IMG/VR virus record: IMGVR_UViG_3300042868_004799 | Coordinates: 7,286 to 71,285 of that record | DNA: 64,000 nucleotides | Direction: 5' to 3' (one strand) | Source: a virus | Shown here: positions 1 through 64,000 of the stretch, piece by piece | How the letters are laid out: each line of letters opens with the position of its first letter | Numbering within the stretch: the stretch's first letter is position 1 | Program-made: the position numbers and the translations under genes | The notes under the pieces: generated by a model | The model's input: only the letters and a program-made list of their open reading frames with translations | Database searches by the model: none | Told to the model about the DNA's origin: nothing

Positions 1-124
1 ATACGTCGCCGCCATGGAGAAGTATCCACTCGCCTTGCTCGATTGTTCGATCAACAAGTCCGCCTGTCTTCGTAACGGTGCCATCGCGCTTATTAGTAAT
101 GACTGCGCCTGAAAGACCTTTCAC
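1..124 (-). CDS. 5' part of a gene running off the window; possible APH/protein-kinase-like phosphotransferase
   Basis: A GTG overlaps the upstream stop (GTGA at 121-124). Manual translation gives MKGLSGAVITNKRDGTVTKTGGLVDRTIEQGEWILLHGGDV, with a Gly loop (GLSG) and VxK as in kinase N-lobes. Only about 41 codons are visible. Confidence 0.45.
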   Translation of the reverse strand, partial: MKGLSGAVITNKRDGTVTKTGGLVDRTIEQGEWILLHGGDV

Positions 125-1359
125 GAAAAAGCACTTTCAATCATTACCTGTGCGGTCTTTCGCGGATCATTTCTTGTGCGCAGCACCGCTCGGTTATGCT
201 GAGCTATTTCCATACGGTCTTTGTCTGATACTTCAAGGCACGTTGTGAATGCATCAGCGACTCTTTGCATCAGCTCAAGGCCCTCTGGTTGCACTAGACG
301 TCCCTGTGTTGGGCAGCCTTTGTACCAATCAAGAACGTGCATTCTGAATTCTGGATCTGATAAATGCTCAGGGACGATACAAAGTGCCCCTGCATCAGCA
401 GCTTCTAGTGTCGAGTACTCAACAAGCCCTCGCGCAAAGTTATAGGCGGTTAGGTTCATATGAACACGAAACCGTTGCGCGATAGCTGCCGAGTCAACGT
501 AGTTGCCTAAGTATCTAATTAGCGCGCGTCCTTCGACTCGAGCGTCCCACGGAAACGGCGAGATGATGTTTCCATCAGTACCTTTAGAAAGATTGATGTT
601 TGTAGCATGGCGGACAACCTGAGCGCCAAAGTGATCCTTTAGAATCTCATAAACAATAAACGTAGGTGATGGCCCTAGGCCAACTGAACATGAACCCCAT
701 ACTTCGACGGTGACATGCTCTGGCAATCTAGTTCCGGCGAGTGCGATAAGAGGCTGACCTTTGTTGTAAATAAAGCGACCAGACGTTCCAACAGTGTAGT
801 TATTTGTGACTGGCGCGTCAATTTCAAATTGCGGAATGTATGGCATTTGCCCTTTAATCCACTCCATTGAAGAAAATAAATCATTGCTGCTGCTTGCGGA
901 ATCTTCGCTCATAGTGACGAGAAGTTTTCCGCGCGACGGAGACTCTAGTAGTTGTGGAACAAAAGGAATGTCCTTACCGGGGTAAAACGATCCATGAAGC
1001 GCGGTTGTCCATGGTGTCTTTGTGCGCCGTAGCGCGTCTACGTACTCGGGCAAAACACCTTCACCCGCTTTAAGGGCTACTTTGTCGTGCAGTGGGATCT
1101 TAATTTCGGGCAAGACAATCATGTCGTACGAGTCAAGCGTCTCAACAAGATTTACTGTTTTTACAACTACGTTTGGAGCTTCACTCCACCAACGCGCGCC
1201 TGGTTGAGGCTTACCCCATGCAGTTCTTGTGCGACCACTTTTTGTGTAAGACACGACGTCGCATTCGTGTCCTAAGCCTATGAACCCATGTTTTAGTCTG
1301 AATGCCCAAGCTGTGGGCCCTTTTACGCCTGGCTCTGGCTCTAAAATAGCAACGCGCAT
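121..1359 (-). CDS. GT-B fold glycosyltransferase, possibly DNA-modifying
   Basis: N-terminal MRVAIL..G..G..W...L..G...LGHECDVV and C-terminal EYSTLEAADAGALCIVP match the GT4/GT-B E-x-EA-x-x-G signature. It lies in the replication/nucleotide module. Confidence 0.75.
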   Translation of the reverse strand: MRVAILEPEPGVKGPTAWAFRLKHGFIGLGHECDVVSYTKSGRTRTAWGKPQPGARWWSEAPNVVVKTVNLVETLDSYDMIVLPEIKIPLHDKVALKAGEGVLPEYVDALRRTKTPWTTALHGSFYPGKDIPFVPQLLESPSRGKLLVTMSEDSASSSNDLFSSMEWIKGQMPYIPQFEIDAPVTNNYTVGTSGRFIYNKGQPLIALAGTRLPEHVTVEVWGSCSVGLGPSPTFIVYEILKDHFGAQVVRHATNINLSKGTDGNIISPFPWDARVEGRALIRYLGNYVDSAAIAQRFRVHMNLTAYNFARGLVEYSTLEAADAGALCIVPEHLSDPEFRMHVLDWYKGCPTQGRLVQPEGLELMQRVADAFTTCLEVSDKDRMEIAQHNRAVLRTRNDPRKTAQVMIESAFS

Positions 1360-1409
1360 GGCATTCTCCGTATTTCGTCTAATTTGGTATTTCCGAATGT
1401 ATCATCAAA

Positions 1410-1463
1410 GTGTAGTGGAGGGCGTGCTCGAATAAATAATTCAAGCAAGCGCCCTCCGCACAC
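1410..1463 (-). terminator. Stem-loop downstream of the SSB gene
   Basis: Inverted repeat GGAGGGCG (1417-1424) / CGCCCTCC (1450-1457), with inner TGCT..GAAT/ATTC..AGCA pairing, in an intergenic gap. Confidence 0.55.
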
Positions 1464-1484
1464 GTAGCTTCTATCTGATATGAA

Positions 1485-2063
1485 TCAGAAAGGAGCGGGT
1501 GGTGGCGTATCAATTGCCACCGGTGCCTGTGCAACAGGCTGTTCTTGGATTGGCGCAGCGACAGGTGCAGGAGCAGGTGCCGGAGCAGGTGCCGGAGCGG
1601 GAGCAGGAGCAGGAGCAGGAGCGGCTGCGGCTGGAGCAGGTGCTGCTGTTGCTGCACCAACTACGCTGTAATACGCCTTGATCTCGTTCTTCTTTTGGCC
1701 TTGCCATGTACGTGATCCAACCTGTGCGCGGAACGAGCGGCTTTTGAGTGCCTGTTCGATCTGTGCGTTGCTTGGGTTTGTTGCGAAGAAGTCGCGATTG
1801 AGGCCAAGCGCGTTCATCTTGCGAAAGAAAATTCCAAGTGCTGTCGGATTGTCTGTTGAAATAACAAGGTTGTCCCAAACTAAACGCTTTGCGTGCGCAC
1901 CAGTCTGAACTTCTGCTTTCACAGAGAACATTGTCTTTCCTGATTGCGATACCTTCGCGGTAGCTTCAATGATCGTGAGATCGTAGTCGCCATCTGGAAG
2001 TGGATCGTAGCTGCCAACATCGCCGGCTTCTTTGACTAGGTCTCCCCAGTTTAGTGTACTCAT
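1485..2063 (-). CDS. Phage single-stranded DNA-binding protein (DUF669-like)
   Basis: YDPLPDGDY...SQSGKTM...KNEIK core, Ala/Pro-rich linker and C-terminal PF tail. It lies directly downstream of the Sak4-like gene. Confidence 0.75.
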   Translation of the reverse strand: MSTLNWGDLVKEAGDVGSYDPLPDGDYDLTIIEATAKVSQSGKTMFSVKAEVQTGAHAKRLVWDNLVISTDNPTALGIFFRKMNALGLNRDFFATNPSNAQIEQALKSRSFRAQVGSRTWQGQKKNEIKAYYSVVGAATAAPAPAAAAPAPAPAPAPAPAPAPAPAPVAAPIQEQPVAQAPVAIDTPPPAPF

Positions 2064-2087
2064 GGTTGTTACCGTCTCTTTCTGACG

Positions 2088-2855
2088 TTATTTGGTTTTT
2101 GGTTGTTCCGGACGAGGTCCGAAAATTATATTGAGCATTTCCTCGATACCGAGGTTTTGCTGCTCAACGATCTTGCCTAGACGGCCTTGCACGCGCTCAC
2201 CGGCTTCATACTGGTTTGTGCGTTCTACGTACATACGACGCGCTTTAAACGGCGGCTGTGTCGGGTCTGGGTTAGGAAATTCTTCAACTGTAAGTGCGCC
2301 CAGGATGTCGTAAAAGTACGGCGCCTGAATTGCAAGTTGTCCTTGAAGGTACGGCTTGTAGCGAGCATCTTGACCTTGACGCGCCATGGCTGTAAGAACC
2401 ACAGCTTCAAGAGGATTAGTCGCGTGCATCGTAAGATCTCGAAGATCACGAAGCAATGCGCCCATGTGGCGAAGAAGTTCGCCCCACTGCTGCATTTGCA
2501 TTTGATTCTTTCCAGCGATTGTGTCAACGCACTTGACTTGAAGCTCAGACACTGAGTCAACAATTAGTGACTTAAACTGATGCTTTCCAAGTTGTAGCCA
2601 TTGGTACGCTTTAATTACGGTGTCGTAGTCAGTGACGTTGACAACGCATGTATCCCAAGTGCCATCAGCTATTGGCGGCTCCTCGCGAAGTGGATCCCAA
2701 TACTTAACGTTGATAGGCAAGAAACGATGTCCGCCTTCTACGTCAAGCATGAGGCGTGGATATGGTGCAGTGACTGCAAAAGTCGATTTACCGACCTTAG
2801 ACTCGCCATAGACCATGATAGTTAGTGAACGTTGTACTTCTGACATGTCATTCAT
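2088..2855 (-). CDS. sak4: AAA_24 / Sak4-like ATPase (single-strand annealing protein)
   Basis: Walker A YGESKVGKST, LDVEGG and Walker B-like LIVDSVSE; flanked by an exonuclease and an SSB. Confidence 0.75.
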   Translation of the reverse strand: MNDMSEVQRSLTIMVYGESKVGKSTFAVTAPYPRLMLDVEGGHRFLPINVKYWDPLREEPPIADGTWDTCVVNVTDYDTVIKAYQWLQLGKHQFKSLIVDSVSELQVKCVDTIAGKNQMQMQQWGELLRHMGALLRDLRDLTMHATNPLEAVVLTAMARQGQDARYKPYLQGQLAIQAPYFYDILGALTVEEFPNPDPTQPPFKARRMYVERTNQYEAGERVQGRLGKIVEQQNLGIEEMLNIIFGPRPEQPKTK

Positions 2856-3813
2856 TTCCTTTTATCTCTGTTGTTTTGTAGTAACCGTACGGGTCATCGA
2901 CCTTATACAGTTCGTTAATTGCGTGCTCGGCGGCGCTGCCGTCGTCGAACAGTGGGCAAATAGCGAAGAATTGGCACTTCCACTTGCAATCACGCGATGG
3001 CCGCGGATACGCAACGTAGAAATGGTCTTGACCTTCCTCAAGAGCCTTGCGGACCTTGAGCATGTCACTTACCGTGCCGTGTAGACGATTCCAGAATGAT
3101 CTAAGAGCAAACTGGTTATGTCGAACTTCCATCTGCTCATAGAATGGTGGCTTTGCGTTTGCCGTGCGCTTAACCTTCTTGAGCATAGTGAATATACCGC
3201 CCTCAGAGCGTTCACCCTCTTTGTTTTGATGCGCTTCAAGAACCATGTACGTAAGGATTTGCTCGTTCATATGGGCAAGCGACGCAAACTCAGTAAATGA
3301 GCCGCCGACTGTTTTGAAGTCACGGAACATTCTCACGCCATCGGCCTTGCGGCGTACGCGCATGTCGAGCTTGCCTTGCAAAATTACTTCGCCATCAAAC
3401 ATTGGCATCTCGATAATCTCTTCAGTTGAGATCATTTCAAGTTCAGCGTCGATACCGTTTTCTTCTACCCAGTCAAGGTAACCTTCAAGCATGATACGAC
3501 CAAGTTCAGCTTCACTGTCGAGGTCCATTGTGTCGCGAAAGCTGTCGATAAGCGCTTGCTTATCTTGTTGGACAAGTTCTGCGTACGCTTCAAGAAGCGG
3601 CTTATTCGTAGAATAGTACATATCAAACGCCTCATGGACGCGTGAGCCGAGTGCAAGTGCACCTGTAAAGTTTTTCGTTTGTGGTTGAAGACGACGGTAG
3701 TAAGTAAGCCACCATTTGCGGCGACAGTCTTTGAACGTCTGAATTTCTGAGTTTGAAATTCTAATAGGCCGTGGTGCAATAAGCACTGGCACTGGTACTG
3801 GTTCAATGCTCAC
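2848..3813 (-). CDS. PD-(D/E)XK Cas4/RecB-like exonuclease with Fe-S cysteines
   Basis: ISNSEIQTFKDCRRKW, GSRVH, GKLD, DFKT and C-terminal C-x3-C-x5-C motifs. Confidence 0.85.
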   Translation of the reverse strand: MSIEPVPVPVLIAPRPIRISNSEIQTFKDCRRKWWLTYYRRLQPQTKNFTGALALGSRVHEAFDMYYSTNKPLLEAYAELVQQDKQALIDSFRDTMDLDSEAELGRIMLEGYLDWVEENGIDAELEMISTEEIIEMPMFDGEVILQGKLDMRVRRKADGVRMFRDFKTVGGSFTEFASLAHMNEQILTYMVLEAHQNKEGERSEGGIFTMLKKVKRTANAKPPFYEQMEVRHNQFALRSFWNRLHGTVSDMLKVRKALEEGQDHFYVAYPRPSRDCKWKCQFFAICPLFDDGSAAEHAINELYKVDDPYGYYKTTEIKGNE

Positions 3814-5618
3814 TTGGCACCGCCTTTTCCTGTTTTAAGAATACCGATGAGCTTATCCCTATCGCGAACAATCTGCTCAAAGTTGTCGGCCTTACTGCTC
3901 AGCACGTCGATGACGCGCTCTTCAATTGTGTTGTCTGTTACGTAGTCTGTAATGACGATTGTGTCGTGGATTTCACTGCCGATGCGGTGAACTCTATCCA
4001 TAGCTTGCTTGTGATCGACAAGTGACCATGGGCGTTGGAGCATGACAAGACGTCGTGCGGCTGTAAGTGTAATACCAACACCACCTGCTTGAGCAGTAAA
4101 CAAGATCCACTTAATCTTTCCAGACTGGAAATCATCTACAGCTTTTTGGCGCTGATCTTCATCTTGTGCACCAGTGATAAGGCCGTGTTCAATTTTTGCT
4201 TTAGTCATCGCTGCGCTAAGAAGCTCAATAAGCTGTCGTGACACTGCGCACACTGCAACTGAGTCAGTTCCAAAGTCACCACTTGCAATATCTCCCATAA
4301 GAGCATCTACTTTGCAAGACGGCTCAGCAAGACGAATTCCTGTAGCCTCTCCGGTGAATTCATCAAACTGTGTTTCAGCGTATGAACTTGCAAATTGTAG
4401 AAGACGTGTCGTCTGCGTTAGTACACTTGGCGCGGTAACTGCGTCTCCGCCTTCAAGCTCGGCGATCATAAGATCACGCATCTGCGCGTATGCCTTTGCT
4501 TGCTTTGTTGACATTTCAACATCTCGGCGCTCTGAAAGAACTGGCGGCAACCACGGAAGCACACGTGCCTTAAGCATTCTGCGCATACGCGGATTGATTG
4601 CAGCGTAAAACTCTTCTTCCATGTGCGGCTTTACGCCGAGAACAAGGAGTCCACCAAAAGCGTTCATCATAGTATCGACCATGCGATCGATCCAGCGTGT
4701 CTTGCTTGGCCACTCAGTTGGTGAAAGCCAGTGCAGGATCGGCCATAAGTCAAGAACGTTATTAGCGATAGGCGTACCAGTCAGCGCGTAGCGAATATCA
4801 GCATCGCCTGTTGCGGCCCACAGCGCGCGAGTCTGCTTTGACTTAGGGTCTTTTGAACGATGGATTTCATCAGCGACCACAGCCTTAAAGTCAATTGAGT
4901 TAAGCTCGCGCTTGTGGATTTCACAGCGATTTTCAGTCACTTTTTCATCGTGACCGCCACAGGTAACGCACCGCGCTAGCGCAACTGAACCATATGGTGC
5001 AAGACGCGAGTGTGACCGTAGCGATTCCCAGTTGATTACATAGACATCTGCGTCAGTCGCGAACTGTGCACGACGCTGAGTAGCAGAACCGCTGATTACT
5101 TGTACGCGTACTTCAGGCCACCACATTCCGAATTCACGAAACCAGTTTTTCTTGAGAGTGTTTGGACATGTAATTAGCGCTGGAAAAACGTTTTCAGTTT
5201 CAGACAGTTTCTTAAGCGCGCGGATTGTTTGAGCAGTTTTACCAAGGCCAGGCTCATCAGCAAGAAGTGCTCTACGCGCGGTAGCTAAAAACTCTACGCC
5301 AGCGCGTTGGTGAGGAAACAAATCAGTGTCGCCGCCGTCAAACTCTTCAAGATCGCGCAGCGCGTTCGCTGGAGCAACTCGTGTTGCTAATTCATTGGCC
5401 GCCCACGCGGTAAGGCCAGGCCCGATCTCAAGCTCGCTGCGGAAAGTCGATCGTAGTGAAAGGCAGGTTGCCCAACCTAGTGGAGCGCGCCATGCTTTCT
5501 CGCCAGCGTTCCATGTTGCACCCGGGATCGTTTTACATAGTTCTTTAAAGCGCCACTCAGTGTCGATTTTAATGTATTCGCCGCTACTGCTTAGATCTAC
5601 TTGTACTGCCATTAGCAC
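3810..5618 (-). CDS. SNF2-family DNA helicase
   Basis: LLADEPGLGKT, DEIH, LTGTPIAN, GGVGITLT and QAMDRVHRIG motifs, plus an inserted CxxC..H/C..H zinc knuckle. Confidence 0.92.
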   Translation of the reverse strand: MLMAVQVDLSSSGEYIKIDTEWRFKELCKTIPGATWNAGEKAWRAPLGWATCLSLRSTFRSELEIGPGLTAWAANELATRVAPANALRDLEEFDGGDTDLFPHQRAGVEFLATARRALLADEPGLGKTAQTIRALKKLSETENVFPALITCPNTLKKNWFREFGMWWPEVRVQVISGSATQRRAQFATDADVYVINWESLRSHSRLAPYGSVALARCVTCGGHDEKVTENRCEIHKRELNSIDFKAVVADEIHRSKDPKSKQTRALWAATGDADIRYALTGTPIANNVLDLWPILHWLSPTEWPSKTRWIDRMVDTMMNAFGGLLVLGVKPHMEEEFYAAINPRMRRMLKARVLPWLPPVLSERRDVEMSTKQAKAYAQMRDLMIAELEGGDAVTAPSVLTQTTRLLQFASSYAETQFDEFTGEATGIRLAEPSCKVDALMGDIASGDFGTDSVAVCAVSRQLIELLSAAMTKAKIEHGLITGAQDEDQRQKAVDDFQSGKIKWILFTAQAGGVGITLTAARRLVMLQRPWSLVDHKQAMDRVHRIGSEIHDTIVITDYVTDNTIEERVIDVLSSKADNFEQIVRDRDKLIGILKTGKGGAK

Positions 5619-5691
5619 CTCTTGTCATTTCGTTATGTGTCACTGTATCATGTACTTAGATAGAAAGTACGGACTCTACTAAAAAATTATC

Positions 5692-6162
5692 TTAGTATCC
5701 TTCAAGAAGCTTTCTTGGTGTCCAACCGTGTTTTGCTAGGTACAAAAGTCCATGGCGAATAGAGTCAAGAGCATGGCCTTCGCCGCCCTTGTGCCAATAC
5801 CCGAGTTTCTTTAGCGCCTCGTTTGTGAACATGCGCTTTGCGTCAGACGGATTCTGAAAATGAAGAGTACCTTCATGATAGTCGCCTTCACGAAGAAGAT
5901 GCTTAAGAACGCCAATTTGCTCAAGAGAGTATGGTGCCTGTGAGTTCTTTCCAGTCTGCGGAGTAATTGTAAAACTTTCGCAAGCAACGTCAAGAGACCA
6001 TCCGTTTAAGCGCGCATCTAAGATTGCTGAAGCAATTGGTCCAGCAAACTCGTATGGCTGGTATTCGCCTGACCAAACTAAAACGGGCTCATCGCCTTCC
6101 CAAGTAAAGCACGCAATGCCACTTGCTTTTCCTGGATCAACCGCCAAGATCATATTTTTCAT
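5692..6162 (-). CDS. RuvC-like Holliday junction resolvase
   Basis: ILAVDPG, ACESF and HALDSIRH fit the RNase H-fold acidic pattern. Confidence 0.7.
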   Translation of the reverse strand: MKNMILAVDPGKASGIACFTWEGDEPVLVWSGEYQPYEFAGPIASAILDARLNGWSLDVACESFTITPQTGKNSQAPYSLEQIGVLKHLLREGDYHEGTLHFQNPSDAKRMFTNEALKKLGYWHKGGEGHALDSIRHGLLYLAKHGWTPRKLLEGY

Positions 6163-7988
6163 TAGTATTTATCTCCCCATGTTTCGAGTGGTCCATCAAC
6201 GTCTGCAGTGAGCGGTACTGCCCATCCTTCAGACGTTGTCATGCATTGCTTAACGAGCTGCTTGATTTCTTCTGCGTCCTTGCGCGGTGCCTGTAGCACG
6301 ATTTCGTCGTGCACCGGCACGATCAACATTTCGGTGAGATCTGCCTGGTCGAGCTTGACAAGGTTTGCCTTAAACACCTCAGCCGCGCCACCTTGAATTA
6401 GGTAGTTTACAAGAGTGTATACGCGGTTTTCGTCACAAGGAAGTCTGCGGCCTGTCCACGTGTAGACATAGCCCTGGCCTTCTGTCTTAAGACGGCGCAT
6501 TCCAATATCTTCAATCTGTCTCTGGAAGTTTGACATTCCAGGGAATCTATTGTCGAACGCATCGGATGTTTGCTTCATTTGCATTTCAACAACACCTGCT
6601 GTTAAGGCTTGCTTAGCTACGCCGGCACCATATAAGCGTCCGTATACCATGCTCTTAATAAGACCGCGGCGCTTATCACTCTTTTGCATTGACGGATCGT
6701 TGTATACTTCGCGGCCTATTTCAGTGAAAGGATCAGACCCTGTCGCGTCAGCTAGGTGAAACAAGCTAATTAAGTTTGGATCCTGCGACAAGCTCGCAAA
6801 CATGCGAAACTCAACTTGATCAAGGTCAGACGTAATGATGATGTGATTTTCATCTTTAGGTATGAACGCACTGCGAACTACGTTGTCCCCCTTAGGCAGA
6901 GTTTGAAGCGCCGGGTTTGTTATAGACATGCGGCTTGTTCGTGCGCCAAGCGTTCGCACAGACGGATGAACAATTCCGTCGATTGAGCCAGTAAGAAAGT
7001 TAGAAAAATACGTATTAGCAAGTTTGTCTGCCTTGCGTTGTTTAAGAACAGTGTCAGCAAGATTCTTTACTTCGTCTGTGCCAGTAATCATCAGCATCTT
7101 TAGCTGATCTTTTGTGCACGACTTTTGTCCCGTAGGCGTATGTTCAGTAATGTCAGCGCCAAGGCTTTCAAACAGACGCACTAGCTGCTGATTGCTAGTT
7201 ATAGATGTTCCGCTGTACGTTTGCTTTGCCCATGACTTTACAGAATCAGTATATGCGGTCAACTCGTCAAACTTTCGCTTCGAGTAGTCAAGGTCAATTC
7301 GTGCGCCATTGATTTCCATGCGAGTGACGATTCTGCGCGTTGCCATTTCAAGCTCGTAGGCTTTGCTGTATGCTTGGCCGGGTCCGCATTGCTTGTAAAA
7401 CTGTTCCCATAGGCGAGTTGTTAGTACGCAGTCAAGTGCGCCATACGACCAGTACGGTTGAAAGTTAATAGGAACCGTTCCCCATGTCCAACCGTTTTTA
7501 GAAAGTTCAGTGTCAAGAGTTTCTTGCAATGCAACAGCGCGGCTATCGACGTGCAGCGCAGCAAGACGCTTAAGCGCGCCAGAGCCTAGCGGATCAATAA
7601 CATGCGCCATAATCATAGTGTCATGCGCACGATGCCATGGAAGGTCCCATCGAGATTGGATTGCAAACCATCGAGCTTCGAACGCAATGTTGTGGCAGAT
7701 GATAGGTCCATCGAACTTATCCATCGCCTCGTAAAAAACACCTTTCCATTCGTCCCATGGAATAGACCAACCCTGTTCGCCATCGCCGACTTGAACTAAG
7801 CGAAGCTTTCCATGCCACGGAGAAAACGCATCTTCGCGAGGATTACCAGGAAGTTCGCCTGTTTCAGTGTCTACTGAAAGTGCATTGTATGGACGACGCT
7901 CGCTAAGCCATTCTAAAAACTCAGTCGCTTTTTGCGCGTTGTCAACAAGGTGAAGTTTTACATTTGATAGGTCTTCAGACGACATCAT
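6162..7988 (-). CDS. polA: Family A DNA polymerase with 3'-5' exonuclease domain
   Basis: Exo VDTETG/HNIAF/YGALD; motif A DLDQVEFR; motif B RGLIKSMVYGRLYG; NYLIQG; motif C VHDE. Confidence 0.95.
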   Translation of the reverse strand: MMSSEDLSNVKLHLVDNAQKATEFLEWLSERRPYNALSVDTETGELPGNPREDAFSPWHGKLRLVQVGDGEQGWSIPWDEWKGVFYEAMDKFDGPIICHNIAFEARWFAIQSRWDLPWHRAHDTMIMAHVIDPLGSGALKRLAALHVDSRAVALQETLDTELSKNGWTWGTVPINFQPYWSYGALDCVLTTRLWEQFYKQCGPGQAYSKAYELEMATRRIVTRMEINGARIDLDYSKRKFDELTAYTDSVKSWAKQTYSGTSITSNQQLVRLFESLGADITEHTPTGQKSCTKDQLKMLMITGTDEVKNLADTVLKQRKADKLANTYFSNFLTGSIDGIVHPSVRTLGARTSRMSITNPALQTLPKGDNVVRSAFIPKDENHIIITSDLDQVEFRMFASLSQDPNLISLFHLADATGSDPFTEIGREVYNDPSMQKSDKRRGLIKSMVYGRLYGAGVAKQALTAGVVEMQMKQTSDAFDNRFPGMSNFQRQIEDIGMRRLKTEGQGYVYTWTGRRLPCDENRVYTLVNYLIQGGAAEVFKANLVKLDQADLTEMLIVPVHDEIVLQAPRKDAEEIKQLVKQCMTTSEGWAVPLTADVDGPLETWGDKY

Positions 7989-8472
7989 GGTCCTTTATAT
8001 ATGTAACTGCGATATCGCATTTCTTAAGAAACTCAAACACACCGTACGGATCACGGTGCATGTCAGTCGCGCGCAATCGGCAGACAACCTTTGCTATCCC
8101 AGAGTTTGCGATTAACTTTGCGCACTGCATGCACGGCGCGCTTACTATATAGATTGTTCCGCCAAGGCTTAATGAGCGGTCAACGTATAGAAGCGCATTT
8201 GCTTCAGCGTGGATCGACGGGCATGCGTCATATAAGTTGTCAAGCGGTGCGTTGCCTTTAGCTCGCTCGCACCAATTGATGCATTCGCCTGACTCAGGCC
8301 AATTAGCCGCCGGGCCGTTGTACCCGGTTGAAATTATGTGTTGATCGTGCGAAACAATTACTGAACCCATTTGAGCTCGCGAGCAGCGCGATCGCTTGCT
8401 AACAGCCTCGGCTACAGCAAGCCATGTCTCTTCCCACGACGGGCGAGCGTCACTCATCAACGTCATCGTCAT
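7975..8472 (-). CDS. dCMP deaminase
   Basis: RSRC, STGYNG, HAEANA and PCMQC zinc-deaminase motifs. Confidence 0.93.
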   Translation of the reverse strand: MTMTLMSDARPSWEETWLAVAEAVSKRSRCSRAQMGSVIVSHDQHIISTGYNGPAANWPESGECINWCERAKGNAPLDNLYDACPSIHAEANALLYVDRSLSLGGTIYIVSAPCMQCAKLIANSGIAKVVCRLRATDMHRDPYGVFEFLKKCDIAVTYIKDHDVV

Positions 8473-8641
8473 CTGTGTTGCTCATAACGTCTGATATAGA
8501 CGAAGTAAGCATTTTAGCAATAAGCTCGAGCGCTTCTTTTTTACTAAATCCAACTTCTTTAAGAGTTACATACATTTCATGCATCGCAACTGCAGCTTCT
8601 TTCATTGGAGAAGAATAATCAAAATCGTCATCTGATGCCAT
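8450..8641 (-). CDS. Small hypothetical protein
   Basis: Tightly packed ORF between the TS homologue and the deaminase; helical HEMY...GFSKKEALEL pattern. Confidence 0.65.
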   Translation of the reverse strand: MASDDDFDYSSPMKEAAVAMHEMYVTLKEVGFSKKEALELIAKMLTSSISDVMSNTDDDDVDE

Positions 8642-8642
8642 G

Positions 8643-9503
8643 CTAGTGTACCTTACTTTTATTTTTATCGATCGCTTTGACCATTGCCTGAGTATACCAC
8701 AGCTCGGCTGATGTAAGACGGCTACGCAAATGCTCGTCGGTTATTGCGATAAGAGAAGCGTGCGCAGACGCCGCAACTTCGTCCCATGTTCTGCCTGTGA
8801 AGTATGGAATAGGCTCAACTGAGTTAGCTTTCGTAAGACGATCTGCAGCTTCATAGTTGTTTTCATAGATGTGAAGCGATCCAACGTGATGAGCATACGT
8901 CCCGGGCTCAATACCAAGAACTGAGCACATCGCCAGTTGCACACGTGTGAACTGAAAGAAGTCGTACGCGGCGCCAAGCCACACATCGTTTGATCGCATG
9001 TATACACTCATATTGAGCTTGTTGTCGCGGATACGAAACTGATGAAGGATAGTGCACGGATAGTCACGCTTTTTTTCAAGCATGTCACGCTCTGGGTTCC
9101 AAATTGTCACGACACACTGACGCGAGTACGGGTCTTTCTTGAGGCGATCAATCATCACGCCGTACTGGCCATTTGTGCGTGTGCCATACGAACCATGAAA
9201 CTTGCCATCGTCTTCTGTGTAATTAGTAAACTGAGGCCCTACGGCAATAACAGTCTCTGGGTAGCTCGTGCCTGACAGCAACTGTGTAGCTTCAACTGCT
9301 CCAATACCTGGAACAGTTCCACGACCGACGCCGATCGGAAGTGTGTTGTAGACATTGTCAATATAAATAGTAGCGTCTTCAATTTCACGTGTTTTCATTC
9401 CACGTGGCGAGGCCTCTACGCCATTGCGCAGAACATGCTGCACAAGATCGACGTAGCCATTGACGCCGTCCTCAATGTGAATTGTCTTTATCGAAGTATC
9501 CAA
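8643..9503 (-). CDS. Thymidylate-synthase-family enzyme, probably dCMP-specific (dCMP hydroxymethylase-like)
   Basis: SRQ, PC (catalytic Cys), HQF, MRSNDVWLGAAYD and SLHIY motifs. Asp sits at the position equivalent to E. coli ThyA Asn177. Confidence 0.85.
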   Translation of the reverse strand: MDTSIKTIHIEDGVNGYVDLVQHVLRNGVEASPRGMKTREIEDATIYIDNVYNTLPIGVGRGTVPGIGAVEATQLLSGTSYPETVIAVGPQFTNYTEDDGKFHGSYGTRTNGQYGVMIDRLKKDPYSRQCVVTIWNPERDMLEKKRDYPCTILHQFRIRDNKLNMSVYMRSNDVWLGAAYDFFQFTRVQLAMCSVLGIEPGTYAHHVGSLHIYENNYEAADRLTKANSVEPIPYFTGRTWDEVAASAHASLIAITDEHLRSRLTSAELWYTQAMVKAIDKNKSKVH

Positions 9504-10498
9504 GGATCATCTACTTTCGTTGTTACGTAATTTAAGTCGCCAAGTCTTTTAATTGCATTTCCATACGCACTACCGTCATGGTGATGGAATTGAGATACGT
9601 ATTGCGGGTGTGCGACGACGTTGTATGTAGGACTACTAAATCCTGCGTCTTTTAGCCCTTGCTCTGCAGTTCTTCCGAGCGCTACTATTCGCGGCTCGCC
9701 AAGAACGTTCCATAGGTCGCTAAGCCGCTCGCCGTTAATGTCATCGACGTTGATTAAGCCGACTGAGCGCCAAAAATCCTCAGGAAGATTTTTCAATAAG
9801 TAGTCGCCTGAATTGCTGTCAACTGGCATGAACGGGAGAATAGCAGCTGTCTTATCATCGCGCTTGTCGCCGACAAGAAGCACATCGGCTGTTGGACTGC
9901 CAATGTACTCTGGAAACGCTGCTAGGGGCTCAGCCAATTTAGCTTTTTTGGCGGCTTTTTGTATTAGTGCTCCAGCAAGATCTTCATTGTCTTCTAGACT
10001 ATTTTTAGGTGGGCAAACAGTCCCGTCGAGATGCAATACTAGTGAATGGGCGTCCGTATAACCGTCAAGTATCACTGACAGTTCTTCGGCCGTAACGAAG
10101 TCATCTCCACGCGCCTCTAGACGCTCTAGAATGACTTCTAAGGGCTGATAAACCCAAAACTGCGCAATACCCCGAGAAGCCATAAATAGCTCAATCCAGC
10201 GCCATCCAGCGACGCCAAGAAGCCCTCCATAAGGCTCTACGCAGGTCTGGGGACGCTTTAGCGGGGCGTAGGTTATTTCACCCCAATGCCAGCGATCTGC
10301 AATAGCGTGCCTTGCGGTCCAGTCTATAGTAGAAATGCTAATTCCGTATTCGTTAAGGGCCCAGCGACGCGTTTCTTCTTCTGGTTTGCCTTTATGAAAA
10401 AGTGTTACATCGCCGTATTCAAGCAGCAATTGGCGCTTGATTTCAGCGGCAAGAGTGCTCTTGCCCGATGCGTCTGTTCCTTCAAGTACTATGAACAT
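9488..10498 (-). CDS. dNMP (thymidylate-kinase-like) kinase fused to a C-terminal uracil-DNA-glycosylase-like domain
   Basis: N-terminal IVLEGTDASGKST and DRWHWGEITY. C-terminal YIGSPTADVLLVGD, SGDYL, PRIVALGRTA and HPQY resemble family-4 UDG motifs. Confidence 0.75.
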   Translation of the reverse strand: MFIVLEGTDASGKSTLAAEIKRQLLLEYGDVTLFHKGKPEEETRRWALNEYGISISTIDWTARHAIADRWHWGEITYAPLKRPQTCVEPYGGLLGVAGWRWIELFMASRGIAQFWVYQPLEVILERLEARGDDFVTAEELSVILDGYTDAHSLVLHLDGTVCPPKNSLEDNEDLAGALIQKAAKKAKLAEPLAAFPEYIGSPTADVLLVGDKRDDKTAAILPFMPVDSNSGDYLLKNLPEDFWRSVGLINVDDINGERLSDLWNVLGEPRIVALGRTAEQGLKDAGFSSPTYNVVAHPQYVSQFHHHDGSAYGNAIKRLGDLNYVTTKVDDPWILR

Positions 10499-10553
10499 TA
10501 TTGTCTTTCGTCGTTATTAGAGATGCCAACTATAACAGGCAAGTAGATCTGAT

Positions 10554-11024
10554 TTATGGAATGAGCTCTATTTTATAGATTGACTCAATGCCTTTGTCGA
10601 CTTTGGCGGCGTCGTCAAGAAGTCTTTGCGCAACATTTGTAAGATATCGTGCACCACCATTGTCATACTTATATAGTGCCTCAAGCACAGCGCCTGGGTC
10701 TTCGCTGACCTGTGCCCAATAGCGATTTTTTTCTGGAAAGACAAGCTCAGCAGCAAATGACGGGCGGCACTCATCGCAAGGGACTACATCTGCTCGCACT
10801 TCTTCAGGTGAAATTTCTTGAAGGCCATAGCGCTTCACAAGAGCGCACGCAGCGCCGTGGTAAATCAACGACACACCGACACGAGAAAGAATGTAAGAGC
10901 CGTTTTCTGTCCTATAGAGTTCAAACTCAATCCAACGATGTGAACCACGGCGGTACGAGGACGACTTACCGAGGAGCGTTCCGTTGAATTGTAGGGTACG
11001 TGACCCGTCTTTTACTTCAATCAT
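10554..11024 (-). CDS. Hypothetical phage protein (RWxExxLYRT..G.Y motif, CxxC)
   Basis: Clean ORF with its own intergenic upstream region; no function recognised. Confidence 0.7.
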   Translation of the reverse strand: MIEVKDGSRTLQFNGTLLGKSSSYRRGSHRWIEFELYRTENGSYILSRVGVSLIYHGAACALVKRYGLQEISPEEVRADVVPCDECRPSFAAELVFPEKNRYWAQVSEDPGAVLEALYKYDNGGARYLTNVAQRLLDDAAKVDKGIESIYKIELIP

Positions 11025-11089
11025 TTTCTGTCATTTCTATGCGATCTATATTTTTATAAAATTTATCATGGTGCATCACATGTAACAGG

Positions 11090-12676
11090 TCACTTTTTGG
11101 CTTCAAGTTCTGCTACTTTAGCAGACAACTCTTTTACCGCGCCAATTAAATACGGAATAATCGACGTATAGTCCATCATCCATGCGTCTTTGACTTCGTG
11201 TTCGCCAGTGTCTTGATTGATAGTTGCCGACTCAGCGCTGTCGCCTACGTAGACTGCAGACGGAAGAATATCATACAATTCCTGCGCGTACAGTCCATAG
11301 TTTATGTTACCACTCTTTTGATTGACCCACCTAAAATGCTTTGGCTTTAAACTGTCTATGATCCCTAAGGCAGTAAATTCGCCAGAAACTTCTATCTTCA
11401 GTCTTGAGTCTGAGATATTTTGCAGTTGCACAGACGCGGGATCGGCTCCAGATATGTACCGCATTGCTGCAAAAGAACTGCCTGCACCTTCTTTGTAAAA
11501 TGCAATAAGAGCAGCGTTGTCTGCGGAGCTGTCTCCAAGCGCAGCGCCAGTTGTCCAAGATCTTCTAAAGATGTTTATTACAGCGCCAGTGTCATCCGAG
11601 TATCTTCTAAAGTTTGCAAAAGATTGTAAAAGCTGCATGGACGAAGTGCCGTTGCCTAGCAAAACCTCCGCAGTGTCTAAGCGTCCTGTGGTTATTGTAT
11701 TGTTCCACAACTGTGTAGATCCGCCGTAGCCATCGTAGTTCATAATTCGTACGCCGGTGCCGCTACCTTGGATGTACCCGCCTGTCAGACGTAGGCCGTC
11801 CCCTGAGCCGTCAAAAGTTCCAGATGTAAGCGTTCCACCTACAATAGCTCGACCGGTAATTGTTCCAGCAGTGATCCTGTCTGCGTTAACATCGGCAGCA
11901 GAAATACTGGCTGTTGTTATTCTTGCTGATGAAATTGTTCCAGAAGTAATCTGTGCAGCAGTAATGTTTGCGGCTGAGATACTTGTAGAAGTTATTCGCG
12001 AGGCCGCGATAGTTCCTGTTGTAATATTTCCTGCGTCTAGATTAGAAACTGTAATAACGCTTGCGTCGATACTTCCTGCTGTAATCTTATTTGCATTGAT
12101 ATTTGCAAGAGCTTCACCGCCAAGTTGAACTGCTGTCCACGCAGAACCGGTGCGACGATAGATCTTGTTGTTGTCATCAGTGTCAAACCACAAATCACCT
12201 TCAGCATAGGTTCCGCCTGTAGGCTCTGATGTCTGCCTGTACACTTTGTTTTTACCGTCTGCTGTAGTCTGCGCAGCTGTAGCAGCAGAAGCAGCAGCAG
12301 CCGCACCAGCCGCAGCCGCAGCAATGCCAAGGTCTTGCATAGAGACCCATGCAGTCCCGTCCCATCGTTTTAGTTTAAGAGAGTCACTGGAGTCGAACCA
12401 CACGTCACCGACTGAAGGACTACTTGGAGCAGTACCGCTATACGCAGTACTTGCGCCGCCTACGCCCACTGCGAGCGCGTCATTCGTGATTGATCCAGGC
12501 GCAATTGCAATTGCTGTAACTGCTCCGGCCTGAATGTTTTTTGGCTTCACAGCGCTTGGACTAAGCCTTCTTGGGATCGGCGTCAGTCGTGTTGCCTTAA
12601 GTCGAGACTCAAGATAACTAATGCGCTTTCCAACTGTGCGCTTGCTTCTTCTTAAATTACTAGCCACGTTTATCAA
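11090..12676 (-). CDS. Tail fibre/spike with C-terminal intramolecular chaperone (peptidase S74)
   Basis: Two P..GD.WFD..W repeats, ANKITAG-type repeats, and C-terminal SDSRLK...YGLYAQEL...DYTSIIPYLIGAVKEL followed by a coiled coil. Confidence 0.85.
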   Translation of the reverse strand: MINVASNLRRSKRTVGKRISYLESRLKATRLTPIPRRLSPSAVKPKNIQAGAVTAIAIAPGSITNDALAVGVGGASTAYSGTAPSSPSVGDVWFDSSDSLKLKRWDGTAWVSMQDLGIAAAAAGAAAAASAATAAQTTADGKNKVYRQTSEPTGGTYAEGDLWFDTDDNNKIYRRTGSAWTAVQLGGEALANINANKITAGSIDASVITVSNLDAGNITTGTIAASRITSTSISAANITAAQITSGTISSARITTASISAADVNADRITAGTITGRAIVGGTLTSGTFDGSGDGLRLTGGYIQGSGTGVRIMNYDGYGGSTQLWNNTITTGRLDTAEVLLGNGTSSMQLLQSFANFRRYSDDTGAVINIFRRSWTTGAALGDSSADNAALIAFYKEGAGSSFAAMRYISGADPASVQLQNISDSRLKIEVSGEFTALGIIDSLKPKHFRWVNQKSGNINYGLYAQELYDILPSAVYVGDSAESATINQDTGEHEVKDAWMMDYTSIIPYLIGAVKELSAKVAELEAKK

Positions 12677-14774
12677 CTTCCCATTCAGAAATCAAAGTAA
12701 GGTCAACTCGTTCAGGAAATGCAAGTCCGTCTGGAACTGTTACTTTATATGATTCTATTTTTCTTACAAGTAGTTCGTCTCTAGGCTCGAGATCGCTTGA
12801 CAGCCGCATTTGCACGAAGTCGTCTTGAATAATAAGACAGCACCAATCGCCTGGAAGGTATGTGCCAATTGTTGGGAACACTGAACCGTTTACGCTGATT
12901 GTAATGTCAGCAACAGGCGGCCTAAATTCGTTTAGATATCTTTGTGCGTACGCGTACAAAGTGTCTTCGTCCGCAAGATAGTTATTCTGGACAGGCTGCA
13001 CAAAGTTGCTTGTATCAGTATTTGAGTATGATTCTGACTTTACAATGTTGCTTCCAGATTCTTCTTGATCAAGAATAGGCCAACCAAGCGCGAGAAGATC
13101 AGAAGCTACTGCTGCTGCGTAGGGCTGGCTTGCGTCAGCACCGAGGTCACCGATATTGCCAACAATGAAGAAACGCGTAGCTGCTGACTCCGCCGATTCG
13201 TCCATTTTTACGTCAAGTATATTTCCTGGGTACTCAAAAATTAAGTTCTGAGCGCCGAATCTTTCAATTGGTGAAACTTCTCCAGGAGCTGGAGGATCTG
13301 GAAAATCGATTGGAATCATTACAAACGTGCGCGTGAATGCGTTAGTAGCCGGATCATAGTCACAGTCGATTCGATACTCAAAACCGTTAATATTATCTGA
13401 GTACTGGTCTAATTCTTCGCCAACTGATGTAAGTTCATATCCGCGAAATGCGTGATTTGCAAGTGCCTTTCCACTGTACTCTAAAGTAGAATAACTTAAA
13501 CCAATGTCTGAGTTACCAGGATATGAGCCGTACGTGCCATACGTAGCCTGTGGAATAAGTGTAATAAGAGGACTCGCTCCCCAATCGGCGCTAAGGCCAA
13601 ACACGCTGAAAGCAACTGCGTCTGCTGTGACTGCTCTGTAGCTAAATGTCGTGCTGTCAAATACCTCAGTAACTTTCACAGTTCCATCAAAGATTGTAGT
13701 TGTCCCCGCCGGGTCATCGACTCCTGAGACATTGATAACATCGCCAACAGATAACCCGTGAGATGGGAATACGCCAAGCCGCGCTCGTCCAACTATGACT
13801 GGGTAATACGGATCGTCAGGCGTCGACGCGGTTTTGTTTGCTGGCGCCATTGTCGTCGAGCTTACCGCTGTGTTAGCTATATTTCCAGAACTCACGCTGA
13901 ACGACACTGTTGTACTAGTGGTGCTCGTAATAATGTGGATTCCATTAAACGGAGCGCCAACGTTTGTGACAGTGATTGTCTGACCAGGTATGGCGTCATT
14001 TGCTTCAGAAAAAGTTAGTGTTGCTACTCCGCTAGTAACTCGTTTATGCGTAACTGTTAACCGCGTTGGCACACCTGGCTCGATGTCAGTGTTTGGAAAA
14101 GTGATACCGCTAAAGTCACGAGCTACTTCTTCGAGAAGGCTGCGAACATAGTCATAGCTATCGACACGCACATACGCTGTAGCATCGAGGTACGTTGCGT
14201 TAGGAAGCGGGTCGCCGCCCGTGTCACGAGTGGCACTTGTGTAAAAACTTGTTGTTGTCGGAGATGGGCTAGTTGCGATACTGTAAGTGCCATTGTAAAT
14301 AATGTTTTCATTCTGGCTAAAGCCAAACTTAATCGGCATTTCACCTACAAAGTCATACGCACTGCTGGTGAGCGTAGCGTGCACGACTCCGCCAGACACT
14401 ACTAGAGTGCACGGATACGCGTGGCTATATGTCTTCCAGATGTTGCGATGATGGAGGTAGCTCGTAAACTCAGACGCAGACACCGATAAGTTTTTTGTTT
14501 CAAGCGAATAAGAACGAGTCCAGATAATGCCTCCCCAAACGCATTGATCGTTTCTTACGACATATAAAGCTGTTCTCCCAGGCATAGTACTTTCGTAAAT
14601 GCCTAATGCGGCAGTGCGATCAATAATTGGAATATCACCACTAAAGGTTCCAGCACTTTTAATAGCGCGTTCATAGTTTACGCCGCTAAACGGAATTTCT
14701 GCTATAACTGCATTGGTAAGTAAGTCTGCTACAAAGTATCTGTATTCTGGTACTACAGGATCAAAAGCTGCCAT
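12660..14774 (-). CDS. Minor tail / baseplate hub protein
   Basis: YFVADLLT..IAEIPF, PGRTALYVVR..VWGGIIW and C-terminal GDWC, as in siphovirus minor tail proteins. Follows Dit. Confidence 0.75.
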   Translation of the reverse strand: MAAFDPVVPEYRYFVADLLTNAVIAEIPFSGVNYERAIKSAGTFSGDIPIIDRTAALGIYESTMPGRTALYVVRNDQCVWGGIIWTRSYSLETKNLSVSASEFTSYLHHRNIWKTYSHAYPCTLVVSGGVVHATLTSSAYDFVGEMPIKFGFSQNENIIYNGTYSIATSPSPTTTSFYTSATRDTGGDPLPNATYLDATAYVRVDSYDYVRSLLEEVARDFSGITFPNTDIEPGVPTRLTVTHKRVTSGVATLTFSEANDAIPGQTITVTNVGAPFNGIHIITSTTSTTVSFSVSSGNIANTAVSSTTMAPANKTASTPDDPYYPVIVGRARLGVFPSHGLSVGDVINVSGVDDPAGTTTIFDGTVKVTEVFDSTTFSYRAVTADAVAFSVFGLSADWGASPLITLIPQATYGTYGSYPGNSDIGLSYSTLEYSGKALANHAFRGYELTSVGEELDQYSDNINGFEYRIDCDYDPATNAFTRTFVMIPIDFPDPPAPGEVSPIERFGAQNLIFEYPGNILDVKMDESAESAATRFFIVGNIGDLGADASQPYAAAVASDLLALGWPILDQEESGSNIVKSESYSNTDTSNFVQPVQNNYLADEDTLYAYAQRYLNEFRPPVADITISVNGSVFPTIGTYLPGDWCCLIIQDDFVQMRLSSDLEPRDELLVRKIESYKVTVPDGLAFPERVDLTLISEWEVDKRG

Positions 14775-14802
14775 GTTATGTCTCCTCGTCGTTTGTTCTT
14801 CA

Positions 14803-15780
14803 TTAGCCGATCCAACCTGATCTGTAGTATACAGTCAATGTTGCATTCGATGAAGCGTTTCCTTCGTCAATGAATCGTATCGTATTTGCGCCCGGGCTAA
14901 GCGTTATCCAGTCAACCAGAACATCGACCATTGCTCGTGCGCCGAACGAGTCTCCGTTGTACGCAATTTCTCTAGCGTACGTGTCGATTTCCATCAAGTC
15001 GGTTCCGTTCGGCATAACACTAGGGCCAATCAACGTAAACAGCGAATCGTTTGTCACATTGAGAATTGTCGCATCGCCGGCAACAATGCCGGCCACTTCC
15101 ATAAACACGGCTACATCGATATTGCCGTCGTTTGTGATAACTACTTCACCACTCCGCCCAGCGCCTACATTTTTACAACGCAGCAAAACAGAGTCGTATC
15201 CTTCGGCATCTTCGTCGTTCCACGAGTACTTGACAGGATCCGCTGCTTTTAGCCCGATAGAAAAGTCAGTGCGGCCTCTAGCACTCACTGTTTGAATATT
15301 CGGTGCGCCACTAAGACGTACCCACGATGCTCGTGTAGGGCTTTCATTTGTTTTTAGCCAGCCGCCGTCATAGACTAGACTTGCCGCTTCGATAAGAGTG
15401 TTACGCGCCGCAGATACGTATTCAGGGGCAGGAGGAAAAAATGATCCGTTGAGCGTAATCTGTCGAGCTGTCCAGCGGCCTCGAGCATCGTATGAGCCGT
15501 CAGACCACCCACGAGTTAAATCGGGCATTTCAGGCTCTGGAAGAGTCCACCAGCCATCGATTTCAGTGCAAACCCAAATGACATTGTTTTCGTCTATAGT
15601 GTTTAAGACAAGGTCGTTAAAAATAACGTCGGCTTGAAGCTTCATGCCAGTGAAGACTGGCGGTGGAAGTGGCGTTAGAGCTCTGTTTACAATTGATGTT
15701 TCAACTGCCTGCGAAGCGCCGTCGTTGTACTCACCCGCGCCGTACGGGTCTACTCCGTAGTAAAAACCAACAATAGTCAT
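14803..15780 (-). CDS. Distal tail (Dit-like) protein
   Basis: IDGWW..P, R.ITL.G, LKAADPVKY, N.G...V, W..L.PGAN.I and YRSGW motifs. Confidence 0.8.
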   Translation of the reverse strand: MTIVGFYYGVDPYGAGEYNDGASQAVETSIVNRALTPLPPPVFTGMKLQADVIFNDLVLNTIDENNVIWVCTEIDGWWTLPEPEMPDLTRGWSDGSYDARGRWTARQITLNGSFFPPAPEYVSAARNTLIEAASLVYDGGWLKTNESPTRASWVRLSGAPNIQTVSARGRTDFSIGLKAADPVKYSWNDEDAEGYDSVLLRCKNVGAGRSGEVVITNDGNIDVAVFMEVAGIVAGDATILNVTNDSLFTLIGPSVMPNGTDLMEIDTYAREIAYNGDSFGARAMVDVLVDWITLSPGANTIRFIDEGNASSNATLTVYYRSGWIG

Positions 15781-15906
15781 TTTTGTACTCTTTCTTCTCT
15801 TCTTCGTTCTTAGCTAAGCCTAGTCAATACAGATCATTTGTCTATAGCAATTCTATCCTAGTCTTCTATGGTGTACTGGTCTGAAAAGCGCCGCTAGACA
15901 TAGATC

Positions 15907-16152
15907 TTACCACTTATGTATAGGGCACTCTGCGTACTTTAACTTTACTTTTGCTGGCATAAAGCAACCGCATTCTTTACAGTTATTGGTGGCGGTAAGC
16001 TTATCGCAACCCTTGCAAATGTCATATCTTTTTTCTTGATCTTCTTCCGGTGCATATTCCGTTTCTGGGTTAGCAAAATCCCATGGACGCACGACGCCAG
16101 TTTCTTGACGTCTTACATTGTTCTTTTTCCACTGTTCCCACGCTGATGGCAT
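15907..16152 (-). CDS. Small Cys-rich protein (DUF6171-like)
   Basis: RYDICKGC...CKECGCFM..K......CPIHKW. Confidence 0.75.
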   Translation of the reverse strand: MPSAWEQWKKNNVRRQETGVVRPWDFANPETEYAPEEDQEKRYDICKGCDKLTATNNCKECGCFMPAKVKLKYAECPIHKW

Positions 16153-16263
16153 AAATGATCTCCTCGTATTACTTAATTGCGATAATTAGTATATTATAGT
16201 CTATGTAGACATTCAAACAGTGTACTATACTCCACGTAGAGATTCAAATAGAAGAGGGTAAAA

Positions 16264-16509
16264 ATGCCATTAGAAGATTTTATAAGCGCAGAAGACAAAG
16301 TACTTGCACTCGAGGCATTGAGAACTAGAACATTTAACGAAGTATACAGCCTGTGCATTAGGCTTGGCATTGACGTTGATACTTTCGACTATGAAACATG
16401 GGAATTGCCAGAGCGTACAGCAGATATTGATCACATATTTACTAATTTTAAGATGATAAAAAGAATGTGTGAAAGCCTAAAAATTATTGATTCTAAAATT
16501 GGTCAATAA
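16264..16509 (+). CDS. Hypothetical protein (opposite-strand cassette)
   Basis: ATG preceded by AGAGGG RBS; AT-rich; no overlapping minus-strand gene. Confidence 0.75.
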   Translation: MPLEDFISAEDKVLALEALRTRTFNEVYSLCIRLGIDVDTFDYETWELPERTADIDHIFTNFKMIKRMCESLKIIDSKIGQ

Positions 16510-16512
16510 CTC

Positions 16513-17199
16513 ATGGACTACGTTACTAGACTTCCAGACAACATACTTTTTAGAGACCCAAATCCAAATGCATATGGGTACTTTGCTTTAATGAAGAGCA
16601 TTTTTGTTATCGATGGAGTCACCATTCCATATAGCGATAGATGTGATAACCTTACTTATAATTCAACTTTTGTAACAAATGGGTCAAAATACCACGCAGA
16701 TTCAATGTATGCGGGAGAAAATATTCCAGTTTCTAATTGGGGATTTTGGAATAGAATCATAGAGGTTATTCCAGATTTTTGCATAATGTACATGTCATGT
16801 GTGGAGACACAGCTAAGCGGAGGTACTACGGCAGCAGATTATTACTTTCAGGGATACCCTTCTACTCTATGGTTTGCTAAATCAATTGTAGAGCTTTTAA
16901 AGAATATTAGAGAGTGGTCATTTATGGTAGAAGCTCCATTTAATTCTGATCACCCAATGGCTACGTATTCTAAAACGGCTATAGATACTTTGAACCCACC
17001 GCAAAATATCATGGATGAGATAGACGCGCTGCCTGATATGCACCTTGCTAGGTTTTTAAAGGGAGATCCCAATCATAGAGATGTAGTTGAAAACTTCCCT
17101 CAAATGTCTGATGACATGAGAAATTGGTTTGAGGAAAAATTGCAAGAGTTTAAGCCAAGAACAACGAATGAAAGACTCTTAGAACTAACTATAGATTAA
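16513..17199 (+). CDS. Hypothetical protein (opposite-strand cassette)
   Basis: 228-aa ORF starting 3 nt after the previous stop and converging on the FN3 gene; no motif recognised. Confidence 0.8.
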   Translation: MDYVTRLPDNILFRDPNPNAYGYFALMKSIFVIDGVTIPYSDRCDNLTYNSTFVTNGSKYHADSMYAGENIPVSNWGFWNRIIEVIPDFCIMYMSCVETQLSGGTTAADYYFQGYPSTLWFAKSIVELLKNIREWSFMVEAPFNSDHPMATYSKTAIDTLNPPQNIMDEIDALPDMHLARFLKGDPNHRDVVENFPQMSDDMRNWFEEKLQEFKPRTTNERLLELTID

Positions 17200-17210
17200 T
17201 ATATTTAGAT

Positions 17211-19130
17211 TTAACATTTTATTGACGAGATACGCTGACATCCTAGATCCGTTACCGTATATACCCCTTGACATAGCGTGATGTTCCACATAGGGATGTC
17301 ACAACCACCTTCGCACCCTGAGCCTGGGGGTCTATACATATACGTAGTTCCACTAGTATGGTTAATAACATCATAGTATATTCCATTGTAGGTTCCAGCT
17401 GTTTCAACCTTTGTTCTTGTGGCACTGCAATCCCCAAATGCGCCATAAGCACTATAGGTGTAATCAGTATACGCACCGTATGGACTGTAGTAATACGCTC
17501 CGTATGCGGTGTACTCAGTGTAGCTATACCCTCCGTACGCACCATAGGCACTATACGTATAATCCGTGTATGCACCATAAGAACCGTAGGTTACACTTGA
17601 ACTAGTCGAACCTGCCCTACTGTAGAACTGAGTTGACCTTGTCCTTGTTCTAGAGCTAGTTCTAGTTCTAGTTCTTGATCTAACTCTTGTTCTGTCTCGA
17701 GACCTTGTTCTTGTTCTTGATCTAGAACTTGTTCTTGTTCGACTTCGTGTCCCACAGTCACAATTTTCTGTATCAGTACAGCCAGCGGGGCCGCAGGCTG
17801 TATCGGTATCTGTTTCAGTTACATTTTCTGTATCAGTTTCTGTAACGTTTTCGGTGTCAGAGCAGCCAGCGGGGCCGCAGACTGTATCAGTATCAGTTTC
17901 TGTTCCAGTGTTACTAGTCCACGCCACCGTGTTAGCTGAAGTCGTGCTAAAAGCGCTAGTACCGTTTGCGTTGACAGCTCGTACTTTAATTTTGAAAGTA
18001 CTTGTACTGTATTGGTTTCCTATAGCCACAGAAGTTACACCAGCACCAACTGAAACTTCAGCAGCAAATGTTCCGTCATTAGTGCTTATTTGATAGAAGT
18101 ATCCTGTAATTGCACGACTACCATTAGCCGGTGCTGACCAGTTAAATGTGTCTCCGCTGGAGGCCGCTGTAATAGTTGGAGTCGCAGGCGCATCTGGAAT
18201 AGTAGAAGGAACAGCACTTGCAGATATTGTAGAGTACGGACCAGTTCCAACCGCGTTGGTTGCTGCTACTCGGAAGTAATAAGTAGTTCCATTAGCAAGG
18301 CCAGTTACAGTTGCGCTGGTTGAAGCCGAGGTTCCGTCAGCGAACGTTGTAACTGCTGAAGCAAACGTTGCAGAAGTTGAATATTGAACTACATAGTCAG
18401 TAATAGCAGAGCCGTTGCTGGCTGCTGCTGTCCATGAAAGCGGAACCTGAGTGCTCTGGTGTGAAGTAACAGAAGGTGTTCCCGGTGCACCTGGAACTGC
18501 TGCAGTCGTTACTGCGGTTGAGGCTGTAGAGTAACTCCCTGTGCCGGCAATGTTAACAGCAGCAATACGGAATATGTATGAAGTATTATTAGCAAGACCT
18601 GTGACAGTAGTAGACGTGCCGGTAGATGTGCCATCAGCAAATGTTGTCCAGTTCGAGCCACTGTCGCTTGAGTACTGAACCGCGTAGTCAGTAATAGCAG
18701 AACCGCCATTGTTGACTGGTGCAGACCAAGTAACGCCCATTTGCCCAACGCCCTGCGTGGCAACAACACTTGTTGGTGCGTCTGGAGTTGTAGCAGCTGA
18801 AACTGCGGCAGATGCTGCAGAGTATGGACCATCTCCAATTGCGTTCTTTGCCAGTACCCTAAACGTGTACGAAGTTCCAGCCGAAAGACCTGTGACAGTA
18901 GTAGACGTGCTGGTAGACGTGCCATCAGCAAATGTTGTCCAGTTCGAGCCACTGTCACTTGAATATTGAACCGTATAGTCAGTAATAGCACTGCCGCCAT
19001 TACTTATTGGCGCAGACCATGTAACGCTGATCTGCCCAACTCCTGTTGTACCTACAACGTTAGTAACAACGCCAGGAGCACCAGGCCCACTACCACTACT
19101 TGCGGCTGCAGCAAAAAAACCAGATCTCAC
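17211..19130 (-). CDS. Virion protein with four fibronectin type III domains and a repetitive Cys-containing C-terminus
   Basis: Repeated P.AP...V.W.AP..NGGSAITDY.VQYS...T..TVTGL..GTSY.FRV.A.N..G.G.YS units. Confidence 0.88.
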   Translation of the reverse strand: MRSGFFAAAASSGSGPGAPGVVTNVVGTTGVGQISVTWSAPISNGGSAITDYTVQYSSDSGSNWTTFADGTSTSTSTTVTGLSAGTSYTFRVLAKNAIGDGPYSAASAAVSAATTPDAPTSVVATQGVGQMGVTWSAPVNNGGSAITDYAVQYSSDSGSNWTTFADGTSTGTSTTVTGLANNTSYIFRIAAVNIAGTGSYSTASTAVTTAAVPGAPGTPSVTSHQSTQVPLSWTAAASNGSAITDYVVQYSTSATFASAVTTFADGTSASTSATVTGLANGTTYYFRVAATNAVGTGPYSTISASAVPSTIPDAPATPTITAASSGDTFNWSAPANGSRAITGYFYQISTNDGTFAAEVSVGAGVTSVAIGNQYSTSTFKIKVRAVNANGTSAFSTTSANTVAWTSNTGTETDTDTVCGPAGCSDTENVTETDTENVTETDTDTACGPAGCTDTENCDCGTRSRTRTSSRSRTRTRSRDRTRVRSRTRTRTSSRTRTRSTQFYSRAGSTSSSVTYGSYGAYTDYTYSAYGAYGGYSYTEYTAYGAYYYSPYGAYTDYTYSAYGAFGDCSATRTKVETAGTYNGIYYDVINHTSGTTYMYRPPGSGCEGGCDIPMWNITLCQGVYTVTDLGCQRISSIKC

Positions 19131-21031
19131 GAGGCTGCCAAGTTACCAATCAGGTACCATTCATTAGCAGCACGCTGCATAAGTGTTGCTGCAGAATATT
19201 GAGTTGAAATAAACTGTTTAGAACTGTCAGAACGAAGAGTAACTCCTGCGCCTGGTGTAAAAGATACCTTGCCAGTGCTATTACGAATAACAAGAATCTG
19301 TGTTCCGACTGGAAATGCAACTGATGAGTTGGGCGGAATTGTCAGCGCCACATCGGAAGTGTTAGTCATGTCAATGACCTTGCCTTGATCTGCAAGTGTA
19401 AGTGTTCGCGCTGACGCTTGAGTTGTGATAGACGCTGGTCCGAGGATTGTTGTGCCTGAAACAGTGAGCGCGTTGTTTACAGTTGTAGTTCCAGTTGCCG
19501 CGCCAACGTTAAGTGTCGTGGCGGCTCCCGCAAAGTTTACAGTTGTTGCTGTCGTGTTAACGAGAGCAAACGTTGTACTACTAGTTGTAAGACTCGTAGT
19601 TATTGCTGGCGATGCGATTGTTGGCGACGTGTCGAATACCAATGCTCCGGAACCGGCCTCACCAGTTACGGCAGCAGCAAGGTTTGCAGAAGACGGTGTA
19701 GCTAGGAATGTAGCAACGCCGGTCCCAAGTCCACTAACGCCTGTTGCAATTGGTAGGCCAGTTGCATTTGTAAGTGTGAGAGCACTTGGTGTTCCAAGGG
19801 CGGGTGTAACAAGTGTTGGGGAAGTAGCAAAAACAAGTGAGCCAGATCCAGTTTCGTCTGAAATTACTCCAGCTATTTGAGATGAAGTCGTTGCTGCAAA
19901 TTGTGCTAAAGTCGCACCAGTGTAGGCAACAGTGCCGCCTGTGCCAAACGCAACTGACGATGAGTCAGTGCCTGTGAACGTAAGAGTGTTACTTGCTGTA
20001 AACGTTTTACCATCAGCAATAGTCAATGTCGATCCAGTTGCTGGAGCGGTCAGAGCAACTTTGTTAATTGTTGTCGCAGAAGCCACACCAAGAGTTGGTG
20101 TTGTTAGCGATGGACTTGTGAGAGTCTTATTAGTTAGTGTTTCTGTGCCTGCAAGAGTTGCAAGAGTGCCTGCTGTTGGCAAAGTTACGGATGTTGTAGC
20201 AGTTGCTGTAAGAGTTGTAGCGAACGCACCGGATGTTGTTAAGTTACCGCCAAGAGTAATCGTCTTGCCAGTGTTTGCTATTCCTGTGCCGCCGTACTGT
20301 CCAGCGATTGCAGTACCTTGCCATGTGCCAGTTGCAATTGTTCCGAGACTTGTCAAAGACGAAGCTGTTATGCCAGATCCGAGGGTTGTTGAGCTAAGAA
20401 CTGTTGTTCCATTGATTTCATAAACTTTGCCAGTGAGCAAGTTAAAATCTTCAGACGAAGTCCAAGCAGCGGTGGACTGTACCCAGTTAATCGTCTTGTC
20501 AGTAGCGCCTTTAAGGGTGATGCCACCGCCATTGGCAGAAGTATCTGTAGGAGACGCAGTATCGCCAAGGACAACATTAATGTCATCTACAGAAATTGTA
20601 GTTGAGTTGACAGTTGTAGTAGTGCCATTGACAGTCAAGTCACCCGTAACAGTTAGGGCGTTTCGAACAGTCGTCGTGCCAGTAGTAGCGCCGATAGTTA
20701 GCGCTGTAGCAGCGCCAGCAAAGTTAACGGTGGTCGCTGTAGTGTTTACGAGCGCGAATGTCGTGGCCCCGGTCGAAAGACTAGCGAGAGTAGTTGTGCC
20801 AGAAACTGTCAACCCGGTAAGTGTGCCTACACTAGTAAGACTTGATGACACAAGTCCAGCGGGAAGCGTCGTGCCCGTGATGCCGCTGGCGGCAACCGTG
20901 CTTGCGGACGCAACACTGCCAGTCCATGTAAACCTACTGTCGAGAGCAAGAATTGCATTGTTAATGACGGTGCCCCAGCCTGAGCTGCCGTTTGTTGGAA
21001 GTGGGGTTACCCCATCTATTAGTAATGTCAT
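19127..21031 (-). CDS. Thr/Ser/Gly-rich tail fibre-like protein
   Basis: Low-complexity beta repeats (LTNKTLTSP, SSLTSVGTL, duplicated TTFALVNTTATTVNFAGAAT) and a C-terminal TIPPNSSVAFPVGT...QYS..W.L.G domain. Confidence 0.75.
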   Translation of the reverse strand: MTLLIDGVTPLPTNGSSGWGTVINNAILALDSRFTWTGSVASASTVAASGITGTTLPAGLVSSSLTSVGTLTGLTVSGTTTLASLSTGATTFALVNTTATTVNFAGAATALTIGATTGTTTVRNALTVTGDLTVNGTTTTVNSTTISVDDINVVLGDTASPTDTSANGGGITLKGATDKTINWVQSTAAWTSSEDFNLLTGKVYEINGTTVLSSTTLGSGITASSLTSLGTIATGTWQGTAIAGQYGGTGIANTGKTITLGGNLTTSGAFATTLTATATTSVTLPTAGTLATLAGTETLTNKTLTSPSLTTPTLGVASATTINKVALTAPATGSTLTIADGKTFTASNTLTFTGTDSSSVAFGTGGTVAYTGATLAQFAATTSSQIAGVISDETGSGSLVFATSPTLVTPALGTPSALTLTNATGLPIATGVSGLGTGVATFLATPSSANLAAAVTGEAGSGALVFDTSPTIASPAITTSLTTSSTTFALVNTTATTVNFAGAATTLNVGAATGTTTVNNALTVSGTTILGPASITTQASARTLTLADQGKVIDMTNTSDVALTIPPNSSVAFPVGTQILVIRNSTGKVSFTPGAGVTLRSDSSKQFISTQYSAATLMQRAANEWYLIGNLAAS

Positions 21032-21067
21032 TTTTTGTCTCCGATTCTACTGACTACATTATTCTAT

Positions 21068-24000
21068 CTAAAGAACGCCTTTGCGCATTTGAAACGCAAG
21101 TTGACGTGAAACTATACTTGCGAGTTCTACCTCGCTCATGCCAGGCGCGGTCTCTACGTTTATAGTAATTCCGCCGCCCTTTCCTTGCCCGCTAAGCATC
21201 GTGATGATTGCACGATCTCGCTTTGACAGGCCGTCCTTGTCGAGTGGCTCAATGCGCTCTGGCTTTCCAGCCTCGCCAATCTTAGCAAGGGTGCCGCCTG
21301 GTGTTGGGTTGATAACTCCGCCCTCAGCAAGCTCTGGAATGTCTGGAAGACCGAGTGTAAATCCAGGGACAACAGTTATTCCTGCAACCTTGACTTCAGG
21401 GACCTTAAACTCGATTTTGTTCCAAGCGCGGATAATAAAGTTAATAGCGCTCGTAAATGCGTCTTTGATCGCGGTGCCGATTTTGCCAAACACTGTGCCA
21501 GCGGTGCCAACTGCTCCAGTAATAAAGTCCCATGCACCGGAGAACGCAGTTTTAATTCCACTCCATACCTTGCCAAAAATTACTCCAAAAGCGTCAAAAA
21601 TTGGTTTGATTACATTGTTCCATCCAAAACTAATAGCAGTTTTAATGATGTCCCAAACAAGGTTAAATTGCGCTTTGATGCCTCCCCAGACAAGAGTGAA
21701 CAGCGCAAGCATTCCCTCAAAAATTGGCTTTATGTAGAAGTTCCAATAGAGTTCGATTGCAAGTTTTATTGCCCCCCAGACAAGATCAAACACAATCTTC
21801 ATGCCTTCCCAGGCGGAAGTAAATATTCCAAGCATTGCGCCAAAGATAGGCTTAATTACGTTTTCCCAGGCAAAGCTAAGTGCACTTACTATCACTGGCC
21901 ACACTAGATCAAAGGCTATTTTTATGCCTTTCCACACAAGATATACATACGCAGCAAAAGCCATAAACGGCAGCATTAGCAAGCCTACGGCGATCTTAAA
22001 AGCGATGACAAGCGCCGGCCATACAGCGTCCCATGCAGAACGGATCTTGCCCCACACGCCGACAAAAAAATCAGCGATCGCGGAACCTATTACCTTGACG
22101 ACGTCATATACAGCATGTAGCCCGACTTGGATCCCTTGCCAGATTGTGTCAACAAACCTGCGGAACCAATCAAACTTTTTATACATGATCACGACTATGG
22201 CAATCAAAGCAATGATGGCGATAATAGTCAGTGCAACTGGGTTACCAGCCATGACAGCATTAAACGCCGCCTGGATTCCTGTCCATACTTTTGTAGCAGC
22301 CGCGGCAAGCTTTGAATAGACAATATTAAGCTTTAGCTTTAGCACTAGTTTTGTGAGAGCGTCTTTAGTTTTATTGAGCGCTGTCTGTACAGTATTGTTA
22401 TACGCCATTTTTTGGTATGCTGTTTGCGCGTACAGTCCTAGGTTCTTGAATTTTCCACCAAGTTTAATTACGTTGTCGCCGGCTTTTTTAATGGCGTCGC
22501 CCATGGCGGCCAAATCGCCTTTGCCGTAGTTTTGAAGAATCTTTTTCGTGTCAGAAAGATACTTTAAGCCGCTACGTAGACCGTGAAGTGCCGCGCCTAC
22601 AATAAGTAGTTGTTTAATAAATGGAAGAGTTAGTATCTTACCTAGCAGTCCAAGACCTGTGTTGACAACCTCAAAGAAAGCTTTGATGCCTCCGCTTTCT
22701 GCAGTAGCTTTTACCAGTTCTGAGATGCTAACTATGAAGCCGCCGATACCGCCGCCAGTTCCTGAAATGTTGCTAAATGCAGCAATAAAGTTGTCAACCG
22801 CAATAGAGATGCTGTCTAAAAACGCTACACCGCTTTCATTTCCGCCGGTGCCTAAGATAGCCTTGATTATCTTTGCAAAGATTCCTCCGATTTTTATAAA
22901 ATCACGAGAGACGTCCCTAAAGTATTCTTGTAGTTTCGTGTTTCCTTCAACGCTGCCTGTGAAGTCTTTGAACTTTTTAGTGACTCTTTCGAGAGAGTCA
23001 AAGATCATTTCACCGCCACTACCAGGCCCAGACGCGGCCTTGCCCATGTTGATAAGCGCGCCGACTAGGTTGCCAATAATGTCACCTAAGTTTGCGGCAA
23101 TGTCTCCGGCAGTCTTAAATACGTCAGCTAGCCTACCAGTCCTATGCGCAGATTCCGCTGCTTCTTTCCAGCTGTCAGTAAGTAGCTCGACCCACGTCGT
23201 AAACCTACGAATAAGCGGATCTGCTGCAGCAAGAAGCGTGATAAACACATCGTAAAGATTGCCTGCGCTTCTTCCTAGTTTTTTGATTGTGTCATTGTTT
23301 GTAGCCGCAACGGTGCGCAAGTTTTCTAGGTTGTCACCCTCAGTAATTACGTTTGATATTGATATTGCTACTTCGCCAAGCGCTGTAGCCGTTTCTCCAA
23401 TTATTTTCTTAAATGTCGGAAAGCCTTTATCAACCAAATTAGTGATTGCAGTTTCAAGAGCTGGAAACAGCGCTTTTTGAGCTGCAACACGAAGGTCGTC
23501 TATTTTCGGCTTAAGGTCAAAAAGAAACTTAGCAAAGTCTTTCGCCTCTTTTGTGACACCAGCAAACGCGTTGGAGCCTCCTTCGCCCTTGCCTGTTTGG
23601 TAATCTTTAAGTTTCTTTTCCGCAATAGCAAGTGCGTCTACAGCACGCTTATAGTCACGTACTGCGTTTTCTTGCGCGGCTGTCGCGTCAACGACTTCGT
23701 CAGACAGCTTTACTTGCTCTTCGGCGTTTAGTGTTCCGCCCTTACTTACGCGGTCTTGCTCTTTTTTCAGGTCGCTGTTGCGGTCAACTGCGCGTCTATA
23801 GTTTAGGTCGGCTTCCTTAAAAGAAAGCTCAGCTTCACGTCTTGTTCTGCTATCTGCTGGAAGATCCTGCACTCTTGCGAGTGTTTCACGAGCTTTTTCG
23901 AGGTCAATAGCCGCACGACTTTGGGCAAATGCTGCGTCTTCAGAGTCAAATCCTAGTTGCTGTAGTCTTTCAGCAGCTGTTCTATACGCGTCATTTAGTG

Positions 24001-24553
24001 ATCTTTGCGCTCTGGTGGTGCCAACTATAGCACTCTTAAGTCTGTCATCCGCGGTTGCTACCGCCAGCATGAGAGACGGTAGCTTACTTACTTGAGTCGA
24101 CTGTTGCGTAAACCCTTGAAGTGCTTTGGACACTCCGCCAAATGCTAGCTTAGCAGTGATCATTCCCTGCGCTAGTGCTGTAAAAATACTTGGAAGAACG
24201 ATAAGCGCCGGGCTTGTTGCCGCTATCTGGGAGCCTAGCGCAAACAGTCCTCCGACAAGACTTGCAAGAACCGGAATGATGCCGGCAAGTGCACTTTGGA
24301 GAAAGTAGCTTCGCGTTATAAGTTGGTTGACGCTTGCGTACGCGGCGTCGGCAGCAGGGTTAATTCCCTTAAATAAATCAGCCGGTGAGTTGTCAGCAAT
24401 TAGTCCAGCAAGTCTTGCGCTAAAGGCACCGCCAAGCCAGCTATTGAACTGATTGAACTGTTTCTTAGCGTTGCCAAGCGAGTTGTTAATGCCGCTATTA
24501 AATGAACTTGTATTTGCATAGACAACAATCTGTGCTGAGCCTACAATTGCCAT
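21068..24553 (-). CDS. Tape measure protein
   Basis: 1161 aa, helical and Ala/Ile-rich, with regularly spaced Trp/Phe repeats and C-terminal LAEGGVI...IGEAG.PE. Follows the tail chaperones. Confidence 0.9.
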   Translation of the reverse strand: MAIVGSAQIVVYANTSSFNSGINNSLGNAKKQFNQFNSWLGGAFSARLAGLIADNSPADLFKGINPAADAAYASVNQLITRSYFLQSALAGIIPVLASLVGGLFALGSQIAATSPALIVLPSIFTALAQGMITAKLAFGGVSKALQGFTQQSTQVSKLPSLMLAVATADDRLKSAIVGTTRAQRSLNDAYRTAAERLQQLGFDSEDAAFAQSRAAIDLEKARETLARVQDLPADSRTRREAELSFKEADLNYRRAVDRNSDLKKEQDRVSKGGTLNAEEQVKLSDEVVDATAAQENAVRDYKRAVDALAIAEKKLKDYQTGKGEGGSNAFAGVTKEAKDFAKFLFDLKPKIDDLRVAAQKALFPALETAITNLVDKGFPTFKKIIGETATALGEVAISISNVITEGDNLENLRTVAATNNDTIKKLGRSAGNLYDVFITLLAAADPLIRRFTTWVELLTDSWKEAAESAHRTGRLADVFKTAGDIAANLGDIIGNLVGALINMGKAASGPGSGGEMIFDSLERVTKKFKDFTGSVEGNTKLQEYFRDVSRDFIKIGGIFAKIIKAILGTGGNESGVAFLDSISIAVDNFIAAFSNISGTGGGIGGFIVSISELVKATAESGGIKAFFEVVNTGLGLLGKILTLPFIKQLLIVGAALHGLRSGLKYLSDTKKILQNYGKGDLAAMGDAIKKAGDNVIKLGGKFKNLGLYAQTAYQKMAYNNTVQTALNKTKDALTKLVLKLKLNIVYSKLAAAATKVWTGIQAAFNAVMAGNPVALTIIAIIALIAIVVIMYKKFDWFRRFVDTIWQGIQVGLHAVYDVVKVIGSAIADFFVGVWGKIRSAWDAVWPALVIAFKIAVGLLMLPFMAFAAYVYLVWKGIKIAFDLVWPVIVSALSFAWENVIKPIFGAMLGIFTSAWEGMKIVFDLVWGAIKLAIELYWNFYIKPIFEGMLALFTLVWGGIKAQFNLVWDIIKTAISFGWNNVIKPIFDAFGVIFGKVWSGIKTAFSGAWDFITGAVGTAGTVFGKIGTAIKDAFTSAINFIIRAWNKIEFKVPEVKVAGITVVPGFTLGLPDIPELAEGGVINPTPGGTLAKIGEAGKPERIEPLDKDGLSKRDRAIITMLSGQGKGGGITINVETAPGMSEVELASIVSRQLAFQMRKGVL

Positions 24554-24604
24554 TTCGTCTAACCTCCTTCCGCTGCGTCAATCAATATTCTAAACTGTTT
24601 AGAA

Positions 24605-24961
24605 CTACCCGACCGGAGGATCGAGCAGGCTACCAAATGGCTGCGCCGCGTCAGGATCAAACTTAGTCAAAGGAATATTAGGCTTCGTGGCTTGTGACCG
24701 CGCAAATGGGTCTACAGGTACTGGAGGCTCATCTTCGTCCCCAAACGCTGGGTCAAGATTAGAAAAATCAGTAGTAGTAGAGCTGCCACTTGAGCCGTAC
24801 TTATACGGGACGTTGTACAGGTTGGGATATATATTGCGACGAAGCGAGTCTCTCGCCTCGCTTTGTTCGCCTGTGCTTACAATAATGTCATCTTCAAATA
24901 AGTAGTGAATGACATCAAGTGCATCGCATGCGTCAAGAAGTTCTATACGAACTCCTGACAT
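24605..24961 (-). CDS. Tail assembly chaperone, frameshift extension (gpT-like)
   Basis: Lies between the gpG-like gene and the tape measure. Its frame stays open upstream (PYAAARSLAEWAIDLWPYVNGKAI) into the end of the previous gene. Confidence 0.7.
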   Translation of the reverse strand: MSGVRIELLDACDALDVIHYLFEDDIIVSTGEQSEARDSLRRNIYPNLYNVPYKYGSSGSSTTTDFSNLDPAFGDEDEPPVPVDPFARSQATKPNIPLTKFDPDAAQPFGSLLDPPVG

Positions 24962-24993
24962 TATTGCTTTGCCGTTAACGTACGGCCAGAGGT

Positions 24994-25344
24994 CTATTGC
25001 CCACTCGGCAAGGCTTCTGGCCGCGGCGTAGGGCGGTCGGTATATTGCTCCACAAGCCAGCCAACAATCTCGCTTAGAGTTTCGATTGTAACGATTCGAT
25101 CTGGATCTTCCGCAAGAGCGTTAAATCTGTCGACGCTTTCTGGCACAAGTACCAAGTTAAAGAAGTCGACAATGACAGAAGCAGAGTCGCCGGCGTTTTC
25201 AGACGATGTCTTAGCCACTAGGCTAAGAATTGTCTTTCCGGGAATCTCGGCTCTACATGTAAATTCTTCATCGTGAATCTTGAAAACGATTGGGTCTGTG
25301 TTTGCAGCAGCGGTGCCAGAACCGAAGTCCTTGAATCTTGCCAT
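24994..25344 (-). CDS. Tail assembly chaperone (gpG-like)
   Basis: Position upstream of the tape measure; ends ..WLVEQYTDRPT..; GGAGA RBS. Confidence 0.8.
   Translation of the reverse strand: MARFKDFGSGTAAANTDPIVFKIHDEEFTCRAEIPGKTILSLVAKTSSENAGDSASVIVDFFNLVLVPESVDRFNALAEDPDRIVTIETLSEIVGWLVEQYTDRPTPRPEALPSGQ
25029..25035 (-). promoter_or_regulatory. Candidate -1 programmed ribosomal frameshift site (CGC CCT A)
   Basis: A CCT to CCC slip converts ..RPT.. to ..RPY.. and joins the downstream ORF without a stop. Confidence 0.55.
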
Positions 25345-25396
25345 CTTATTTTCTCCGTAATGTTAAGTAAGTCGGTTAGCGTCGTGTGTCTATAGG

Positions 25397-25792
25397 TTAT
25401 AACAATATCATGGGAAGCGTGCTAGACAGGAACCTATTTGGCTTAGTTCCAGGGTGCATTACTTGTCTAGAGTAGACAACTCTTCCGGCACTAGCAAATC
25501 GTAAAGTGCCGTTTCCTCTTGCGCGAATAATGTGCGGACGGGTACCTTCATGGTGCATCAATGCGTGTCGAGAGCTAGCGCCGAGCACCATCTTTTGACC
25601 AGTTTTTGTCGCCTCTTGCTCTAAGTAAATTGACCTAGCTAGCATTCCAGTACTTTTGCCTACCTTAGCTGTTGCCACGGCGCGCATCATTACGCCGCGC
25701 CTGTGCATGTACCTGCCTAGCTCGCCGTTTGGGCTGTGCAGCAGTGTGTATAGCGCGGGCTTATTCCAAATAATAGTTACCCGTTCTGGCAT
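25397..25792 (-). CDS. Tail completion protein (HK97 gp10-like)
   Basis: TG.LARSI, HEGTRPHIIR and V.HPGTKPNRFL motifs. Confidence 0.75.
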   Translation of the reverse strand: MPERVTIIWNKPALYTLLHSPNGELGRYMHRRGVMMRAVATAKVGKSTGMLARSIYLEQEATKTGQKMVLGASSRHALMHHEGTRPHIIRARGNGTLRFASAGRVVYSRQVMHPGTKPNRFLSSTLPMILL

Positions 25793-26295
25793 TACGGAAT
25801 CGCCATTGTCAGTTGCATACTTACCATTTGAAATCCACCTTCTGGCGGAACCATCTCAGCAGTAGCAATAACGCCTGTGCCGTATCCGCCTGGTTCCCAG
25901 ACGTCAAGAAGGTTGATTGATCCCATAAGGGCATACGCATCGATCGCAGAAATCTGAGATGCTTCTTGTATTTTGTCTGGCGTCGGGGGCCTACCGTTGG
26001 CCTGTGCCACAGGAAACTCTCGCGCAATAGTGACACTCATCACTGCCGTACGTGGCATGTTGCAGCGATGAGGTGTAGAAGCTTGGTCTCCTGGCGGACC
26101 AAGATACACTTGCATTAACGTAACAACTAGTTGCTCACAATCAACTACTGACTGCCCAACTGTCCAGTATCTTCTAGTTGGCAGTGGAATACTGTATGAC
26201 TGAAATGTAGCAACGATACGCTCAAGAACGCCATCCATAAACGTAACAATATTTGTTACGTCGTCTGAAACTCCTGAAATGTCTACAATAGGCAT
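25792..26295 (-). CDS. Putative tail terminator / head-tail connector
   Basis: Position in the neck module; DC.QL.V and P.GG motifs. Confidence 0.55.
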   Translation of the reverse strand: MPIVDISGVSDDVTNIVTFMDGVLERIVATFQSYSIPLPTRRYWTVGQSVVDCEQLVVTLMQVYLGPPGDQASTPHRCNMPRTAVMSVTIAREFPVAQANGRPPTPDKIQEASQISAIDAYALMGSINLLDVWEPGGYGTGVIATAEMVPPEGGFQMVSMQLTMAIP

Positions 26296-26298
26296 TAA

Positions 26299-27666
26299 CT
26301 AGCCTCCCAAAGTGTACGGTGTCGCAACTGCACTTGCAAGAGCCACTGACAAGTTTCCAGAGCCAATGTAAATAATTTCAGTTTCTTCGCCATTAGTTCT
26401 TGAGGCATAAAGATCGTAAGTGCCTGGATCTACTAGACCAATCGCACCACGGGCTTCTTCGTACGTAATAGTGAGTGCTAAGACATCGTCAGTCGGGGCA
26501 GTGACTGTGCCAGTCGCAACTGCTGAGACTATATTTGCATTAGTTCTTGCGTAGGTAAGTGTTGTCGTAGTTGGTACTGCTACAACAGTATAGTCGCCAT
26601 TAAACGGCGATCCAACTCCAGCAACTGTGATTTCAGAACCTACGGCGATACCGTGTGCAGTGCTCGTTGTCAGAGTGGCGACGTTGCTTGTTAAGGACTT
26701 GTTAGATACCGATTTTGCTGCTGGTGTCGGATCTGTTATAACCACGGAATCAGTGACAGTTGTTGACAACGTCTCAGCATAGTTTCTAAGAACTAAGTAT
26801 GGAGTCCACCCTAATTCGTCAACTAAAAATCCAGCGTTAATTGATTCAAGGGTTACTTCTATTGTCTTGTCGCCATCGACAGGAACACTGACGTCGAGGT
26901 CACTTAGCCCGAGCTTAAGAGCTTTCGGGCTGTAGCGACGTGCGCGTGGGATATCTGGAGTAAACACTCTTGCTTTTGCGCGCGCTTTGTCTGGATTGAC
27001 AGACTTAAGGAAAAGGTCAACTGCGTAAAGACCAGTCTTAAGATCATCGATAAACTCTTGGTTGTCGAAAATAGTGTATGAAACACCTTGGCGTGCCACA
27101 GATGTAACGCGCTGTGGAAGTGCGCAGTCGTCTGATCCAGACCAGAGTTTAGCGAACTCAATAGCTAGAGTCCTTGCGGCCATCTTCCCAAGTGTCGGTG
27201 GCTCAACACCGTATGTATACGTAACTTCAACATCGCATGGCGTCCATGGGATACCAGTGACTGCTTGTACCGTAGAGTGGTCCACTAAGTAATACATACT
27301 AGGATTGATCAATTTGCCAACGCGGTTTCTAATTGCGTGAATTTTTGTTACAGGCCGACCACGAAGACGAAGACGCGCGGACTGCGCTGTGCCGTCAGAT
27401 GTAATGTCGTAGTAAAAGTCAATGTCGTTTGTCGGAAGGTTGTAAACATCTCCGCCGATAAGTTGAGCGCTCATGTTGCGGATTGACGCTCCATAGCGAT
27501 AACGCCGTGAAGCACAGACATAGCGTTCTGTTACTGTGGTAATTCCACTGTACTTTCTACCTGACAGCGCCCACATCAAGTTTGATGCAGACTTAGCAGC
27601 CTCATACGCGAATTCAGATTCTGCGTAGTCACCTAATTCTTCTGGTGTAATCCACAAATTTGTCAT
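26299..27666 (-). CDS. Head-to-tail adaptor with added beta-barrel domain
   Basis: A...LWALSGRKY, VTYTYGVEPP, LA.E.AK...C.LP.RVTSV.RQGVS and TGL..VD..L..VNP motifs. Confidence 0.75.
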   Translation of the reverse strand: MTNLWITPEELGDYAESEFAYEAAKSASNLMWALSGRKYSGITTVTERYVCASRRYRYGASIRNMSAQLIGGDVYNLPTNDIDFYYDITSDGTAQSARLRLRGRPVTKIHAIRNRVGKLINPSMYYLVDHSTVQAVTGIPWTPCDVEVTYTYGVEPPTLGKMAARTLAIEFAKLWSGSDDCALPQRVTSVARQGVSYTIFDNQEFIDDLKTGLYAVDLFLKSVNPDKARAKARVFTPDIPRARRYSPKALKLGLSDLDVSVPVDGDKTIEVTLESINAGFLVDELGWTPYLVLRNYAETLSTTVTDSVVITDPTPAAKSVSNKSLTSNVATLTTSTAHGIAVGSEITVAGVGSPFNGDYTVVAVPTTTTLTYARTNANIVSAVATGTVTAPTDDVLALTITYEEARGAIGLVDPGTYDLYASRTNGEETEIIYIGSGNLSVALASAVATPYTLGG

Positions 27667-27690
27667 GCTGCCTCTAAGTCTTGCTTGCTA

Positions 27691-27753
27691 TACGCGCCAG
27701 GCGACGCGCTTATGTAATTCTATACATAAAGCGCGCCGCCCGGTATTCGCGTA
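27691..27753 (-). terminator. Long stem-loop after the major tail gene
   Basis: GGCG.CGCGCTT.ATGTA / TACAT.AAGCGCG.CGCC inverted repeat in the intergenic gap. Confidence 0.6.
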
Positions 27754-27766
27754 CGTTTTATTGTTG

Positions 27767-28816
27767 TTAGGCTGTTGGATCTTCAGCTGAAGCAACGATA
27801 AAGTCGATATCTTCATCTTCGTTAAAGGTAAGAGAACCTGGAACGTTGAAGTCTGTAGTCGAGCCTTCAGACAAGAAGTCAGTAACTGCCCAGCTATTCG
27901 CAGGAACAAGCGCCGTACCAGTGTCAGCAGCGGATGTAATTGTCCCCGATGTTGTTGTGGTGTACGTGAACGTTGTTGTTGTTGGAACAGTCAAAATAGT
28001 GTATGTGCCATGAAGAGCTGAGTTGCCGTTAGTACCAGAGATTGTCACGCTGTCTCCTACACGGAAACCGTGTGCTGTTGACGTTGTAAGCGTTGCGGTT
28101 GTACCAGTACGAGCGCTGTTCGAAATTGACTTCGAAAGATCTCCGTGCCATTCGTAGAAACCCTTGCGGCCAGTTGGTGCCCACGAGCTGCGTGCGTATG
28201 AGTATGGACGCTCTGTAGCAACTGGGAATTCCCAGCGACCATCGAGGCCTGTCGAGAACAGTGGGTTGCCAAGACCGTAGCCTTGGAACGTTGTTGCAAG
28301 CATACCGTTTTCAATAACACGATCGCCTGTGAGACGAAGACGTGCGTATGGGAATACCCAGTGGAAGTATGGAAGTGAAGCTGCGCGCTTTCCGGAGATG
28401 ACAGCGAATGACCAGCACTCGATAGCCACGCCGAAGCCTGATGGATCATCGCCAACTGCAGGAGACGACCAACCGATGCTCTTGCGATCTGGTGCAGCGA
28501 ATGTTCCCATGTTCTTGCGAAGCAAGAGACCGCCTGACATCAGCTCACTGAGTTCAGGATCTGGCTCGCAAATAGCAAGTTCAAGCGTAACACGCTTAAG
28601 AGTATCTGGTGCTTTGTACGAAACGCAGATGACGCCGTTTGCAGATTTTTCTACAATTTCGTCGCCTTCTTCATATTCTGGTGTGAAAGACATTTTCATG
28701 AATCCGCTGGTGGTATAACTATCACCTGGGTTGTTCAGCATGTTGCCCGCTGCGTCTAGGCGTGTCACACGAATGGACACACCCTGGATGCTCGCGGCGT
28801 AGTCTTGAGTTGACAT
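27767..28816 (-). CDS. Major tail protein
   Basis: IRVTRLDA.G, EEG.EI..K.ANG..C, L.ICEPDPEL and Y..WVFP motifs; GGAG RBS. Confidence 0.8.
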   Translation of the reverse strand: MSTQDYAASIQGVSIRVTRLDAAGNMLNNPGDSYTTSGFMKMSFTPEYEEGDEIVEKSANGVICVSYKAPDTLKRVTLELAICEPDPELSELMSGGLLLRKNMGTFAAPDRKSIGWSSPAVGDDPSGFGVAIECWSFAVISGKRAASLPYFHWVFPYARLRLTGDRVIENGMLATTFQGYGLGNPLFSTGLDGRWEFPVATERPYSYARSSWAPTGRKGFYEWHGDLSKSISNSARTGTTATLTTSTAHGFRVGDSVTISGTNGNSALHGTYTILTVPTTTTFTYTTTTSGTITSAADTGTALVPANSWAVTDFLSEGSTTDFNVPGSLTFNEDEDIDFIVASAEDPTA

Positions 28817-28864
28817 TGACTGGTCTCCTTTTGAGGTTCTTTTGCCTGTTGCGTCTTAAGTATT

Positions 28865-29968
28865 CTAAACCGTCAAGTCGACCTTGATAGCTAAGTGGAT
28901 AGATGGATCAAAATAAGCAATTGCTGGACGCACTGCTTTGATTCTGACATCGTTCTTGTTGCCACTGACGTCATACCCCTGTGCAAGGTTTTCGTTGGTG
29001 ACAACCGTGTCTCCAAGAAGTACGTCTACGCGACCTGTCGCATAGATCCACTTTGTGGTGTCACTGCCGCGCATTTGAACATTGCCAGGTGTAGCTGTTG
29101 CTGACTGGTTTGATGTTGTGATGTCGAAAGTAAATGTTGTAGTGTTGGTCACGGCTTTGACAGTAAATGTGTTGTCAAATGCTGTACCACCAGCAGTGGT
29201 CGTAAGCACGAACGTTTCTCCAACTTTCATGTAATGAGAGTCTGAAGTGACGATTGTTCCAAGGTTTCCACCGGAAACCGCGATTGTATTGATTGCAATA
29301 TGTGGGCCGTCGCCTGAGTAGCCAGAGCCAATAATGACGTGAGTACCAGCGGCAGTTTGCATGTGCTGGCGATCTTTATTGTCCATGAACACACCGTTGT
29401 TTGTCATCATGATGATGAACGCATCGCGTGTCAAGTGCAGTACACCGTGCTCGCCGGCTGGTGACTGTTCTCCAACGTAGTGCTCAAGAAGTGAAAGAGC
29501 GCGCTTAGGTGAGTACGAGGCACCGTGAGCTGCTTCATCGTGCACAACAGTGACGTTACTGTCAGACAAGAACATGTTTGGAAGACCTTCAGCAAGGGCA
29601 ACCTCTCCGTTCCAAAGTTCGTACTCAAGCGCCTTTTGCGAAACTCCTTCGAGTTGCAGCTTGGCGCGAGTGAACTTATCTTCCGCTGGAAGATCGAATG
29701 TCGAACGATAGTCTTCGACTTCAAGAAAAATTGGCTTAAGTTCGCGATACAAAGGCGAAGCCGGATTTGACGACGATACGTACGACGTAGAAGAAGTCTC
29801 GTCCCAACCACGTACGTAGTTTGGAAGAGTGTTGTACATTTGATAAAAGCCGCGGACCCATTCTTCGTCCATTGCGGCAGTGAGGTGCTCGTTAGGTTTA
29901 GCAACTGCGAAAAGACCAAACTCTGTTGGTTCGATCTGTGGTGCTGGGAAGACTCCTCTAAAAGCCAT
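28865..29968 (-). CDS. Minor capsid / decoration protein
   Basis: Immediately downstream of the major capsid gene; GLFAVA, ALE..LW.G, G.GY.G.GP and WIYATG.V motifs. Confidence 0.6.
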   Translation of the reverse strand: MAFRGVFPAPQIEPTEFGLFAVAKPNEHLTAAMDEEWVRGFYQMYNTLPNYVRGWDETSSTSYVSSSNPASPLYRELKPIFLEVEDYRSTFDLPAEDKFTRAKLQLEGVSQKALEYELWNGEVALAEGLPNMFLSDSNVTVVHDEAAHGASYSPKRALSLLEHYVGEQSPAGEHGVLHLTRDAFIIMMTNNGVFMDNKDRQHMQTAAGTHVIIGSGYSGDGPHIAINTIAVSGGNLGTIVTSDSHYMKVGETFVLTTTAGGTAFDNTFTVKAVTNTTTFTFDITTSNQSATATPGNVQMRGSDTTKWIYATGRVDVLLGDTVVTNENLAQGYDVSGNKNDVRIKAVRPAIAYFDPSIHLAIKVDLTV

Positions 29969-30003
29969 GTTTAAGTTCCTAACTTAATTCGTGTGGTTGT
30001 GTC

Positions 30004-30035
30004 AATGCGGGCAGCCCCGTAGGGCCACCCGCATT
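30004..30035 (-). terminator. Stable hairpin with cUACGg tetraloop after the major capsid gene
   Basis: Minus-strand RNA AAUGCGGGUGGCCC-UACG-GGGCUGCCCGCAUU pairs fully with two G.U wobbles. No U-tract follows. Confidence 0.75.
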
Positions 30036-30052
30036 CGACAACTTTAGTTGGA

Positions 30053-31960
30053 TCAGTATTCGATCGCTGCTGCGGTTGCGCCACCTGTCGTGTCGCGGAG
30101 TGCTGCTGCAACACCGTTCACGTTGATGGTTGACGTAACTACGAGTGATTCAACACCAACCTTGGCAATACCTTCAAAGGTTTCAACGAACATCTTGTAA
30201 TCGTTGGTTCCTACGAGAGTAGAGTCACGGATGATACCGAGGTCCAATGTTCCACCGTCAAGGAACAAGAATGTTCCTTCAGCGAAGATGTACCACGCGA
30301 ACGTATCTGAATACTCATTCATTGCACCGGTGCTCTGAGCACTGAAGACGTTGAGGTCGGGCGAGAACGTGATGTTCACTCCACGAGCAGTCAAGTAGCC
30401 TTCGATTTCAGAATCGGCAACGTTGATTGAATTGTCACCAGGCATTGCCAGTGTAAGGTCTGCACGCATTGCGTCTTTGATCCATGCTGGAGCGATTACG
30501 CGCAACTGCATTGCTGGATCGAGACGATGACGGCTGCGGTATGCAGCGCTTGCGCGTCCGATCTGAACAAGGAAGTCACGAGCAACACCGATAAGGCTTG
30601 TTGACGAGACTGCTGTTGAGCCTGCTGTAAGCTTGCTAGCAAGGTACTGCTCGGCTTCACGAGCGTGCTGGATAAGAGCAAGTTCGTTATGACGAGCGAC
30701 AAGCTCAGGATAAGCGCGTGTCATCAAGTTACCAAACTGGAGTTGCAATGTAACAGCGTCGGTTGCGACGGTTGTTTCAGAGGCTGCAGTGATGGTAAGG
30801 CTTGACTTAACGTCTGTACCTGGGTTTGTGTCTGTTGCGTTTGTCCATACGCCAACTGCGTTGCCATAATCTGACAATACTGGTGGAACGATGTAACGGA
30901 TACCGCCACGGTCAGCCGCGAAGCGTGGAAGCGAGTCGCGCAATGGACGGTCGGTTGTGCCGAATCCAAAGATATCGTACTTAACTTCGAACGGAGTGCT
31001 GTGGCCACCAGATGCGACAAGTGCTTGCGGAGAAGCGATTGCCTTGATCTTAGCGACGTTTGACTCTGTGTCCTGGGTAAGAACGCGTGTGTCTGGGTAC
31101 TTGGTTGTGATTGACGCAACGATGTGCTGCTCGCCATCGCCACCCTTAACACGGCGTAGGCCATGAAGACGGGCGACCATTGCTTCTGCAATATCGTTTG
31201 AGTCGTTGATAACCGAGCCTGCTGTGTATCCAGGGATGTCGGCTCCAGCGGTGATAACCATTGGAGCTTCCTCGCGGCCCTGGACTGGGCGACGGTCGGC
31301 TGGAGCTTGGATTTCTACGTCCTGCTCCTCGTTGTGTGCGGCGGCGGTCACTGGTGCCTCCTGACCTTCCTGCTCCTGTGGAGCATTTGTGATTTCTTGT
31401 GTGCTTGCTTCTGCTTCAGGAGTTGCTTCGACAGCGGCGACTTCGGTCGCAACTGCGGCCTCTGTTACTTCTGCTTCTACTTCTACTGCAGCTTCTGCAA
31501 TTGTGTTGGTCGATAGTTCGGATGCCAATTCCACGTCAGTTGAGAAAAGAGTATTTTTCTTCTTCTTTTCTTCGTCTTCTTCTTCTTCTTCATGCATTCC
31601 CATCATTTCTTCTTCAGCTGGCACTTCTTCCTCTTGCGGGGTTTCTGTGTCTGCTGGAGCTTCTTCTGTTGGAGCTTCTTCTTCAGGAGTTTCGTTCATG
31701 CCGTCTGCTTCACCCTTGACACGCATTGCGGCTTCAGAAGCACGTGCGGTAAGCTCTTGTGAAAGAGCCTCACGTCGTGTTGCTTCATCACGCACTGTGT
31801 CAAGCATGTCAGCAAGAGCTGTCATGGCGTCAACTGTTTGTGGGGTTGGATCTTCACCCTCGACCGTTTCGAACTCGGACACGATTTGAGACTGAAGTTC
31901 GATGACTTGTTCATCGGTCAGTTCTGTAATTGTGTCGAGCATTTGCTTGATACGGTCCAC
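30053..31960 (-). CDS. Major capsid protein with long acidic N-terminal scaffold-like region
   Basis: Acidic coiled N-terminus, then ITAGADIPG, LVASGG, RPLRD.LP.F.A.RGGI, GTFL.LDGG.LDLGI.RDS.L..TNDY..F.E.FE; very strong GGAGGAGG RBS. Confidence 0.88.
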   Translation of the reverse strand: MDRIKQMLDTITELTDEQVIELQSQIVSEFETVEGEDPTPQTVDAMTALADMLDTVRDEATRREALSQELTARASEAAMRVKGEADGMNETPEEEAPTEEAPADTETPQEEEVPAEEEMMGMHEEEEEDEEKKKKNTLFSTDVELASELSTNTIAEAAVEVEAEVTEAAVATEVAAVEATPEAEASTQEITNAPQEQEGQEAPVTAAAHNEEQDVEIQAPADRRPVQGREEAPMVITAGADIPGYTAGSVINDSNDIAEAMVARLHGLRRVKGGDGEQHIVASITTKYPDTRVLTQDTESNVAKIKAIASPQALVASGGHSTPFEVKYDIFGFGTTDRPLRDSLPRFAADRGGIRYIVPPVLSDYGNAVGVWTNATDTNPGTDVKSSLTITAASETTVATDAVTLQLQFGNLMTRAYPELVARHNELALIQHAREAEQYLASKLTAGSTAVSSTSLIGVARDFLVQIGRASAAYRSRHRLDPAMQLRVIAPAWIKDAMRADLTLAMPGDNSINVADSEIEGYLTARGVNITFSPDLNVFSAQSTGAMNEYSDTFAWYIFAEGTFLFLDGGTLDLGIIRDSTLVGTNDYKMFVETFEGIAKVGVESLVVTSTINVNGVAAALRDTTGGATAAAIEY

Positions 31961-31961
31961 T

Positions 31962-32031
31962 GTCCCTCCTCCGGGCCAGTCATGACAAATCTCTTATAGA
32001 TTCGTCTGGGTTTCTGTCCATGGAGAGGGAC
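31962..32031 (-). promoter_or_regulatory. Structured 5' leader that sequesters the capsid-gene Shine-Dalgarno sequence
   Basis: mRNA GUCCCUCUCC (32031-32022) pairs with GGAGGAGGGAC (31972-31962). Nested stems are GGACAG/CUGGCC and GACGAAUCU/AGAUUUGUC. Confidence 0.65.
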
Positions 32032-32068
32032 TCACGCAAAAAATGCTAGAGGCACTCGCCTAGGCTTT

Positions 32069-32077
32069 ATATTATCA
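32069..32077 (-). promoter_or_regulatory. Candidate extended -10 promoter (TGA-TAATAT) for the capsid gene
   Basis: TGnTAnnnT match about 110 nt upstream of the capsid start, just after the protease stop. Confidence 0.4.
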
Positions 32078-32085
32078 AATACGTA

Positions 32086-35000
32086 CTAAGTTAATAGTCG
32101 CATTAGCTTTCCCATTTGGCCGGACACGTCCGACTGGGAAAATAAATCTGATCCTGTTTGGAACTTGCGAAGATCTGCTGTAGCTTCAGCAGAGTCTTTA
32201 GCTCCAATTTTGTCGCTTACTCTATCGACCATGTCGTCGATCAGTTGCTTAAGAACTGGTGGAAGGTCGGAGTAGCGAAGCTTTTCGTTATCGCTGCCAA
32301 ATGGTAAAGGCAGGTTAGCAAGAACAGAACCGAGCTCTCTTGCCACTGATCTAACGCCTTCTAAGCCTTTAGAATCAATCCCACCTTGGTCAATTCGGTC
32401 AACGATATTAAGCAATTTTGATGCTGCAGCGACAGCGTCAGTGTAGTTTCCTATTTTTGCTAGTCGCTCAGCCGCATCTGCTTCGCCTGCTTCTTCGTTA
32501 AGACCAGCCTTACCTAGGTCAATTTTTAGTCGCGCAAGAACATCGCGAAACTTACCTTTGTCATCGCGTGGTTGGTTTACTCCAGAAATAAACTTGCCAG
32601 GAGCTGCGGGTGCTGCTGGAGCAGGGGCTCCAGAATCAGCTGCCGTAACTGCTTTTAAACTACCACTTTTGTCCACTGAAGTGCCCTCCAGAGCCGACGC
32701 AACGCGTGCTTTTAGTTCAGCTACTTGCGTAACAGCTTTGGCAGCAGCAACGCGAGCTTGAAGATCTGTAGGCGCGTCTTCATCTAACAACGATGCCGAC
32801 TTCCATTTTTCTGGAATAAGGTCAGGCTGGTCAAGCCCACGAGCACGCTTAATGATGTGGCGTCTCACGAGTGCGCGCTTAGCTGGTGATGATCGACCGT
32901 AAGACTGAATTGCGTTTTTAAGATCTTCGACGTTGCTAATTGGAAACGAACCATCAGGCAACGCTTTACCGGCTTTAGCAAGTTTACGACGTTCACGCAT
33001 TGAAACTGTAAACTCATCATCAAACTCACCAGAAAACTCATGGATTCGAGCTGAAAGTTCGTCTGCTTTAGCAGAAAGTTCTGCTTGTTTTTCAGCACGA
33101 ATACCGCTGAAACGTGCACGCGCATCTTCTGCTTTAGCGCTTAGCTCGTGTGTTTTTTCAGCTTCAAGAGTCGCGATACGGCTTGAAAGTTCCATGATCG
33201 GGTCGTTCTTCATCTTCGCAAGAACTTGAGCACCAGCGGCGACAAGTGCGTACACTTGGCCAGAGGCTACTCGAGCACGAGCAATTGGGAACCCAGGAAC
33301 GTTTACTTGGCAAACGGCTACAAGCTCGAGTGCACCGCCGATTGGGCGCCAGTCGCCAGACGGAGCAGACGCGCGAAGTGCACGCACTTGCTCTGGGCTA
33401 GCAGATGATCGAAGAGATCCAGCAACCCAGATACCGTATTGATCTTCTCCAGCATGAACGTCCGCGATTGCTGAACCAGTGTCGTCATAGTGACGAGCGG
33501 CGTCAACAGCGCTAGCCTCAAGTGAAGCGTGTCCGCCGGCAAGGGTTAGCTGCCCAACTTGATAGTCTTTTCCATCGTCAGCACGAACTACGCCGGTGTG
33601 GAAGTACGCGTACTTGCTCTTGCTGCGTGGAGGGCGTGTTCCGTACGCCATTCCGATGTGATCAACGTGCCATGCAGCGATGTGGCCGAAGACTCGGCCA
33701 TTGTCGTCTACTGACAGCGGTGTAGGGCCTTTAAGAGCTGGATCGGTAAACCATGTAGCTGGAGGTACTACAGGAATTGCACCTGCAATAATTCCACATG
33801 CTACGATTGACTGGGCTTCGACCCCGTCCATGTCTTCAACATAAATTCCGTCAGGAATCATTGTATGACCTTCCTCTTGACCATCGACTGCACCGTCGTT
33901 GATATAAATACTGCATTCCTCGAACGCAGGCTTAGGTACTATCGTAACCGCCATTACTCGTGCGTGAGTTATGTTTATCTTGTCTCCACCGATTTTTCCC
34001 TCGTCTTTGGAGTCGTCACCGGCTTCTTTTTTGGATTCTTCGTTTGCCTCAAACTGGTCGAGATCTGCCGAAACACCACGAATGAATCCATTGCGAACCA
34101 TGCGCTCAGCTTCATTGCCGTGAGCACCAGTGTCAAAAACGCCTGTAGCGTTTCCGATACCGTCTGCAGTTCTTTCCATGTGGTCGATACGGCCCACAAC
34201 TACTGACCCAGTGTGGCCGTCAGCTGTTTTGATCTGCCATAGCAATGGTAAAGGAAGCTCGCGAATTTCGATAGCACCTTTCTTGAACTTTCTACCGTCT
34301 CCCGACTCACGATCCTCAGGGATAACGAGTGGAATAGTGAACGAGGCGCCGCCAGACATTGGGCTGCCATCTGCTAGTAGGACACGGCTGCGAGCATCTT
34401 GTACTCTAGCGTGTAAGTTACTTTTTTCCATGATCTGATCTTCTTCCAAGACGTAATAGTTGTCGTACGCAGCACTTGCCTTGATACTTTTCTTCTTACC
34501 GATGTTAAATTTGCTTCCTGGCCATACGCCAGTGGCTTCTTTATGGCGAAGTGCGCAATATCCTTTAGCACGAATTCCCATATATTTTACGAGGTGGTGG
34601 TAGCATCTCGTCCAGTCGCCTGGAGTGTTCCAACGAATCTTTATAGCGCCACGGCCGTACAGCCAATAGTGGCGAAGTTTCTCTGCCTGACCTCTGTTGC
34701 GGTCAAGGCCACCTTCTGCGGTAAGTGGCTTGGCGTCCGCTGAATCATTGGCGTCCGCTGAATCAGCAGTGCCATCGACTTGCTTAAGAACCTCGATGAG
34801 GTTGTCTCCGTCTAACGGTACAACTGGAGGAGGTGTTGCTGACTTAAGGTCAGCGAGAATGCTGTCGTCTTTAACCCACTTGGCTTCACTTCTTTTGAAG
34901 ACAGCAGGCTCTGTTGAGTTAGTGTTTGCTGGCACAATACTTACGAGATCAAAAACAGCTGTTAAATCGTCTGGAGAAACAATTGCCATGTACATTGGCT

Positions 35001-36765
35001 GAACATCGCTCGTTTGAGGAGTAAGTTCTTTACCAAGTCCGTTTGCTTTTTTCGCGGTAGATACATTAGCTGCGCGCTTTTCAACTATTACTTCAGCTTC
35101 GCCAGATGACATAAGCGGATTGTAGTAAAGATTAAGGCTTGGCTTTTTAGCAAAAGCATTCTTAAAAAGAGGATGCTTGCGAAGATCGCCCATGCTCTTA
35201 TAGCTTATGCCTGTCTGTTTTTCACGCTGTTTCGTGTACTTAGATATTTCAGATTCAACGTCTCGCACTGGCGCTTTAACGTCGCTAAAGGCTTTGCCAT
35301 TTGCTGATGACCGCTGCTGCATTACCCATCCCGGGTAGTCATACAAAACTTTCTGTAGCTGATCTGGAGTAAGTGCTGGTAGTCCACCGGGAACTGTAGC
35401 ATTTGGCCTGTCAATTGGTGCTCGAGGTTGGCCAAGAATTCCTGTGACGTCTAGCGGCTCGCCTACAGCATCGGTCACTGGAGTAGCCTTTGTCGTAGGC
35501 TTAAAGTCTTCAGCAGCTTGTGTATCTGCAGCGCGTACTTCGCTAGATGACCCATCATCACGCTGAACAGTCACCATTCCAGTGCTGCTGTTAATGCCAG
35601 TGATTCGACCAGTATTAGCTGGGTTGTTGCCGACAACTACACGAGAGCCCATGGCTGCAAATTTTCCACCGCGATCGCGGACTTGCTTTCTTGCGTTTGC
35701 TGACCGTTCTTTAGGAGAATACACTCCATCGTTAGCAGTTGTTTTTGTCGCGCCGATTGGGTCTTCTCCAGCCGCAATGAGCGAATCAATAAATTCCCAG
35801 TCGATGTCTTCCATCGCTGCCGCAACCATTGCTGTTTCTTTTTCGTCAAGGTCGTCAACTGTGATTGAAGAAAACGGAACTTGTTGGAATTTTGCTGACA
35901 AAATTAGTGCTGAGTCGGGGTCAACAAAAATGTGCGACTTTTCAAAGTCATCTTGTGGATCGTCAAGCGCATTGTCAAACGTCAAAATGTCGCTGTCGGT
36001 GTGGCCTAAGTCGTCCCAAACTCCGTCGTCCCATACAAAGACTTCTCCTGCAGCGTCAAGCATGTAAAGGCGATCAATGCCGTCGGAATCGTGACGTACG
36101 CGTGCTACGAACTCTGGGGCGTTTTCAACACCAAGCTCGTGTGCAAGTCTAAACGCATCAATGTCTGTGTCATAGTCGCCGAAAGTTTCGTAGTCGTCAG
36201 GCGATGCTCCACTCGCGCGTAAAGCATTATTTTCACGCTCTACGATTTGCTTTGCCCAGCGCCATCCAGCGTCTCCGCCCCAAAGAGCCCACGCAATTCG
36301 ACCACTAGATGGAAATCCATCTTGGCCAGGCTTATAGCCTTTGCCTTTTTTATCAACTTCATGGCGAGGAAAATACTTTGCGATGTGCCGTATTTTTCTT
36401 GGCCCAACCTGACCACCGTTGGCAAGAATGCGAGCGGTGCCAATCCCGACAGGCGTGCCACCACGATCAAATTCTTTACGCCACTCAAGAGCTTTTTTTG
36501 CTTCTTCTTGTACTGCTTTTGGGATAGTGTACATGCGACCAGCGGCAACAACAGTTTCGATTTGAAGGTCTGACAGTGCACCGGAAGCTAAGTCCATGTA
36601 CATATCGTCGACTTTTTCTTCAGTCTTATTCCATGGCTGAATGTACGACAACGTCTCAAGACTGCCGATGTTTTCAACCATGTTAGTAAGCGTGTCGACA
36701 ACGACACTATTCTTACCATCGGTAAACAGTAGATAACTACCAGATTGACCAAAAAGTGTGATCAT
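32086..36765 (-). CDS. Multidomain capsid maturation protease polyprotein
   Basis: HK97-like protease core (ESGDGR.F, LPL.WQ, GH..SVVVGRI, GVSADLD, VPKPAF), a second GRVFGHIA.W/SGDWR/VNVPGFP domain, plus GRIAWALWGGD, KIRWNTPGDWTRC and ALPDGSFPI domains. Confidence 0.8.
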   Translation of the reverse strand: MITLFGQSGSYLLFTDGKNSVVVDTLTNMVENIGSLETLSYIQPWNKTEEKVDDMYMDLASGALSDLQIETVVAAGRMYTIPKAVQEEAKKALEWRKEFDRGGTPVGIGTARILANGGQVGPRKIRHIAKYFPRHEVDKKGKGYKPGQDGFPSSGRIAWALWGGDAGWRWAKQIVERENNALRASGASPDDYETFGDYDTDIDAFRLAHELGVENAPEFVARVRHDSDGIDRLYMLDAAGEVFVWDDGVWDDLGHTDSDILTFDNALDDPQDDFEKSHIFVDPDSALILSAKFQQVPFSSITVDDLDEKETAMVAAAMEDIDWEFIDSLIAAGEDPIGATKTTANDGVYSPKERSANARKQVRDRGGKFAAMGSRVVVGNNPANTGRITGINSSTGMVTVQRDDGSSSEVRAADTQAAEDFKPTTKATPVTDAVGEPLDVTGILGQPRAPIDRPNATVPGGLPALTPDQLQKVLYDYPGWVMQQRSSANGKAFSDVKAPVRDVESEISKYTKQREKQTGISYKSMGDLRKHPLFKNAFAKKPSLNLYYNPLMSSGEAEVIVEKRAANVSTAKKANGLGKELTPQTSDVQPMYMAIVSPDDLTAVFDLVSIVPANTNSTEPAVFKRSEAKWVKDDSILADLKSATPPPVVPLDGDNLIEVLKQVDGTADSADANDSADAKPLTAEGGLDRNRGQAEKLRHYWLYGRGAIKIRWNTPGDWTRCYHHLVKYMGIRAKGYCALRHKEATGVWPGSKFNIGKKKSIKASAAYDNYYVLEEDQIMEKSNLHARVQDARSRVLLADGSPMSGGASFTIPLVIPEDRESGDGRKFKKGAIEIRELPLPLLWQIKTADGHTGSVVVGRIDHMERTADGIGNATGVFDTGAHGNEAERMVRNGFIRGVSADLDQFEANEESKKEAGDDSKDEGKIGGDKINITHARVMAVTIVPKPAFEECSIYINDGAVDGQEEGHTMIPDGIYVEDMDGVEAQSIVACGIIAGAIPVVPPATWFTDPALKGPTPLSVDDNGRVFGHIAAWHVDHIGMAYGTRPPRSKSKYAYFHTGVVRADDGKDYQVGQLTLAGGHASLEASAVDAARHYDDTGSAIADVHAGEDQYGIWVAGSLRSSASPEQVRALRASAPSGDWRPIGGALELVAVCQVNVPGFPIARARVASGQVYALVAAGAQVLAKMKNDPIMELSSRIATLEAEKTHELSAKAEDARARFSGIRAEKQAELSAKADELSARIHEFSGEFDDEFTVSMRERRKLAKAGKALPDGSFPISNVEDLKNAIQSYGRSSPAKRALVRRHIIKRARGLDQPDLIPEKWKSASLLDEDAPTDLQARVAAAKAVTQVAELKARVASALEGTSVDKSGSLKAVTAADSGAPAPAAPAAPGKFISGVNQPRDDKGKFRDVLARLKIDLGKAGLNEEAGEADAAERLAKIGNYTDAVAAASKLLNIVDRIDQGGIDSKGLEGVRSVARELGSVLANLPLPFGSDNEKLRYSDLPPVLKQLIDDMVDRVSDKIGAKDSAEATADLRKFQTGSDLFSQSDVSGQMGKLMRLLT

Positions 36766-37529
36766 TTACTGGCACTCCTATTCTCATCAGCGTCGTCATT
36801 TATTGGTCCACCTGTTACCCAGGCGTCGCATGTTCTTGTCGATGCGCACTTGAAATCAAATGCTTCGCAATAACCAAGCTGCGCAGCATCAATCGCGTCC
36901 CATGCATCTTTTTGGCCTGATCCGCCTTGAGAAATGCCGCTAGCGATGCAGTCGCGCATCTTTGTCGTAACTACAAACATAGCACAGTTTCCGCACACTG
37001 ATTGTTTCGATTCTTCTGGAGTCACAGACCAAATCTCAGCTTTAGCAGCCCAGAATGAATGATTAGGATACTCAGGGTTAAGCGGGCCATAGCCAGCGGT
37101 GCGTATGGCCTTACGACGATTTGTAAGGTTAACTGAAATGCTTTGAGTTGCGGGAGGGCATACGTCAGTGCTGATAGCGTTACCTTGCGGCTCTTCAGCG
37201 GCAGCTGTGACAGGCTCTTCAACAGGCTGGCTGCTGATATCTTCAGACTTAACAAGTCCGCCTGCAGCTTGTTTGCTGTCGTACGTCGTAATAAACCCAA
37301 CAGGGACGTCTACTTGATACAACTGGTACTGATCTTCAAGCGCGTCAAAAAACCTTGAGTTGACCTGCTGCCATCCGCTGCTGTCGCGAACAAACGAAGC
37401 TCCTTTTTCCATGCTTGAAAAAATCAAGTACGGTATTTCGTCTGAAGACGCGTCTACTAGCGCGTAAAGCTCATCTGTGCCAGAAAGCTCTGATGGCCAC
37501 TGTGCTTTTGTAACGTCTTGATCTGTCAT
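36762..37529 (-). CDS. Head-module protein with Cys-rich putative metal/Fe-S domain
   Basis: CPPATQ...YGPLNP...CGNC..F...C...GYC..FDFKCA..RTCDAW..GGP. Confidence 0.7.
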   Translation of the reverse strand: MTDQDVTKAQWPSELSGTDELYALVDASSDEIPYLIFSSMEKGASFVRDSSGWQQVNSRFFDALEDQYQLYQVDVPVGFITTYDSKQAAGGLVKSEDISSQPVEEPVTAAAEEPQGNAISTDVCPPATQSISVNLTNRRKAIRTAGYGPLNPEYPNHSFWAAKAEIWSVTPEESKQSVCGNCAMFVVTTKMRDCIASGISQGGSGQKDAWDAIDAAQLGYCEAFDFKCASTRTCDAWVTGGPINDDADENRSASK

Positions 37530-40500
37530 ACGCTTTTTCCGCCTCGTATCTCATTCTGTTCTTGAGAACTTTTGCCAGTATAGTCCGAGGACTCGACTGG
37601 TCTTATTTTATATTGTATACCAACGCTTGAGAAAGTGCCTGTATCAGTTTTTGCATCAAACTCAAGGTCTTCACCGACAAAGTCGATAAAGAATCGTTTT
37701 CCACCATTGTCATCTATCGCTATAATCGCAAGCGAGTAGTCATCGGCAGATATTGGCAATATCACTCGACTTAGGCTATAAATAATGTAGACGCGACCTT
37801 TTCGCGGCCCAGACATAACCTCAAGTGCTGCCGGCTCCATGATGTAACTTCCAGACATTACAAAATACTCTAGGTCAGATATGTAACTAGAACCGCTAGA
37901 CTCTCCAGAAGAAGTCACAGGTGACTCGCTGAGATTATCCATGGTCCCGTCCCAGGTACGGGTGTGGATTTTCTTTAGCAGCTGACCAATCAAGACTCTT
38001 ATGGCCATCGGAAGATCGAGTGCCGTCATTTTTTTAAGTGCGGATAGTAAGCCGCCGTCTGGCAATTCCCCCGACAGGCCTTGCTCAATTAGCGCGTTAA
38101 GCTGCTCTTTGTATCTTTCTTCTAGTTCTTTTGATTCAGGCTGCTTAACGCCTACAGGAATCATCCATTGATCTTTTTCTTTAGCTACATCAATAAGTTC
38201 TTTAATACTGTCTGCTTTAGCTGGCTTCGGGACTACAATAGTTTGCTCGTACGGGTCGTACACCTGTGGCTCGGTGATGCGGTCGTGTATGTAGTAAAAT
38301 CCTGTAGGGTACCGAACAATAAGTCTGCTCATGTCTTCGTCTGCGACTACGGCTTTTGATCCTACTGGCGCCGGAAGGAACTTCATACCAGCAGAAAGCA
38401 GTGTCCCGGTGAGCTCGTGGAAGTCAACACCTGCATCGTCTGCAGTGTCGCTATTAGAAAGTTCTTTTATAGCGTCATCTAGGTCAGCGACTTCGTCAGG
38501 ATAGACTCCAATACCCGCGGACTGCTCGACCTGCCTGCGGTGCACGTTTCCGATTTCTATAACAAAATCTTCTATTGCTGTTTCTCCAATATTAGCTATT
38601 CCGCGATCTTTCAGCATCTTTATTAACGGTGCGCGGACCTCCATACCGACTGCTATGCGAGACGCGTCAGCAAGATCAAGTGTGTGCTTAAACAGTGTCT
38701 CGCTTGAGTTCACATTTATCGCGTCAAGTATGTCTCGGCCTTCAACACGTTTGCCGTAGTCGTCGTCATAGTTTGCGTACGCGCCTAGCTTTTTTAGAAG
38801 TTTTTTCGACTCAAACAGAATTTCGCCTGTAAAAATTCGTGTCGACGGCGTAGCGCCAGTGTAGACAAATTCATCCGCTGACGGGGTCGTAAACACGTAG
38901 TCCGCACTGCCATAACTAATATCTTGGGCCGACGACTGCCCTGATTCTTGATTTCCTTCAAATACTCTAGTAATAGTTGAGCGAAGTGCTGTACTTTCAA
39001 TAAAATCAGCTAAGTATTTGGTAGTGGCATCTATGACCGTTTGGCGAGGTAAGCCAGTTACAGAAGATGCTTGTTGTTCTTCCATGAGCGTAGCTCTGAC
39101 GTTGTAAAAGTTTATAACGTGCGTGAATGATGCGACGCCTGTTGTATCTGCCAGCGCTTCTCCTACAGCGTCTGGCATAACGTACGAAAGAACTCCAAGT
39201 CTGTCTGCTTCAACAGTGACGTCGTCGGCGGTGATCCCCCACTTGTCGGCAATTTGTTTGAGCAGCTCTGCTCTTTTACTGCTATCTCTTTCATACGTTG
39301 TCGCATCTGTCTGCTTGGCAAACAAGCTTAACATCTTATTTTCAACTAAGACTCGCAAGTCTTCTTTTGTGCTTGGCCGAGGATACCGCACGCCTACAGC
39401 CGTCATAGCGTCGATGATGTCTTGTTCAGTTGCACCGCGTGGAAGATCAATATGCACCATGCCGTCAAATGAATTGGCCCCAAGACCGAATTGGCCGTCG
39501 TCGTTTACGATTACGCTGATATTTACGTCGCTGTCTTTACTTGCAGTTGGCATCTCCATTTTGTACGTTTTTCCGGCCCATTTAATTGGCGATGACGAGA
39601 GCATTGGGTTTTGCATGTCAGGGTTGTACATCAGCTCATCGTCTATTACTACGTTGCCCTTATCGTCGATGCGGGCAGAAGGAACCTCAAGCGGGCCTTC
39701 TTCCCAACCAGCAAGTCCACTACTGGGGTCACGATTATCCTTAAAATCTTCAAGCGCCCAGTGCGTTAGCTTAAACCGAAGACGTACTCTGTTTTCTCCT
39801 GTCGCTTTGTCAATAATGCTATTGACTCTGACTTCGAGGTCTTCAATATCTTCACCGTCCGCAAGCGCTGAAAGCCCTACAACGTGGCCACGGTCTGGAG
39901 CTGACATCGTCTGGACCGCGGCCCTAAGTGATGGAATGCCTTCAACTATGGACGTGGAAAAGTCTATTTTTTCAGGAGCTTTTTCTATAGTAGTAGACTT
40001 TGCTACTGGCGGACTCCAAGGTTCATTTGGATCTATAGAATCTCTTGTCTGGTCAACGACTGCAACTCGCATAACGCGAATAGTTCCGTCAGCGTCCTCG
40101 ATTTTACTGATAACTCTGAATGTAGTACCTCTATCGAAAGTAACTTCGTGTTCATCAGCGTGGTCTGTGCCGCCGCCTAGATAGCCCGGCAGGTAAATAG
40201 CTCTTGTACCAGCGGGAGCTACAATCTCGAGAACAAGCTTCGGTGACTTCGTGCCCGGCACCCGATCTGCGTCGTGTGAAGACGCCCATTCTTCAGCTAT
40301 TGCCAGGTCGATTGTAGCAGATCCGTACGCGCTGTCTTGGAACAAATCGCCTACTTCATACGATCTCATCAACTCATCTGAATAGTCGCTGTGGATTCCT
40401 CTGTACAGGACCATGTCTTCTGGGATTGTAGGCGCTTTCTTAAATAGCATGTCCATGCTATAAATGTTTTCTATAATAAACTTAGCCTTTAGAGGCGATA

Positions 40501-43500
40501 TGACATCGTCTCCAGTTTCTTCTCTAGTGACTCTTATTTGATTACGAAGAAGTCCGTTAATAGTAAAGAAGTCGTCACCTTGGTATGCCCATATCCCGCT
40601 TGACGCACGCTCTTGTTCGTCTGTAACGTCTTCATTGATGAATGGGTCAACAGAAAACTTTAATTTACCGTAGTAGTCATCAAACAGCGCCTCGAGTTCA
40701 CGCCAGGTTTTAGGCGCCGGCATCACCTGCCATTGCGGATTGATGTTAGCAGCATCAACTTCTGATTCTTTTACTTTTTCGACGGGAGGTAGCTCAGGTT
40801 GAACTGCTATTGCTTCTACCTTGATCTTTTTTCTTCCGTCAGCCGCTGAGTCGTCTTTGCTGATCACTCTGAACTCAGTTCCGCGAGCCATTAAAAATTC
40901 GTCTTCTGGCATCTGGTCTGGGAACGCGACGCCTTCGCCGCCAAGAGCATCTGCTACATAAATTCCTTTTGTTCCAGGTGTGGCCACAATTTCAATTATG
41001 TAAAGATTATTGTTGGTGTTGTTTGGAAAACTTGACGCTCTGTTTTCAGAAGTAGTCGTAGATACATATGCAAGATCTCTATATGTATCTCCAACCTCAA
41101 GGCCATCGAAGAACTTAGATACGTCTTTCCCTCCGACTCCTCTATAGAATGTCGCAGGTATTCCAATTGGTTGCGCACCTTCGATTACGGCATCAATGCT
41201 GTCAATGTACGCTTTTGCTCGCGCTATTCCAGATTCGACAGGAAGATCGGCTTTAGCAAGATATTCTGCTGCTGCGGTTTCACCAGTACGAAGAAGCGTA
41301 TTGATGACTTCATACGCGCGTGTGTTCGCGTACGCGTCCAACGCTTCTGTTACTTCAGTCGCGTCAAGCTCTTCTGCTGCATCTTCTATTTCGCTTCCAG
41401 TGCTAAAGTCGATGCCTTCGCCCTGCTCTAAGATTGTAATTTTCCAGACTTGTTTTACACTTCCTTTGATTTGAGTTATTTCGTCAATTCTGTACTTAAT
41501 ACCTGCTGGAAGAAGAACTTCTTGTTCTGTACTTTGTGAAAGTTTTGCGCCTCGAACATTAGGCCCTAATGTAGTCACAAGTTGAATAGGCGCCCATTGC
41601 CCTACGCCGAGCGTATCCAATTCTCTAGGCGCGGTAGCGAACGACTGAAATGCGCGATCTGTGACAATGGATCCTTCTTCAAGATCTTCGGACCCATCCC
41701 AAGTACCAACGCCTCGATATAAAGTAAGCCCTTCTGGAAGCTTTGTCTCCATTAGGTAGCCTTGCATAGTCGGGTAGTGCTCTGATGCTGTTTTTTCTTC
41801 GTCTCTTAAGGATTGATTTATTGCGTCGGAGTACTTACCGGCGTAGGAATCCATTTGTATCCAAGAATATTCGTATTGTTTTTTCTTTGACGGTGGTTTA
41901 AGTACACCTGACAGCCAGTCGTATATGGCGGAGTACCATTCTGTAGTGCCTTCGACAAGTTTTTCTATATCCGCATCATCATCTGCATCACTATTGTTCT
42001 CTTTTGCATAGGCAAGAAAATCTTCAAAAGTTTCTGGAGTGTACAACGTAGTATCTGTCTCGTCAGCTTTTACAAGTTGCTGAATTTCAATTGATTTTTC
42101 TTCTGCTTCAGGAGATTCCGCTGCGCTACGCTGTTCGAGAACGATCTTCGTATATGTATGATCGGCGTCATACGGTTCACCGGTGTCTATGTTCCAACCT
42201 TTGCGCTTTTTTGTGACTTTTTCAACGCTGACAACTCTGTATCGTCCATTTTTAAGCAAAGCTTCATTTTCTGCCATTGCCGTAAAATCGCCAATTGCCA
42301 GACCTTCAGGGTCTGTAATAAACAATGCAACGTCGCCAATATTGCTAGGATCGCCGAAGCCTATAGCTGTAAACAGTCCGTCATCATCTGAAGTTCCACC
42401 GCCTTCGCCAAATTTGGCCCACGAACTTGGCCGCATTGATATTTCTTGCCCAACAGCGGTAAGAGCATGCAGTGGGTGTTCAGGGCTGTCGATGTCTACG
42501 TCTTCGAATGTAAGAGTTCTTACAAAAGTTCCGTCAAGTTTTCCAGCAAAAGACAACACATTCAAAAGTATTCCTGCTAAACTTCTGCTGTGCTCATTTT
42601 GAGTGCCATAGCCCACGTCTAATAAGCTAGGATCATTCATAATAGCCGCGTAGCTTCTCCAGAAGTTGTACAACGATTCGTGTATTTCCTGCACGTCCGT
42701 TAAGGATCCTGGACTTATCCCTGACAGATTTTCACTAGTGCGTTGTCCTCTGAATCTTTTGATTCTGGCTGCTATGCCTTCTTCGTTGTTTCTTGTCCCC
42801 GTATATGCAGCTCCACTAGAGTACGCAGCTATAGCTTGCGCAAACAAAACGCCAATCGCGTCTGCAAGTCTAAAGCGTGCGTCGCCGTCTTCATCGGTCT
42901 CAATTTCGACGCCTAGCAGAGTCCTGAGGCCACTTCCAGGTTTGTTGTAGGTCTCGAGAGGGTAGCTTATGTCGAACGTGCTATTTTGCGCAAACTCAGT
43001 TAAAAATTCTGCAAGATCCTTGTACCGCTTTTTTAGACTTGGTACAGTCTTGCCAGTTTTTGGAAAAGTGTACGTTTCTTCAAACTCTTTTTGCGGCAAT
43101 TCTTCAATGTATGTAGCCCAATTTTCATTGAATTTAGAACCGACAGTCTGGCTTCCACCTTCTCGCAGCAGTTCGACTAAAACTTCGTCAGGTGGAGTTC
43201 TATCAATTACAACAGCATCTGCTTCAGCGGGGTTTGACACCTCACTGCCTAGCTTGTTTACTGTTTCTGGAGAGTTGTCAACTTCAGGAACCGCCGGTGC
43301 TTTTGCTTTTTTGGTAAGCTTGGCTTTTATCAGCGTCATGCCATCGTCTCGTTGAGTCACCTCGACTATTGAGATTTCGGAATCTCTAGCAAGAAGTATT
43401 TCTTGCTGTCCGTCTATTCCCTCAACTTGCCAATTTTTATCTGCAAATTGGTCGTCTTCTGCTAAAGTGGCGTCGATCCCCGGTAAAAAATGAGGAATAC

Positions 43501-46500
43501 TTAAGAATTTTTCACCAGGTGGTATTTCAATTTCATAGACAACTTTCACATCTTCAGCGCCTAATCCATTGGCGACTTCGCCGTAAGTATAGTGCCTCTC
43601 AAGACGAGTAAAATCTTCTGCAACCAGCGGAGACAGTGACGTCGATAAATACCTTGGCGATTCAATAGTTTGCCCTACGCGCGGCGCCTTGTCTTTGCTA
43701 TATATTGTGCCCCGGTAGACTGTCACTGGAACGTCAAACTTTGGAGCTTGATCCATTATTTTGTCGATTTCTTCGACAAACTCTTGTATCCACTCCCTTT
43801 CTCCACCCTCAGGCTCCCACTCGCTGTCGCCTTCCTGCTCGGCCATTAGAAAGCCATTGATGTCCTCTGTGCCGTACGTTATGTAGTCTATAAGACCTTC
43901 AGACGGTAGGTTGCTAGATTTTTCTGTGAACCCAGCTAACTCATACGCTTTCGCTACTTGATCGAAGGTTACAGGCGACTCTGGCGCTGCTTCAGGAGCC
44001 TCGGTAGCCCCTTGCGGGGCTTCAGCTTTTGGGAGGTATGGTTCCCCTAGATAGTAGTTAAGTAAGATTTTTGCATCTTCAACATTAACTATTACTTCAG
44101 AGTCTAGTTTTAATGTCAGATACCTGACATTAGCCCCTTCGGCTTTCATCTCGTCGCTGAGAGCCTGTAGAAATGAGGGTGAAGTCGCGGAATCGTAGCC
44201 TTCATTTCCTGAAGATCTAATATCCTCATTAACTCTGTCTGCCGCTGCTGCTGCTTCAGCTTCTGTGACGCTACTAGTGCCGCCACCGTCATCGACCGGT
44301 TCGGGCGCTGGGGGTTCGACCCCACCGCCGCCTTCATCGTCTTCGCCGGTTTCATCTTTGCCAGCGTTTGGATTCAATGGGACCTTACTGGTAAGGCCTT
44401 CCTGCATTTTCTTATAGCCTTCGAGCTGCTCATCCAAGCGTGGTGGCGCTTTGTCCTTGCTCTTTGGATTGGCTTTTTCCTTGTCAGTGCGAGGATCTAC
44501 CCATGGAGCTTCGTCAGCTGTGATTGTTGTAAGTGTTCCTGGGCTACGAGGCATTCTTGCGACACCTGGACCCCAGTTACCCTTTGGAATTTTTTCAGGA
44601 TCGCGAGGATCAAGGTCAAAGCGGACTTTAACTGTAAGCCAGTCGTTCTTGTTGTATTCTTCAACAGTACCGGAGTAGCCGTTTTTGTCGCGAACGCGCA
44701 TTCCTGGTGTAAGGAACACGCCATCTTTGGAAACGCCTAGTGGGCGACCTTGATCGTCAACCTTGTCTGGTGGTGGAAGTTTTGGATTGACAGCGCGACC
44801 GTACATCGCCATGTCGATTTCTGACGCAATGTCACCAATCTGATCGCGAAGGACGTCTAAGTTGAGCGAGTCGTTGTTCTTCGAGCCAGGTACAAACGGC
44901 GGGATCAAACTTTCAAGATCAAGCAACTCATTTTGCGCTTGCTCAAGAGAAATCGATCCAGACTCGAGGCGAAGACGAATGTCAGCGACCTTGTCGCGAA
45001 TCGAGCGCGCAAGCGCCTTGTTGCTTTCCTTAAGCGTCTTCATTTCTGGGTCAGTGTCAACGAATGCTTGAAGCGCGTCAAACGCTGTAAGCATTCCTTC
45101 TGATGTTCCAGCAGGGGCAGCTTCGTCTGTCACTACTTCTGGTCCAGGGGCTGTTTCAGGCTCTTCTCCAGGTACGTCTGGAGTTGTTGACGGTGCCACT
45201 GGCGTTGGCGTTGGTTCGGTTTCTGGATCTGACGGAAGTTCAACAACCTCTGGCTCTGCAACTTGCTCTTCTTGCTCTGGTGCGGTAACACGACCAAACG
45301 TTTCTGGCAAGTTGTTTTGCCCAGTGATGACTGAATCTTCAGGATCACTATGGCGCTTGTTGCGAAGATCGCTAACGATTGAGTCAAGAAGTTCGCGTAC
45401 TTTTGGATTACGACCAATGAGGTCTGCCAAAGTCTTTTTAAGAGCTTCAATTGCCTTAGTTCCAACGCTACGACCGAAGTCATCAGCACCCTTGTCAGCA
45501 GCGTCTTGAATTGCGTAGAACACTTTGTCAAGTGCGCCATAGACACTGGTTTCATCTTTTGATGGACCTTCGTCAGACACAGCAGGCGGTGCTGGCGGCA
45601 CTTCTTCTCCGCCACCTTCTCCGCCAGCCTCTGGAGTTGGCGCTTCAGGAGTAGGCGTTTCTGTAGGCGCGTCTGGCTCAATGTTGGCAGCTGGCATTGG
45701 AATTGCTGAACTAGCAACATCGTCAGCGATAGTTTCCTCGGCGCTGGTTGCGACAGGGGCAAATGGCGACTCGTCTGCATCGTTTGTGAAGTCGTAAATC
45801 CAGCTAAGAGAGCCAGGGTCAAAAGCTAACTGAGCGCGAGTAGCTACAACGTAGGCAAGATGGATTTCTTCAACAGGAGGATAAATCATTTCTCCAGTTG
45901 TTTTGTCCTTGCGCGGGCCGCGGAAGTCGTTACTGGCGCGAACGTTGCCGAACTCGAGGCCTTTCATCTGGTGCGCAGTTGCGACTACGACATCGATTCC
46001 AGCCATTTCATCTGAAGCTTCTGCAGCTTCTGCAGCTTCTGCAGTTTTGCCGCCAGAAAGAAGATTCTTTAATTTTGTTAAAGCCTTGCGTGCTTCGGCA
46101 TCGTTTTTAGCTGGAAGTTTCCACTGCTTATTGGCAGCGTCCCATTTTGCGCCCGCTTTTTTGATTGTTTCTTTTGCCGCATATGTGCCATTGCCGCTGA
46201 TTGCCACTCCTGTTGGATCGACAGCAAACTGCAAGTCACTTGTAATATTTCCATACGCACCTGCAGACAGGTCATCTGGAAGATCGGAGGTTTCTTGCGG
46301 CCCACTCTTTATTTGCGCTTTCGCCTTGTCACCGAATACGCGAAGTTTTTTAATAACGTCGCGAAGACCTTGGACACCTTGCTCATCAACCATGTCGACA
46401 AGAATTGATGTTTTAACGCCGAGGTCACTGTCTTCGCCCTTGGCTGCTTCAGCTTCAACTTCGGCCCAGTCTTTGAATGGGCGCAAGTCGTTTGGCATGT

Positions 46501-49500
46501 TCGCAGGACGCTTTACGCCACTTGACATTCCACCGTTTTTCAGCCACTCGACAGAGTCGACGAAGTTCTTAATATCAGCCATGAAGTTTGCTGGTACGCC
46601 GACAACTTTGTCGTCGTCCATAAGACGAATCATGTCGATAAACGCGCCGGCGTTTGATCTTGCGATAATTGCATCGGGATTTTCCATTGTTCCTGGAGAA
46701 AGAACTTGACCTTCAGCGCCGCGGCCTAAACCACGATTAACATTTTTGTAGCCAAGTACCTTTTCTTTGAAAGCAAGGAACCTGTTTGCGAATCCGCCAA
46801 TTTCTGGACCGTATCGCCAAGACTCTGTCAGTGGCAATCTGTGCGGAGCATCAAATGTTTGCAATTGGTCCTTAGCGCCCATGAACTGGTAAATTGCCTG
46901 CTCAGGGTCACCAACAAGTACAGCTTGAACGTTTTGACTTCTTATCACGGTGCCAAGAACATCGTTTGTGTCTTGTGCCTCGTCAAGGAACACCAAGTCT
47001 ACAGGCGCATTGATTCCTGATGCTGTGTCAGAAAAATCTGGCTTGCTAAGCGACCAGATTTTTTTCATTTCACCAAATGAGAATGGAAGCTGGCCTTTTG
47101 GATTAAAGATGTCGTCGATCCATGCTTTTGCTGATGCCTGTAAATCAGGTGTTACTGCATCATCAGGGAAGTGCTCAAGAAGATGTACGTCAGAGAATGA
47201 CTCATCTGCACTTGTAAGGTAGCTGTAGATAGCCTTACGAAGAAGAGCTGCAACCTCATACGGCTTAAGTGTCTCATCGTCAAGAGTTATTGATGGCACA
47301 TTTAGATACTTTGCAATATCGACGTTGCTGTACATCGCAGTGTCTTTTTGCGCAAATTTCTTAAATAGTTCAGGACGCTGTGTCTTGACAAAAGAATACG
47401 CAACAGAGTCAGCAGTGCGGACTTCTACGTTTGCTGGCATTTTTCCACGAGCTTCTTCTGCTGCATTGCGGTTAAACGCCATGTACAAAATTCTCTTCTT
47501 TGGGAAGAGCTTCTGAATTACACGAGCGGCAAGATTCAGCGTCGTTGTCTTACCCGTACCAGCCTTAGCGAGAACTACTACGTCGTCGCCAGACAAGATA
47601 CCGCGAACAACGTTGCGCTGTTGCGCAGTTGGTTGGAACTTTTCTTTGCTGTAGAGTTCTGCTTCGTCTATGCCGTCAGGTAGCGGGATCAGCTCTTCAT
47701 CACGGTCGTCACTGCCGCGATCAGGAAGCGGGCTTCCGCTACTTCCGTCAATCGCACCTGAAGAAATTCCATCTGGGTCTACGAAGTCTGAAGCGTCAGG
47801 AATCGAGCGACTAATGATTTCATCAATCGTTGGAACGCTACAGCTGTCATCGTCGCCTGCGGCCGCAAGTAACGCAGCGGAGCTCACGATGTTTCCGCCA
47901 CCCTTACAGTTCCATGCAGCAGCGATAGCTTTCTTTGTCTCGTAGTCGAGAAGATCGGCTGTATACTTGTCAACCGCGCTATCAAAGTTTTGTTTCTTCG
48001 CGTCGTACTCTGCACCCTCAGCAGCAAGATCAGAAAGTGGCTTGCCTTGTTCGCTAATATGGTCAAGAAGTGCTGGAATAAGTCGAGCAACAGTATATGC
48101 GTCTGCATCAGCTGTGTGCCATCCGTTAGATTCGCCAGCTTCTACAACTGGAAGATTTGCGCGTTCTTCAGGAGTCATCCACTCGGGGAGCGGTGCCATT
48201 GCATCTTCAGATGTCGCTGGAGCTGCAATGTTAATTCCAAAGAAGTCTGCCAAAGCTCCGAGCGTGTGACGCTCTGGTCCATTAGGATCTGGCTTTACTT
48301 TTTGGCTACGCGATGGGATCAGTTGTTGAGCAAGTTTAAGCGTGTCAATGACACCGCCGTTCTGATATTCAATTCCAGCGCCTTCAAGCGCGCTATTGAA
48401 AACGCCCATATCGAATGGTGCGTTGTGAGCTGCAAAAACTGCGCCCGGTCCCGCCCACTCAACGAAGCTGCTGTGAGCACCTGCTTTTGGAATGCTGTCT
48501 TGAAGAGTCGCATCTGTGAGCGGGTTGCCATCTTCATCTTTAAGGTTTTCGCGAGCCCAGAGTCCAAGCGGTTCGCCTGGATTCATAAACATGTTGAAGT
48601 AGTCAACAGGCTTTCCGTCTCGTATACGGACTGCACCGATTGACACAGGCTGGTTTGTGCTGAAGTCACCCTTGTCACGATCTGGGAATCCAGTTGTTTC
48701 ATAGTCAAAGACAATGATGTCTTTGCCGCGAAGGCGTTCTTTGACATCTTCCCAAGACGTAGCTCCATCAAGCAGTGACGCAATTGGTCCAGTGAACGCC
48801 GGTGGCTTTGGAGCGTATGGTGCTTTAGGACGATGAAGCGCTGGCTGCGTTCCCATTTCTGGAACTTTTCCACCGCGAACAGCAGAGATTTCTGTGTTTT
48901 CGTTCCACTCTTTGCGCTGAAGTTCGTGTCCTGGGTAGTAACCCTCGACACTGACCTTGCCCTTAGGTGTCTCACTGTCACGGAAGATACGAGAAATTGT
49001 GAATGAATCGCCTGCTGTAATGTCTCCAGGTTGAAGGTCTTGCGCTGCAAATCCCATGCTTTGCGCAAGTGACGTTGGCTCGCCTAAGATGTCACTATCA
49101 GCAGCTTCTTTATCAAGACCTGTTTTTGCCAAGATGTAGTCGCGGCGACGCTTAAGTGTTTCCTTAAGGAATTCAGCTTCTTTTTTGTCAGTAATGACGC
49201 TATCGACGATTTCATCAATACGTCCTGGTGTGATGTTTAGCAGACGACGAGCGCTGTTTTTGAGCTGCTCATCCGTCATGCTTCCAAACACTTCAGCAGA
49301 CGCTGGGATTCTTGCAAGAAGCTTGTCACGCATGTTGTCAAACTCGAACGCATCATCTCCGAACCAGTCTTTTGGTCCACCAGTTGCGCGCCACATGAGC
49401 GCACCGCCTGGATCGAGACGAACGGCGTTGCCTTCGTTATCTGTTACGATGTTGTCGTAGTTAAGACCTGTGACGTCGTAGTTAGACAGCCACGCGTCTA

Positions 49501-52500
49501 TAGCGAATCCATCATGAAGTTGCGCGCGGTACGCAGTGCCTTTTTTCGACCTAAGCACTTCGTAAGCGTTTGTCTGCGCTCCCGGGATAAGTGGAGTAAT
49601 AATCTGAAGCTCATCGCCAATGTTGCCAAAGCCTACGACAGACGAGCGAATTCCAAATTCTTGGTAAAACGCAGATGCAAGAGCTTCGTTTTCACCGTTT
49701 GATCGTGAGCGTGCTTGCTTTGCGTAATACGTGCTGCCATCTGGTGCGCGATAGAAACCGCCAGGATTGCTTCCTTCAGACTCACCGTATCTTTCCCAAT
49801 CGGAAATGTCGCCATACGTGTCAACGCCGAGGAACCCGAGATCGTCTCGCATGTCGCTCATGCTTCTTGAAGTTTCTTGTGTCTGTTCGATTGTCACAAT
49901 AAAGTCGTCTGGACGGCCTGTGATCCTCGATGGTTGGCGCGAAATGTCTGTTACGCGATACGAACCGTACGCGAAATGCTCTTGTTCTCCAACGAACCAT
50001 GACAAAGATTCTGCAGAGATGGACGTTGCCTTGCCTGGAGCTACTCTGAAGATTACGTGATCAACCTCTGGGTCAGTAGGGCTGTACATCGCATCGCCAA
50101 ACGTTCCTGTCTGGAGTGACGCTGACGTAAATGAACGAGGGTCGATATCAAATGTTGAACCGACTGTTGTGTATGTCTGCATAAGCGGATCGTCAGAACG
50201 TACGCCAATTGATCTGTAGAGCGGAATGTCGTTCGGACGACCTGCTGCTTTCACAAGTCTGTAGAAAGCTGCGGCTGACGTCGTGCTCGTAAGATCATCT
50301 ACGCCAGTTGCTATTGCTTTCTTTCCAGCAACGAATTCTGGATAGCCACCGTAGTTACTTATAAGTTCGTCATAAGCATCTTTCGACTCGTCTGGAATTC
50401 CTATGGTGCGCTCAACAGCGCTAAGAAGCGCGCTTCTAAAGCTGTCAGAAAACTTAAGGTCGCGCTCTTCATGTGATGACCCACCGTCAAGCGACATCAT
50501 CATTCCCCAAAGTCCGCGGAATTCTTCACGCTCTTCTGGATCCGCACTAGTTGCTAGTGGAAGATACTGATCGAGAATCTCAGCAAGGTTGATGTCGTCG
50601 TAGCGATCGTCATTGTCTTGGCGGCGCATAAGATCGTTTGCAAGATCAATAAGGTTCTGGTTTGGCTCGACAAAGTTTTCAAGCTGAATTACGGCGTTCT
50701 GCGCAGGCGATGGATACGCAAGACGCTCGTTGAGTTTCTTCGCGAGCATGATGTCACGGTCACGCGGGGTTTCGTCAAGTACCTGGCCTGTGAAATCATC
50801 ACTCGGTGCGCTAGTCCCGTACTCGCTGTCAAACGCGTTCTTTAGCTCCATAACGCGTTCCATGTTCGTCATGTCACGATCTTCGTCGCCTAGCGCTCTG
50901 TCGTACAGCCCAGCAAGAATAATATCTGGGTTTACATCATTTTCTTTTAGTGCTGCAAGAATAGCTTCTGCTTTAATTGGCTCGTCACCTGACGCAAACT
51001 TAAGTGATCCGTATCCTGTTGCGTCATTGCCATCGCTAGGAAGAATAGCGTCTGACAGTGCTTTACCAAGCTCCGCAACGCCGAATCTAGTTGCAAGTTG
51101 TTTTGGATCATCTGTAAAGTCGATGCTTACTTCGTTCGTTCGTCCCTTTGGAACATACACACCAAAAATGTCAGGCTTGTACGCGCCGGGAGGAGTGTCA
51201 AATACCTCGTCGAACATCTCGACAGCAAACCCGTCTCCGCCATCTTCGGTTTCAATAGGCTCAAGCTCATCGAGGCCCTTAATGTCGTCTGGATTGTATT
51301 CTGAGGCAGTGGCAGCTTCGGCAGCAGCGCGCTGGCTTCTGAACTCATCGTCGAATTCTTTGTTAGTAAATCCGCCTCTAAAATAGTCATGATCATCGAG
51401 CAGTTGGTCTATGTATTCACCAGCTTGTGTTGGCATCGCATCAACGTCATCAGGAGTTACTTGGTTTTTATCGTTAGTAGCACCTAGCGCGATAATCGCA
51501 TACTTACCGTCAGGCTTGCGAATTAGGATCTCATCGCCATCAAAGGCAGTAAACAGCGCAACTGATCTTTTAGGAATGTCAGCGTAGGTTTCACCGCCAC
51601 TCAGTTCCTTCAACACATCGGCGACAGGTACGCCATCAAGAGCTTGGAATATCGCATCGAACTTGTCGTTAGGTGTTGCGTTCGGATCCTTAGAAGTTGC
51701 GAGTGCTTCTTTGTAGTCAAACTTGTCGCTAGGCAGCGCTCGTCTGAAACTGTTTTCGAAGTCACGATCGTCAAAGCCGCCTTCAGCGAACATAAGTCCT
51801 GCGTTAGAACCAATATTAAGCAGGTCACGTAGAACCTCTGCAGCTTGTATTGGCATTGAGTCAACATAGTCAGGAGTTACTTGGTTCTTTTCGTTAGTAG
51901 CACCTGTTTCAATAACCGCATATCTGCTGTCAGGTGTGCGGATATAGAACGTTTGGGATGTGCCGAATACTACTTCTGAGCCTTCAGGGATATCAGCGTA
52001 AGTTTCAGTGCCGCTGCCGTATTCGGAAAGATCTGGCAGTGCATCTTCATCAGTGACAGGCGTGCCCTTTGCTGTTCTAAATACAGCATCAAACTTCTCG
52101 TCCATAGACGCTTCTGGATCTCTAAGAGTCTTGACTGCTTCTTTGTAGTTAAACGTGTCGCTAGGCGCATTTTTGACGAAACGGTTTTCGAAGTCACGGT
52201 CGTCAAAGCCACCCTGAGCAAATGCAAGTCCTGAATCAGGGCCTATGAAAAGCAAGTCACGCAGCCACTCTGTAGCTTCTTTTGGTAGGTCGTCGACGTA
52301 GTCAGGAGTTACTTGGTTCTTTTCGTCGTAAGCACCAGTCTCAAGGAGAGCGTATCTGCCATCAGGTGTGCGGATATGGAATGTCTGTCCATACTCACCG
52401 AAAACTATTTCTGAGCCTTCAGGGATATCAGCGTAGGTTTGACCGTCAAGCTCTGGCAGTGCATCTTCATCAGTGACAGGCGTGCCCTTTGCTGTTCTAA

Positions 52501-55500
52501 ATACAGCATCAAACTTCTCGTCCATAGACGCTTCTGGATCTCTAAGAGTCTTGACTGCTTCTTTGTAGTTAAACGTGTCGCTAGGCGCATTTTTGACGAA
52601 ACGGTTTTCGAAGTCACGGTCGTCAAAGCCACCCTGAGCAAATGCAAGTCCTGAATCAGGGCCTATGAAAAGCAAGTCACGCAGCCACTCTGTAGCTTCT
52701 TTTGGTAGGTCGTCGACGTAGTCAGGAGTTACTTGGTTCTTTTCGTCGTAAGCACCAGTCTCAAGGAGAGCGTATCTGCCATCAGGTGTGCGGATATGGA
52801 ATGTCTGTCCATACTCACCGAAAACTATTTCTGAGCCTTCAGGGATATCAGCGTAGGTTTGACCGTCAAGCTCTGGCAGTGCATCTTCATCAGTGACAGG
52901 CGTGCCCTTTGCTGTTCTAAATACAGCATCAAACTTCTCGTCCATAGACGCTTCTGGATCTCTAAGAGTCTTGACTGCTTCTTTGTAGTCAAAGCCACCG
53001 TCGTCGTCATCGTCATCGTCACCCTTGTCTAGCTCAGATTTGATGTACGCATCGATTGCTGGATCGTCCATGTAGTCTTGCTCTGATGGCAAGTTACGAG
53101 TGCCTGCGTCGTCTGGCTCGCCGTCATCGCCAGGCATGAGAGTGCGTGAAGATCCGGGGAACGCATCGATTTTTTCGCCCTTGCTGATTTTCTTCAACTC
53201 AGGGATAATCTTGCCAACGGATTCTGCAGTTGCAATGCTGTCAATGAAGTCTGGGCCTACGTTGTCGTAGCGATAAATTCCGCCGCCCTTGCCGTCTTTA
53301 GAAGTAAACTGTACGAACAGCGAACCTTGTTCTGGCGAGTACGCCATGCGGCTAACTGCTGTGCTGCCTCGTGTGTCGATTTCTTGAAGACCTGTCGGCT
53401 TGGCTGCTGGAGCTGCTTGCTGTCTTGCTGGCCACAAAGCATCAACAACATCGTCGAGCTGTTCTTGCGGAAGGTCAATGATGTCGTCAAGCTTAGCTTG
53501 CTTGATTTTTTCGTCGACTGGTTTGCCGATCTTGTCGATGATAAAGTTTTTCTCTTTATCGCCGTCGGTATGTTCGATTCCGCGAAGGTTAACGTTGCCA
53601 TTCTTTGGATTTGTCCAGACGTCAAGTGGCGTAACTTCACGATCTTTTTCGTGGTACTCGAACTTAAGATCTTTTTTATCTGCGATTGCGGCGTCAATTG
53701 CAGCGCGACGCTCGCTTGGCACAATTGCGTCAAGGTCACTGACGTTCGATGCTTCTGGCGAAGCTGCGGGTGCAGCTTTTCCTGCGCGAATAGCTTGAAG
53801 CTCGGCGTCGTATTTTTTGATCTCTTCAGCAGGGTTAATGAATTTGCCTGTAGCCTCATTCTTCATGCTTCTGCCGAGCGGGACGGCGTACAGCTCGTCG
53901 AGCTTCATACGAACTAGAGCTTCGCGGTCGGACGCTCCGTCATATATGTTTTTATACGTATCGAACTTCTTAGGGTCTTTATCGCGAAGGTAGTCAAGCT
54001 CTGTTCCGCTAATAACTTGGCGCACGGCGTCAGCGGTAATATTTCCAGCGAGAAATTGTGCGACTGCGGCAGCAATATTTTTTGCTTGATCGGGGTCAAG
54101 ATTTCCACTGTTGACTTCAGCACCAATTACGCGAGCAACTGAATTCATGTCGCCTTTAAGATCGGCGGCATCTTGAAGCGCCCAGTACAAACGGTCAACT
54201 ACAGGGTCAGTGCCAGGTGTTACAACTGATGGTGGCGGTACGATGTTGTATTTTTCCCAGCCGATTTCGGTACGAGCTTCTGGAGGGAAATTGTCTTCTG
54301 GACCGTTGTACTTCCAAAATCCTTCTGATCCGCCAGTTTTTATAAAGTCCCAATTTTTTGGGTTCGCAAGGTCATTATGGAAACGTTCTTTTGTTTCGCT
54401 AGTTTGAGCATCAGTAGACTGCGGCGCATCGATAACGGCGCGCACGGCTTTATCATCGACTTGACCAGCAATGTACTGCGCCATTACTGCAGCAATGTTT
54501 TTTGCCTCGTCAGGCTCAATGTTGCCGTCATTGACTTCAGCGCCAAGTGCACGGGCGAATGAGCCCATGTTACCTTCGCCTGTCATGACATCGTCAACCG
54601 CGTTGTTTATACGGATAGCTGCCGGACGAGTCTTTTTGTTTTCGTTGAGTACGATGTCCCAAAACGGTTTCGGTCCTGGCGCAGGTCGGTCTTCAGGACG
54701 CACGTTCGGTCTAAACTCTGGTGCGGGCCTACCTGGTCTAGGGATAAACGTGTCTGAATCCGGGCCAACAACTCCTGGCGGTGGAGTCATGTAGTAGGCC
54801 GCGTAGTCTGCCATAGTGTCAGAGTCGTTGCGAGGGCCGATGTATTCCCAGCGTCCACCTGGGCCGCCTGGGTTTGCTTGCCACTTCCAGTTTTTTGGAT
54901 TGTTTATGTTGCGCTCGCGTCTTTCAGCGTCGCGCTCTTCTCTTGCCTGAGCTCTTGCTTCTTGCTCTGGCGTCTTTGGCTTTGGTGGCTTTGGTGGCTT
55001 TGGAAGAAAGCTGTCTGTGTCGATGTTGACCCAGTTGTCTTCTTTTTTAGGATAAGCGCGCAGCGGCTCGATCTTGTCGACCGTGAATGTACGATCACCG
55101 GCGTCAGTTTCGGAATAGCCAACAACGTTTGTCTTGCCATTTTTGGGATTGTCGTAAATTCTTTCTGGCTTGAAAATGCGTTCTTTTCCGCCGTAGCTAA
55201 TAACGACACTGTTGCCATCGTCGATTGCTTTTTGGAGTTGGGCTCGGGTGTCTACGTCATTTGTTCCGGAAATGCGAACAGGCTCTGTTGATGGTGCCGG
55301 TGCTTCACTTTCTGGAGAAATTTCTGCTTTTTTGACTGGCGCGACGGGCTTCTTTGCTGGGGCAGACATTTGACCAGCTATAAATGTGCGTGACTCTCCG
55401 TTTTCATCAAGCCCAACTGCATTATATGTGCCTGTTTTTTTATTTACATACCCATCTGTCGGCGTAATTTCACGGTCTTTTCCTTTATAAGAAAAACGGA

Positions 55501-57172
55501 AATTTTGCTTGGCATGCAATGATCTAGCAAACGCATTTGCTGCGCTTACGTCGCTGTCTGGGTCAAAGCTGTGGACTGCTGGAAGGTTTTCAATTTCGCC
55601 AGCGTTAACTGCGTCGCGCAATTGAGAAAGAGTCTCTATTCTTTCTTTTACAAATCTCTTTTTTATAGCTTCTGCATCGGGGCCAGTGATAAGTTGTTTT
55701 GTGTCTTTTCCTTCTGGCTCATCGTTTTCTTTCCAATTTCCTTTAGAATTTTTGTAGCCACCCCTAGGAATTTCCGCCGGAATTACTTTGTAAACGCCGT
55801 CACGGTAGAAGTAGTCGGCGTCTGCTTGCGCTTGTGCTGCTACTTCATCGTCAGTTAGCGCGCCGTGATCGACTCCTCCTTTACGCGCGTTCTCCATTTG
55901 AGCAACAGATCTCTTTTTTGCAGGTTTACCTGCTGGGACTTGCGGTGTTTCCTTGACTTGTGATGGCGCTGGAGTTCCTGCATCCGCTGCTTGAAGAACT
56001 TTTTCATAGTCGTCTTGGTCTTTAAGAGCTGCAGCTTGAATGTCTGCCCAGCTGCTGCCAGATGCTACTTCACCACCAACGCCGTTAGTTGTGAGGTTGG
56101 CACGACGGAGTGACCACTTTGGTGATTCTGCGTTGTACGGATCAGTTGACGGTACTTGCGCAAAATAACCGTCATCGGACTGGTATGTCAAAAAGCCAGG
56201 GCGTGCTGCGCCTGGCACATTAGTTGCGGAAAGGGTCCAGCCGTCAGGCATCGCCATTGGGTTGTCCATGTTGTCTGTGTCAATAGCGTCTGCACGATTG
56301 CCGATGATGTTTTTTGTGTTGACGTTCGGTGCATCGCGGAGCATGTCTTGCGTAAGAACAGCTTTTGTGGCCTCGCCCTTTGACGCTGGAAGATTGTAGA
56401 TACCATTTGGAATTCCATCAACACCGACAAACTCAACTTGAATAGCGTCATCGCCAGCCATTTCACTGCCTGCACCTACAACGCGTCCTGATGCTGAGCC
56501 AGAACTGCCTGCGCGGCTGCCACTCTTGAAATTGAAGTTAAAGTTAAAGCCACCGCCCTGCTCAGCAAACCGACCTTTACGGTCACGGCGCTGAATCATT
56601 GCGCGAGCGCGACGAGCAGCAGATGAGTTGCCTCCAAGGCCGAAGCCACCAAATGCGATCAATGCACGAGGAGCATCAAAGCCAGGGTCAATCGCGGCTG
56701 TAATTGGAACGTACACGGCACCGAGCGCAGAAAGACGTGCAAATGCGTGTCGACGCTCGATTGAGCCATGCTCAAGAGAGTGTGCTGTCGCTACAAGCGG
56801 ACGAACTGATTCGTCGATCATAGGGTCCGCAGCAATCCACTGCGCACGTGCGTTGCGAAGCGCTGATGCTGTCATTGCATTGGGAGTCGTAGAAAGAGGG
56901 TGACCCATAGGAAGAAGGTCAGTGTTAGACAAAGACGCAACTGTTACTTTATTTTTTGATGCAAGAGAGATGAAGCTCGACACAGCGCGAAGTGCTGAAA
57001 ATGCTCGAGCCTCTGGTGCCGAATTCTTTGTCTTTTTAAGATCGCGGTTCACTACCTCAAGCGCTGACAGATCAGTCACACGGCGGGCTGGAAGCATTTT
57101 TGCATTGGCCTTACTGGCCATTGCAAGTACGTCGATGTGTAGGGTGTCAAGCCACTTTCTACTGTTGCTCAC
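37526..57172 (-). CDS. 6548-aa polyvalent protein: 3 WYL-like, KTSC, 4 x ~140-aa repeats, ART, PI3/4K-HipA-like kinase, DEDDh exonuclease, SF1 helicase, tandem ADP-ribosyltransferases
   Basis: Uninterrupted 19.6-kb ORF with 4-nt overlaps with both neighbours. Motifs include AGTGKTT/DEAQD/GDPEQAIY, DYETTG/HNAPFD/HTADAD, GSNPGG/NYD/RLDPGG and repeated YRG..S[TF]..[EQ]xE. Confidence 0.9.
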   Translation of the reverse strand: MSNSRKWLDTLHIDVLAMASKANAKMLPARRVTDLSALEVVNRDLKKTKNSAPEARAFSALRAVSSFISLASKNKVTVASLSNTDLLPMGHPLSTTPNAMTASALRNARAQWIAADPMIDESVRPLVATAHSLEHGSIERRHAFARLSALGAVYVPITAAIDPGFDAPRALIAFGGFGLGGNSSAARRARAMIQRRDRKGRFAEQGGGFNFNFNFKSGSRAGSSGSASGRVVGAGSEMAGDDAIQVEFVGVDGIPNGIYNLPASKGEATKAVLTQDMLRDAPNVNTKNIIGNRADAIDTDNMDNPMAMPDGWTLSATNVPGAARPGFLTYQSDDGYFAQVPSTDPYNAESPKWSLRRANLTTNGVGGEVASGSSWADIQAAALKDQDDYEKVLQAADAGTPAPSQVKETPQVPAGKPAKKRSVAQMENARKGGVDHGALTDDEVAAQAQADADYFYRDGVYKVIPAEIPRGGYKNSKGNWKENDEPEGKDTKQLITGPDAEAIKKRFVKERIETLSQLRDAVNAGEIENLPAVHSFDPDSDVSAANAFARSLHAKQNFRFSYKGKDREITPTDGYVNKKTGTYNAVGLDENGESRTFIAGQMSAPAKKPVAPVKKAEISPESEAPAPSTEPVRISGTNDVDTRAQLQKAIDDGNSVVISYGGKERIFKPERIYDNPKNGKTNVVGYSETDAGDRTFTVDKIEPLRAYPKKEDNWVNIDTDSFLPKPPKPPKPKTPEQEARAQAREERDAERRERNINNPKNWKWQANPGGPGGRWEYIGPRNDSDTMADYAAYYMTPPPGVVGPDSDTFIPRPGRPAPEFRPNVRPEDRPAPGPKPFWDIVLNENKKTRPAAIRINNAVDDVMTGEGNMGSFARALGAEVNDGNIEPDEAKNIAAVMAQYIAGQVDDKAVRAVIDAPQSTDAQTSETKERFHNDLANPKNWDFIKTGGSEGFWKYNGPEDNFPPEARTEIGWEKYNIVPPPSVVTPGTDPVVDRLYWALQDAADLKGDMNSVARVIGAEVNSGNLDPDQAKNIAAAVAQFLAGNITADAVRQVISGTELDYLRDKDPKKFDTYKNIYDGASDREALVRMKLDELYAVPLGRSMKNEATGKFINPAEEIKKYDAELQAIRAGKAAPAASPEASNVSDLDAIVPSERRAAIDAAIADKKDLKFEYHEKDREVTPLDVWTNPKNGNVNLRGIEHTDGDKEKNFIIDKIGKPVDEKIKQAKLDDIIDLPQEQLDDVVDALWPARQQAAPAAKPTGLQEIDTRGSTAVSRMAYSPEQGSLFVQFTSKDGKGGGIYRYDNVGPDFIDSIATAESVGKIIPELKKISKGEKIDAFPGSSRTLMPGDDGEPDDAGTRNLPSEQDYMDDPAIDAYIKSELDKGDDDDDDDGGFDYKEAVKTLRDPEASMDEKFDAVFRTAKGTPVTDEDALPELDGQTYADIPEGSEIVFGEYGQTFHIRTPDGRYALLETGAYDEKNQVTPDYVDDLPKEATEWLRDLLFIGPDSGLAFAQGGFDDRDFENRFVKNAPSDTFNYKEAVKTLRDPEASMDEKFDAVFRTAKGTPVTDEDALPELDGQTYADIPEGSEIVFGEYGQTFHIRTPDGRYALLETGAYDEKNQVTPDYVDDLPKEATEWLRDLLFIGPDSGLAFAQGGFDDRDFENRFVKNAPSDTFNYKEAVKTLRDPEASMDEKFDAVFRTAKGTPVTDEDALPDLSEYGSGTETYADIPEGSEVVFGTSQTFYIRTPDSRYAVIETGATNEKNQVTPDYVDSMPIQAAEVLRDLLNIGSNAGLMFAEGGFDDRDFENSFRRALPSDKFDYKEALATSKDPNATPNDKFDAIFQALDGVPVADVLKELSGGETYADIPKRSVALFTAFDGDEILIRKPDGKYAIIALGATNDKNQVTPDDVDAMPTQAGEYIDQLLDDHDYFRGGFTNKEFDDEFRSQRAAAEAATASEYNPDDIKGLDELEPIETEDGGDGFAVEMFDEVFDTPPGAYKPDIFGVYVPKGRTNEVSIDFTDDPKQLATRFGVAELGKALSDAILPSDGNDATGYGSLKFASGDEPIKAEAILAALKENDVNPDIILAGLYDRALGDEDRDMTNMERVMELKNAFDSEYGTSAPSDDFTGQVLDETPRDRDIMLAKKLNERLAYPSPAQNAVIQLENFVEPNQNLIDLANDLMRRQDNDDRYDDINLAEILDQYLPLATSADPEEREEFRGLWGMMMSLDGGSSHEERDLKFSDSFRSALLSAVERTIGIPDESKDAYDELISNYGGYPEFVAGKKAIATGVDDLTSTTSAAAFYRLVKAAGRPNDIPLYRSIGVRSDDPLMQTYTTVGSTFDIDPRSFTSASLQTGTFGDAMYSPTDPEVDHVIFRVAPGKATSISAESLSWFVGEQEHFAYGSYRVTDISRQPSRITGRPDDFIVTIEQTQETSRSMSDMRDDLGFLGVDTYGDISDWERYGESEGSNPGGFYRAPDGSTYYAKQARSRSNGENEALASAFYQEFGIRSSVVGFGNIGDELQIITPLIPGAQTNAYEVLRSKKGTAYRAQLHDGFAIDAWLSNYDVTGLNYDNIVTDNEGNAVRLDPGGALMWRATGGPKDWFGDDAFEFDNMRDKLLARIPASAEVFGSMTDEQLKNSARRLLNITPGRIDEIVDSVITDKKEAEFLKETLKRRRDYILAKTGLDKEAADSDILGEPTSLAQSMGFAAQDLQPGDITAGDSFTISRIFRDSETPKGKVSVEGYYPGHELQRKEWNENTEISAVRGGKVPEMGTQPALHRPKAPYAPKPPAFTGPIASLLDGATSWEDVKERLRGKDIIVFDYETTGFPDRDKGDFSTNQPVSIGAVRIRDGKPVDYFNMFMNPGEPLGLWARENLKDEDGNPLTDATLQDSIPKAGAHSSFVEWAGPGAVFAAHNAPFDMGVFNSALEGAGIEYQNGGVIDTLKLAQQLIPSRSQKVKPDPNGPERHTLGALADFFGINIAAPATSEDAMAPLPEWMTPEERANLPVVEAGESNGWHTADADAYTVARLIPALLDHISEQGKPLSDLAAEGAEYDAKKQNFDSAVDKYTADLLDYETKKAIAAAWNCKGGGNIVSSAALLAAAGDDDSCSVPTIDEIISRSIPDASDFVDPDGISSGAIDGSSGSPLPDRGSDDRDEELIPLPDGIDEAELYSKEKFQPTAQQRNVVRGILSGDDVVVLAKAGTGKTTTLNLAARVIQKLFPKKRILYMAFNRNAAEEARGKMPANVEVRTADSVAYSFVKTQRPELFKKFAQKDTAMYSNVDIAKYLNVPSITLDDETLKPYEVAALLRKAIYSYLTSADESFSDVHLLEHFPDDAVTPDLQASAKAWIDDIFNPKGQLPFSFGEMKKIWSLSKPDFSDTASGINAPVDLVFLDEAQDTNDVLGTVIRSQNVQAVLVGDPEQAIYQFMGAKDQLQTFDAPHRLPLTESWRYGPEIGGFANRFLAFKEKVLGYKNVNRGLGRGAEGQVLSPGTMENPDAIIARSNAGAFIDMIRLMDDDKVVGVPANFMADIKNFVDSVEWLKNGGMSSGVKRPANMPNDLRPFKDWAEVEAEAAKGEDSDLGVKTSILVDMVDEQGVQGLRDVIKKLRVFGDKAKAQIKSGPQETSDLPDDLSAGAYGNITSDLQFAVDPTGVAISGNGTYAAKETIKKAGAKWDAANKQWKLPAKNDAEARKALTKLKNLLSGGKTAEAAEAAEASDEMAGIDVVVATAHQMKGLEFGNVRASNDFRGPRKDKTTGEMIYPPVEEIHLAYVVATRAQLAFDPGSLSWIYDFTNDADESPFAPVATSAEETIADDVASSAIPMPAANIEPDAPTETPTPEAPTPEAGGEGGGEEVPPAPPAVSDEGPSKDETSVYGALDKVFYAIQDAADKGADDFGRSVGTKAIEALKKTLADLIGRNPKVRELLDSIVSDLRNKRHSDPEDSVITGQNNLPETFGRVTAPEQEEQVAEPEVVELPSDPETEPTPTPVAPSTTPDVPGEEPETAPGPEVVTDEAAPAGTSEGMLTAFDALQAFVDTDPEMKTLKESNKALARSIRDKVADIRLRLESGSISLEQAQNELLDLESLIPPFVPGSKNNDSLNLDVLRDQIGDIASEIDMAMYGRAVNPKLPPPDKVDDQGRPLGVSKDGVFLTPGMRVRDKNGYSGTVEEYNKNDWLTVKVRFDLDPRDPEKIPKGNWGPGVARMPRSPGTLTTITADEAPWVDPRTDKEKANPKSKDKAPPRLDEQLEGYKKMQEGLTSKVPLNPNAGKDETGEDDEGGGGVEPPAPEPVDDGGGTSSVTEAEAAAAADRVNEDIRSSGNEGYDSATSPSFLQALSDEMKAEGANVRYLTLKLDSEVIVNVEDAKILLNYYLGEPYLPKAEAPQGATEAPEAAPESPVTFDQVAKAYELAGFTEKSSNLPSEGLIDYITYGTEDINGFLMAEQEGDSEWEPEGGEREWIQEFVEEIDKIMDQAPKFDVPVTVYRGTIYSKDKAPRVGQTIESPRYLSTSLSPLVAEDFTRLERHYTYGEVANGLGAEDVKVVYEIEIPPGEKFLSIPHFLPGIDATLAEDDQFADKNWQVEGIDGQQEILLARDSEISIVEVTQRDDGMTLIKAKLTKKAKAPAVPEVDNSPETVNKLGSEVSNPAEADAVVIDRTPPDEVLVELLREGGSQTVGSKFNENWATYIEELPQKEFEETYTFPKTGKTVPSLKKRYKDLAEFLTEFAQNSTFDISYPLETYNKPGSGLRTLLGVEIETDEDGDARFRLADAIGVLFAQAIAAYSSGAAYTGTRNNEEGIAARIKRFRGQRTSENLSGISPGSLTDVQEIHESLYNFWRSYAAIMNDPSLLDVGYGTQNEHSRSLAGILLNVLSFAGKLDGTFVRTLTFEDVDIDSPEHPLHALTAVGQEISMRPSSWAKFGEGGGTSDDDGLFTAIGFGDPSNIGDVALFITDPEGLAIGDFTAMAENEALLKNGRYRVVSVEKVTKKRKGWNIDTGEPYDADHTYTKIVLEQRSAAESPEAEEKSIEIQQLVKADETDTTLYTPETFEDFLAYAKENNSDADDDADIEKLVEGTTEWYSAIYDWLSGVLKPPSKKKQYEYSWIQMDSYAGKYSDAINQSLRDEEKTASEHYPTMQGYLMETKLPEGLTLYRGVGTWDGSEDLEEGSIVTDRAFQSFATAPRELDTLGVGQWAPIQLVTTLGPNVRGAKLSQSTEQEVLLPAGIKYRIDEITQIKGSVKQVWKITILEQGEGIDFSTGSEIEDAAEELDATEVTEALDAYANTRAYEVINTLLRTGETAAAEYLAKADLPVESGIARAKAYIDSIDAVIEGAQPIGIPATFYRGVGGKDVSKFFDGLEVGDTYRDLAYVSTTTSENRASSFPNNTNNNLYIIEIVATPGTKGIYVADALGGEGVAFPDQMPEDEFLMARGTEFRVISKDDSAADGRKKIKVEAIAVQPELPPVEKVKESEVDAANINPQWQVMPAPKTWRELEALFDDYYGKLKFSVDPFINEDVTDEQERASSGIWAYQGDDFFTINGLLRNQIRVTREETGDDVISPLKAKFIIENIYSMDMLFKKAPTIPEDMVLYRGIHSDYSDELMRSYEVGDLFQDSAYGSATIDLAIAEEWASSHDADRVPGTKSPKLVLEIVAPAGTRAIYLPGYLGGGTDHADEHEVTFDRGTTFRVISKIEDADGTIRVMRVAVVDQTRDSIDPNEPWSPPVAKSTTIEKAPEKIDFSTSIVEGIPSLRAAVQTMSAPDRGHVVGLSALADGEDIEDLEVRVNSIIDKATGENRVRLRFKLTHWALEDFKDNRDPSSGLAGWEEGPLEVPSARIDDKGNVVIDDELMYNPDMQNPMLSSSPIKWAGKTYKMEMPTASKDSDVNISVIVNDDGQFGLGANSFDGMVHIDLPRGATEQDIIDAMTAVGVRYPRPSTKEDLRVLVENKMLSLFAKQTDATTYERDSSKRAELLKQIADKWGITADDVTVEADRLGVLSYVMPDAVGEALADTTGVASFTHVINFYNVRATLMEEQQASSVTGLPRQTVIDATTKYLADFIESTALRSTITRVFEGNQESGQSSAQDISYGSADYVFTTPSADEFVYTGATPSTRIFTGEILFESKKLLKKLGAYANYDDDYGKRVEGRDILDAINVNSSETLFKHTLDLADASRIAVGMEVRAPLIKMLKDRGIANIGETAIEDFVIEIGNVHRRQVEQSAGIGVYPDEVADLDDAIKELSNSDTADDAGVDFHELTGTLLSAGMKFLPAPVGSKAVVADEDMSRLIVRYPTGFYYIHDRITEPQVYDPYEQTIVVPKPAKADSIKELIDVAKEKDQWMIPVGVKQPESKELEERYKEQLNALIEQGLSGELPDGGLLSALKKMTALDLPMAIRVLIGQLLKKIHTRTWDGTMDNLSESPVTSSGESSGSSYISDLEYFVMSGSYIMEPAALEVMSGPRKGRVYIIYSLSRVILPISADDYSLAIIAIDDNGGKRFFIDFVGEDLEFDAKTDTGTFSSVGIQYKIRPVESSDYTGKSSQEQNEIRGGKSV
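52032..52989. repeat. Near-perfect in-frame tandem repeat, 420-bp period (about 2.3 copies), within a four-unit array spanning about 51340-52995
   Basis: Sequence lines 420 nt apart read identically (e.g. 52081/52501/52921 and 52141/52561). Units 3 and 4 are progressively more diverged. Confidence 0.95.
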
Positions 57173-58908
57173 TGCATTCCCTCTTTCTTCAGCGGAAGCA
57201 AATCCGCATCGTTGCTATTGTATAAATTTGTTGCAAGATTCTTTGCACGTTCAAATGGATTTTCGTCTTCTTTTACAGCGCGAATCCATGCTGCGCGGAA
57301 CGCTGGAATAGCCTCGTAGCCGAGTCCAGAATATTCAGCCATTGCGAAGACAGCGCTTTCAGATGTGTCGTACTCTTCTTCATTCTTGAGCGTAATGACT
57401 AGCTCTGAATCTGCTAAAGCGGAGGCTGTAATAGCCTCACTTGAGTTTGTTGCTTTAGGATGCTTTTCAGGAAGAAGATCGTTGTCTTGTTTGTAGTTCG
57501 AGTTTGTTGGGCGACCAGATGTAACTAGTCGAAGATACGCGTTGACACGAGCCATTGCCCATTGGTCACGAGTCATTCCAGGTCGATGTGAACTTGAGAA
57601 CGCTCCAGCACCTCGACGATAAACAGCTTTAAGCATTCCAAGAGTTACCTTACGGCCAGCAGTTGCTTTTTCATTGTGCTCGTCTACTTTGTTCTTAATT
57701 GCTTTTTCTACTTTGTCTGAGAAAACAATTTTCTTACCGCCAGCGGCTGACCCTGGCTTATTTTTGTCAGAGCCTTTGATTCGATCTTTTTTAGGTGCAG
57801 GCTTAGAGGCTGCAAGCTCCGCGTGCATTTCATCGGCGATAGACGTATCAATGGGAACGCAATTTGGCACCATGTTTCCGTTCTTGCCTTTTTTCATTCC
57901 TACTTGCTTGTATCCGTCCCAGCATGGGCTGCCGCCAGCGGCAGTAACTACGCCGTCAGGGATTAGCGCGAATCTGCAGTAACCGCCGGGCTCAACTTCA
58001 GTTGCAATGATTTTGCACGATGTTCCACCTTCATAGAGAATACAGTTAGCGCATTTAACTCCCTTGTCAGCAAGTTCGTTTTCATCAGCTGATTCATAGC
58101 CTGCCCAAACACCTGAGTCGTCGCTGTTAAACTTGCCGTGCTTTTTTGTAATCTCAATCAGCGCTTCTGCCAGTTCGCGTTCTTCAGCAATGACGACGGG
58201 CTCGTGTCCACTGCTGTACATTGGCGCTAAATCGTCAGAGTAAGCGCGGCAACCGCACATGCATGTCAGCGGGCAGTTGCACGGTCCGACAGAACATCCG
58301 CATGTCGGTGTGCAAACTGGGCAGGCTGCATCAGCACTTTCTACTGCTATGACAACTTCAACGCGAGCTGGAGACACGGCTCCTTGTGATTGAATTCCTG
58401 TGATTGCGCGAAGCTGCCATGCCCATTTTTTGTGCATGCTGTCTCGCTGAGCAAGAAAATCGACGATGCCTTGCTCATCTGCTGCAGTCGCACACTTAAA
58501 CGCAGTGTTAATTTGCGCAAGCATGTCTTCATTGGCTTTAAGAAGTGCCTTGCTCATTGACATTGGATCGCTGTTGACAATGTCTCCGTCGGCAACTACT
58601 GTCATTGAAAGGAAAAGTGCCAGCGACGCGGGCGCATCGTAGCCAAGAGTAAGAATACTTTCCGCATTGACGTCAATCGATTCGTAGACATCAGTTGCAA
58701 TGTCACGAAAGAGATCGTGGAACTCGCGAAAGTCTTGACCTTTTACGTTCCAATGAAAGCCATGTGCTTTTAAGTAAAACGTAAATGCGCTGCTAAGCAT
58801 TACGCTAAGGCAGGCAGCAAGATCGTCTTTGCTTCCTTGCACCATTTGAACTGGCACTTGCATTTCTGTATTCCTTTGGTGAATGATGTTGTTTTCGATG
58901 TTTTCCAT
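57169..58908 (-). CDS. dps: Dps/ferritin-like domain fused to a metallothionein-like Cys cluster, a HiPIP-like domain and phage head-associated domains
   Basis: KAHGFHWNVKG.DF..FH.LF...ID..AE and HKKWAWQLR (Dps); CPVCTPTCGCSVGPCNCPLTCMCGC; CANC..Y....C...VEPGGYC; CWDGYKQVGMK..VPNCVP; VYRRG.GAF..SHRPG...QWA.ARVN. Confidence 0.85.
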   Translation of the reverse strand: MENIENNIIHQRNTEMQVPVQMVQGSKDDLAACLSVMLSSAFTFYLKAHGFHWNVKGQDFREFHDLFRDIATDVYESIDVNAESILTLGYDAPASLALFLSMTVVADGDIVNSDPMSMSKALLKANEDMLAQINTAFKCATAADEQGIVDFLAQRDSMHKKWAWQLRAITGIQSQGAVSPARVEVVIAVESADAACPVCTPTCGCSVGPCNCPLTCMCGCRAYSDDLAPMYSSGHEPVVIAEERELAEALIEITKKHGKFNSDDSGVWAGYESADENELADKGVKCANCILYEGGTSCKIIATEVEPGGYCRFALIPDGVVTAAGGSPCWDGYKQVGMKKGKNGNMVPNCVPIDTSIADEMHAELAASKPAPKKDRIKGSDKNKPGSAAGGKKIVFSDKVEKAIKNKVDEHNEKATAGRKVTLGMLKAVYRRGAGAFSSSHRPGMTRDQWAMARVNAYLRLVTSGRPTNSNYKQDNDLLPEKHPKATNSSEAITASALADSELVITLKNEEEYDTSESAVFAMAEYSGLGYEAIPAFRAAWIRAVKEDENPFERAKNLATNLYNSNDADLLPLKKEGMQ

Positions 58909-60665
58909 TAGAGACCAGCACCTTCTTCAGGCGCAGGCGGTGTCACTTCTGTTGGAGGCTCTATAAGGTCAATAGGAGTCTCTTCTTGAGGCTGAGGCTG
59001 AGGCTGAGGCTGAGGCTGTAGTCCCTGTAGCGCTTGCGAAACTTCTGGTGGAATTGGCGCTGGGCTATTCACCTGCTGTGCGCTATGTATCTTTTCTAAC
59101 ACGTCAGGAGCAATTGCACCGAGCAGCGCTTCTGTAAGTTCAGGAGAAATTTGACCTTTGTCAAGGACCATGCGAATTGCAACTTCGTCAGAACTTGGTG
59201 CATCAGCTTCACTGAATCCATGTGTACGGCGCCATGTGTCATAGCTTACTGCCATACGATCGAATCCTGTGTCAGCATCTGCTGCGCGGTCGTTACGAGT
59301 TGCGACCTGAGATGGGTCGAACCAGATAACAAGACGATCGACGTCTGCTTCATCGAAGCCAGTCGCAATAAGATACGGACGTAGGTATACGACGGTTAAT
59401 GCGTCAACAATAAGAAGCATCAATGGCTCAATGTGCGCCTTATACAGTGACTCGTCGATTTGAAGCGCGTTGCTATATTTAACGTTAGCGAGACCTGTGA
59501 CGATGTCTTTTGGAACATCAAGACCTTGAAGGATTCTTTCAAGAACGCGATCTGCACGCTGTGCAAGTGCGGGGTCAAATGAACGCTCAAACTTGAACTG
59601 CTTGATCTTGTCGCCAAGTTCAGCAGGTCCGCGAATGATCAAAGGAACAACTGCGCTAGCAGAGTCCTCATCACGAATAGGCGTTGTCATCGCATCAATG
59701 AGTTGATCTTCGAATTCATCGCCTGCTTCTTCAGGAGTGAAGTCTGGGTTCAAATCGCCTGAATCATCGTATGGATAATCAGGATCTGGAGACGCGGCAA
59801 CAGACAAGCCGTCAGGAAGATAAAGAGCGCCTGCATTCAATCGAGAACGTGCTGTAGCACGGAACGTACGGTTCAACAACAGTAGTTCAGCGCAAAGGTC
59901 AAGAAGACCACGTAGCGACGAATCAGCTTCTTCAGAAAAACGAGGGTGCGCGCGCCAGATACGTCCAACGAAAGCATTTGACGGCAAACCGACAATTCCT
60001 TTTGCATTACGTGCTGCGGTGCCGTTGTTGCCGAGAAGATCGCGGCGAGGAACAATGCCATAGCCGTTCTTAGAGTCAACTTGTACTTCGTCTACAGAAC
60101 GAATGTCCCATGACTCTGTGGTACCAGATCCGAGACGCGCTGGCATCTGCACTAAGTAGCACTCTCCGGTCACGGAAAGGTTTAGTGCGGCATCGCGTAG
60201 CAAACCTGCTTGACCGCCATACGCTGAGTCGAGACGCCCTAGAGCGCGTTCTGCAGCTGATGCTAAGCGCTCATCGAGCTTGCTGCTACTGCGAACAGGC
60301 ACTGGGCTTTCGGCAGGATTCTCTACAACTGCTGCATATAAACGAATGCGAGAAACAACCGACGCGACTAAGCTAAATGCGTATTTAACTTCGCCAATAG
60401 CGTCGTAGTATTCCCAAGCTTCTGACTGCCACGCACTCGACGCAGAGTTGCGGCGGTTCTTAAACATTTCAGCCTCGCCCTTATCATTGAGTCTGATCTG
60501 AACTGCGGCGGCTGTAATAGCACGAGGAACTGAATAAGGAACTGACTGAGCAGGCGTGACGCCCGGTGGAAAGACGAAAGGAGCAGTTATTGACGTAGTT
60601 GTCTGCCTTGCACGCGGTTGCGCGCGGCGGCTTGGACCATCTGGTTCTCGGCGGAAAACGCCCAC
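58908..60665 (-). CDS. Portal protein
   Basis: WQSEAWEYYDAIGEVKY, SRIRLY, NL.V.GE.Y, R.WR.HP...EADS and SAVVPLII motifs; first gene of the head module; (GGCTGA)n encodes a QP tail. Confidence 0.82.
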   Translation of the reverse strand: MGVFRREPDGPSRRAQPRARQTTTSITAPFVFPPGVTPAQSVPYSVPRAITAAAVQIRLNDKGEAEMFKNRRNSASSAWQSEAWEYYDAIGEVKYAFSLVASVVSRIRLYAAVVENPAESPVPVRSSSKLDERLASAAERALGRLDSAYGGQAGLLRDAALNLSVTGECYLVQMPARLGSGTTESWDIRSVDEVQVDSKNGYGIVPRRDLLGNNGTAARNAKGIVGLPSNAFVGRIWRAHPRFSEEADSSLRGLLDLCAELLLLNRTFRATARSRLNAGALYLPDGLSVAASPDPDYPYDDSGDLNPDFTPEEAGDEFEDQLIDAMTTPIRDEDSASAVVPLIIRGPAELGDKIKQFKFERSFDPALAQRADRVLERILQGLDVPKDIVTGLANVKYSNALQIDESLYKAHIEPLMLLIVDALTVVYLRPYLIATGFDEADVDRLVIWFDPSQVATRNDRAADADTGFDRMAVSYDTWRRTHGFSEADAPSSDEVAIRMVLDKGQISPELTEALLGAIAPDVLEKIHSAQQVNSPAPIPPEVSQALQGLQPQPQPQPQPQEETPIDLIEPPTEVTPPAPEEGAGL

Positions 60666-60716
60666 TTTAACTCCTCGTCGTTAGGAACGGAGTCGGTGCC
60701 GTGCTTTCGCACTAAG

Positions 60717-60998
60717 TCAGCCGACGCGGCTCAGTAATCCCGTGACTGCTGATAAGGCAAAAATACCTAGGACAGCAATCACTGGTGTTGGTGCTATTCT
60801 ATACACACTTAAGACCAGTGTTGATACCCAAATACTTGAGCACCAGTCGCACGTAATTAAATAGCCAATTCCTTCGTCTTCTGGAGGAAATTTCTTCCAA
60901 ATCTTGTCACGTACTTTATTTAGCACAACGTCAGTTGTAACTAGTCGTGTAATGCGGAATACCGCAAGGGCCATAATTATGTAGTCAATTGTTTTCAT
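60717..60998 (-). CDS. Small membrane protein (DUF1360-like)
   Basis: LAVFRITRLVTTD...R....GYLITCDWC.SIW with hydrophobic helices. Confidence 0.75.
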   Translation of the reverse strand: MKTIDYIIMALAVFRITRLVTTDVVLNKVRDKIWKKFPPEDEGIGYLITCDWCSSIWVSTLVLSVYRIAPTPVIAVLGIFALSAVTGLLSRVG

Positions 60999-61002
60999 TT
61001 TG

Positions 61003-61392
61003 TCATTCTGTAGGGTCGTTTATTGAGTTGAGGGTTTTGTACGGATTCCATGTCCGCAATTTGCTTCCACAGCCGCAGCCAGTGTCTTTCTTAAACGCAA
61101 GTGCTTTGCCAGTGAGCGTCATGACTCGTGATGTGCCGGATTTATCAATAGTCAATGTCGCTGGGTCGTATTGTTCGCGGAAGATCAAAACAGGGCCGCT
61201 GGATGAGTCAGCTCCAATGAGAATCATGTCATTAGTAAGGATTAGACGTACTGGTTCTACGCGGCGTGAGTCTCTGTACTTTTTTGAGTCTGTAATAAGC
61301 AAGTTCTGGACCTCGTCTGCGGGGACAACGTCCGGCGCGGTGACGATTATTGCCGTTGGAAATACATCGTGGATAATTCTAATTCCGGTCAT
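61003..61392 (-). CDS. Hypothetical protein with GCGCGS motif
   Basis: ATGA-coupled to the upstream gene; C-terminal GCGCGSKLRTWNP. Confidence 0.7.
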   Translation of the reverse strand: MTGIRIIHDVFPTAIIVTAPDVVPADEVQNLLITDSKKYRDSRRVEPVRLILTNDMILIGADSSSGPVLIFREQYDPATLTIDKSGTSRVMTLTGKALAFKKDTGCGCGSKLRTWNPYKTLNSINDPTE

Positions 61393-61907
61393 CTTCCAAG
61401 CCTTCTTGCCATTGCCCGGTACGTGACGCCCGCGGCTTTGGCTAATTCTGTCACTGTTATACCTTCACTATATAGACGTTCGCAGAGCTCTGTGAGCTTG
61501 ATGTTCGACTCGGCGTAAATACCAGTGGGATTGGCTCGAGCGCGATAACGCTGTGCGAGTGGCGACAAGTACTGGATCTCTGAGAGGTCCTTGGCAGAAA
61601 TAGCCGAGGGCGTAGGAGTACGGCGATACTCTCGTGTAGGTGCAAGGCGTGATTTTTCCGCTGCGCTGAAGGTAGATAGAGAAGAAGAAGGAGAGGGAGG
61701 AGGAGGGAGGGTGTTTGTGCGGGGCGGGGCCGTTACCCATGAATATATAGTTGAGCGTTGCTTGGGCGGGTTGAACGCATTCCCAATTGCCGCAAGGGTC
61801 CAGCCTGCCTGATACAACTGCCGTACACGAGACATACGATCTAGTTTAGACAACTCGCGCAGAAAAAGCCGTTCCTCAGAAGGTATTACTTGCTTTACTT
61901 TCGACAC
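61389..61907 (-). CDS. Double helix-turn-helix DNA-binding protein
   Basis: LYQAGWTLAAIG..RSTIYSW and LYSEGITVTELAKAAGVTYRAMARR. Confidence 0.75.
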   Translation of the reverse strand: MSKVKQVIPSEERLFLRELSKLDRMSRVRQLYQAGWTLAAIGNAFNPPKQRSTIYSWVTAPPRTNTLPPPPSPSSSLSTFSAAEKSRLAPTREYRRTPTPSAISAKDLSEIQYLSPLAQRYRARANPTGIYAESNIKLTELCERLYSEGITVTELAKAAGVTYRAMARRLGR

Positions 61908-61923
61908 AGCTTTATCGTATCAC

Positions 61924-62907
61924 CTAATGTACAATTTCAGGGCCTGGAGGTTCAATTTTTTTATAACGCCTAAAGTCAATCCCAGAGTCTTTTACGTATT
62001 TTTCGTACAGTTCTTTACTAGGGGCCCCGGCAAAACCAAATCTTTCGCCACGCAGGTACTCGAATGAGAGGTTGTTTACCCAGCGCTCTTTGTCGTCATG
62101 CGCATGTGAGTCGAGGTGCGTTTGAAGACCTGTCGGAAATACATCAGACTGGAAATCGCCGTTAGGTAGATTCTTTGAAAGAGTCGAAGTTACAGCCGTG
62201 TCACTGCTAAAGAATCTGTATCCACGCGTGTATGCACGTAGCGCGAATAGCTCTTGCTCTGGAAGGTACATCGTAAATGGCTCATACGACACGTCGTAGA
62301 TGATACTGCTCGACGTAAAAACTCCCGCACTAGCGTTCATAGTGTAGTGCTCTTGGAACTTGTCAAGGAATCGCGGCTCAGATGCTCTTGAATCGTCGTG
62401 CACCGCATCGCCATTGCCGTCCACAGTAAATGGCTTTCCAGCAGTGTTAGCTGAGTCAAGGTAGAACGACAGCCTGTGCGTACTGCCTGGTTCGTACGCA
62501 TGAAGCTCGTGCCAGTACTGTGATGTCGCTATTACTGGCTTTTCAACGTGAGACGCGAGCAAGTCGTAGTCATCACGCATAATAGTGTCCCAGCCTGGTA
62601 CAAAGAAGTTGTGCGCATCTATCTGCATGTAGTACTCTTCATTTTCGTGAAGAAGAGATGCATTTAAGCGGCTAATACTGACGCCTGGCGGAAGATGATA
62701 TACGGCGTTAGTGACGCGCACATTTTTGAACCTTGAAAGATCCTCAAACTTGTTGGGCGCGCTCTTTTGATTGTGGATCCCAAAGAAAACACGGGCAGGG
62801 TCATCAGCCTTCTCATACGCATCTTCTACGGTAGCCTCAAGGAACGGCTCATCATACGCCGGCACCCCAACAAAAATCTTGCCGTTACGCGGTATATTGT
62901 TACTCAC
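61924..62907 (-). CDS. GT-A glycosyltransferase of the GlcNAc-transferase (Skp1 hydroxyproline GlcNAc-T-like) family
   Basis: IFV.VPAYDEP.L..TV.DA...A..P.RVFFGI..Q, G...SR, E.YYMQIDAH..F..GWD and EQE.....AYTRGY. Confidence 0.75.
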   Translation of the reverse strand: MSNNIPRNGKIFVGVPAYDEPFLEATVEDAYEKADDPARVFFGIHNQKSAPNKFEDLSRFKNVRVTNAVYHLPPGVSISRLNASLLHENEEYYMQIDAHNFFVPGWDTIMRDDYDLLASHVEKPVIATSQYWHELHAYEPGSTHRLSFYLDSANTAGKPFTVDGNGDAVHDDSRASEPRFLDKFQEHYTMNASAGVFTSSSIIYDVSYEPFTMYLPEQELFALRAYTRGYRFFSSDTAVTSTLSKNLPNGDFQSDVFPTGLQTHLDSHAHDDKERWVNNLSFEYLRGERFGFAGAPSKELYEKYVKDSGIDFRRYKKIEPPGPEIVH

Positions 62908-63082
62908 AGTTGTTAGTTTTGCATACCTGCAGCGGAAAATTTGCGCTTTGCTTTTCGCACAATACGCTTGCGATTCTTTTCAGCTCGTTTTACGCCACTA
63001 AGTGCTGTTTGCAGGGTGTTTTTTCTCATGGGTGTCATCGTACAACATACATCGGCGCAGCGGAATGTTTGGTACAAGACTA

Positions 63083-63145
63083 GGGGGAATTGTACCTTAA
63101 CGTTTAGTTGACTTTGGGGATTGTACAGAATCGGGGGAATCGTAC
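63083..63145. repeat. Three copies of GGGGA(A)T(T/C)GTAC
   Basis: Copies at about 63083-63095, 63116-63126 and 63133-63145 in the non-coding region. Confidence 0.7.
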
Positions 63146-63795
63146 TTTATGGTAACTGAGCTTGGCCTGCGAGAGTCCAGACGTTGTTTTTCGGGCCTTT
63201 TATAAACGTTTCCATTTATTTTTTGGGATAAAAATTTTTTCTTGTGCGCGATCGAAAAAAATAAAGCGTGTTGCTTATATACGCAGGCGCTTTGCTATGC
63301 ACCTGCCAGTGTAGCAAACAGGCTAGGGCTATTGCCAAGAAGTACTAGTACATGAGCAATGCCAAAAGGTTTAAGTGTTTGATATTAGCAATGAGAGTCT
63401 TATTAAGACATGAGTACTAATTATTGCTATGACATGACAAGTAGCTACAAGACATACGAAAGTAGCAGACACTAGGTGGTGCCTGCCAATGCTATAGACA
63501 TATTGAATGTGCAATGATTTGTGGTCATACAAAGTGTTTCATGTCATGTTAAGTGGCCTAAGTGTGCACGCCTTAAGAAATCTGGATATCTGGCATCTAG
63601 CGAAATCCTGTGATGTAGGCATGTTTATGTCAGTTTTGTAGGCTAGGCAGGCCTTACTAGCGCAGATAGACAGTTTGTATGTCACTGCATTACGTATATG
63701 GCGGCATTGACTACAATGCAGCAGCGCGTGCGCATTAAAAAGTAGAATAAAAAGTGCAACAGGTCAATAATCGATGACGACCACTAAATATTTGA

Positions 63796-63819
63796 CCGCA
63801 TACCCGCATACCCGCATAC
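63796..63819. repeat. (CCGCATAC)x3 tandem repeat
   Basis: Directly visible 8-bp unit repeated three times. Confidence 0.8.
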
Positions 63820-64000
63820 ATGTGTAGACAGACAGCAAAGGCGTGCACTGCTAGTGCAGCACACGCCTCCGCATTGGTAAGTCTGTCAGCTAGGGGTTGA
63901 CCCGCACGTTGCTATCGTTCTTAAACAAATGCTCAAGTGTAGACAAGTCAGCAATGCCTGTAACCGCAACGTTGATTGATTGCTGGAACTCTTCAACCGC

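Follow-up and report, generated by a model that had tools for sequence, protein, structure and literature searches.

Bacteriophage T4 carries both gp42, its dCMP hydroxymethylase (dCH), and the deaminase Cd. In the thymidylate synthase (TS) fold, Asp at position 177 (E. coli ThyA numbering) selects dCMP (PMC8670742; PMC13326640), whereas deoxyribose substrates are marked by Ser167 and Arg126′, replaced by Ala and Lys in MilA (PMC5175136). According to PMC6400193, an acidic residue (Asp or Glu) three positions ahead of the catalytic Cys is needed for hydroxymethylation; the carboxylate there activates water, and D145N abolishes the activity of T4 dCH. A water-activating Asp at the Leu143 position was also reported in PMC13326640, together with recently discovered flavin-dependent 5-hydroxy-dCMP synthases within this fold, for which Asn at 169 is the mark. 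According to PMC6400193 and PMC8670742, activity is switched or lost when T4 dCH carries D179N or ThyA carries N177D. The MetaGPA study ranked the TS domain first among domains for association with DNA that had been selected for modified cytosine, had position 177 among its top differential residues, and found both dCMP deaminase and MazG-type pyrophosphatase alongside TS on the modified contigs (PMC8670742).

Gene order and synteny

The window analysed here is a stretch of 64,000 nucleotides from an uncultured lake phage of actinobacteria; the contig is ~44% complete. Four tightly packed, co-directional ORFs were located on the minus strand: a kinase ORF (9488-10498; 336 aa), a TS homologue (8643-9503; 286 aa, TTG start), a small acidic ORF (8450-8641; 63 aa) and a dCMP deaminase (7975-8472; 165 aa). 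The start of the TS homologue overlaps the kinase stop by 16 nt, and the deaminase ORF runs into the overlapping start of the family A DNA polymerase gene (PolA, 6162-7988, minus strand; PF00476, 1.5e-56). The co-directional PolA adjacency puts the module in a replication gene block, and PolA is likewise the neighbour in phages DSL-LC01, GodonK and Sixama.

The order kinase, TS homologue, 63-aa ORF, deaminase is fixed across related viral contigs. Among related IMG/VR loci, the kinase is upstream of the TS homologue in all 74 with enough upstream DNA, and the deaminase is downstream of it in 79/79. The cultured Gordonia phages GodonK and Sixama share both the gene order and the active-site signature described below.

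Active site of the TS homologue

The TS homologue matched PF00303 (8.1e-27), the single such match on the ~44% complete contig, in line with the statement of the earlier note that the window holds no Asn-type ThyA. Among solved structures, the best match by sequence was the CMP hydroxymethylase MilA (2e-20). Residues 170-181 of the TS homologue, RSNDVWLGAAYD, end in Asp181 (codon GAC, 8961-8963, minus strand). When the protein was aligned by MAFFT with E. coli ThyA (from NC_000913), this residue fell, as the earlier note had read it, in the column of Asn177, the base-specificity residue. The catalytic nucleophile, in the ThyA Cys146 column, is Cys150 (9054-9056, minus strand). Three residues ahead of it sits Asp147 (9063-9065, minus strand), a hydroxymethylase signature in the column of ThyA Leu143 and T4 dCH Asp145. 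Asp173 (8985-8987, minus strand) aligns with ThyA Asp169, a position occupied by Asn in 5-hydroxy-dCMP synthases.

At ThyA-numbered positions 143, 146, 147, 165, 166, 167, 168, 169, 173 and 177 the TS homologue reads D C T M R S N D G D. All ten residues are identical in T4 gp42, whereas ThyA reads L C H Q R S C D G N; the five differences (143, 147, 165, 168 and 177) are all toward gp42. The dUMP hydroxymethylases of SPO1, SP10, M6, ViI and phiW-14 (5/5) have Asn at both 147 and 177, where the TS homologue has Thr and Asp. The 5-hydroxy-dCMP-type enzymes of RB69 and Atu_ph04 read E C T M R S Q N V D, with Asn in the 169 column. Moreover, Ser171 and Arg128 of the TS homologue are the deoxyribose-type residues of TS and dCH, in contrast to the Ala/Lys of MilA. 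The first Ser of the T4 Ser94-x-Tyr96 signature is not conserved in sequence: the TS homologue has Gly-Ser-Tyr there, and the column of T4 Ser94 is Ala in 84/120 close homologues and 127/150 cluster representatives.

Asp181 is kept in 120/120 homologues of 67-100% identity, as are Asp147 and Asp173 in 120/120 close homologues. The best 150 of 12,226 matches, which represent clusters at 50% identity, all carry Asp in the 177 and 169 columns, and 143 of them carry it in the 143 column. Asp181 is therefore no chance substitution.

In DSL-LC01 and the Gordonia phages, the GenBank names of the three genes are deoxycytidylate deaminase, thymidylate synthase and thymidylate kinase. They imply an ordinary pathway, the textbook dTDP route, in which the deaminase forms dUMP, the TS homologue dTMP and the kinase dTDP, with Asp as a tolerated variant. 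This is very unlikely in view of the five active-site differences from ThyA, the effects of the D179N and N177D exchanges, the unrelated helical tail that replaces the ThyA C-terminal segment in the alignment, and the scores against all eight NCBIfam thymidylate synthase equivalog models, which fell far under the cut-offs (best 79.2 bits vs 174.55). In our judgement, the enzyme encoded at 8643-9503 is probably no thymidylate synthase but a folate-dependent dCMP 5-hydroxymethylase that acts in the pathway proposed below.

Regarding the product, the earlier note had left 5-hydroxymethyl-, 5-methyl- and 5-hydroxy-dCMP side by side. The published residue rules favour the first and speak less for the other two, because Asp147 is at the Leu143 position and Asp173, not Asn, is at the Asp169 position. 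A dCMP methyltransferase would form 5-methyl-dCMP, as in Xanthomonas phage XP12, for insertion into DNA or deamination to dTMP. Such an enzyme would suit a phage with no other thymidylate synthase on the contig or in the complete relatives, and with deamination of 5-methyl-dCMP the gene order kinase, TS, deaminase would lead to dTMP. True thymidylate synthases in which Asn177 is replaced by Asp methylate dCMP, according to work cited in PMC8670742. However, position 143 carries Asp in place of a bulky hydrophobic residue, with the conservation given above, and the T4 carboxylate in this column activates water. Furthermore, the characterised enzymes with Asp or Glu at 143 in our alignment, which left out a verified XP12-type methyltransferase sequence, all make hydroxymethyl or hydroxy products. 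We thus regard methylation as decidedly unlikely.

The enzyme might also add another C5 group to dCMP, or use another cytosine nucleotide (CMP, like MilA), and so form an undescribed product. MilA being the best solved sequence match would fit this, as would the size of the clade (480 cluster representatives at E ≤ 1e-30) and the 5-hydroxy-dCMP synthases, which show that the chemistry shifts with few residue changes (PMC13326640). Nevertheless, Ser171 and Arg128 are not of the MilA type, Asp173 speaks against 5-hydroxy chemistry, and the context is DNA replication rather than secondary metabolism, which makes such a product highly improbable.

Kinase with a predicted UDG-like domain

The N-terminal part of the kinase ORF (residues 1-191 of 336; 9926-10498, minus strand) is a dNMP-kinase domain with the P-loop GTDASGKS, a DRW motif and the arginine-rich lid RLEARGDD; motifs and invariant columns were taken from alignment A1. 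Residues 1-169 matched the thymidylate kinase family phrog_761 (1.4e-11), and a PDB profile search returned SPbeta YorR (8e-10). The AF2 model of the kinase (pLDDT 94.5, pTM 0.93) aligned with YorR (3kb2) over 169 residues with Z 18.1 and rmsd 2.7 in VIA-align, and with thymidylate kinases with Z 14-15.8.

An in-frame fusion joins the kinase to a C-terminal domain (residues ~196-336; 9491-9913, minus strand) with the motifs VGDKRD, PFMPVDSNSG and HPQYV. A Foldseek search with the model of the full ORF found the T. maritima family-4 uracil-DNA-glycosylase (UDG) structures 1vk2 (E 1.4e-4) and 1l9g (E 4.4e-4), with probability 1.00 and TM 0.47-0.49 on the target; the modelled domain thus has a UDG-like fold. 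The domain alone had no Pfam, PHROG or NCBIfam match, and profile A1 gave no PDB match at the sequence level. The fusion length is conserved (328-340 aa among the 120 homologues listed), and the fusion is a single open frame in 74/74 related viral loci whose upstream DNA was long enough. This fusion is a new point, and its second domain had been missed at the first reading of the sequence, as had the conserved 63-aa ORF.

Companion genes on the contig

A 154-aa all-alpha NTP pyrophosphatase is encoded on the same contig, upstream of the window; its only match in T4 was gene 56 (dCTPase/dUTPase; E 7.2e-7). It adjoins a 335-aa protein (AF2 model, pLDDT 94.5) whose best solved match was T4 beta-glucosyltransferase (BGT; Foldseek 4.5e-6), with VIA Z 17.6 and rmsd 3.7 for 290-295 aligned residues. 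Sugar-nucleotide genes (NTP_transferase, HAD and APH-like kinase) come after the BGT-like gene. Since a gp56-like pyrophosphatase and a BGT-like protein are on the same contig, the phage would have a T4-style, possibly glycosylating kit.

A candidate second glycosyltransferase is a 412-aa ORF of no known family (121-1359, minus strand). Its nearest ESM Atlas clusters were named DNA alpha-glucosyltransferase (score 0.99), and one cluster had PF11440 on 100% of its members (score 0.98). PF11440 had no match anywhere in the contig, the best Pfam match of the ORF was Glyco_trans_1_2 at E 0.09, and hhalign against T4 AGT gave a probability of 0.8%; the ORF is a language-model lead only for DNA glycosylation. 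The earlier note had named a glycosyltransferase as the modification partner, probably the GlcNAc-type enzyme at 61924-62907 (minus strand; PF11397, 3.8e-20). That gene has portal-side virion genes as neighbours, is ~52 kb away from the module and is probably outside the DNA pathway; judging from the models, the BGT-like protein and the 412-aa ORF appear to be better candidates for DNA glycosylation.

The contig also has a C5-cytosine-methylase-like gene (PF00145, 1.6e-24), 66% identical in DSL-LC01 and with the catalytic PPC and Glu kept. This conserved gene argues against full cytosine replacement: its product would lack a target if every C were hydroxymethylcytosine (hmC), so replacement may be partial, or the protein may have another role.

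Deaminase and thymidylate supply

The deaminase matched PF00383 (1.2e-18) and phrog_174 (8.2e-38), and the HAE and PCxxC zinc motifs are visible in its translation. The 63-aa ORF between it and the TS homologue had no Pfam or PHROG family match. A homologue of this ORF was found in 69/79 related loci (tblastn, E ≤ 1e-5), at the same place in the loci listed; the annotation of DSL-LC01 lacks it.

None of the four complete relatives (DSL-LC01, GodonK, Sixama and MW202621) has a PF02511 (ThyX) match, DSL-LC01 has a single PF00303 match, and the TS homologue had one tblastn place per record. That the complete relatives have neither ThyA nor ThyX is a new point, and it makes the role of the deaminase less clearly T4-like. 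It would also fit a pathway, raised in the earlier note, in which much or all of the 5-hydroxymethyl-dCMP from the TS homologue is deaminated to hm-dUMP and phosphorylated by the kinase, so that hmU or a derivative replaces thymine, alone or with cytosine. The deaminase beside the TS homologue in all 79 loci, the thymidylate-kinase/YorR type of the kinase domain and the methylase-like gene, which would be sensible if C were unmodified, point the same way. Against this, the five hmU-derived-base phages checked all use Asn-type enzymes, which, according to PMC8989533, get dUMP from the deaminase in known hmU phages. Contigs with TS plus deaminase were recovered as modified-cytosine carriers by MetaGPA selection (PMC8670742), and our literature search found no report of a route by hm-dCMP deamination. 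The scanned ORFs matched no hmU DNA kinase or pyrophosphorylase family, although the libraries may not hold them. T4 also pairs gp42 with Cd. Replacement of thymine is, in our opinion, unlikely.

Proposed pathway and comparison with known systems

The phage DNA probably carries modified cytosine, because the active site of the TS homologue matches that of the T4 enzyme forming 5-hydroxymethyl-dCMP. The earlier note had proposed that an Asp-type TS homologue acts on dCMP and, with the kinase and the deaminase, leads to modified cytosine; signature, conservation and synteny support this. From the active-site residues and how well they are conserved, together with the observed folds and synteny, we infer the substrate, the product, the kinase substrate, incorporation into DNA and glycosylation as follows. 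Cys150 would attack C6 of dCMP, Asp181 would read and protonate the cytosine ring, and water activated by Asp147 would add to the exocyclic methylene intermediate, yielding 5-hydroxymethyl-dCMP. The upstream, translationally overlapping kinase would form the diphosphate and host enzymes the triphosphate, and hmC would enter phage DNA via the phage family A polymerase. The gp56-like NTP pyrophosphatase would supply dCMP and lower dCTP, while the deaminase would turn some dCMP into dUMP and so feed the host thymidylate synthase, in the way that T4 Cd serves Td. The BGT-like glycosyltransferase would probably put a sugar on hmC post-replication.

In a FastTree phylogeny, the TS homologue and the Gordonia phage enzymes belong to one clade of 154 members (support 0.886). 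Both the SPO1/SP10 dUMP hydroxymethylases and the Asp-type enzymes of Bacillus phage G, MW202621 and PW916 join this clade before gp42 does (support 0.973). Orthology with T4 gp42 was ruled out by this position and by 31% identity over 124 residues (BLASTP), so it is the residue rules, and not descent, on which the assignment depends. The kinase is not a detectable relative of gp1, since searches of T4, RB69 and SPO1 with it gave nothing at E ≤ 1. Modified cytosine is a known anti-restriction strategy, and here it would appear in a new phage lineage and in a variant form.

Organization of the module

Four ORFs were packed head to tail on the - strand. A 336-aa kinase (9488-10498, -) comes first and shares 16 nt at its stop with the start of the 286-aa TS-fold protein, a thymidylate synthase homologue (8643-9503, -). 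Next come an acidic 63-aa ORF (8450-8641, -) and a 165-aa deaminase (7975-8472, -), whose end overlaps the DNA polymerase A start. For synteny, we used 80 related IMG/VR loci with TS identity of 65-76%, which form one lineage and are hence not independent. The deaminase lay downstream of the TS-fold gene in 79 of 79 related loci, and tblastn located a homologue of the 63-aa ORF in 69 of the 79. The 63-aa ORF had no family match and was absent from the annotation of DSL-LC01, a 129-kb metagenome-assembled Actinomycetia phage. The order kinase, TS, small ORFs, deaminase was also observed in the complete genomes of the cultured Gordonia phages GodonK and Sixama, where the polymerase comes directly after the deaminase (GodonK) or two genes further on (Sixama). 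Both TS homologues carry the same Asp signature as the window protein. Directly upstream of the kinase, with the tail-fibre genes on its other side, we noted a 156-aa ORF (10554-11024, -) that had no family match and shared 68-81% identity with its counterparts in the related loci listed.

The window (7286-71285) belongs to a 71,285-nt IMG/VR viral contig that was rated ~44% complete. Its gene content is that of a siphovirus-type actinobacterial phage, including tape measure, major tail and head proteins, portal, a replication block and, shortly before the window begins, a WhiB regulator. DSL-LC01 was the only named near relative, with 71% nucleotide identity over 55% of the module region; the word thymidylate does not occur in the text of the DSL-LC01 paper. 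Sampled words of the region were found in lake and freshwater metagenome contigs of 18 studies. Among 22 entries listed, 20 hold part of the stretch, five hold half of its words or more, and three may be the source sample. All are lake or freshwater metagenome contigs, and none comes with raw signal or a type of library from which base modification could be read.

Two further ORFs of the window were noted. A single ORF of 6548 aa (37526-57172, -) is flanked by the portal-side genes and by a 1559-aa ORF that matched portal protein and head maturation protease families in PHROGs. The two halves of the 6548-aa ORF, searched against Pfam, indicated RNase_T exonuclease, UvrD-type helicase N-terminus, WYL and KTSC domains, as well as an ADP-ribosyltransferase exoenzyme domain in four stretches (3.3e-37). 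The 6548-aa product is probably a giant multi-enzyme protein that is part of the virion or is ejected. The 579-aa ORF adjoining the portal gene (57169-58908, -) combines a ferritin-like domain (PF00210, 3e-14) with DUF5824, an unusual pairing among packaging genes.

Active site of the TS-fold protein

The TS-fold protein matched PF00303 with 94.5 bits (cut-off 24.3, E 8.1e-27), and its catalytic cysteine is Cys150. Eight NCBIfam thymidylate-synthase equivalog models were also matched, all below cut-off (best 79.2 bits vs 174.55). The protein was aligned with references from public records, namely E. coli ThyA, RB69 Td, T4 gp42, the RB69 gene-42-region homologue, SPO1 gp29, and the homologues of SP10, M6, ViI, phiW-14 and Atu_ph04. 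The aligned row was the cluster representative P0001, which is one residue off the window protein (V229I); the window protein itself was the source for the key motifs. Below, position numbers between 143 and 177 refer to E. coli ThyA, and named residues such as Asp181 to the window protein.

Residues 170-181 of the TS-fold protein, RSNDVWLGAAYD, end with an Asp encoded by GAC at 8961-8963. The earlier note had placed this residue where ThyA has Asn177, and the alignment bore this out, with Asp181 in the Asn177 column. Asp181 was kept in all 120 homologues listed (67-100% identity) and in every one of 150 cluster representatives (clustered at 50% identity; the best 150 of 12,226 matches, E ≤ 0.001). 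Asp147, located in a DYPC motif three residues before the catalytic Cys, was Asp in 120/120 homologues listed and in 143 of the 150 representatives.

At positions 143, 146, 147, 165, 166, 167, 168, 169, 173 and 177, the window protein has Asp, Cys, Thr, Met, Arg, Ser, Asn, Asp, Gly and Asp. The corresponding residues of T4 gp42 are Asp, Cys, Thr, Met, Arg, Ser, Asn, Asp, Gly and Asp, and those of ThyA are Leu, Cys, His, Gln, Arg, Ser, Cys, Asp, Gly and Asn. SPO1 and SP10 share Asp, Cys, Asn, Asn, Arg, Ser, Asn, Asp, Gly and Asn; the RB69 and Atu_ph04 homologues share Glu, Cys, Thr, Met, Arg, Ser, Gln, Asn, Val and Asp; M6, ViI and phiW-14 have Asn at both 147 and 177. The hydrophobic residue 143, His147 and Gln165 of ThyA are replaced in the window protein by Asp147, Thr151 and Met169, respectively.

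As reported in the MetaGPA study, Asn at position 177 selects dUMP and Asp selects dCMP, and position 177, together with 147, was the top residue distinguishing modified-cytosine contigs (PMC8670742). T4 has Asp179 at position 177, a residue whose role has been described (PMC6400193). At position 143, methyl-forming enzymes are reported to have a bulky hydrophobic residue, and hydroxymethylases Asp or Glu; the Asp145 carboxylate of T4 dCH activates water, and the D145N variant is inactive (PMC6400193, PMC13326640). Deoxyribose substrates are associated with Ser167 and Arg126', and the CMP enzyme MilA with Ala and Lys (PMC5175136). Ser171 and Arg128 of the window protein are of the deoxyribose type, with Arg128 aligned to MilA Lys133. 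Because its residues fit these published rules for the TS fold, which are not new here, the predicted product of the TS-fold protein is 5-hydroxymethyl-dCMP.

The T4-type Ser of the Ser-x-Tyr motif was not kept by sequence, and the known dUMP hydroxymethylases likewise lack it. In enzymes of the gp42 type, a Ser or Thr is expected two residues ahead of the catalytic Tyr (T4 Ser94-x-Tyr96), and the structural equivalent of T4 Ser94 is reported to be ThyA Val93 (PMC6400193). The window protein has Gly104-Ser105-Tyr106 in this region; the Tyr is kept, and the Ser lies one residue before it, in the ThyA Val93 column. Ser105 is replaced by Ala in 84 of the 120 homologues listed and in 127 of the 150 representatives.

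Other activities were also considered for the TS-fold protein. A ThyA identity (dUMP to dTMP) is contradicted by Asp at 177, by the changes at 143, 147 and 165, and by the failure to reach any NCBIfam cut-off. A 5-hydroxy-dCMP synthase of the RB69 gp48 type is disfavoured by Asp173, which stands where RB69 and Atu_ph04 have Asn; Asn169 is described as the mark of the flavin-dependent 5-hydroxy-dCMP synthases (PMC13326640). Against a dUMP hydroxymethylase of the SPO1 gp29 type stand Asp181 and Thr151, since the five reference enzymes all have Asn at both sites.

We also note that a gene of the Pseudoxanthomonas phage PW916 (OL960029) is annotated as deoxyuridylate hydroxymethyltransferase, and one of the Manatee Spring contig MW202621 as 'pyrimidine hmase'. 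Both enzymes have the dCMP-type residues Thr147, Met165 and Asp177. The dUMP annotation of the PW916 gene looks doubtful because the gene carries these residues.

Phylogenetic placement

In a FastTree phylogeny of 164 sequences, including the window protein, Gordonia phage enzymes and reference enzymes, the window protein grouped with the Gordonia phage enzymes (support 0.886). This clade joins SPO1/SP10 and the Asp-type enzymes of Bacillus phage G, MW202621 and PW916 (0.973), and gp42 only afterwards. The T4 gp42 and window proteins share 31% identity over 124 residues, which, together with the tree placement outside the gp42 clade, rules against gp42 orthology. The placement lowers the case for orthology and leaves the predicted gp42-like function as it was. 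The proposal of the earlier note, that an Asp-type TS next to a dNMP kinase and a dCMP deaminase probably marks a modified-cytosine pathway, is a sound interpretation of a real observation.

The kinase and its UDG-like domain

The N-terminal part of the kinase (residues 1-191) contains a P-loop, a DRW motif and lid arginines, which were invariant in the homologue alignment. The best matches of its AF2 model (pLDDT 94.5, pTM 0.93) were SPbeta YorR (Z 18.1) and thymidylate kinases (Z 14-15.8). In Pfam, the protein matched only AAA_18, with 19.4 bits, below the cut-off of 29.4. The protein is thus assigned to the NMP kinases by fold and motif rather than by a curated model, and its phosphate acceptor is a prediction. 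A T4 gp1-type kinase was rejected, as the 336-aa protein had no match in T4, RB69 or SPO1 at E ≤ 1.

In the same model, residues ~196-336 resembled the T. maritima family-4 UDG in Foldseek (1vk2, E 1.4e-4; 1l9g, E 4.4e-4; prob 1.00). The match came from the full-length model; VIA on the whole model was filled by kinase-domain matches and gave no Z for the UDG-like part. This part had no sequence match in Pfam, PHROGs or NCBIfam, nor in a profile search of the PDB. Family-4 UDGs are characterised by GE(A/G)PG as motif A, HPS as motif B and a 4Fe-4S cluster held by four Cys. The kinase C-terminal domain shares their alpha/beta fold and a similar loop order (G-acidic, PF...SG..L, HP-x). Its own loops read VGD-x-R-(D/N), PFMPV-x-x-NSG and HPQ. 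It differs from family-4 UDG in the first and last of these loops, in its fusion to a kinase and lack of a sequence match, and in the missing Fe-S cysteines, no invariant Cys being present within residues 196-336 of the homologue alignment.

The fusion is 328-340 aa long among the 120 homologues listed and forms one open frame in all 74 related viral loci whose upstream DNA extends far enough. Kinases of the Gordonia phages align with its N-terminal half only. Our literature search found no description of such a kinase-UDG-like fusion. It seems to us improbable that the UDG-like domain is a working, modification-aware base-recognition module. Were it one, it might be a glycosylase removing uracil or unmodified cytosine from DNA, or a pocket checking the pyrimidine. 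In either case, a single protein would supply replication with hydroxymethyl-dCDP and also keep canonical pyrimidines in DNA in check; the T4 parallel to such policing would be its cytosine-specific nucleases, which have a different fold. As a defined protein, the conserved fusion would allow the role of a glycosylase fold within a nucleotide-precursor pathway to be studied.

Thymidylate supply and the extent of the predicted cytosine replacement

The deaminase is a standard zinc dCMP deaminase by family (PF00383, 67.3 bits vs cut-off 25) and by its SIHAEAN and SAPCMQCA motifs (HAE, PCxxC), and it is predicted to act on dCMP. A second, Asn-type ThyA was not found, in agreement with the earlier note: PF00303 matched the ~44% complete contig once. 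DSL-LC01 likewise had a single PF00303 match, and PF02511 (ThyX) was found in none of the four genomes of DSL-LC01, GodonK, Sixama and MW202621.

Because no phage thymidylate synthase was found, part of the hydroxymethyl-dCMP may be converted by the deaminase to hydroxymethyl-dUMP, which would mean replacement of both pyrimidines. Such action on the modified nucleotide, an idea of the earlier note, would suit complete relatives without ThyA or ThyX. However, all five known hmU phages that were checked have Asn-type enzymes, and the MetaGPA study reports that TS-plus-deaminase contigs were obtained by modified-cytosine selection (PMC8670742). For these two reasons, we consider the idea to have a low probability, and a deaminase acting on dCMP is the reading that we retain.

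Upstream of the window and on the same strand lies a C5-cytosine DNA methylase-like protein (G000:C1:1926-3209, positions on the same contig; PF00145, 1.6e-24), 66% identical to its DSL-LC01 counterpart. It keeps the catalytic Pro-Cys (GCPPCSGWS) and the motif VI Glu (FECV). The usual glycine-rich FxGxG SAM loop near the N-terminus is replaced by DCNGLAAF, of which CNGLAAF occurs in both the contig and DSL-LC01. Such a gene is odd in a phage that is predicted to replace cytosine. Either some cytosines stay unmodified or the C5-methylase-like protein has another role, and its conservation speaks against full replacement of cytosine.

Candidate DNA glycosylation

The genes just upstream of the window, all on the same strand, encode in order WhiB, a denV-like glycosylase, the C5-cytosine-methylase-like protein, DUF6378, a 154-aa all-alpha NTP pyrophosphatase, a 335-aa protein, a sugar nucleotidyltransferase, a HAD hydrolase and an APH-like kinase, followed by a 412-aa ORF. 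The sole T4 match of the pyrophosphatase (G000:C1:3947-4411, same strand) was gene 56 (dCTPase/dUTPase), with E 7.2e-7. The 335-aa protein (G000:C1:4411-5418, same strand) has a GT-B fold in its AF2 model (pLDDT 94.5) and 37% identity to the DSL-LC01 protein at the same place. Its top Foldseek matches were T4 beta-glucosyltransferase (BGT) entries (1qkj, E 4.5e-6, TM 0.56-0.58). In VIA, BGT was the top family but nearly tied, with Z 17.6 vs 16.5 for SenB, the next family, a margin of ~1 Z unit. Sequence searches gave no family match (Pfam, PHROGs, NCBIfam). From its modelled fold, the 335-aa protein is a BGT-like predicted DNA glycosyltransferase, whose acceptor would presumably be hmC in DNA. 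The corresponding site of DSL-LC01 holds a UDP-galactopyranose mutase and a further glycosyltransferase; thus, the sugar cassette varies between relatives and the pyrophosphatase and BGT-like gene stay.

The 412-aa ORF (121-1359, -) resembled DNA alpha-glucosyltransferase by language-model features only (ESM Atlas), and sequence tests failed to confirm it as a relative of the T4 enzyme. Neither T4 nor any of four other genomes contained a match to it, PF11440 was not found in the contig, and the best Pfam E value of the ORF was 0.09, with an hhalign probability of 0.8%. A glycosyltransferase within the window (61924-62907, -; PF11397) is probably the one that the earlier note took as a sign of hypermodified DNA. 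Its neighbours are virion genes, and it probably has no connection to the module; the BGT-like protein upstream of the window and, as a lead only, the 412-aa ORF are better candidates for DNA glycosylation.

Significance and comparison with known systems

If the prediction holds, widespread freshwater actinobacterial phages with genomes of ~130-150 kb, as well as GodonK and Sixama, carry hydroxymethylcytosine, which is probably glycosylated. We found no literature report linking actinobacteriophages to this base. Its presence would account for resistance to restriction by the host and to certain CRISPR nucleases, would affect how the DNA behaves in sequencing and cloning, and would correct the name 'thymidylate synthase' given to the family in public records and JGI annotations.

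The hydroxymethylcytosine strategy has been known since T4, whose pathway comprises gp56 dCTPase/dUTPase, gp42, the gp1 dNMP kinase, the Cd dCMP deaminase, and alpha- and beta-glucosyltransferases. By analogy, the module is predicted to work like this T-even pathway. The logic and enzyme classes are the same, the ten active-site positions compared are identical to those of gp42, and the homologous parts are the gp56-like, gp42-like, Cd-like and BGT-like proteins. The TS-fold enzyme of the window, however, comes from another branch, nearer the SPO1-type enzymes, and the kinase is of the YorR/thymidylate-kinase type, is fused to a UDG-like domain and has no detectable counterpart by similarity in T4. 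Other differences from T4 are the lack of a phage thymidylate synthase in the complete relatives, the presence of a C5-methylase-like gene, the siphovirus type of the window phage and its actinobacterial host.

The dUMP hydroxymethylases of SPO1 (gp29), SP10, M6, ViI and phiW-14 form the nearest characterised branch in the tree. In common with the window protein, they have Asp at position 143 (Leu in ThyA), an Arg-Gln pair following the phosphate-binding Ser/Thr, and a long C-terminal tail that is not of the ThyA kind; these phages are reported to encode a dCMP deaminase as well (PMC8989533). At 147, 177 and 165, respectively, these enzymes carry Asn, Asn, and Asn or Gln, and the window protein carries Thr, Asp and Met. 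The 5-hydroxy-dCMP synthases (RB69 gp48, DLP3 gp80, Pootjesviridae; NAR 2026, PMC13326640) share the TS fold, Asp177 and an acidic residue at 143, and are described as partnered with a cognate dNMP kinase and DNA glycosyltransferases (PMC13326640). Their diagnostic Asn169, and the Gln168 and Val173 observed in the alignment, are replaced by Asp173, Asn172 and Gly177 (own numbering) in the window protein.

The MetaGPA study (eLife 2021) describes modified contigs on which Asp177 and a change at 147 occur together with a dCMP deaminase and a pyrophosphatase of the MazG type (PMC8670742). Asp at 177, a change at 147, a dCMP deaminase and a pyrophosphatase are likewise combined in the window phage. 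The MetaGPA contigs are often reported with a carbamoyltransferase, leading to 5-carbamoyloxymethylcytosine, but none was present among the ORFs scanned on the window contig. Set beside these systems, the module is a new lineage and an architectural variant of a known strategy.

Follow-up and report, generated by a model that had tools for sequence, protein, structure and literature searches.

A giant polyvalent multi-enzyme protein encoded in the head operon of an uncultured lake actinophage

Results

A 6548-codon gene within the head operon

The window, a stretch of 64,000 nucleotides from a metagenomic contig, belongs to an uncultured lake phage whose hosts are actinobacteria. It carries a run of head genes in the order portal, 579-aa protein, giant gene, 255-aa protein, 1559-aa protein and capsid; these genes, and all features of the giant protein given below, lie on the minus strand. 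The portal gene (58908..60665; phrog_776, 1.5e-105) is followed by the gene of a 579-aa ferritin-like protein with a DUF5824 domain (57169..58908; Pfam Ferritin 3e-14, DUF5824 5.7e-9), and then by the open reading frame (ORF) studied here (37526..57172), which has 6548 codons plus a stop and encodes a multi-enzyme protein of 714.8 kDa and pI 4.54. Downstream of it we find genes for a 255-aa protein with no family match in Pfam or PHROGs (36762..37529), for a 1559-aa head protein whose PHROG matches are annotated as portal, head maturation protease or virion structural protein (32086..36765), and for the major head protein (30053..31960; phrog_777, 7.7e-85). The giant gene is translationally coupled to its head-gene neighbours: start/stop overlaps of 1-4 bases link all genes from portal through the 1559-aa gene, the overlaps of the giant gene being 4 bases, and a 125-bp gap separates the 1559-aa gene from the capsid gene. 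The order 3' of the giant gene is conserved: a homologue of the 255-aa protein follows it in 9/9 related loci, a homologue of the 1559-aa protein in the 8/8 that reach it, and the capsid gene in the 7/7 that reach it.

A first-pass annotation of this DNA had placed the giant gene between portal and protease, a position where MuF proteins are to be expected. Its location within the head operon stands, but the portal gene is not adjoining, as the 579-aa ferritin-like/DUF5824 protein intervenes, and the expected MuF domain is not there: Phage_Mu_F (PF04233) gave no match at E<=0.001 on the entire 71-kb contig, while control genomes were matched. The homologue of the 1559-aa protein in phage DSL-LC01 is annotated 'capsid maturation protease'. 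We considered the 1559-aa protein itself as a MuF protein and rejected this assignment because it has no sequence relative in the PDB and no Pfam match.

The giant ORF initiates at a GTG and its translation shows a single stop, the terminal one. A stop-free run of 6548 codons has a log10 P of -150 (stop p = 0.051, from the base composition of the window), and GC content at codon position 1 (0.49-0.64) is higher than at positions 2 and 3 in 14/14 bins of 500 codons each. An ATG located 17 codons downstream of the GTG provides an alternative start that gives 6531 aa, and both the 6531-aa and the 6548-aa forms are on record.

An assembly artefact, either a chimera or separate genes fused by collapsed or expanded repeats, would be one way to explain a frame of this length. 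The contig is a metagenome assembly with an estimated completeness of 44%; contigs of the likely-source sequencing run break within a 420-bp repeat array, where short pieces have a depth of 50.8 and 54.2 as against 11.5-12.7 in the flanks, about four times as much; and three sequencing runs show branching with loose ends at 43990/44037 and 48681/48909. A candidate in-frame variant, shorter by 1067 codons, concerns the stretch at 40.7-44.0 kb. Nevertheless, the likely-source run tiles the whole ORF outside the array with zero differences, and contigs from four sequencing runs, three of them other than the likely source, cover 27-30 of its 30 bins. The repeat unit of 420 bp is exactly 140 codons, so the frame is kept at any copy number of the array. 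Moreover, an 88%-identical protein from a separate record (P0003) is colinear with the giant protein at residues 1550-5014 and 5270-6548, and the domain order is identical in 23 relatives. An artefact is therefore highly improbable, and the giant ORF is a genuine gene and not a chimera, with the array copy number given as assembled. The single uninterrupted ORF of the first-pass annotation is thus confirmed by its one terminal stop, its coding periodicity and its colinear relatives, and the chimera that had been raised as an objection to it did not hold, as sequencing runs tile the ORF and relatives keep the domain order.

A conserved N-terminal leader with an Arg-rich motif

The first 400 residues (55973..57172) form a leader, recognised by profile matches in cluster representatives and by its invariant residues (D85, L86, L87, H91, P92, W112, S137, R196 and D197). 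It contains a DUF5824-like module (~9-107, with the motif DLLPxxHP) and an Arg-rich motif (~186-214, RaxxQRRDRxGRFAxxGGG). At least 322 cluster representatives of large proteins match the leader at E<=0.001, and in 150/150 of the relatives listed, out of these 322, the match begins within residues 2-49, that is, at the extreme N-terminus and before differing cargo, in keeping with the 'docking-like' N-terminal domain proposed earlier. The cargo includes GNATs (P0140, P0125, P0136) and ArdcN plus MPTase-PolyVal (P0180, P0026).

By sequence, the leader has no match in Pfam, PHROGs or the PDB, and the ESM Atlas gave no usable match. A search for related loci with the single N-terminal sequence as query found no relative. 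Likewise, no paralogue came out of a BLAST comparison between the giant protein and the remaining ORFs of the window (E<=1e-3), and shared modules emerge with profiles only. The leader HMM, searched against 163 ORFs, matches the 579-aa protein (E 4e-11), the DUF5824 part of which is paralogous to the first 100 residues of the giant protein. The Arg-rich motif is common to the leader and the 1559-aa head protein (residues 350-378; E 8.5e-5 among 163 ORFs), and the corresponding regular expression, applied to the window and 10 loci, matches 8 times, each time in a homologue of the giant protein, a homologue of the 1559-aa protein or the post-portal protein of DSL-LC01. From its sequence, this motif is a candidate capsid-targeting tag, and it could also serve something besides capsid targeting. 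A complex prediction for the portal (585 aa) and the leader (400 aa), both entered as alignments, scored 0.00 twice and points neither way.

Small domains and repeats of the N-terminal half

The region behind the leader had been described as carrying three WYL-like domains, a KTSC domain and a repeat array. Three WYL-like internal repeats are indeed present (residues 558-618, 660-701 and 1169-1231) and weak WYL and KTSC matches fall where they had been placed, but the Pfam scores stay just under the thresholds. WYL-like repeats 1 and 2 (residues ~551-705; 55058..55522) are found in about 16-19 of 25 relatives; WYL (PF13280) reaches 20.6 bits for the whole protein, at 644-705, where the cut-off is 21.8, and another weak stretch lies at ~1158-1186. 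Repeat 3 (17.8 bits) and the KTSC-like domain (PF13619 at 1270-1321, 22.7 bits against a cut-off of 25) lie together in residues ~1150-1330 (53183..53725). Precomputed annotation has PF13280 in 2 and PF13619 in 14 of the 25 relatives. Between these two regions there is a variable internal duplication (residues 737-914/918-1054; 54011..54964; 33% identity, E 1e-20) that is covered by 0-3 of the 25 relatives.

The repeat array is borne out as well. Self-comparison of the protein shows four units of ~140 aa, as assembled, in residues 1394-1945 (51338..52993), seen in the DNA as a 420-bp tandem repeat (51704-52993) whose copies 1 and 2 are 93% identical; it was found in 3-4 of the 25 relatives. 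After the array comes a conserved module that we call 'pre' (residues 1951-2140; 50753..51322), present in 14-23 of the 25 relatives across 1951-2150 and in 94 of 148 leader-bearing proteins. Long acidic low-complexity linkers are also present in the giant protein.

A kinase, an exonuclease and a helicase in the central region

In the centre of the protein, the first-pass annotation had read an ADP-ribosyltransferase (ART, ~49950-50250), a PI3/4K-HipA-like kinase, a DEDDh exonuclease (~48080-48720) and an SF1 helicase (~45830-47640). All four readings hold: those of the ART (here ART1, described with the other ARTs below) and the kinase by predicted structure only, that of the exonuclease by an RNase_T match above cut-off together with motifs, and that of the helicase, which is of UvrD type, by PF00580 and phrog_1967.

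The kinase-like domain (residues 2448-2692; 49097..49831) is of the atypical protein-kinase type. Its predicted structure shows a two-lobed kinase fold with an ATP-binding Lys and a catalytic Asp/Asn/Asp, the nearest folds being CtkA, CotH, PI4KII and HipA; the corresponding residues are GSNPGG 2467-2472, K2485, E2496, D2559/N2564/D2566 and D2587. No Pfam kinase family matches the domain by sequence. It also occurs standalone in at least 134 bacterial genome stretches from many phyla (284 pattern matches tested). From cellular genomes, a scan for the ART1-kinase core in one genome per species recovered nothing but the kinase domain, with two loci reaching slightly upstream of it, and no prophage copy of the whole giant protein was found with two patterns in one genome per species.

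A beta-rich 'link' module (residues 2700-2810; 48743..49075) precedes the exonuclease. It is highly conserved, with many invariant columns and with beta strands in the predicted structure, and it is duplicated in ArdC-type relatives. The exonuclease itself (residues ~2817-3050; 48023..48724) is a DEDDh, RNase T/DnaQ-like 3'-5' enzyme by RNase_T (PF00929, 2820-2975, 38.8 bits against a cut-off of 24), by phrog_192 (1e-21) and by a PDB profile match to the PolC exonuclease 9qpc (2.2e-7). It contains FDYETTG 2822, HNAPFD 2916 and WHTADADA 3018, which we take to be the Exo I-III motifs of a DEDDh exonuclease. The helicase follows at residues 3173-3781 (45830..47656), with PF00580 at 61.7 bits against a cut-off of 23, phrog_1967 at 1.4e-68 over 3173-3781 and a match to FBH1 9xzj at 1.5e-17; UvrD_C (PF13361) stays at 17.2-19.5 bits against a cut-off of 25.6. 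Its motifs are Walker A 3204, DEAQ 3396, motif III 3421 and motif VI 3775, and a weak DUF5710-like insert lies at ~3664-3694. Behind the helicase is a segment labelled SH3-like in the first-pass annotation (residues ~4100-4210; 44543..44875), which is present in 22 of the 25 relatives and has no Pfam match.

At least five ADP-ribosyltransferase domains

ARTs of the R-S-E type are defined by a catalytic Arg, a Ser-x-Ser/Thr motif and (E/Q)-x-E. The giant protein carries at least five such ARTs, one supported by structure and four by Pfam. ART1 (residues ~2140-2432; 49877..50755), which has a helical N-terminal subdomain, gave no Pfam match. Its motif residues are R2320, SFTSAS 2347-2352 and E2396-x-E2398, with the Arg and the ExE invariant in 23 sequences. 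The structural neighbours of the predicted ART1 model include SpvB, C2-I, HopU1 and XopAI, toxins and effectors that act on eukaryotic targets.

The other four lie behind the helicase, where ADPrib_exo_Tox (PF03496) scores 127.5 bits over four stretches of the C-terminal half (cut-off 23.4). ART-A (residues 4423-4613; 43334..43906) has 31.2 bits, R4487, STS 4510-4512 and Q4589-x-E4591, and matches phrog_26651 (2.5e-4). ART-B (residues 5106-5241; 41450..41857) has 38.3 bits, R5153 and E5216-x-E5218, so that Arg and ExE are present and the Ser motif is weak; it is missing in the 88%-identical relative P0003, which is without 5015-5269. ART-C (residues 5263-5456; 40805..41386) is the best Pfam stretch (96.9 bits for the chunk; phrog_3895, 3.7e-30), with R5344, STT 5371-5373 and E5423-x-E5425. 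ART-D (residues ~5519-5704; 40061..40618), delimited with an in-protein HMM, has R5591, S5618 and E5674-x-E5676 and matches phrog_802, 'Alt-like RNA polymerase ADP-ribosyltransferase' (1.3e-14). Thus Arg, Ser motif and (E/Q)-x-E are all present in ART1, ART-A, ART-C and ART-D. More generally, the ARTs, kinase, exonuclease and helicase keep their catalytic residues, and the residues that were checked show no change across 23 sequences.

Five ART-like domains had been read after the helicase; four of them are ART-A to ART-D, while the fifth, at ~4850-5015, is a candidate by motif spacing. We do not count it as a sixth R-S-E ART, as the ART1 profile touches only its ExE strand (score -2.3) and the ART-A-to-D profile does not match. 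This candidate falls in a variable segment (residues 4640-5090; 41903..43255) that is covered mostly by 7-9 of the 25 relatives (2-9 over 4651-5100).

The C-terminal module

The C-terminus, left as 'unknown' in the first-pass annotation, can be divided into three parts. Part 1 (residues 5730-5990; 39203..39985) is beta-rich in the model and conserved in relatives. It is followed by a candidate DarT/Tpt1-like ART fold of the H-Y-E type (residues ~6002-6218; 38519..39169), with H6018, R6069, Y6092 and E6158 invariant. Part 3 (residues 6230-6548; 37529..38485) is helical and then forms a small beta domain in the model, and is covered by 15-19 of the 25 relatives (10 in the last bin). Searched with Foldseek in PDB and BFVD, the C-terminal model returned nothing at E<=0.001. 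The top 13 structure matches of this model are helical bundles except for four DarT entries and Tpt1, and the DarT matches span almost the entire DarT chain. The invariant His, Tyr and Glu occur in matching order, with a local resemblance between ADYVF and ADYVPF. Together these observations hint, from a predicted model, that the C-terminus may hold a DarT/Tpt1-like ART fold. Sequence-profile searches of the PDB, in which the C-terminal module and the leader served as queries, yielded chance-level rows only (NSE2 0.023, GrpE 0.12), and Pfam and PHROG scans of the members of both alignments showed no recurrent family.

Relatives of the giant protein in lakes

Four data sources yielded 23 colinear metagenomic relatives, which are 3984-7986 aa long. 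A comparison of architectures, which the first-pass annotation had proposed, shows the same domain order in all 23, with a constant scaffold and a variable zone of ART, kinase and Nudix cassettes. This variable zone suggests an arms race over targets. A nucleotide search of a phage collection with 12 kb of the giant gene found nothing. The portal protein matches more than 2000 clusters (E<=1e-20), with identities of 71-97% for the 120 listed; at least 24 sequencing runs hold the stretch or part of it, 23 of the 24 listed being labelled lake-water or freshwater metagenomes. The phage lineage is common in lakes and is related to the Actinomycetia phage DSL-LC01. Given this abundance, the enzymes of the giant protein could shape infection of abundant freshwater actinobacteria.

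Discussion

The domain inventory and the operon position agree with the first-pass description of a polyvalent, head-module-encoded multi-enzyme protein. We infer, with a probability of about 0.6, that it is a polyvalent effector carried as capsid cargo and released into the host. The protein would be made late, together with the head proteins, and would enter the procapsid via its N-terminal leader, for which the Arg-rich motif common to the 1559-aa protein is a candidate tag. The head protease may then cut it into pieces, and when the phage next infects a cell, the protein would exit the capsid along with the DNA. Inside that cell, modification of host proteins would fall to the ARTs and the kinase, in the manner of T4 Alt, and the exonuclease-helicase pair would work on the ends of DNA or RNA. 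The C-terminal DarT/Tpt1-like fold, should it be real, would ADP-ribosylate a nucleic acid. The combined outcome could be host takeover, counter-defence, or both. We found no peptidase domain able to process the giant protein. Against packaging we count the size of the protein, since at 715 kDa it is about twice as large as the 3398-aa virion RNA polymerase of phage DEV, and its domain content, with MuF, MPTase-PolyVal and LPD absent and WYL and KTSC below the Pfam thresholds.

Alternatively, the protein could be made late and remain unpackaged, acting in the infected cell or after lysis; in a 'Trojan horse' version, its VIP2-like ARTs would poison eukaryotic grazers. Such a strategy has been proposed for the VIP2-type ARTs of 24 freshwater phages (Kavagutti et al. 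2019, PMC6802176), and the structural neighbours of ART1 include eukaryote-targeting toxins and effectors (SpvB, C2-I, HopU1, XopAI). However, Pfam scans found no secretion signal, translocation domain or receptor-binding component, and in every relative examined the giant gene forms part of the head operon and is translationally coupled to it. In addition, the chain that bears the ARTs also contains a DNA helicase, an exonuclease and a kinase with bacterial proteins as its closest folds (CtkA, CotH, HipA), a fusion that fits an intrabacterial role, and leader-bearing relatives carry the antirestriction domain ArdC. We thus regard an unpackaged protein as unlikely. Still less probable to us is a mainly structural or ejection protein, be it an internal head body, a scaffold or an envelope conduit, in which the enzymes are secondary or inactive. 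The gene lies where internal and ejection proteins are encoded, its product contains repeat arrays and long linkers of acidic, low-complexity sequence, and a conduit has been proposed for the large polyvalent protein of phi24B (bioRxiv 10.64898/2026.04.10.717836). Yet five ARTs, the kinase, the exonuclease and the helicase all retain their catalytic residues, and the ones checked do not vary among 23 sequences, which argues for selection on enzyme activity; and the DSL-LC01 homologue is half-size, without exonuclease and helicase, so no fixed length is needed.

Going beyond capsid cargo released into the host, a bolder and in our view doubtful reading is that the family is a phage counterpart of polymorphic-toxin/MARTX-style delivery. 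Leader and Arg-rich tag would load one chain of 0.4-0.9 MDa, which would be threaded into the host with about ten activities; the cassettes (ARTs, kinases, Nudix) would track host defences, the DarT-like domain would direct DNA ADP-ribosylation, a weapon of bacteria against phages, at the host chromosome or at competing phages, and WYL and KTSC would switch the enzymes in response to nucleotide or nucleic-acid signals. Should the protein be packaged, its size relative to the DEV polymerase raises the question of how a 715-kDa chain, or its fragments, would enter and leave the capsid. The constant scaffold with its variable zone, the undescribed leader and the shared Arg-rich motif are directly testable handles.

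Polyvalent proteins were described in 2017 with 2 to 15 domains per protein, including one plasmid protein of 12,242 aa; those of phages sit among late genes, packaging is known for T4 Alt and the N4 virion RNA polymerase, P1 DdrB undergoes processing before it is packaged, and P1 DarB is an antirestriction protein (PMC5512222). More recently, gp47 of phi24B, a 2811-aa polyvalent protein, was detected in virions by proteomics (bioRxiv 10.64898/2026.04.10.717836), and the DEV virion RNA polymerase is the largest packaged phage protein named in the literature found, as judged from partial text. The giant protein resembles this class in combining, within one chain, small domains and at least 8 that are enzymatic (5 ARTs, kinase, exonuclease, helicase), in being encoded among the late/packaging genes of a portal-terminase phage, in its UvrD-like SF1 helicase, which also occurs in gigantic actinomycete plasmid examples (PMC5512222), and through leader-sharing relatives that carry ArdcN and MPTase-PolyVal, domains of that class. 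The claim that a protein of this size and combination is not recognised was accordingly overstated, as the class has been known since 2017 (PMC5512222) and relatives of the same family reach 7986 aa.

Several features set it apart. The polyvalent kinase of the class is, in the available text of PMC5512222, of the Ser/Thr/Tyr type without C-lobe and comes from phages of Verrucomicrobia and Bacteroidetes, whereas the predicted kinase of the giant protein resembles CtkA, CotH, PI4KII and HipA, a likeness at the level of fold with no sequence-level Pfam match. A helicase-adjacent DEDDh exonuclease, at least five ARTs per chain and a scaffold-plus-cassette layout were not found in that text, where 'exonuclease' occurs once. 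With T4 Alt the protein shares an R-S-E ART encoded among late genes, ART-D matching the Alt-like phrog_802; Alt, however, is a single-domain protein of a myovirus with demonstrated packaging (PMC5512222), whereas the giant protein, a putative capsid cargo, fuses at least five ARTs with other enzymes. We did not find the family in the literature on polyvalent proteins, phage ARTs, freshwater actinophages or DarT, in which supplementary lists of architectures may contain relatives; a search for literature on actinobacteriophage polyvalent proteins found none, and one for GodonK found only the DSL-LC01 paper.

The closest comparison is with DSL-LC01 (OQ999401), whose portal and capsid proteins are 75% and 78% identical to those of this phage. 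Its protein WJZ48510 (3289 aa) occupies the same slot, with the portal gene on one side and the 'capsid maturation protease' gene on the other, and has the leader, WYL, ART1-kinase, SH3-like and C-terminal modules in common with the giant protein; it is half the size, lacks exonuclease, helicase and ART cassettes, is annotated as hypothetical, and is not mentioned in the available part of the DSL-LC01 paper (PMC10611076). Some cultured phages, too, carry a gene with the kinase in this post-portal slot: in Gordonia phage GodonK, gene 67 (1479 aa) lies directly after the portal gene, and its product has the kinase domain, and at the sensitivity used only this domain, in common with the giant protein. 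Although it is without the MuF, MPTase-PolyVal and LPD domains specific to the class and its leader is absent from Pfam and PHROGs, the giant protein is a member of the known class of polyvalent proteins and represents an undescribed family within it.

The giant reading frame and its assembly

The giant protein is encoded by a single ORF in the ORF listing of the window (37526..57172, minus strand), which begins with GTG and specifies 6548 aa (714.8 kDa, pI 4.54). The source is a viral IMG/VR contig of 71,285 bp with an estimated completeness of 44%. Translation revealed no internal stops, and at the base composition of the window (stop p = 0.051 per codon) a frame of this length would be stop-free by chance with log10 P ~ -150. 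GC content at codon position 1 (0.49-0.64) exceeds that at positions 2 and 3 in 14/14 bins, so that the frame looks coding over its whole length. An identical 6548-aa sequence is on record, together with a 6531-aa version that starts at an ATG 17 codons downstream, on contigs of up to 86,992 bp.

The assembly was checked by aligning Logan contigs from four lake-water or metagenome runs to window 37400-57300. In the likely source run the ORF is tiled by three contigs with zero differences (37400-44019, 43991-52061 and 52960-57300), and the sole gap falls within a 420-bp tandem repeat (51704-52993), represented in this run only by short pieces with depths of 50.8 and 54.2 versus 11.5-12.7 in the flanks (about 4x). 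The assembly therefore does not fix the copy number of the repeat, which may differ from the assembled one; since the unit is exactly 140 codons, the giant frame is kept at any copy number. The three further runs cover 30/30, 29/30 and 27/30 bins of the region. P0003, a relative of the giant protein from another record and with its N-terminus cut, is 88% identical and colinear over residues 1550-5014 and 5270-6548, while residues 5015-5269, including ART-B (see below), are missing. Weighing the repeat gap against this tiling, coverage and colinearity, we consider it highly improbable that the frame is an assembly artefact or chimera.

In one contig of a 2022 metagenome, positions 40780 and 43989 are linked through 7 other letters, with a net in-frame loss of 3201 bases (1067 codons). 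This junction, seen in a single contig of depth 2.9 with 62 bases on one side, is a hint that some strain lacks cassettes ART-A to ART-C. Contigs of three runs also branch into unlike sequence, as loose ends, at 43990/44037, where the variable cassette zone starts, and at 48681/48909, the boundary between the conserved link and exonuclease; such branching is as expected if co-occurring strains have conserved modules in common but unlike cassettes.

Domain organization and catalytic residues

Domains were delimited with Pfam, PHROGs, PDB sequences, internal repeats and two AlphaFold2 models (residues 1951-2800, mean pLDDT 77.1; residues 5730-6548, mean pLDDT 65.7) whose input alignments contained 21-22 relatives; residue i begins at window base 57172-3(i-1). 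A conserved leader (residues 1-400), without a match in Pfam, PHROG or PDB, precedes three WYL-like repeats (558-618, 660-701 and 1169-1231; 20.6 bits, below the cut-off of 21.8), an internal duplication found by internal repeat comparison (737-1054), a KTSC-like domain (1270-1321; 22.7 bits, below the cut-off of 25) and an array of four units of ~140 aa (1394-1945), evident both as internal repeats and as the 420-bp DNA repeat. The central part contains a module without family assignment that is conserved by its coverage in relatives ('pre', 1951-2140), the ADP-ribosyltransferase ART1 (~2140-2432) and a CtkA/CotH/PI4KII/HipA-like kinase (2448-2692), both assigned from predicted structure, a conserved beta module defined by alignment and model ('link', 2700-2810), an RNase_T/DEDDh exonuclease (2817-3050; Pfam, 38.8 bits) and a UvrD-type helicase (3173-3781; 61.7 bits, phrog_1967 1.4e-68, FBH1 1.5e-17). 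Beyond it lie a segment labelled SH3-like in the first-pass annotation and conserved by coverage in relatives (~4100-4210), four ADPrib_exo_Tox domains detected by Pfam and an in-protein HMM (ART-A to ART-D; 4423-4613, 5106-5241, 5263-5456 and 5519-5704) and a conserved C-terminal module defined by alignment and model (5730-6548). The positions that the first-pass annotation gave for the KTSC, ART, kinase, exonuclease and helicase each land on a domain found here. It had also counted five more ART-like domains after the helicase, of which we recover four as ARTs; in the fifth (~4850-5015) the motifs are spaced as expected, but no profile reached significance.

In a 23-sequence alignment, Arg2320 and Glu2396-x-Glu2398 of ART1 are invariant, as are the Gly-rich loop 2467-2472, Lys2485, Glu2496, Asp2559, Asn2564, Asp2566 and Asp2587 of the kinase. 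Each of ART-A to ART-D carries the Arg and the (E/Q)-x-E, with an S-T-S-like motif in ART-A, ART-C and ART-D, and catalytic motifs were found in the exonuclease and the helicase. Judged by these motifs, eight or more of the enzymatic domains appear to be active.

Apart from helical bundles, the top 13 matches in an exhaustive structural comparison of the C-terminal model comprised just Tpt1 and four DarT entries. These span model residues 273-489 (giant residues 6002-6218), a stretch in which 22 sequences all have His6018, Arg6069, Tyr6092 and Glu6158. The Pfam DarT model matched 0/7 members of the C-terminal alignment, a PDB profile search with the module gave no relevant match, and hhalign against seven actinobacterial DarT stretches aligned only the strand of the invariant Glu (probability 0.2, E 0.3). 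Residues 6002-6218 are a structural candidate for a DarT-like domain to which the sequence-level tests lent no support.

A family of giant proteins

A search limited to proteins of 3601-11459 aa retrieved 25 relatives besides the giant protein itself. Twenty-three of them (3984-7986 aa; from ENA, JGI, NCBI and Logan, on contigs of up to 152 kb) have a common order of leader, WYL/KTSC, pre, ART1, kinase, link, exonuclease, helicase, SH3-like segment, variable zone and C-terminal module, which makes the window's protein a large, though not the largest, member. The block from pre to exonuclease and the DarT-like part are present in 23/23, the helicase in 22/23 and the leader in 19/23; the four relatives without it probably begin at contig ends. 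The zone that separates the SH3-like segment from the C-terminal module varies in how many copies of ARTs and kinases it contains and of which kind they are. Precomputed annotation places a Nudix domain (PF00293), absent from the window's protein, in 13/25 relatives.

The kinase domain also occurs by itself in bacterial genomes, where testing 284 pattern matches gave at least 134 such stretches. Of these, 80 were retained as loci; they come from many phyla, Streptomyces, Pseudonocardia and Dehalococcoidia among them, and Endozoicomonas has several copies. The same kinase-like domain (32-35% identity) occurs in proteins annotated as 'ADP-ribosyltransferase' of Pseudomonas, Yersinia and Aeromonas phages, such as the 1222-aa gp117 of Pseudomonas phage Dolphis, so the ART-kinase pairing may extend beyond actinophages. 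Unannotated matches in Escherichia, Enterobacter and Morganella phages contain this domain within the same identity range, and all these phages are of ~86-96 kb.

The leader and an Arg-rich motif

A phmmer search of residues 1-400 against 1.84 billion representatives matched 322 proteins at E<=0.001, 103 of them at E<=1e-30. In the 150 matches listed, the leader always begins at residues 2-49 of the protein, and these proteins are mostly of 1,800-5,300 aa. BLAST of 148 leader-bearing proteins against segments of the giant protein detected pre in 94, the kinase in 50, the exonuclease in 41, the DarT-like part in 39, ART1 in 36 and the helicase in 21, and some have almost nothing beyond the leader in common with it. 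Among six sampled with Pfam, three carry multiple GNAT acetyltransferases and one carries ArdcN and MPTase-PolyVal, tying the family to bona fide polyvalent-protein domains; the relative P0026 combines ArdC-type domains with exonuclease and helicase. Constant at the N-terminus while the cargo behind it changes, the leader has the arrangement to be expected of a trafficking or anchoring domain.

We also compared the leader profile with the other 163 ORFs of the window. One match is between profile positions 9-107 and the DUF5824 part of the 579-aa ferritin-like protein encoded upstream (E 4e-11, with DLLPxxHP common to both); another pairs positions 175-203 with residues 350-378 of the 1559-aa head protein (E 8.5e-5). 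The latter match is an Arg-rich motif, approximately R-a-x-x-Q-x-R-D-(R/K)-x-G-(R/K)-F-A-x-M-G, which includes the invariant leader residues Arg196 and Asp197. A regular expression for its core, run on ORFs of at least 200 aa in the window and ten related loci, hit eight places: the giant homologues of the window and of phage DSL-LC01, the 1559-aa homologues of the window and four loci, and the post-portal protein of DSL-LC01. Common to otherwise unrelated head-operon proteins, the motif is plausibly a capsid-targeting or docking tag.

Head-operon context

From the portal gene (58908-60665) the operon runs through the genes for the 579-aa, giant, 255-aa and 1559-aa proteins, with overlaps of 1, 4, 4 and 4 bases, to the capsid gene. 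Across nine related loci, the giant gene is followed by a 255-aa homologue in 9/9; where the sequence extends far enough, a 1559-aa homologue comes next (8/8) and then the capsid gene (7/7). The gene had been said to lie where MuF proteins usually do; there is no MuF domain on the contig, so the comparison is positional only. Outside the window, the contig carries a WhiB-family gene (G000:C1:694-897; 65 bits, E 6.1e-19), which fits an actinobacterial host.

The 579-aa protein (57169-58908, minus strand) has an N-terminal ferritin/Dps-like domain (Pfam Ferritin, 3e-14) and a DUF5824 domain, is unusual inside a head operon and may be another internal or ejected protein. Its residues ~238-321 recur with 53-76% identity inside or between pieces of the 1559-aa homologues of five relatives (L001 34990-35274, L007 15368-15631, L009 15448-15804, L010 10475-10726 and L011 16694-16942) and, in a sixth, within the 255-aa homologue (L008 13051-13914); insertion of a mobile segment or shuffling of a small domain may account for this. 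The annotation of DSL-LC01 splits the 1559-aa counterpart (L001 30947-35866) into three genes, each named 'capsid maturation protease'. Upstream of the portal region, 61924-62907 (minus strand) encodes a GlcNAc-type glycosyltransferase (PF11397, 3.8e-20).

Proposed role and comparison with known systems

The genomic context, the leader, the Arg-rich motif and precedent together favour, with a probability of about 0.6, a multi-enzyme cargo that would be made late, loaded into the capsid and ejected into the host, where the role of each enzyme would be that suggested by its family. A late protein that is not packaged appears unlikely, also in the 'Trojan horse' form directed at grazers that PMC6802176 put forward, and a mainly structural or ejection role somewhat more so.

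DSL-LC01 (129 kb, from lake water, with a predicted actinobacterial host) differs from the window in that the giant homologue in the same slot, of 3289 aa, lacks the exonuclease and helicase; no mention of it was found among 12 of the 21 passages on this phage in PMC10611076. We found no description in the literature of the family, the leader, the ART-kinase-exonuclease-helicase scaffold or the cassette zone, which supplementary architecture lists may include. The multi-enzyme polyvalent concept itself is already known. Passages of PMC5512222 describe the packaging of T4 Alt and the N4 virion RNA polymerase, the processing of P1 DdrB ahead of packaging and P1 DarB as an antirestriction protein; packaged ARTs and Nudix proteins appear in passages of PMC9503650, and part of a preprint on phi24B reports the 2811-aa gp47 in virions. 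These reports serve as precedent for the packaged cargo that we propose.

Follow-up and report, generated by a model that had tools for sequence, protein, structure and literature searches.

Several diverged R-S-E ADP-ribosyltransferase domains in a giant protein encoded in the head-gene block of an uncultured actinophage

Why should a single phage protein carry a series of ADP-ribosyltransferase (ART) domains, and do these domains act on different host targets? The injection of ARTs is regarded as the opening step in a phage's attack on its host and, to our knowledge, T4 Alt is the only such ART studied in depth. The window analysed here, a stretch of 64,000 nucleotides, belongs to a record of 71,285 bases (~44% complete) whose source is an uncultured siphovirus-like actinophage.

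The giant protein and its gene neighbourhood

A single open reading frame, P0001, holds all of the ART units and is uninterrupted over 19.6 kb (Table 1). It begins with a GTG codon that overlaps the stop codon of the preceding gene, and homology to relatives begins N-terminally at residue 4; the mass of the protein is roughly estimated at ~720 kDa. The same protein is already on record as P0002 (6,531 aa, 2 contigs). The gene is placed within a head-morphogenesis block running from portal to capsid: a ferritin/DUF5824 gene lies between the portal gene and P0001, and a protease/scaffold-like gene of 1,559 aa between P0001 and the major capsid gene, all on the same strand. Replication genes form a block of their own (121-10498). 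The major capsid protein is 79% identical to that of Actinomycetia phage DSL-LC01, the nearest named relative, in which a 3,289-aa protein occupies the same slot by synteny. DSL-LC01 lacks the PF03496 array, so the array is, on this comparison, accessory and not essential.

Analysis of the protein revealed a backbone consisting, in order, of an N-terminal domain, WYL/KTSC-like modules, one ART unit (A0), a HipA-like kinase fold, a DnaQ-type exonuclease, a UvrD helicase and a C-terminal domain. This backbone is common to five related giants of 4,782-7,986 aa, each of which has 3-5 ARTs from a set of seven conserved types. The stretch from the helicase to the C-terminal domain is a variable payload region; its R-S-E ART cassettes belong to distinct types, each conserved in itself, and are joined by Pro/Glu/Ala-rich linkers. 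No match was found for the N- and C-terminal domains. The HipA-like domain has no Pfam match of its own; it matches by phmmer stretches of another protein, P0025, that are assigned to HipA_C/HipA_2/APH by Pfam. MuF (PF04233), portal-binding and capsid-targeting domains were found neither in P0001 nor in the 71-kb record, and a Pfam search of the whole protein at E <= 0.01 returned none of the hub domains MPTase, ArdC-N, SNF2, N6A methylase and DdrB-ParB, not all of which may be modelled by Pfam.

Table 1. Features of the window, with residue numbers referring to P0001.
Feature	Positions	Strand	Details
Major capsid protein gene	30053..31960	-	three genes downstream of P0001; phrog_777, 7.7e-85
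Giant ORF P0001	37526..57172	-	6,548 aa; GTG start
ART A4 (type IV)	40055..40642	-	residues 5511-5706; PF03496 42.5 bits, E 6e-11
ART A3 (type III)	40808..41401	-	residues 5258-5455; PF03496 48.1 bits, E 1.1e-12
ART A2 (type II)	41429..41902	-	residues 5091-5248; PF03496 32.6 bits, E 6.3e-8
ENE module	42143..43315	-	residues 4620-5010; helical N-terminal part and ART-like core
ART A1 (type I)	43316..43969	-	residues 4402-4619; PF03496 35.9 bits, E 6.2e-9
UvrD/REP superfamily-1 helicase	45830..47626	-	residues ~3183-3781; PF00580 7.6e-17, AAA_19, UvrD_C; phrog_1967 7.1e-70
DnaQ/RNase_T-type 3'-5' exonuclease domain	48248..48715	-	residues ~2820-2975; PF00929 E 3.7e-8; phrog_192
HipA-like kinase-fold domain	49073..49855	-	residues ~2440-2700; directly after A0; phmmer
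ART A0	49913..50305	-	residues ~2290-2420; invariant motifs, AF2 fold match
Portal protein gene	58908..60665	-	two genes upstream of P0001; phrog_776, 1.5e-105

ART domains of the giant protein

Every ART unit was scanned by itself against PF03496, for which the gathering cut-off is 23.4 bits. The four VIP2-like units reported in the earlier note were recovered at the positions given there, in one frame of the minus strand, all above the cut-off (32.6-48.1 bits) and all with R, S and [Q/E]xE kept; a six-frame search of the whole record found no PF03496 domain beyond these. The motifs are VYRGT, YLSTSL and GQQE in A1 (R4487, S4510, Q4589-Q-E4591), LYRGV, FQSFAT and TEQE in A2 (R5153, S5177, E5216-Q-E5218), FYRGV, YVSTTT and PEDE in A3 (R5344, S5371, E5423-D-E5425), and LYRGI, YGSATI and DEHE in A4 (R5591, S5618, E5674-H-E5676). 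A1 is the only QxE unit in the protein. Alignment of A1-A4 with three ARTs of one relative gave 11 invariant columns, among them the Y..N..L helix, Y-R-G, the first Ser and the catalytic Glu (7/7 aligned domains). The profile of this alignment matched solved VIP2 (E 6.9e-15, ~165 residues aligned), followed by Vis, Certhrax, CdtA (4.6e-10), C3 and others (53 sequences at E <= 1). The PF03496 matches, the motif alignment and the VIP2 profile match bear out the description of the units as diverged VIP2-like R-S-E ARTs with different catalytic loops. The variable positions of the ARTT loops all differ among A1-A4. The third position of this loop, which a review gives as aromatic in ARTs, is non-aromatic in A1-A4 (I, Q, Q and H), so their substrate recognition may differ from that of the textbook cases. 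PHROG families named 'Alt-like RNA polymerase ADP-ribosyltransferase', names that are annotation labels, match A3/A4 and A1 (phrog_802, 2.9e-16 for A4; phrog_26651, 5.4e-6).

Neither A0 nor the ENE unit, each scanned alone, matched PF03496 at E <= 1. In A0 the motifs are R2320 (LYRSIG), S2347 (RSFT) and E2396-Q-E2398, and LYR, RSFT and ExE are invariant across six relatives at 41-55% identity. The AlphaFold2 model of A0 has a pLDDT of 64 (70-88 in the beta core), and its top fold matches are ARTs only; in a Foldseek comparison with the PDB, R-S-E ARTs rank first (Vis, E 7.3e-6, probability 1.00, TM 0.40-0.44). On this model A0 is a fifth ART fold of P0001, which agrees with the proposal of a further EQE unit at ~49950-50250. 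A0 belongs to the conserved backbone and is present in DSL-LC01 too.

The ART-like core of the ENE module (~42173-42595) contains R4885, S4916-S4917 and E4968-N-E4970. The module is kept in 5/5 giants, three of which have two copies, and R (in FVRTLTF), RPSSW and ExE do not vary between a pair of paralogous copies that are ~35% identical; at the motif level the unit at ~42225-42530 is not degenerate, as had been supposed. The AlphaFold2 model has a pLDDT of 37, an hhalign match (E 0.033) is confined to the ExE strands, and an ESM-Atlas lead scores 0.96 with low recognition. ENE is probably a sixth ART.

Payload variation and the proposed role

Comparison of the five giants revealed different payload orders: I-ENE-II-III-IV in P0001, III-V-IV-I-ENE-VI in P0003, VII-ENE-III-IV in P0004 and V-IV-ENE-VI in P0005 and P0006. 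Type IV occurs in all five (69-96% identity) and type II in P0001 alone; the P0003 copy of A1 is 95% identical, and copies of A3 are 93% (P0004) and 75% (P0003) identical. Two NUDIX domains (PF00293, 4.6e-23) occur in the payload region of relatives. In 18/18 ART domains of the five giants the catalytic E is kept together with R and S, and identity is 69-99% within types across related phages against 17-40% between types, which argues for a maintained, type-specific function. A1-A4 are 24-35% identical in pairs and do not form one clade among 440 sampled domains; by these measures they are old paralogues and not recent tandem duplicates, and the choice posed in the earlier note between in-situ duplication and separate capture falls against an in-situ array.

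Judged by domain matches, proteins with more than one R-S-E ART are frequent in metagenomes. At least two such ARTs were found in 143 of the 153 best-scoring proteins and at least four in 55, with as many as 9 per chain. The combination of ART and kinase domains recurs across many unannotated multi-ART proteins, and a Phage_Mu_F head domain stands at the N-terminus of 4 of 40 others scanned.

With a probability of about 0.6, P0001 is a polyvalent effector, head-packaged and injected, with ARTs that act on different targets in the host; both the packaging and the targets are what we infer. The protein would be produced late alongside head proteins, packaged in the capsid and brought into the host together with the DNA, possibly after inter-domain cleavage; the position of the gene in the head-morphogenesis block makes injection with the DNA the likely delivery route. 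Catalytically competent ARTs would then use host NAD+ for the mono-ADP-ribosylation of several distinct host macromolecules as infection begins, the ExE units acting on Arg side chains and the single QxE unit (A1) on an Asn-like or nucleobase acceptor, and the host would be taken over or its defences disabled. Several distinct host targets are plausible because the ARTT loops differ, the domains appear to be old paralogues and the types are conserved across phages; some targets may overlap. Recurrent ART-then-kinase pairs (A0-KIN, VI-KIN) might be two-step modifiers of one target. Less probably, the payload region could form a combinatorial effector magazine, in which at least seven long-lived R-S-E ART types, the cryptic ART-like ENE family, HipA-like kinases and NUDIX domains are exchanged between related actinophages by shuffling at conserved Pro/Glu/Ala linkers, and in which every type hits a host hub or defence protein of its own. 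The recurrence of ART and kinase domains in so many multi-ART proteins would then mark out a large R-S-E branch of polyvalent effectors, as yet undescribed, whose existence the founding paper denies in its available text (PMC5512222).

The variation in payload between close relatives on a kept backbone, with type IV universal and other types coming and going, is turnover typical of arms-race loci, and it would also suit redundancy, in which all ART types aim at one host function, for example RNA polymerase or a defence hub, as bet-hedging for host range and not as multi-targeting. In a variant of this, each type would be fitted to a different host allele or would escape a different inhibitor or ADP-ribosylhydrolase. 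The best PHROG matches are all named RNA polymerase ADP-ribosylases, again as labels only. We consider redundancy unlikely, however: the types are very old paralogues that do not form one clade among the sampled domains, they include one QxE unit against ExE elsewhere, a change that alters acceptor chemistry in solved cases, and their conservation across phages is not that of fast-diversifying domains. It is highly doubtful that some or all of the domains serve mainly as NAD+ glycohydrolases or as interceptors of NAD-derived immune signals, in which case the battery would reduce NAD+ or weaken NAD-dependent defence and leave macromolecules unmodified. The NUDIX domains of relatives link the region to ADPr/NAD chemistry, and both the R-S-E and H-Y-[EDQ] clades include NADases (PMC9503650, in the part available), but a handful of injected molecules would be ill suited to bulk NAD+ depletion, the ARTT-type [Q/E]xE motifs are complete, and the closest relatives of solved structure (VIP2, Vis, Certhrax and CdtA) are protein-modifying transferases. 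A Macro or ARH partner was not found in the ~44% complete record, and the suggestion in the earlier note that NAD+ is drained gained no specific support.

A protein that is not injected would act late in the producing cell or as an internal head/scaffold component, its ARTs modifying phage or host proteins during assembly or acting on neighbouring cells after lysis. The lack of a detected MuF or other known packaging domain agrees with this, and the helicase and exonuclease could serve cytoplasmic replication or recombination. Such a role is nonetheless very improbable, given that the gene occupies the slot in the head block used by actinophages for MuF-type minor capsid proteins, that MuF does occur in a tenth (4/40) of the other multi-ART proteins, and that the replication genes sit apart. 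Overall, a virion-delivered multi-enzyme weapon against the host, which is a known strategy in an undescribed form, is most likely. With 5-6 naturally diverged ARTs in one proposed delivery vehicle and other combinations of the seven types in relatives, this family constitutes a comparative set for mapping ARTT-loop variation to bacterial target choice. It would bring the R-S-E (Alt/VIP2) clade within the concept of polyvalent proteins, and it indicates a large metagenomic pool of multi-ART proteins.

Comparison with known systems

In 2017 Iyer, Burroughs, Anand, de Souza and Aravind described polyvalent proteins from phages and from conjugative elements (PMC5512222). According to the available text of that paper, those of phages are predicted to be head-packaged and injected, and ART is their commonest protein-modifying domain, with up to 12 in one prophage protein. 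P0001 resembles them in uniting many effector domains in one huge polypeptide beside the virion genes of a presumed portal-terminase phage, as its position between the portal and protease/capsid genes suggests, in its kinase, helicase and nuclease domains, and in the mosaic architectures of its orthologues. Its content (four ARTs and one or two more, a kinase-like fold, an RNase_T exonuclease, a UvrD helicase, WYL and KTSC) falls within the 2-15 distinct effector domains of the definition. Unlike most polyvalent proteins, P0001 has no detected link to a hub domain, be it MPTase, ArdC-N, SNF2, N6A methylase, DdrB-ParB or MuF, and its ARTs are all R-S-E, whereas those described in the same text belong to the H-Y-D 'Tox-ART-HYD2' clade.

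In phage T4, Alt is packaged in the head, is injected, and modifies host proteins that include RNA polymerase (PMC5512222 and PMC9503650, available parts); it is the model here for delivery alongside the DNA. Like A1-A4 it is a phage R-S-E ART, it is made late, and 'Alt-like' PHROG families match A3/A4 and A1. Alt, however, has one domain only and comes from a myovirus, where its gene lies close to those of the baseplate, whereas P0001 has 5-6 predicted ART folds in 6,548 aa and comes from a siphovirus-like phage; only ~3% of siphoviruses are reported with any ART in the accessible text of PMC9503650. By profile, the nearest solved structures to A1-A4 are the enzymatic components of binary toxins (VIP2, iota Ia, C2I and CDTa), which also hold ART folds in tandem (two). 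In binary toxins the N-terminal ART copy has no activity and serves as an adaptor, and the toxin depends on a pore-forming B component that is a separate protein. In P0001, by contrast, every copy keeps R-S-E, the targets are likely bacterial, and a PHROG scan of the neighbouring genes found no binding component matching a B partner; the arrangement of inactive adaptor, active ART and B partner was not found.

Among actinophages, MuF-VIP2 fusions of Microbacterium phages in clusters EH and EJ are predicted virion components (Jacobs-Sera et al. 2020, PMC7302621, available text), and like P0001 they place a VIP2-like ART in the head-gene block. These fusions have one ART and a recognisable MuF, whereas P0001 has several ART types, no detectable N-terminal Phage_Mu_F (PF04233 is absent from the record) and many further enzymes. 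The same text describes genes of >4,400 aa in Burro and in Microbacterium cluster EK phages, which in 2020 were named as the largest actinobacteriophage genes; as with P0001, each is one huge gene amid actinophage structural genes, and the products are thought to be processed and virion-associated. Few informative domains are described there for the EK/Burro genes, whereas the family of P0001 (4,782-7,986 aa) is rich in recognisable enzymes and its giants of 6,548-7,986 aa exceed them in length.

ADP-ribosyltransferase folds of the giant protein

Analysis of the window revealed that the segment 40105-43900 is part of a single minus-strand ORF of 6,548 codons, whose product is called here the giant. 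Pfam searching identified PF03496 (ADPrib_exo_Tox) four times in the last third of the giant (E 4.5e-38). Scanned singly, these four ADP-ribosyltransferase (ART) pieces, A1 to A4, scored 35.9, 32.6, 48.1 and 42.5 bits respectively, all above the curated threshold of 23.4. Searched in all six frames, the entire 71,285-base record gave the identical four PF03496 places, in an open frame that counts 6,562 codons. Every motif listed in the earlier note, which had described a tandem battery of diverged ART units, was found where it had been placed. Alignment of A1-A4 with three ARTs of one relative showed 11 invariant columns, including those of the Y..N..L helix, Y-R-G, the first serine of S-x-S/T and the catalytic glutamic acid. 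Single-sequence phmmer searches of the PDB gave no match at E <= 0.1 for any of A1, A2, A3 and A4; the profile built from the seven sequences matched VIP2 (6.9e-15), followed by Vis, Certhrax, CdtA, C3 and others; R, STS and ExE line up in these matches. Judged by sequence, the four observed ART units are genuine and go far beyond what chance would give.

The 'EQE' unit near 50,000, named A0, has no Pfam match. Comparison of the ART profile with A0 by hhalign gave an E value of 0.069 over the R..S stretch only, which is unconvincing by itself. The A0 motifs LYR, RSFT and ExE are invariant across six relatives at 41-55% identity. An AlphaFold2 model computed from the six-relative alignment reached a pLDDT of 64 (70-88 in the beta core), and its best PDB matches are nearly all R-S-E ARTs, led by Vis (E 7.3e-6) and continuing with CDTa, VahC, Ia, C3larvin, VIP2 and C3; the probability is 1.00 and TM scores are 0.35-0.46. 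The single non-ART among these best matches is anthrax lethal factor, a protein similar to the ART fold. On the predicted model, A0 is accepted as the fifth ART fold of the giant.

The module carrying the ENE motif between A1 and A2 is about 390 residues long and occurs in every one of the five related giants, with two copies in three of them. Its paralogous copies (about 35% identity) keep invariant an arginine (FVRTLTF), RPSSW, and ExE followed by NGRYRV.SVE.V. The hhalign comparison with the ART profile (E 0.033) covered the ExE strands only and is likewise unconvincing by itself. ESM Atlas placed ART clusters at the top (0.96, and 0.95 for one composed 100% of PF03496), at a low recognition score (1940) and a shared-feature count slightly below the stated guide value. 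The AlphaFold2 model of this module is unusable (pLDDT 37; five input sequences, effectively two groups). The ENE module is a probable, putative sixth ART. The sequence observation of the earlier note is borne out and widened to five to six ART folds.

Related giants and the origin of the ART types

Searching among proteins of 3,601-11,459 aa identified five giants including the window's own. A custom HMM counted four ARTs in the window's protein, five in P0003 (7,986 aa) and three each in P0004, P0005 and P0006. These 18 ART domains fall into seven types (I-VII; A1-A4 represent types I-IV), domains of one type being 69-99% identical and those of different types 17-40%. The residues R, S and E are kept in all 18 domains, and both the choice between Q and E and the middle residue of ExE are type-specific. 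The backbone common to the giants consists of the N-terminal region, KTSC, A0, a kinase-like domain, exonuclease and helicase, and then the C-terminal region; the order of the cassettes between helicase and C-terminus differs in each lineage. Relatives contain, in addition, a further kinase-like domain, another copy of the ENE module and two NUDIX domains. The NUDIX domains (PF00293, 4.6e-23; about 15600-16000 in L006, the DNA of a relative) lie in the payload of P0003, P0005 and P0006 and are absent from the window's protein. The payload of P0005 also holds an insertion with a 'DGHHR' stretch, which we take to be ParB-like; no ParB match was found for it in Pfam at E <= 0.01.

The earlier note had left in situ duplication and separate capture of the ART domains to be distinguished by a tree. 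Recent tandem duplication in situ is rejected for A1-A4, since their pairwise identity is 24-35% and they do not form one clade in a FastTree phylogeny of 440 domains drawn from the 153 top-ranking proteins. In this tree (188 columns, midpoint root, only domains with at least 130 match columns), whose deep nodes are weak and whose sample is biased to multi-domain proteins, an ancestor shared by the four is reached only at the root of all 440 domains. Types IV, VI and VII form a group (support 0.77-0.81). Types I and V are each paired with a domain from P0059, another giant (0.999 and 0.992), type II pairs with P0143 (0.725) and type III is unplaced (0.46). BLAST neighbours of the ARTs agree with the tree. 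Low identity, tree placement outside one clade and BLAST neighbours together indicate that the battery is, at the level of sequence comparison, an assembly of old lineages, some of them related within the phage group.

The kinase-like domain adjoining A0 turns up in 29 of the 153 proteins examined and matches stretches of protein P0025 that Pfam calls HipA-like; in relatives it also follows ART type VI. Many bacterial genomes, searched at one per species, also contain it (136 stretches; 79 loci retained), and 13 of the 79 retained loci have an R-S-E ART on the same strand no more than 10 kb away. No match to the N- and C-terminal domains of the giant was found in Pfam (E <= 1) or PHROGs, nor to residues 1-300 in ESM Atlas. 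The 420-bp tandem repeat codes for units some 140 aa long ('F[ND]YKEA..DPxA..DKFDA.F'), after which comes a fourth of more divergent sequence; relatives differ in the number of units (about 4, 3, 2, 2 and 0), and the units match no family. The WYL match of the repeated modules of about 70 aa ('..F.Y.GKDR...P......N.K.G..N..G') is borderline in Pfam (22.1 bits against 21.8).

Phage context and multi-ART proteins elsewhere

The IMG/VR record containing the window is estimated to be 44% complete, and PHROG matches revealed a siphovirus-type gene layout on one strand.

Features of the giant and of the surrounding phage genes
Feature	Position	Giant residues	Strand	Basis or remark
Replication and nucleotide-metabolism block				PHROG; after tail genes
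dCMP deaminase, thymidylate synthase, thymidylate-kinase-like gene	7975-10498		(-)	In a row; ordinary phage nucleotide-metabolism block
Head-tail adaptor, major tail protein, tape measure, tail proteins				PHROG; beyond capsid gene
Major capsid protein	30053-31960		(-)	PHROG
Protease/scaffold-like ORF, 1,559 aa	32086-36765		(-)	PHROG
ORF of 255 aa			(-)	After giant gene, same strand
Giant gene	37526-57172		(-)	
HipA-like kinase-fold domain	49073-49855		(-)	Immediately after A0
A0		~2290-2420	(-)	
420-bp tandem repeat	51704-52993	~1394-1823	(-)	3.0 copies, 90% match
KTSC domain (one)		1270-1321		Below cut-off in window, above cut-off in L006
WYL-like modules, repeated	53200-55300	~560-705, 1130-1215	(-)	
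Ferritin-like/DUF5824 protein	57169-58908		(-)	PF00210 3e-14 and DUF5824; between portal and giant
Portal	58908-60665		(-)	PHROG

The capsid protein shares 79% identity with its counterpart in phage DSL-LC01, described as a metagenome-assembled lake phage with Actinomycetia as predicted host (PMC10611076). More distant capsid matches (867 records) are overwhelmingly to actinophages: 495 of Mycobacterium, 198 of Gordonia and 122 of Microbacterium. DSL-LC01 carries in the same slot a 3,289-aa protein without PF03496, which has in common with the giant the N-terminal region, the block of A0 plus kinase and the C-terminal region. The slot of the ferritin-like/DUF5824 gene, which is unusual to find among head genes, holds DUF3626 and DUF5824 proteins in DSL-LC01. 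The 1,559-aa ORF has no Pfam family; its PHROG matches are 'portal protein' (phrog_859) and 'head maturation protease' (phrog_18402), and its region in DSL-LC01 consists of three ORFs, annotated protease.

Megablast of the giant gene against 50,697 phage records gave no match. The 1,301-aa ART region, used as a tblastn query, hit just one record, from an uncultured Caudoviricetes and labelled 'minor capsid component', which aligned to 9% of the query at 33% identity. A search for hosts or prophages, at one genome per species, brought up no copy of the giant; the kinase-like part alone matched.

Among 1.84 billion representatives, the ART profile identified 20,295 proteins at E <= 0.001. At least two near-full ART domains are present in 143 of 153 proteins (the best 150 plus the giants), at least three in 102, at least four in 55 and at least five in 31, with a maximum of nine, under a summed-score ranking that favours multi-domain proteins. 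Counts of 'intact' ARTs are lower bounds because a shifted serine column zeroes some proteins. Several of the 153 mix QxE and ExE. Pfam analysis of 40 multi-ART proteins revealed up to nine PF03496 stretches in one protein, Phage_Mu_F in four proteins, GNAT, 2H and DUF3626 in one protein each, and, as HipA-like kinase matches, HipA_C, HipA_2 and APH together in one; no secretion-system marker was found in these 40 at the thresholds used. P0007 and P0008, with nine ARTs each, have no relative in IMG/VR.

Comparison with polyvalent proteins

Action of the ARTs on several host targets is a reasonable candidate reading of these domains. The giant is modular and probably serves as a virion-delivered effector of polyvalent type, equipped with R-S-E ARTs. 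Polyvalent proteins were defined by Iyer et al. 2017 (PMC5512222, as excerpted). In the portions available, a 2022 survey by the authors of that study describes MuF fusions of Alt/VIP2 ARTs and puts the share of siphoviruses that have ARTs at only about 3% (PMC9503650), and Jacobs-Sera et al. 2020 report single MuF-VIP2 fusions, as well as genes of more than 4,400 aa, in Microbacterium phages (PMC7302621). None of the literature passages covered describes several R-S-E copies arrayed within a single phage polypeptide. R-S-E ARTs in a giant effector of the polyvalent kind would constitute a new form of a known strategy.
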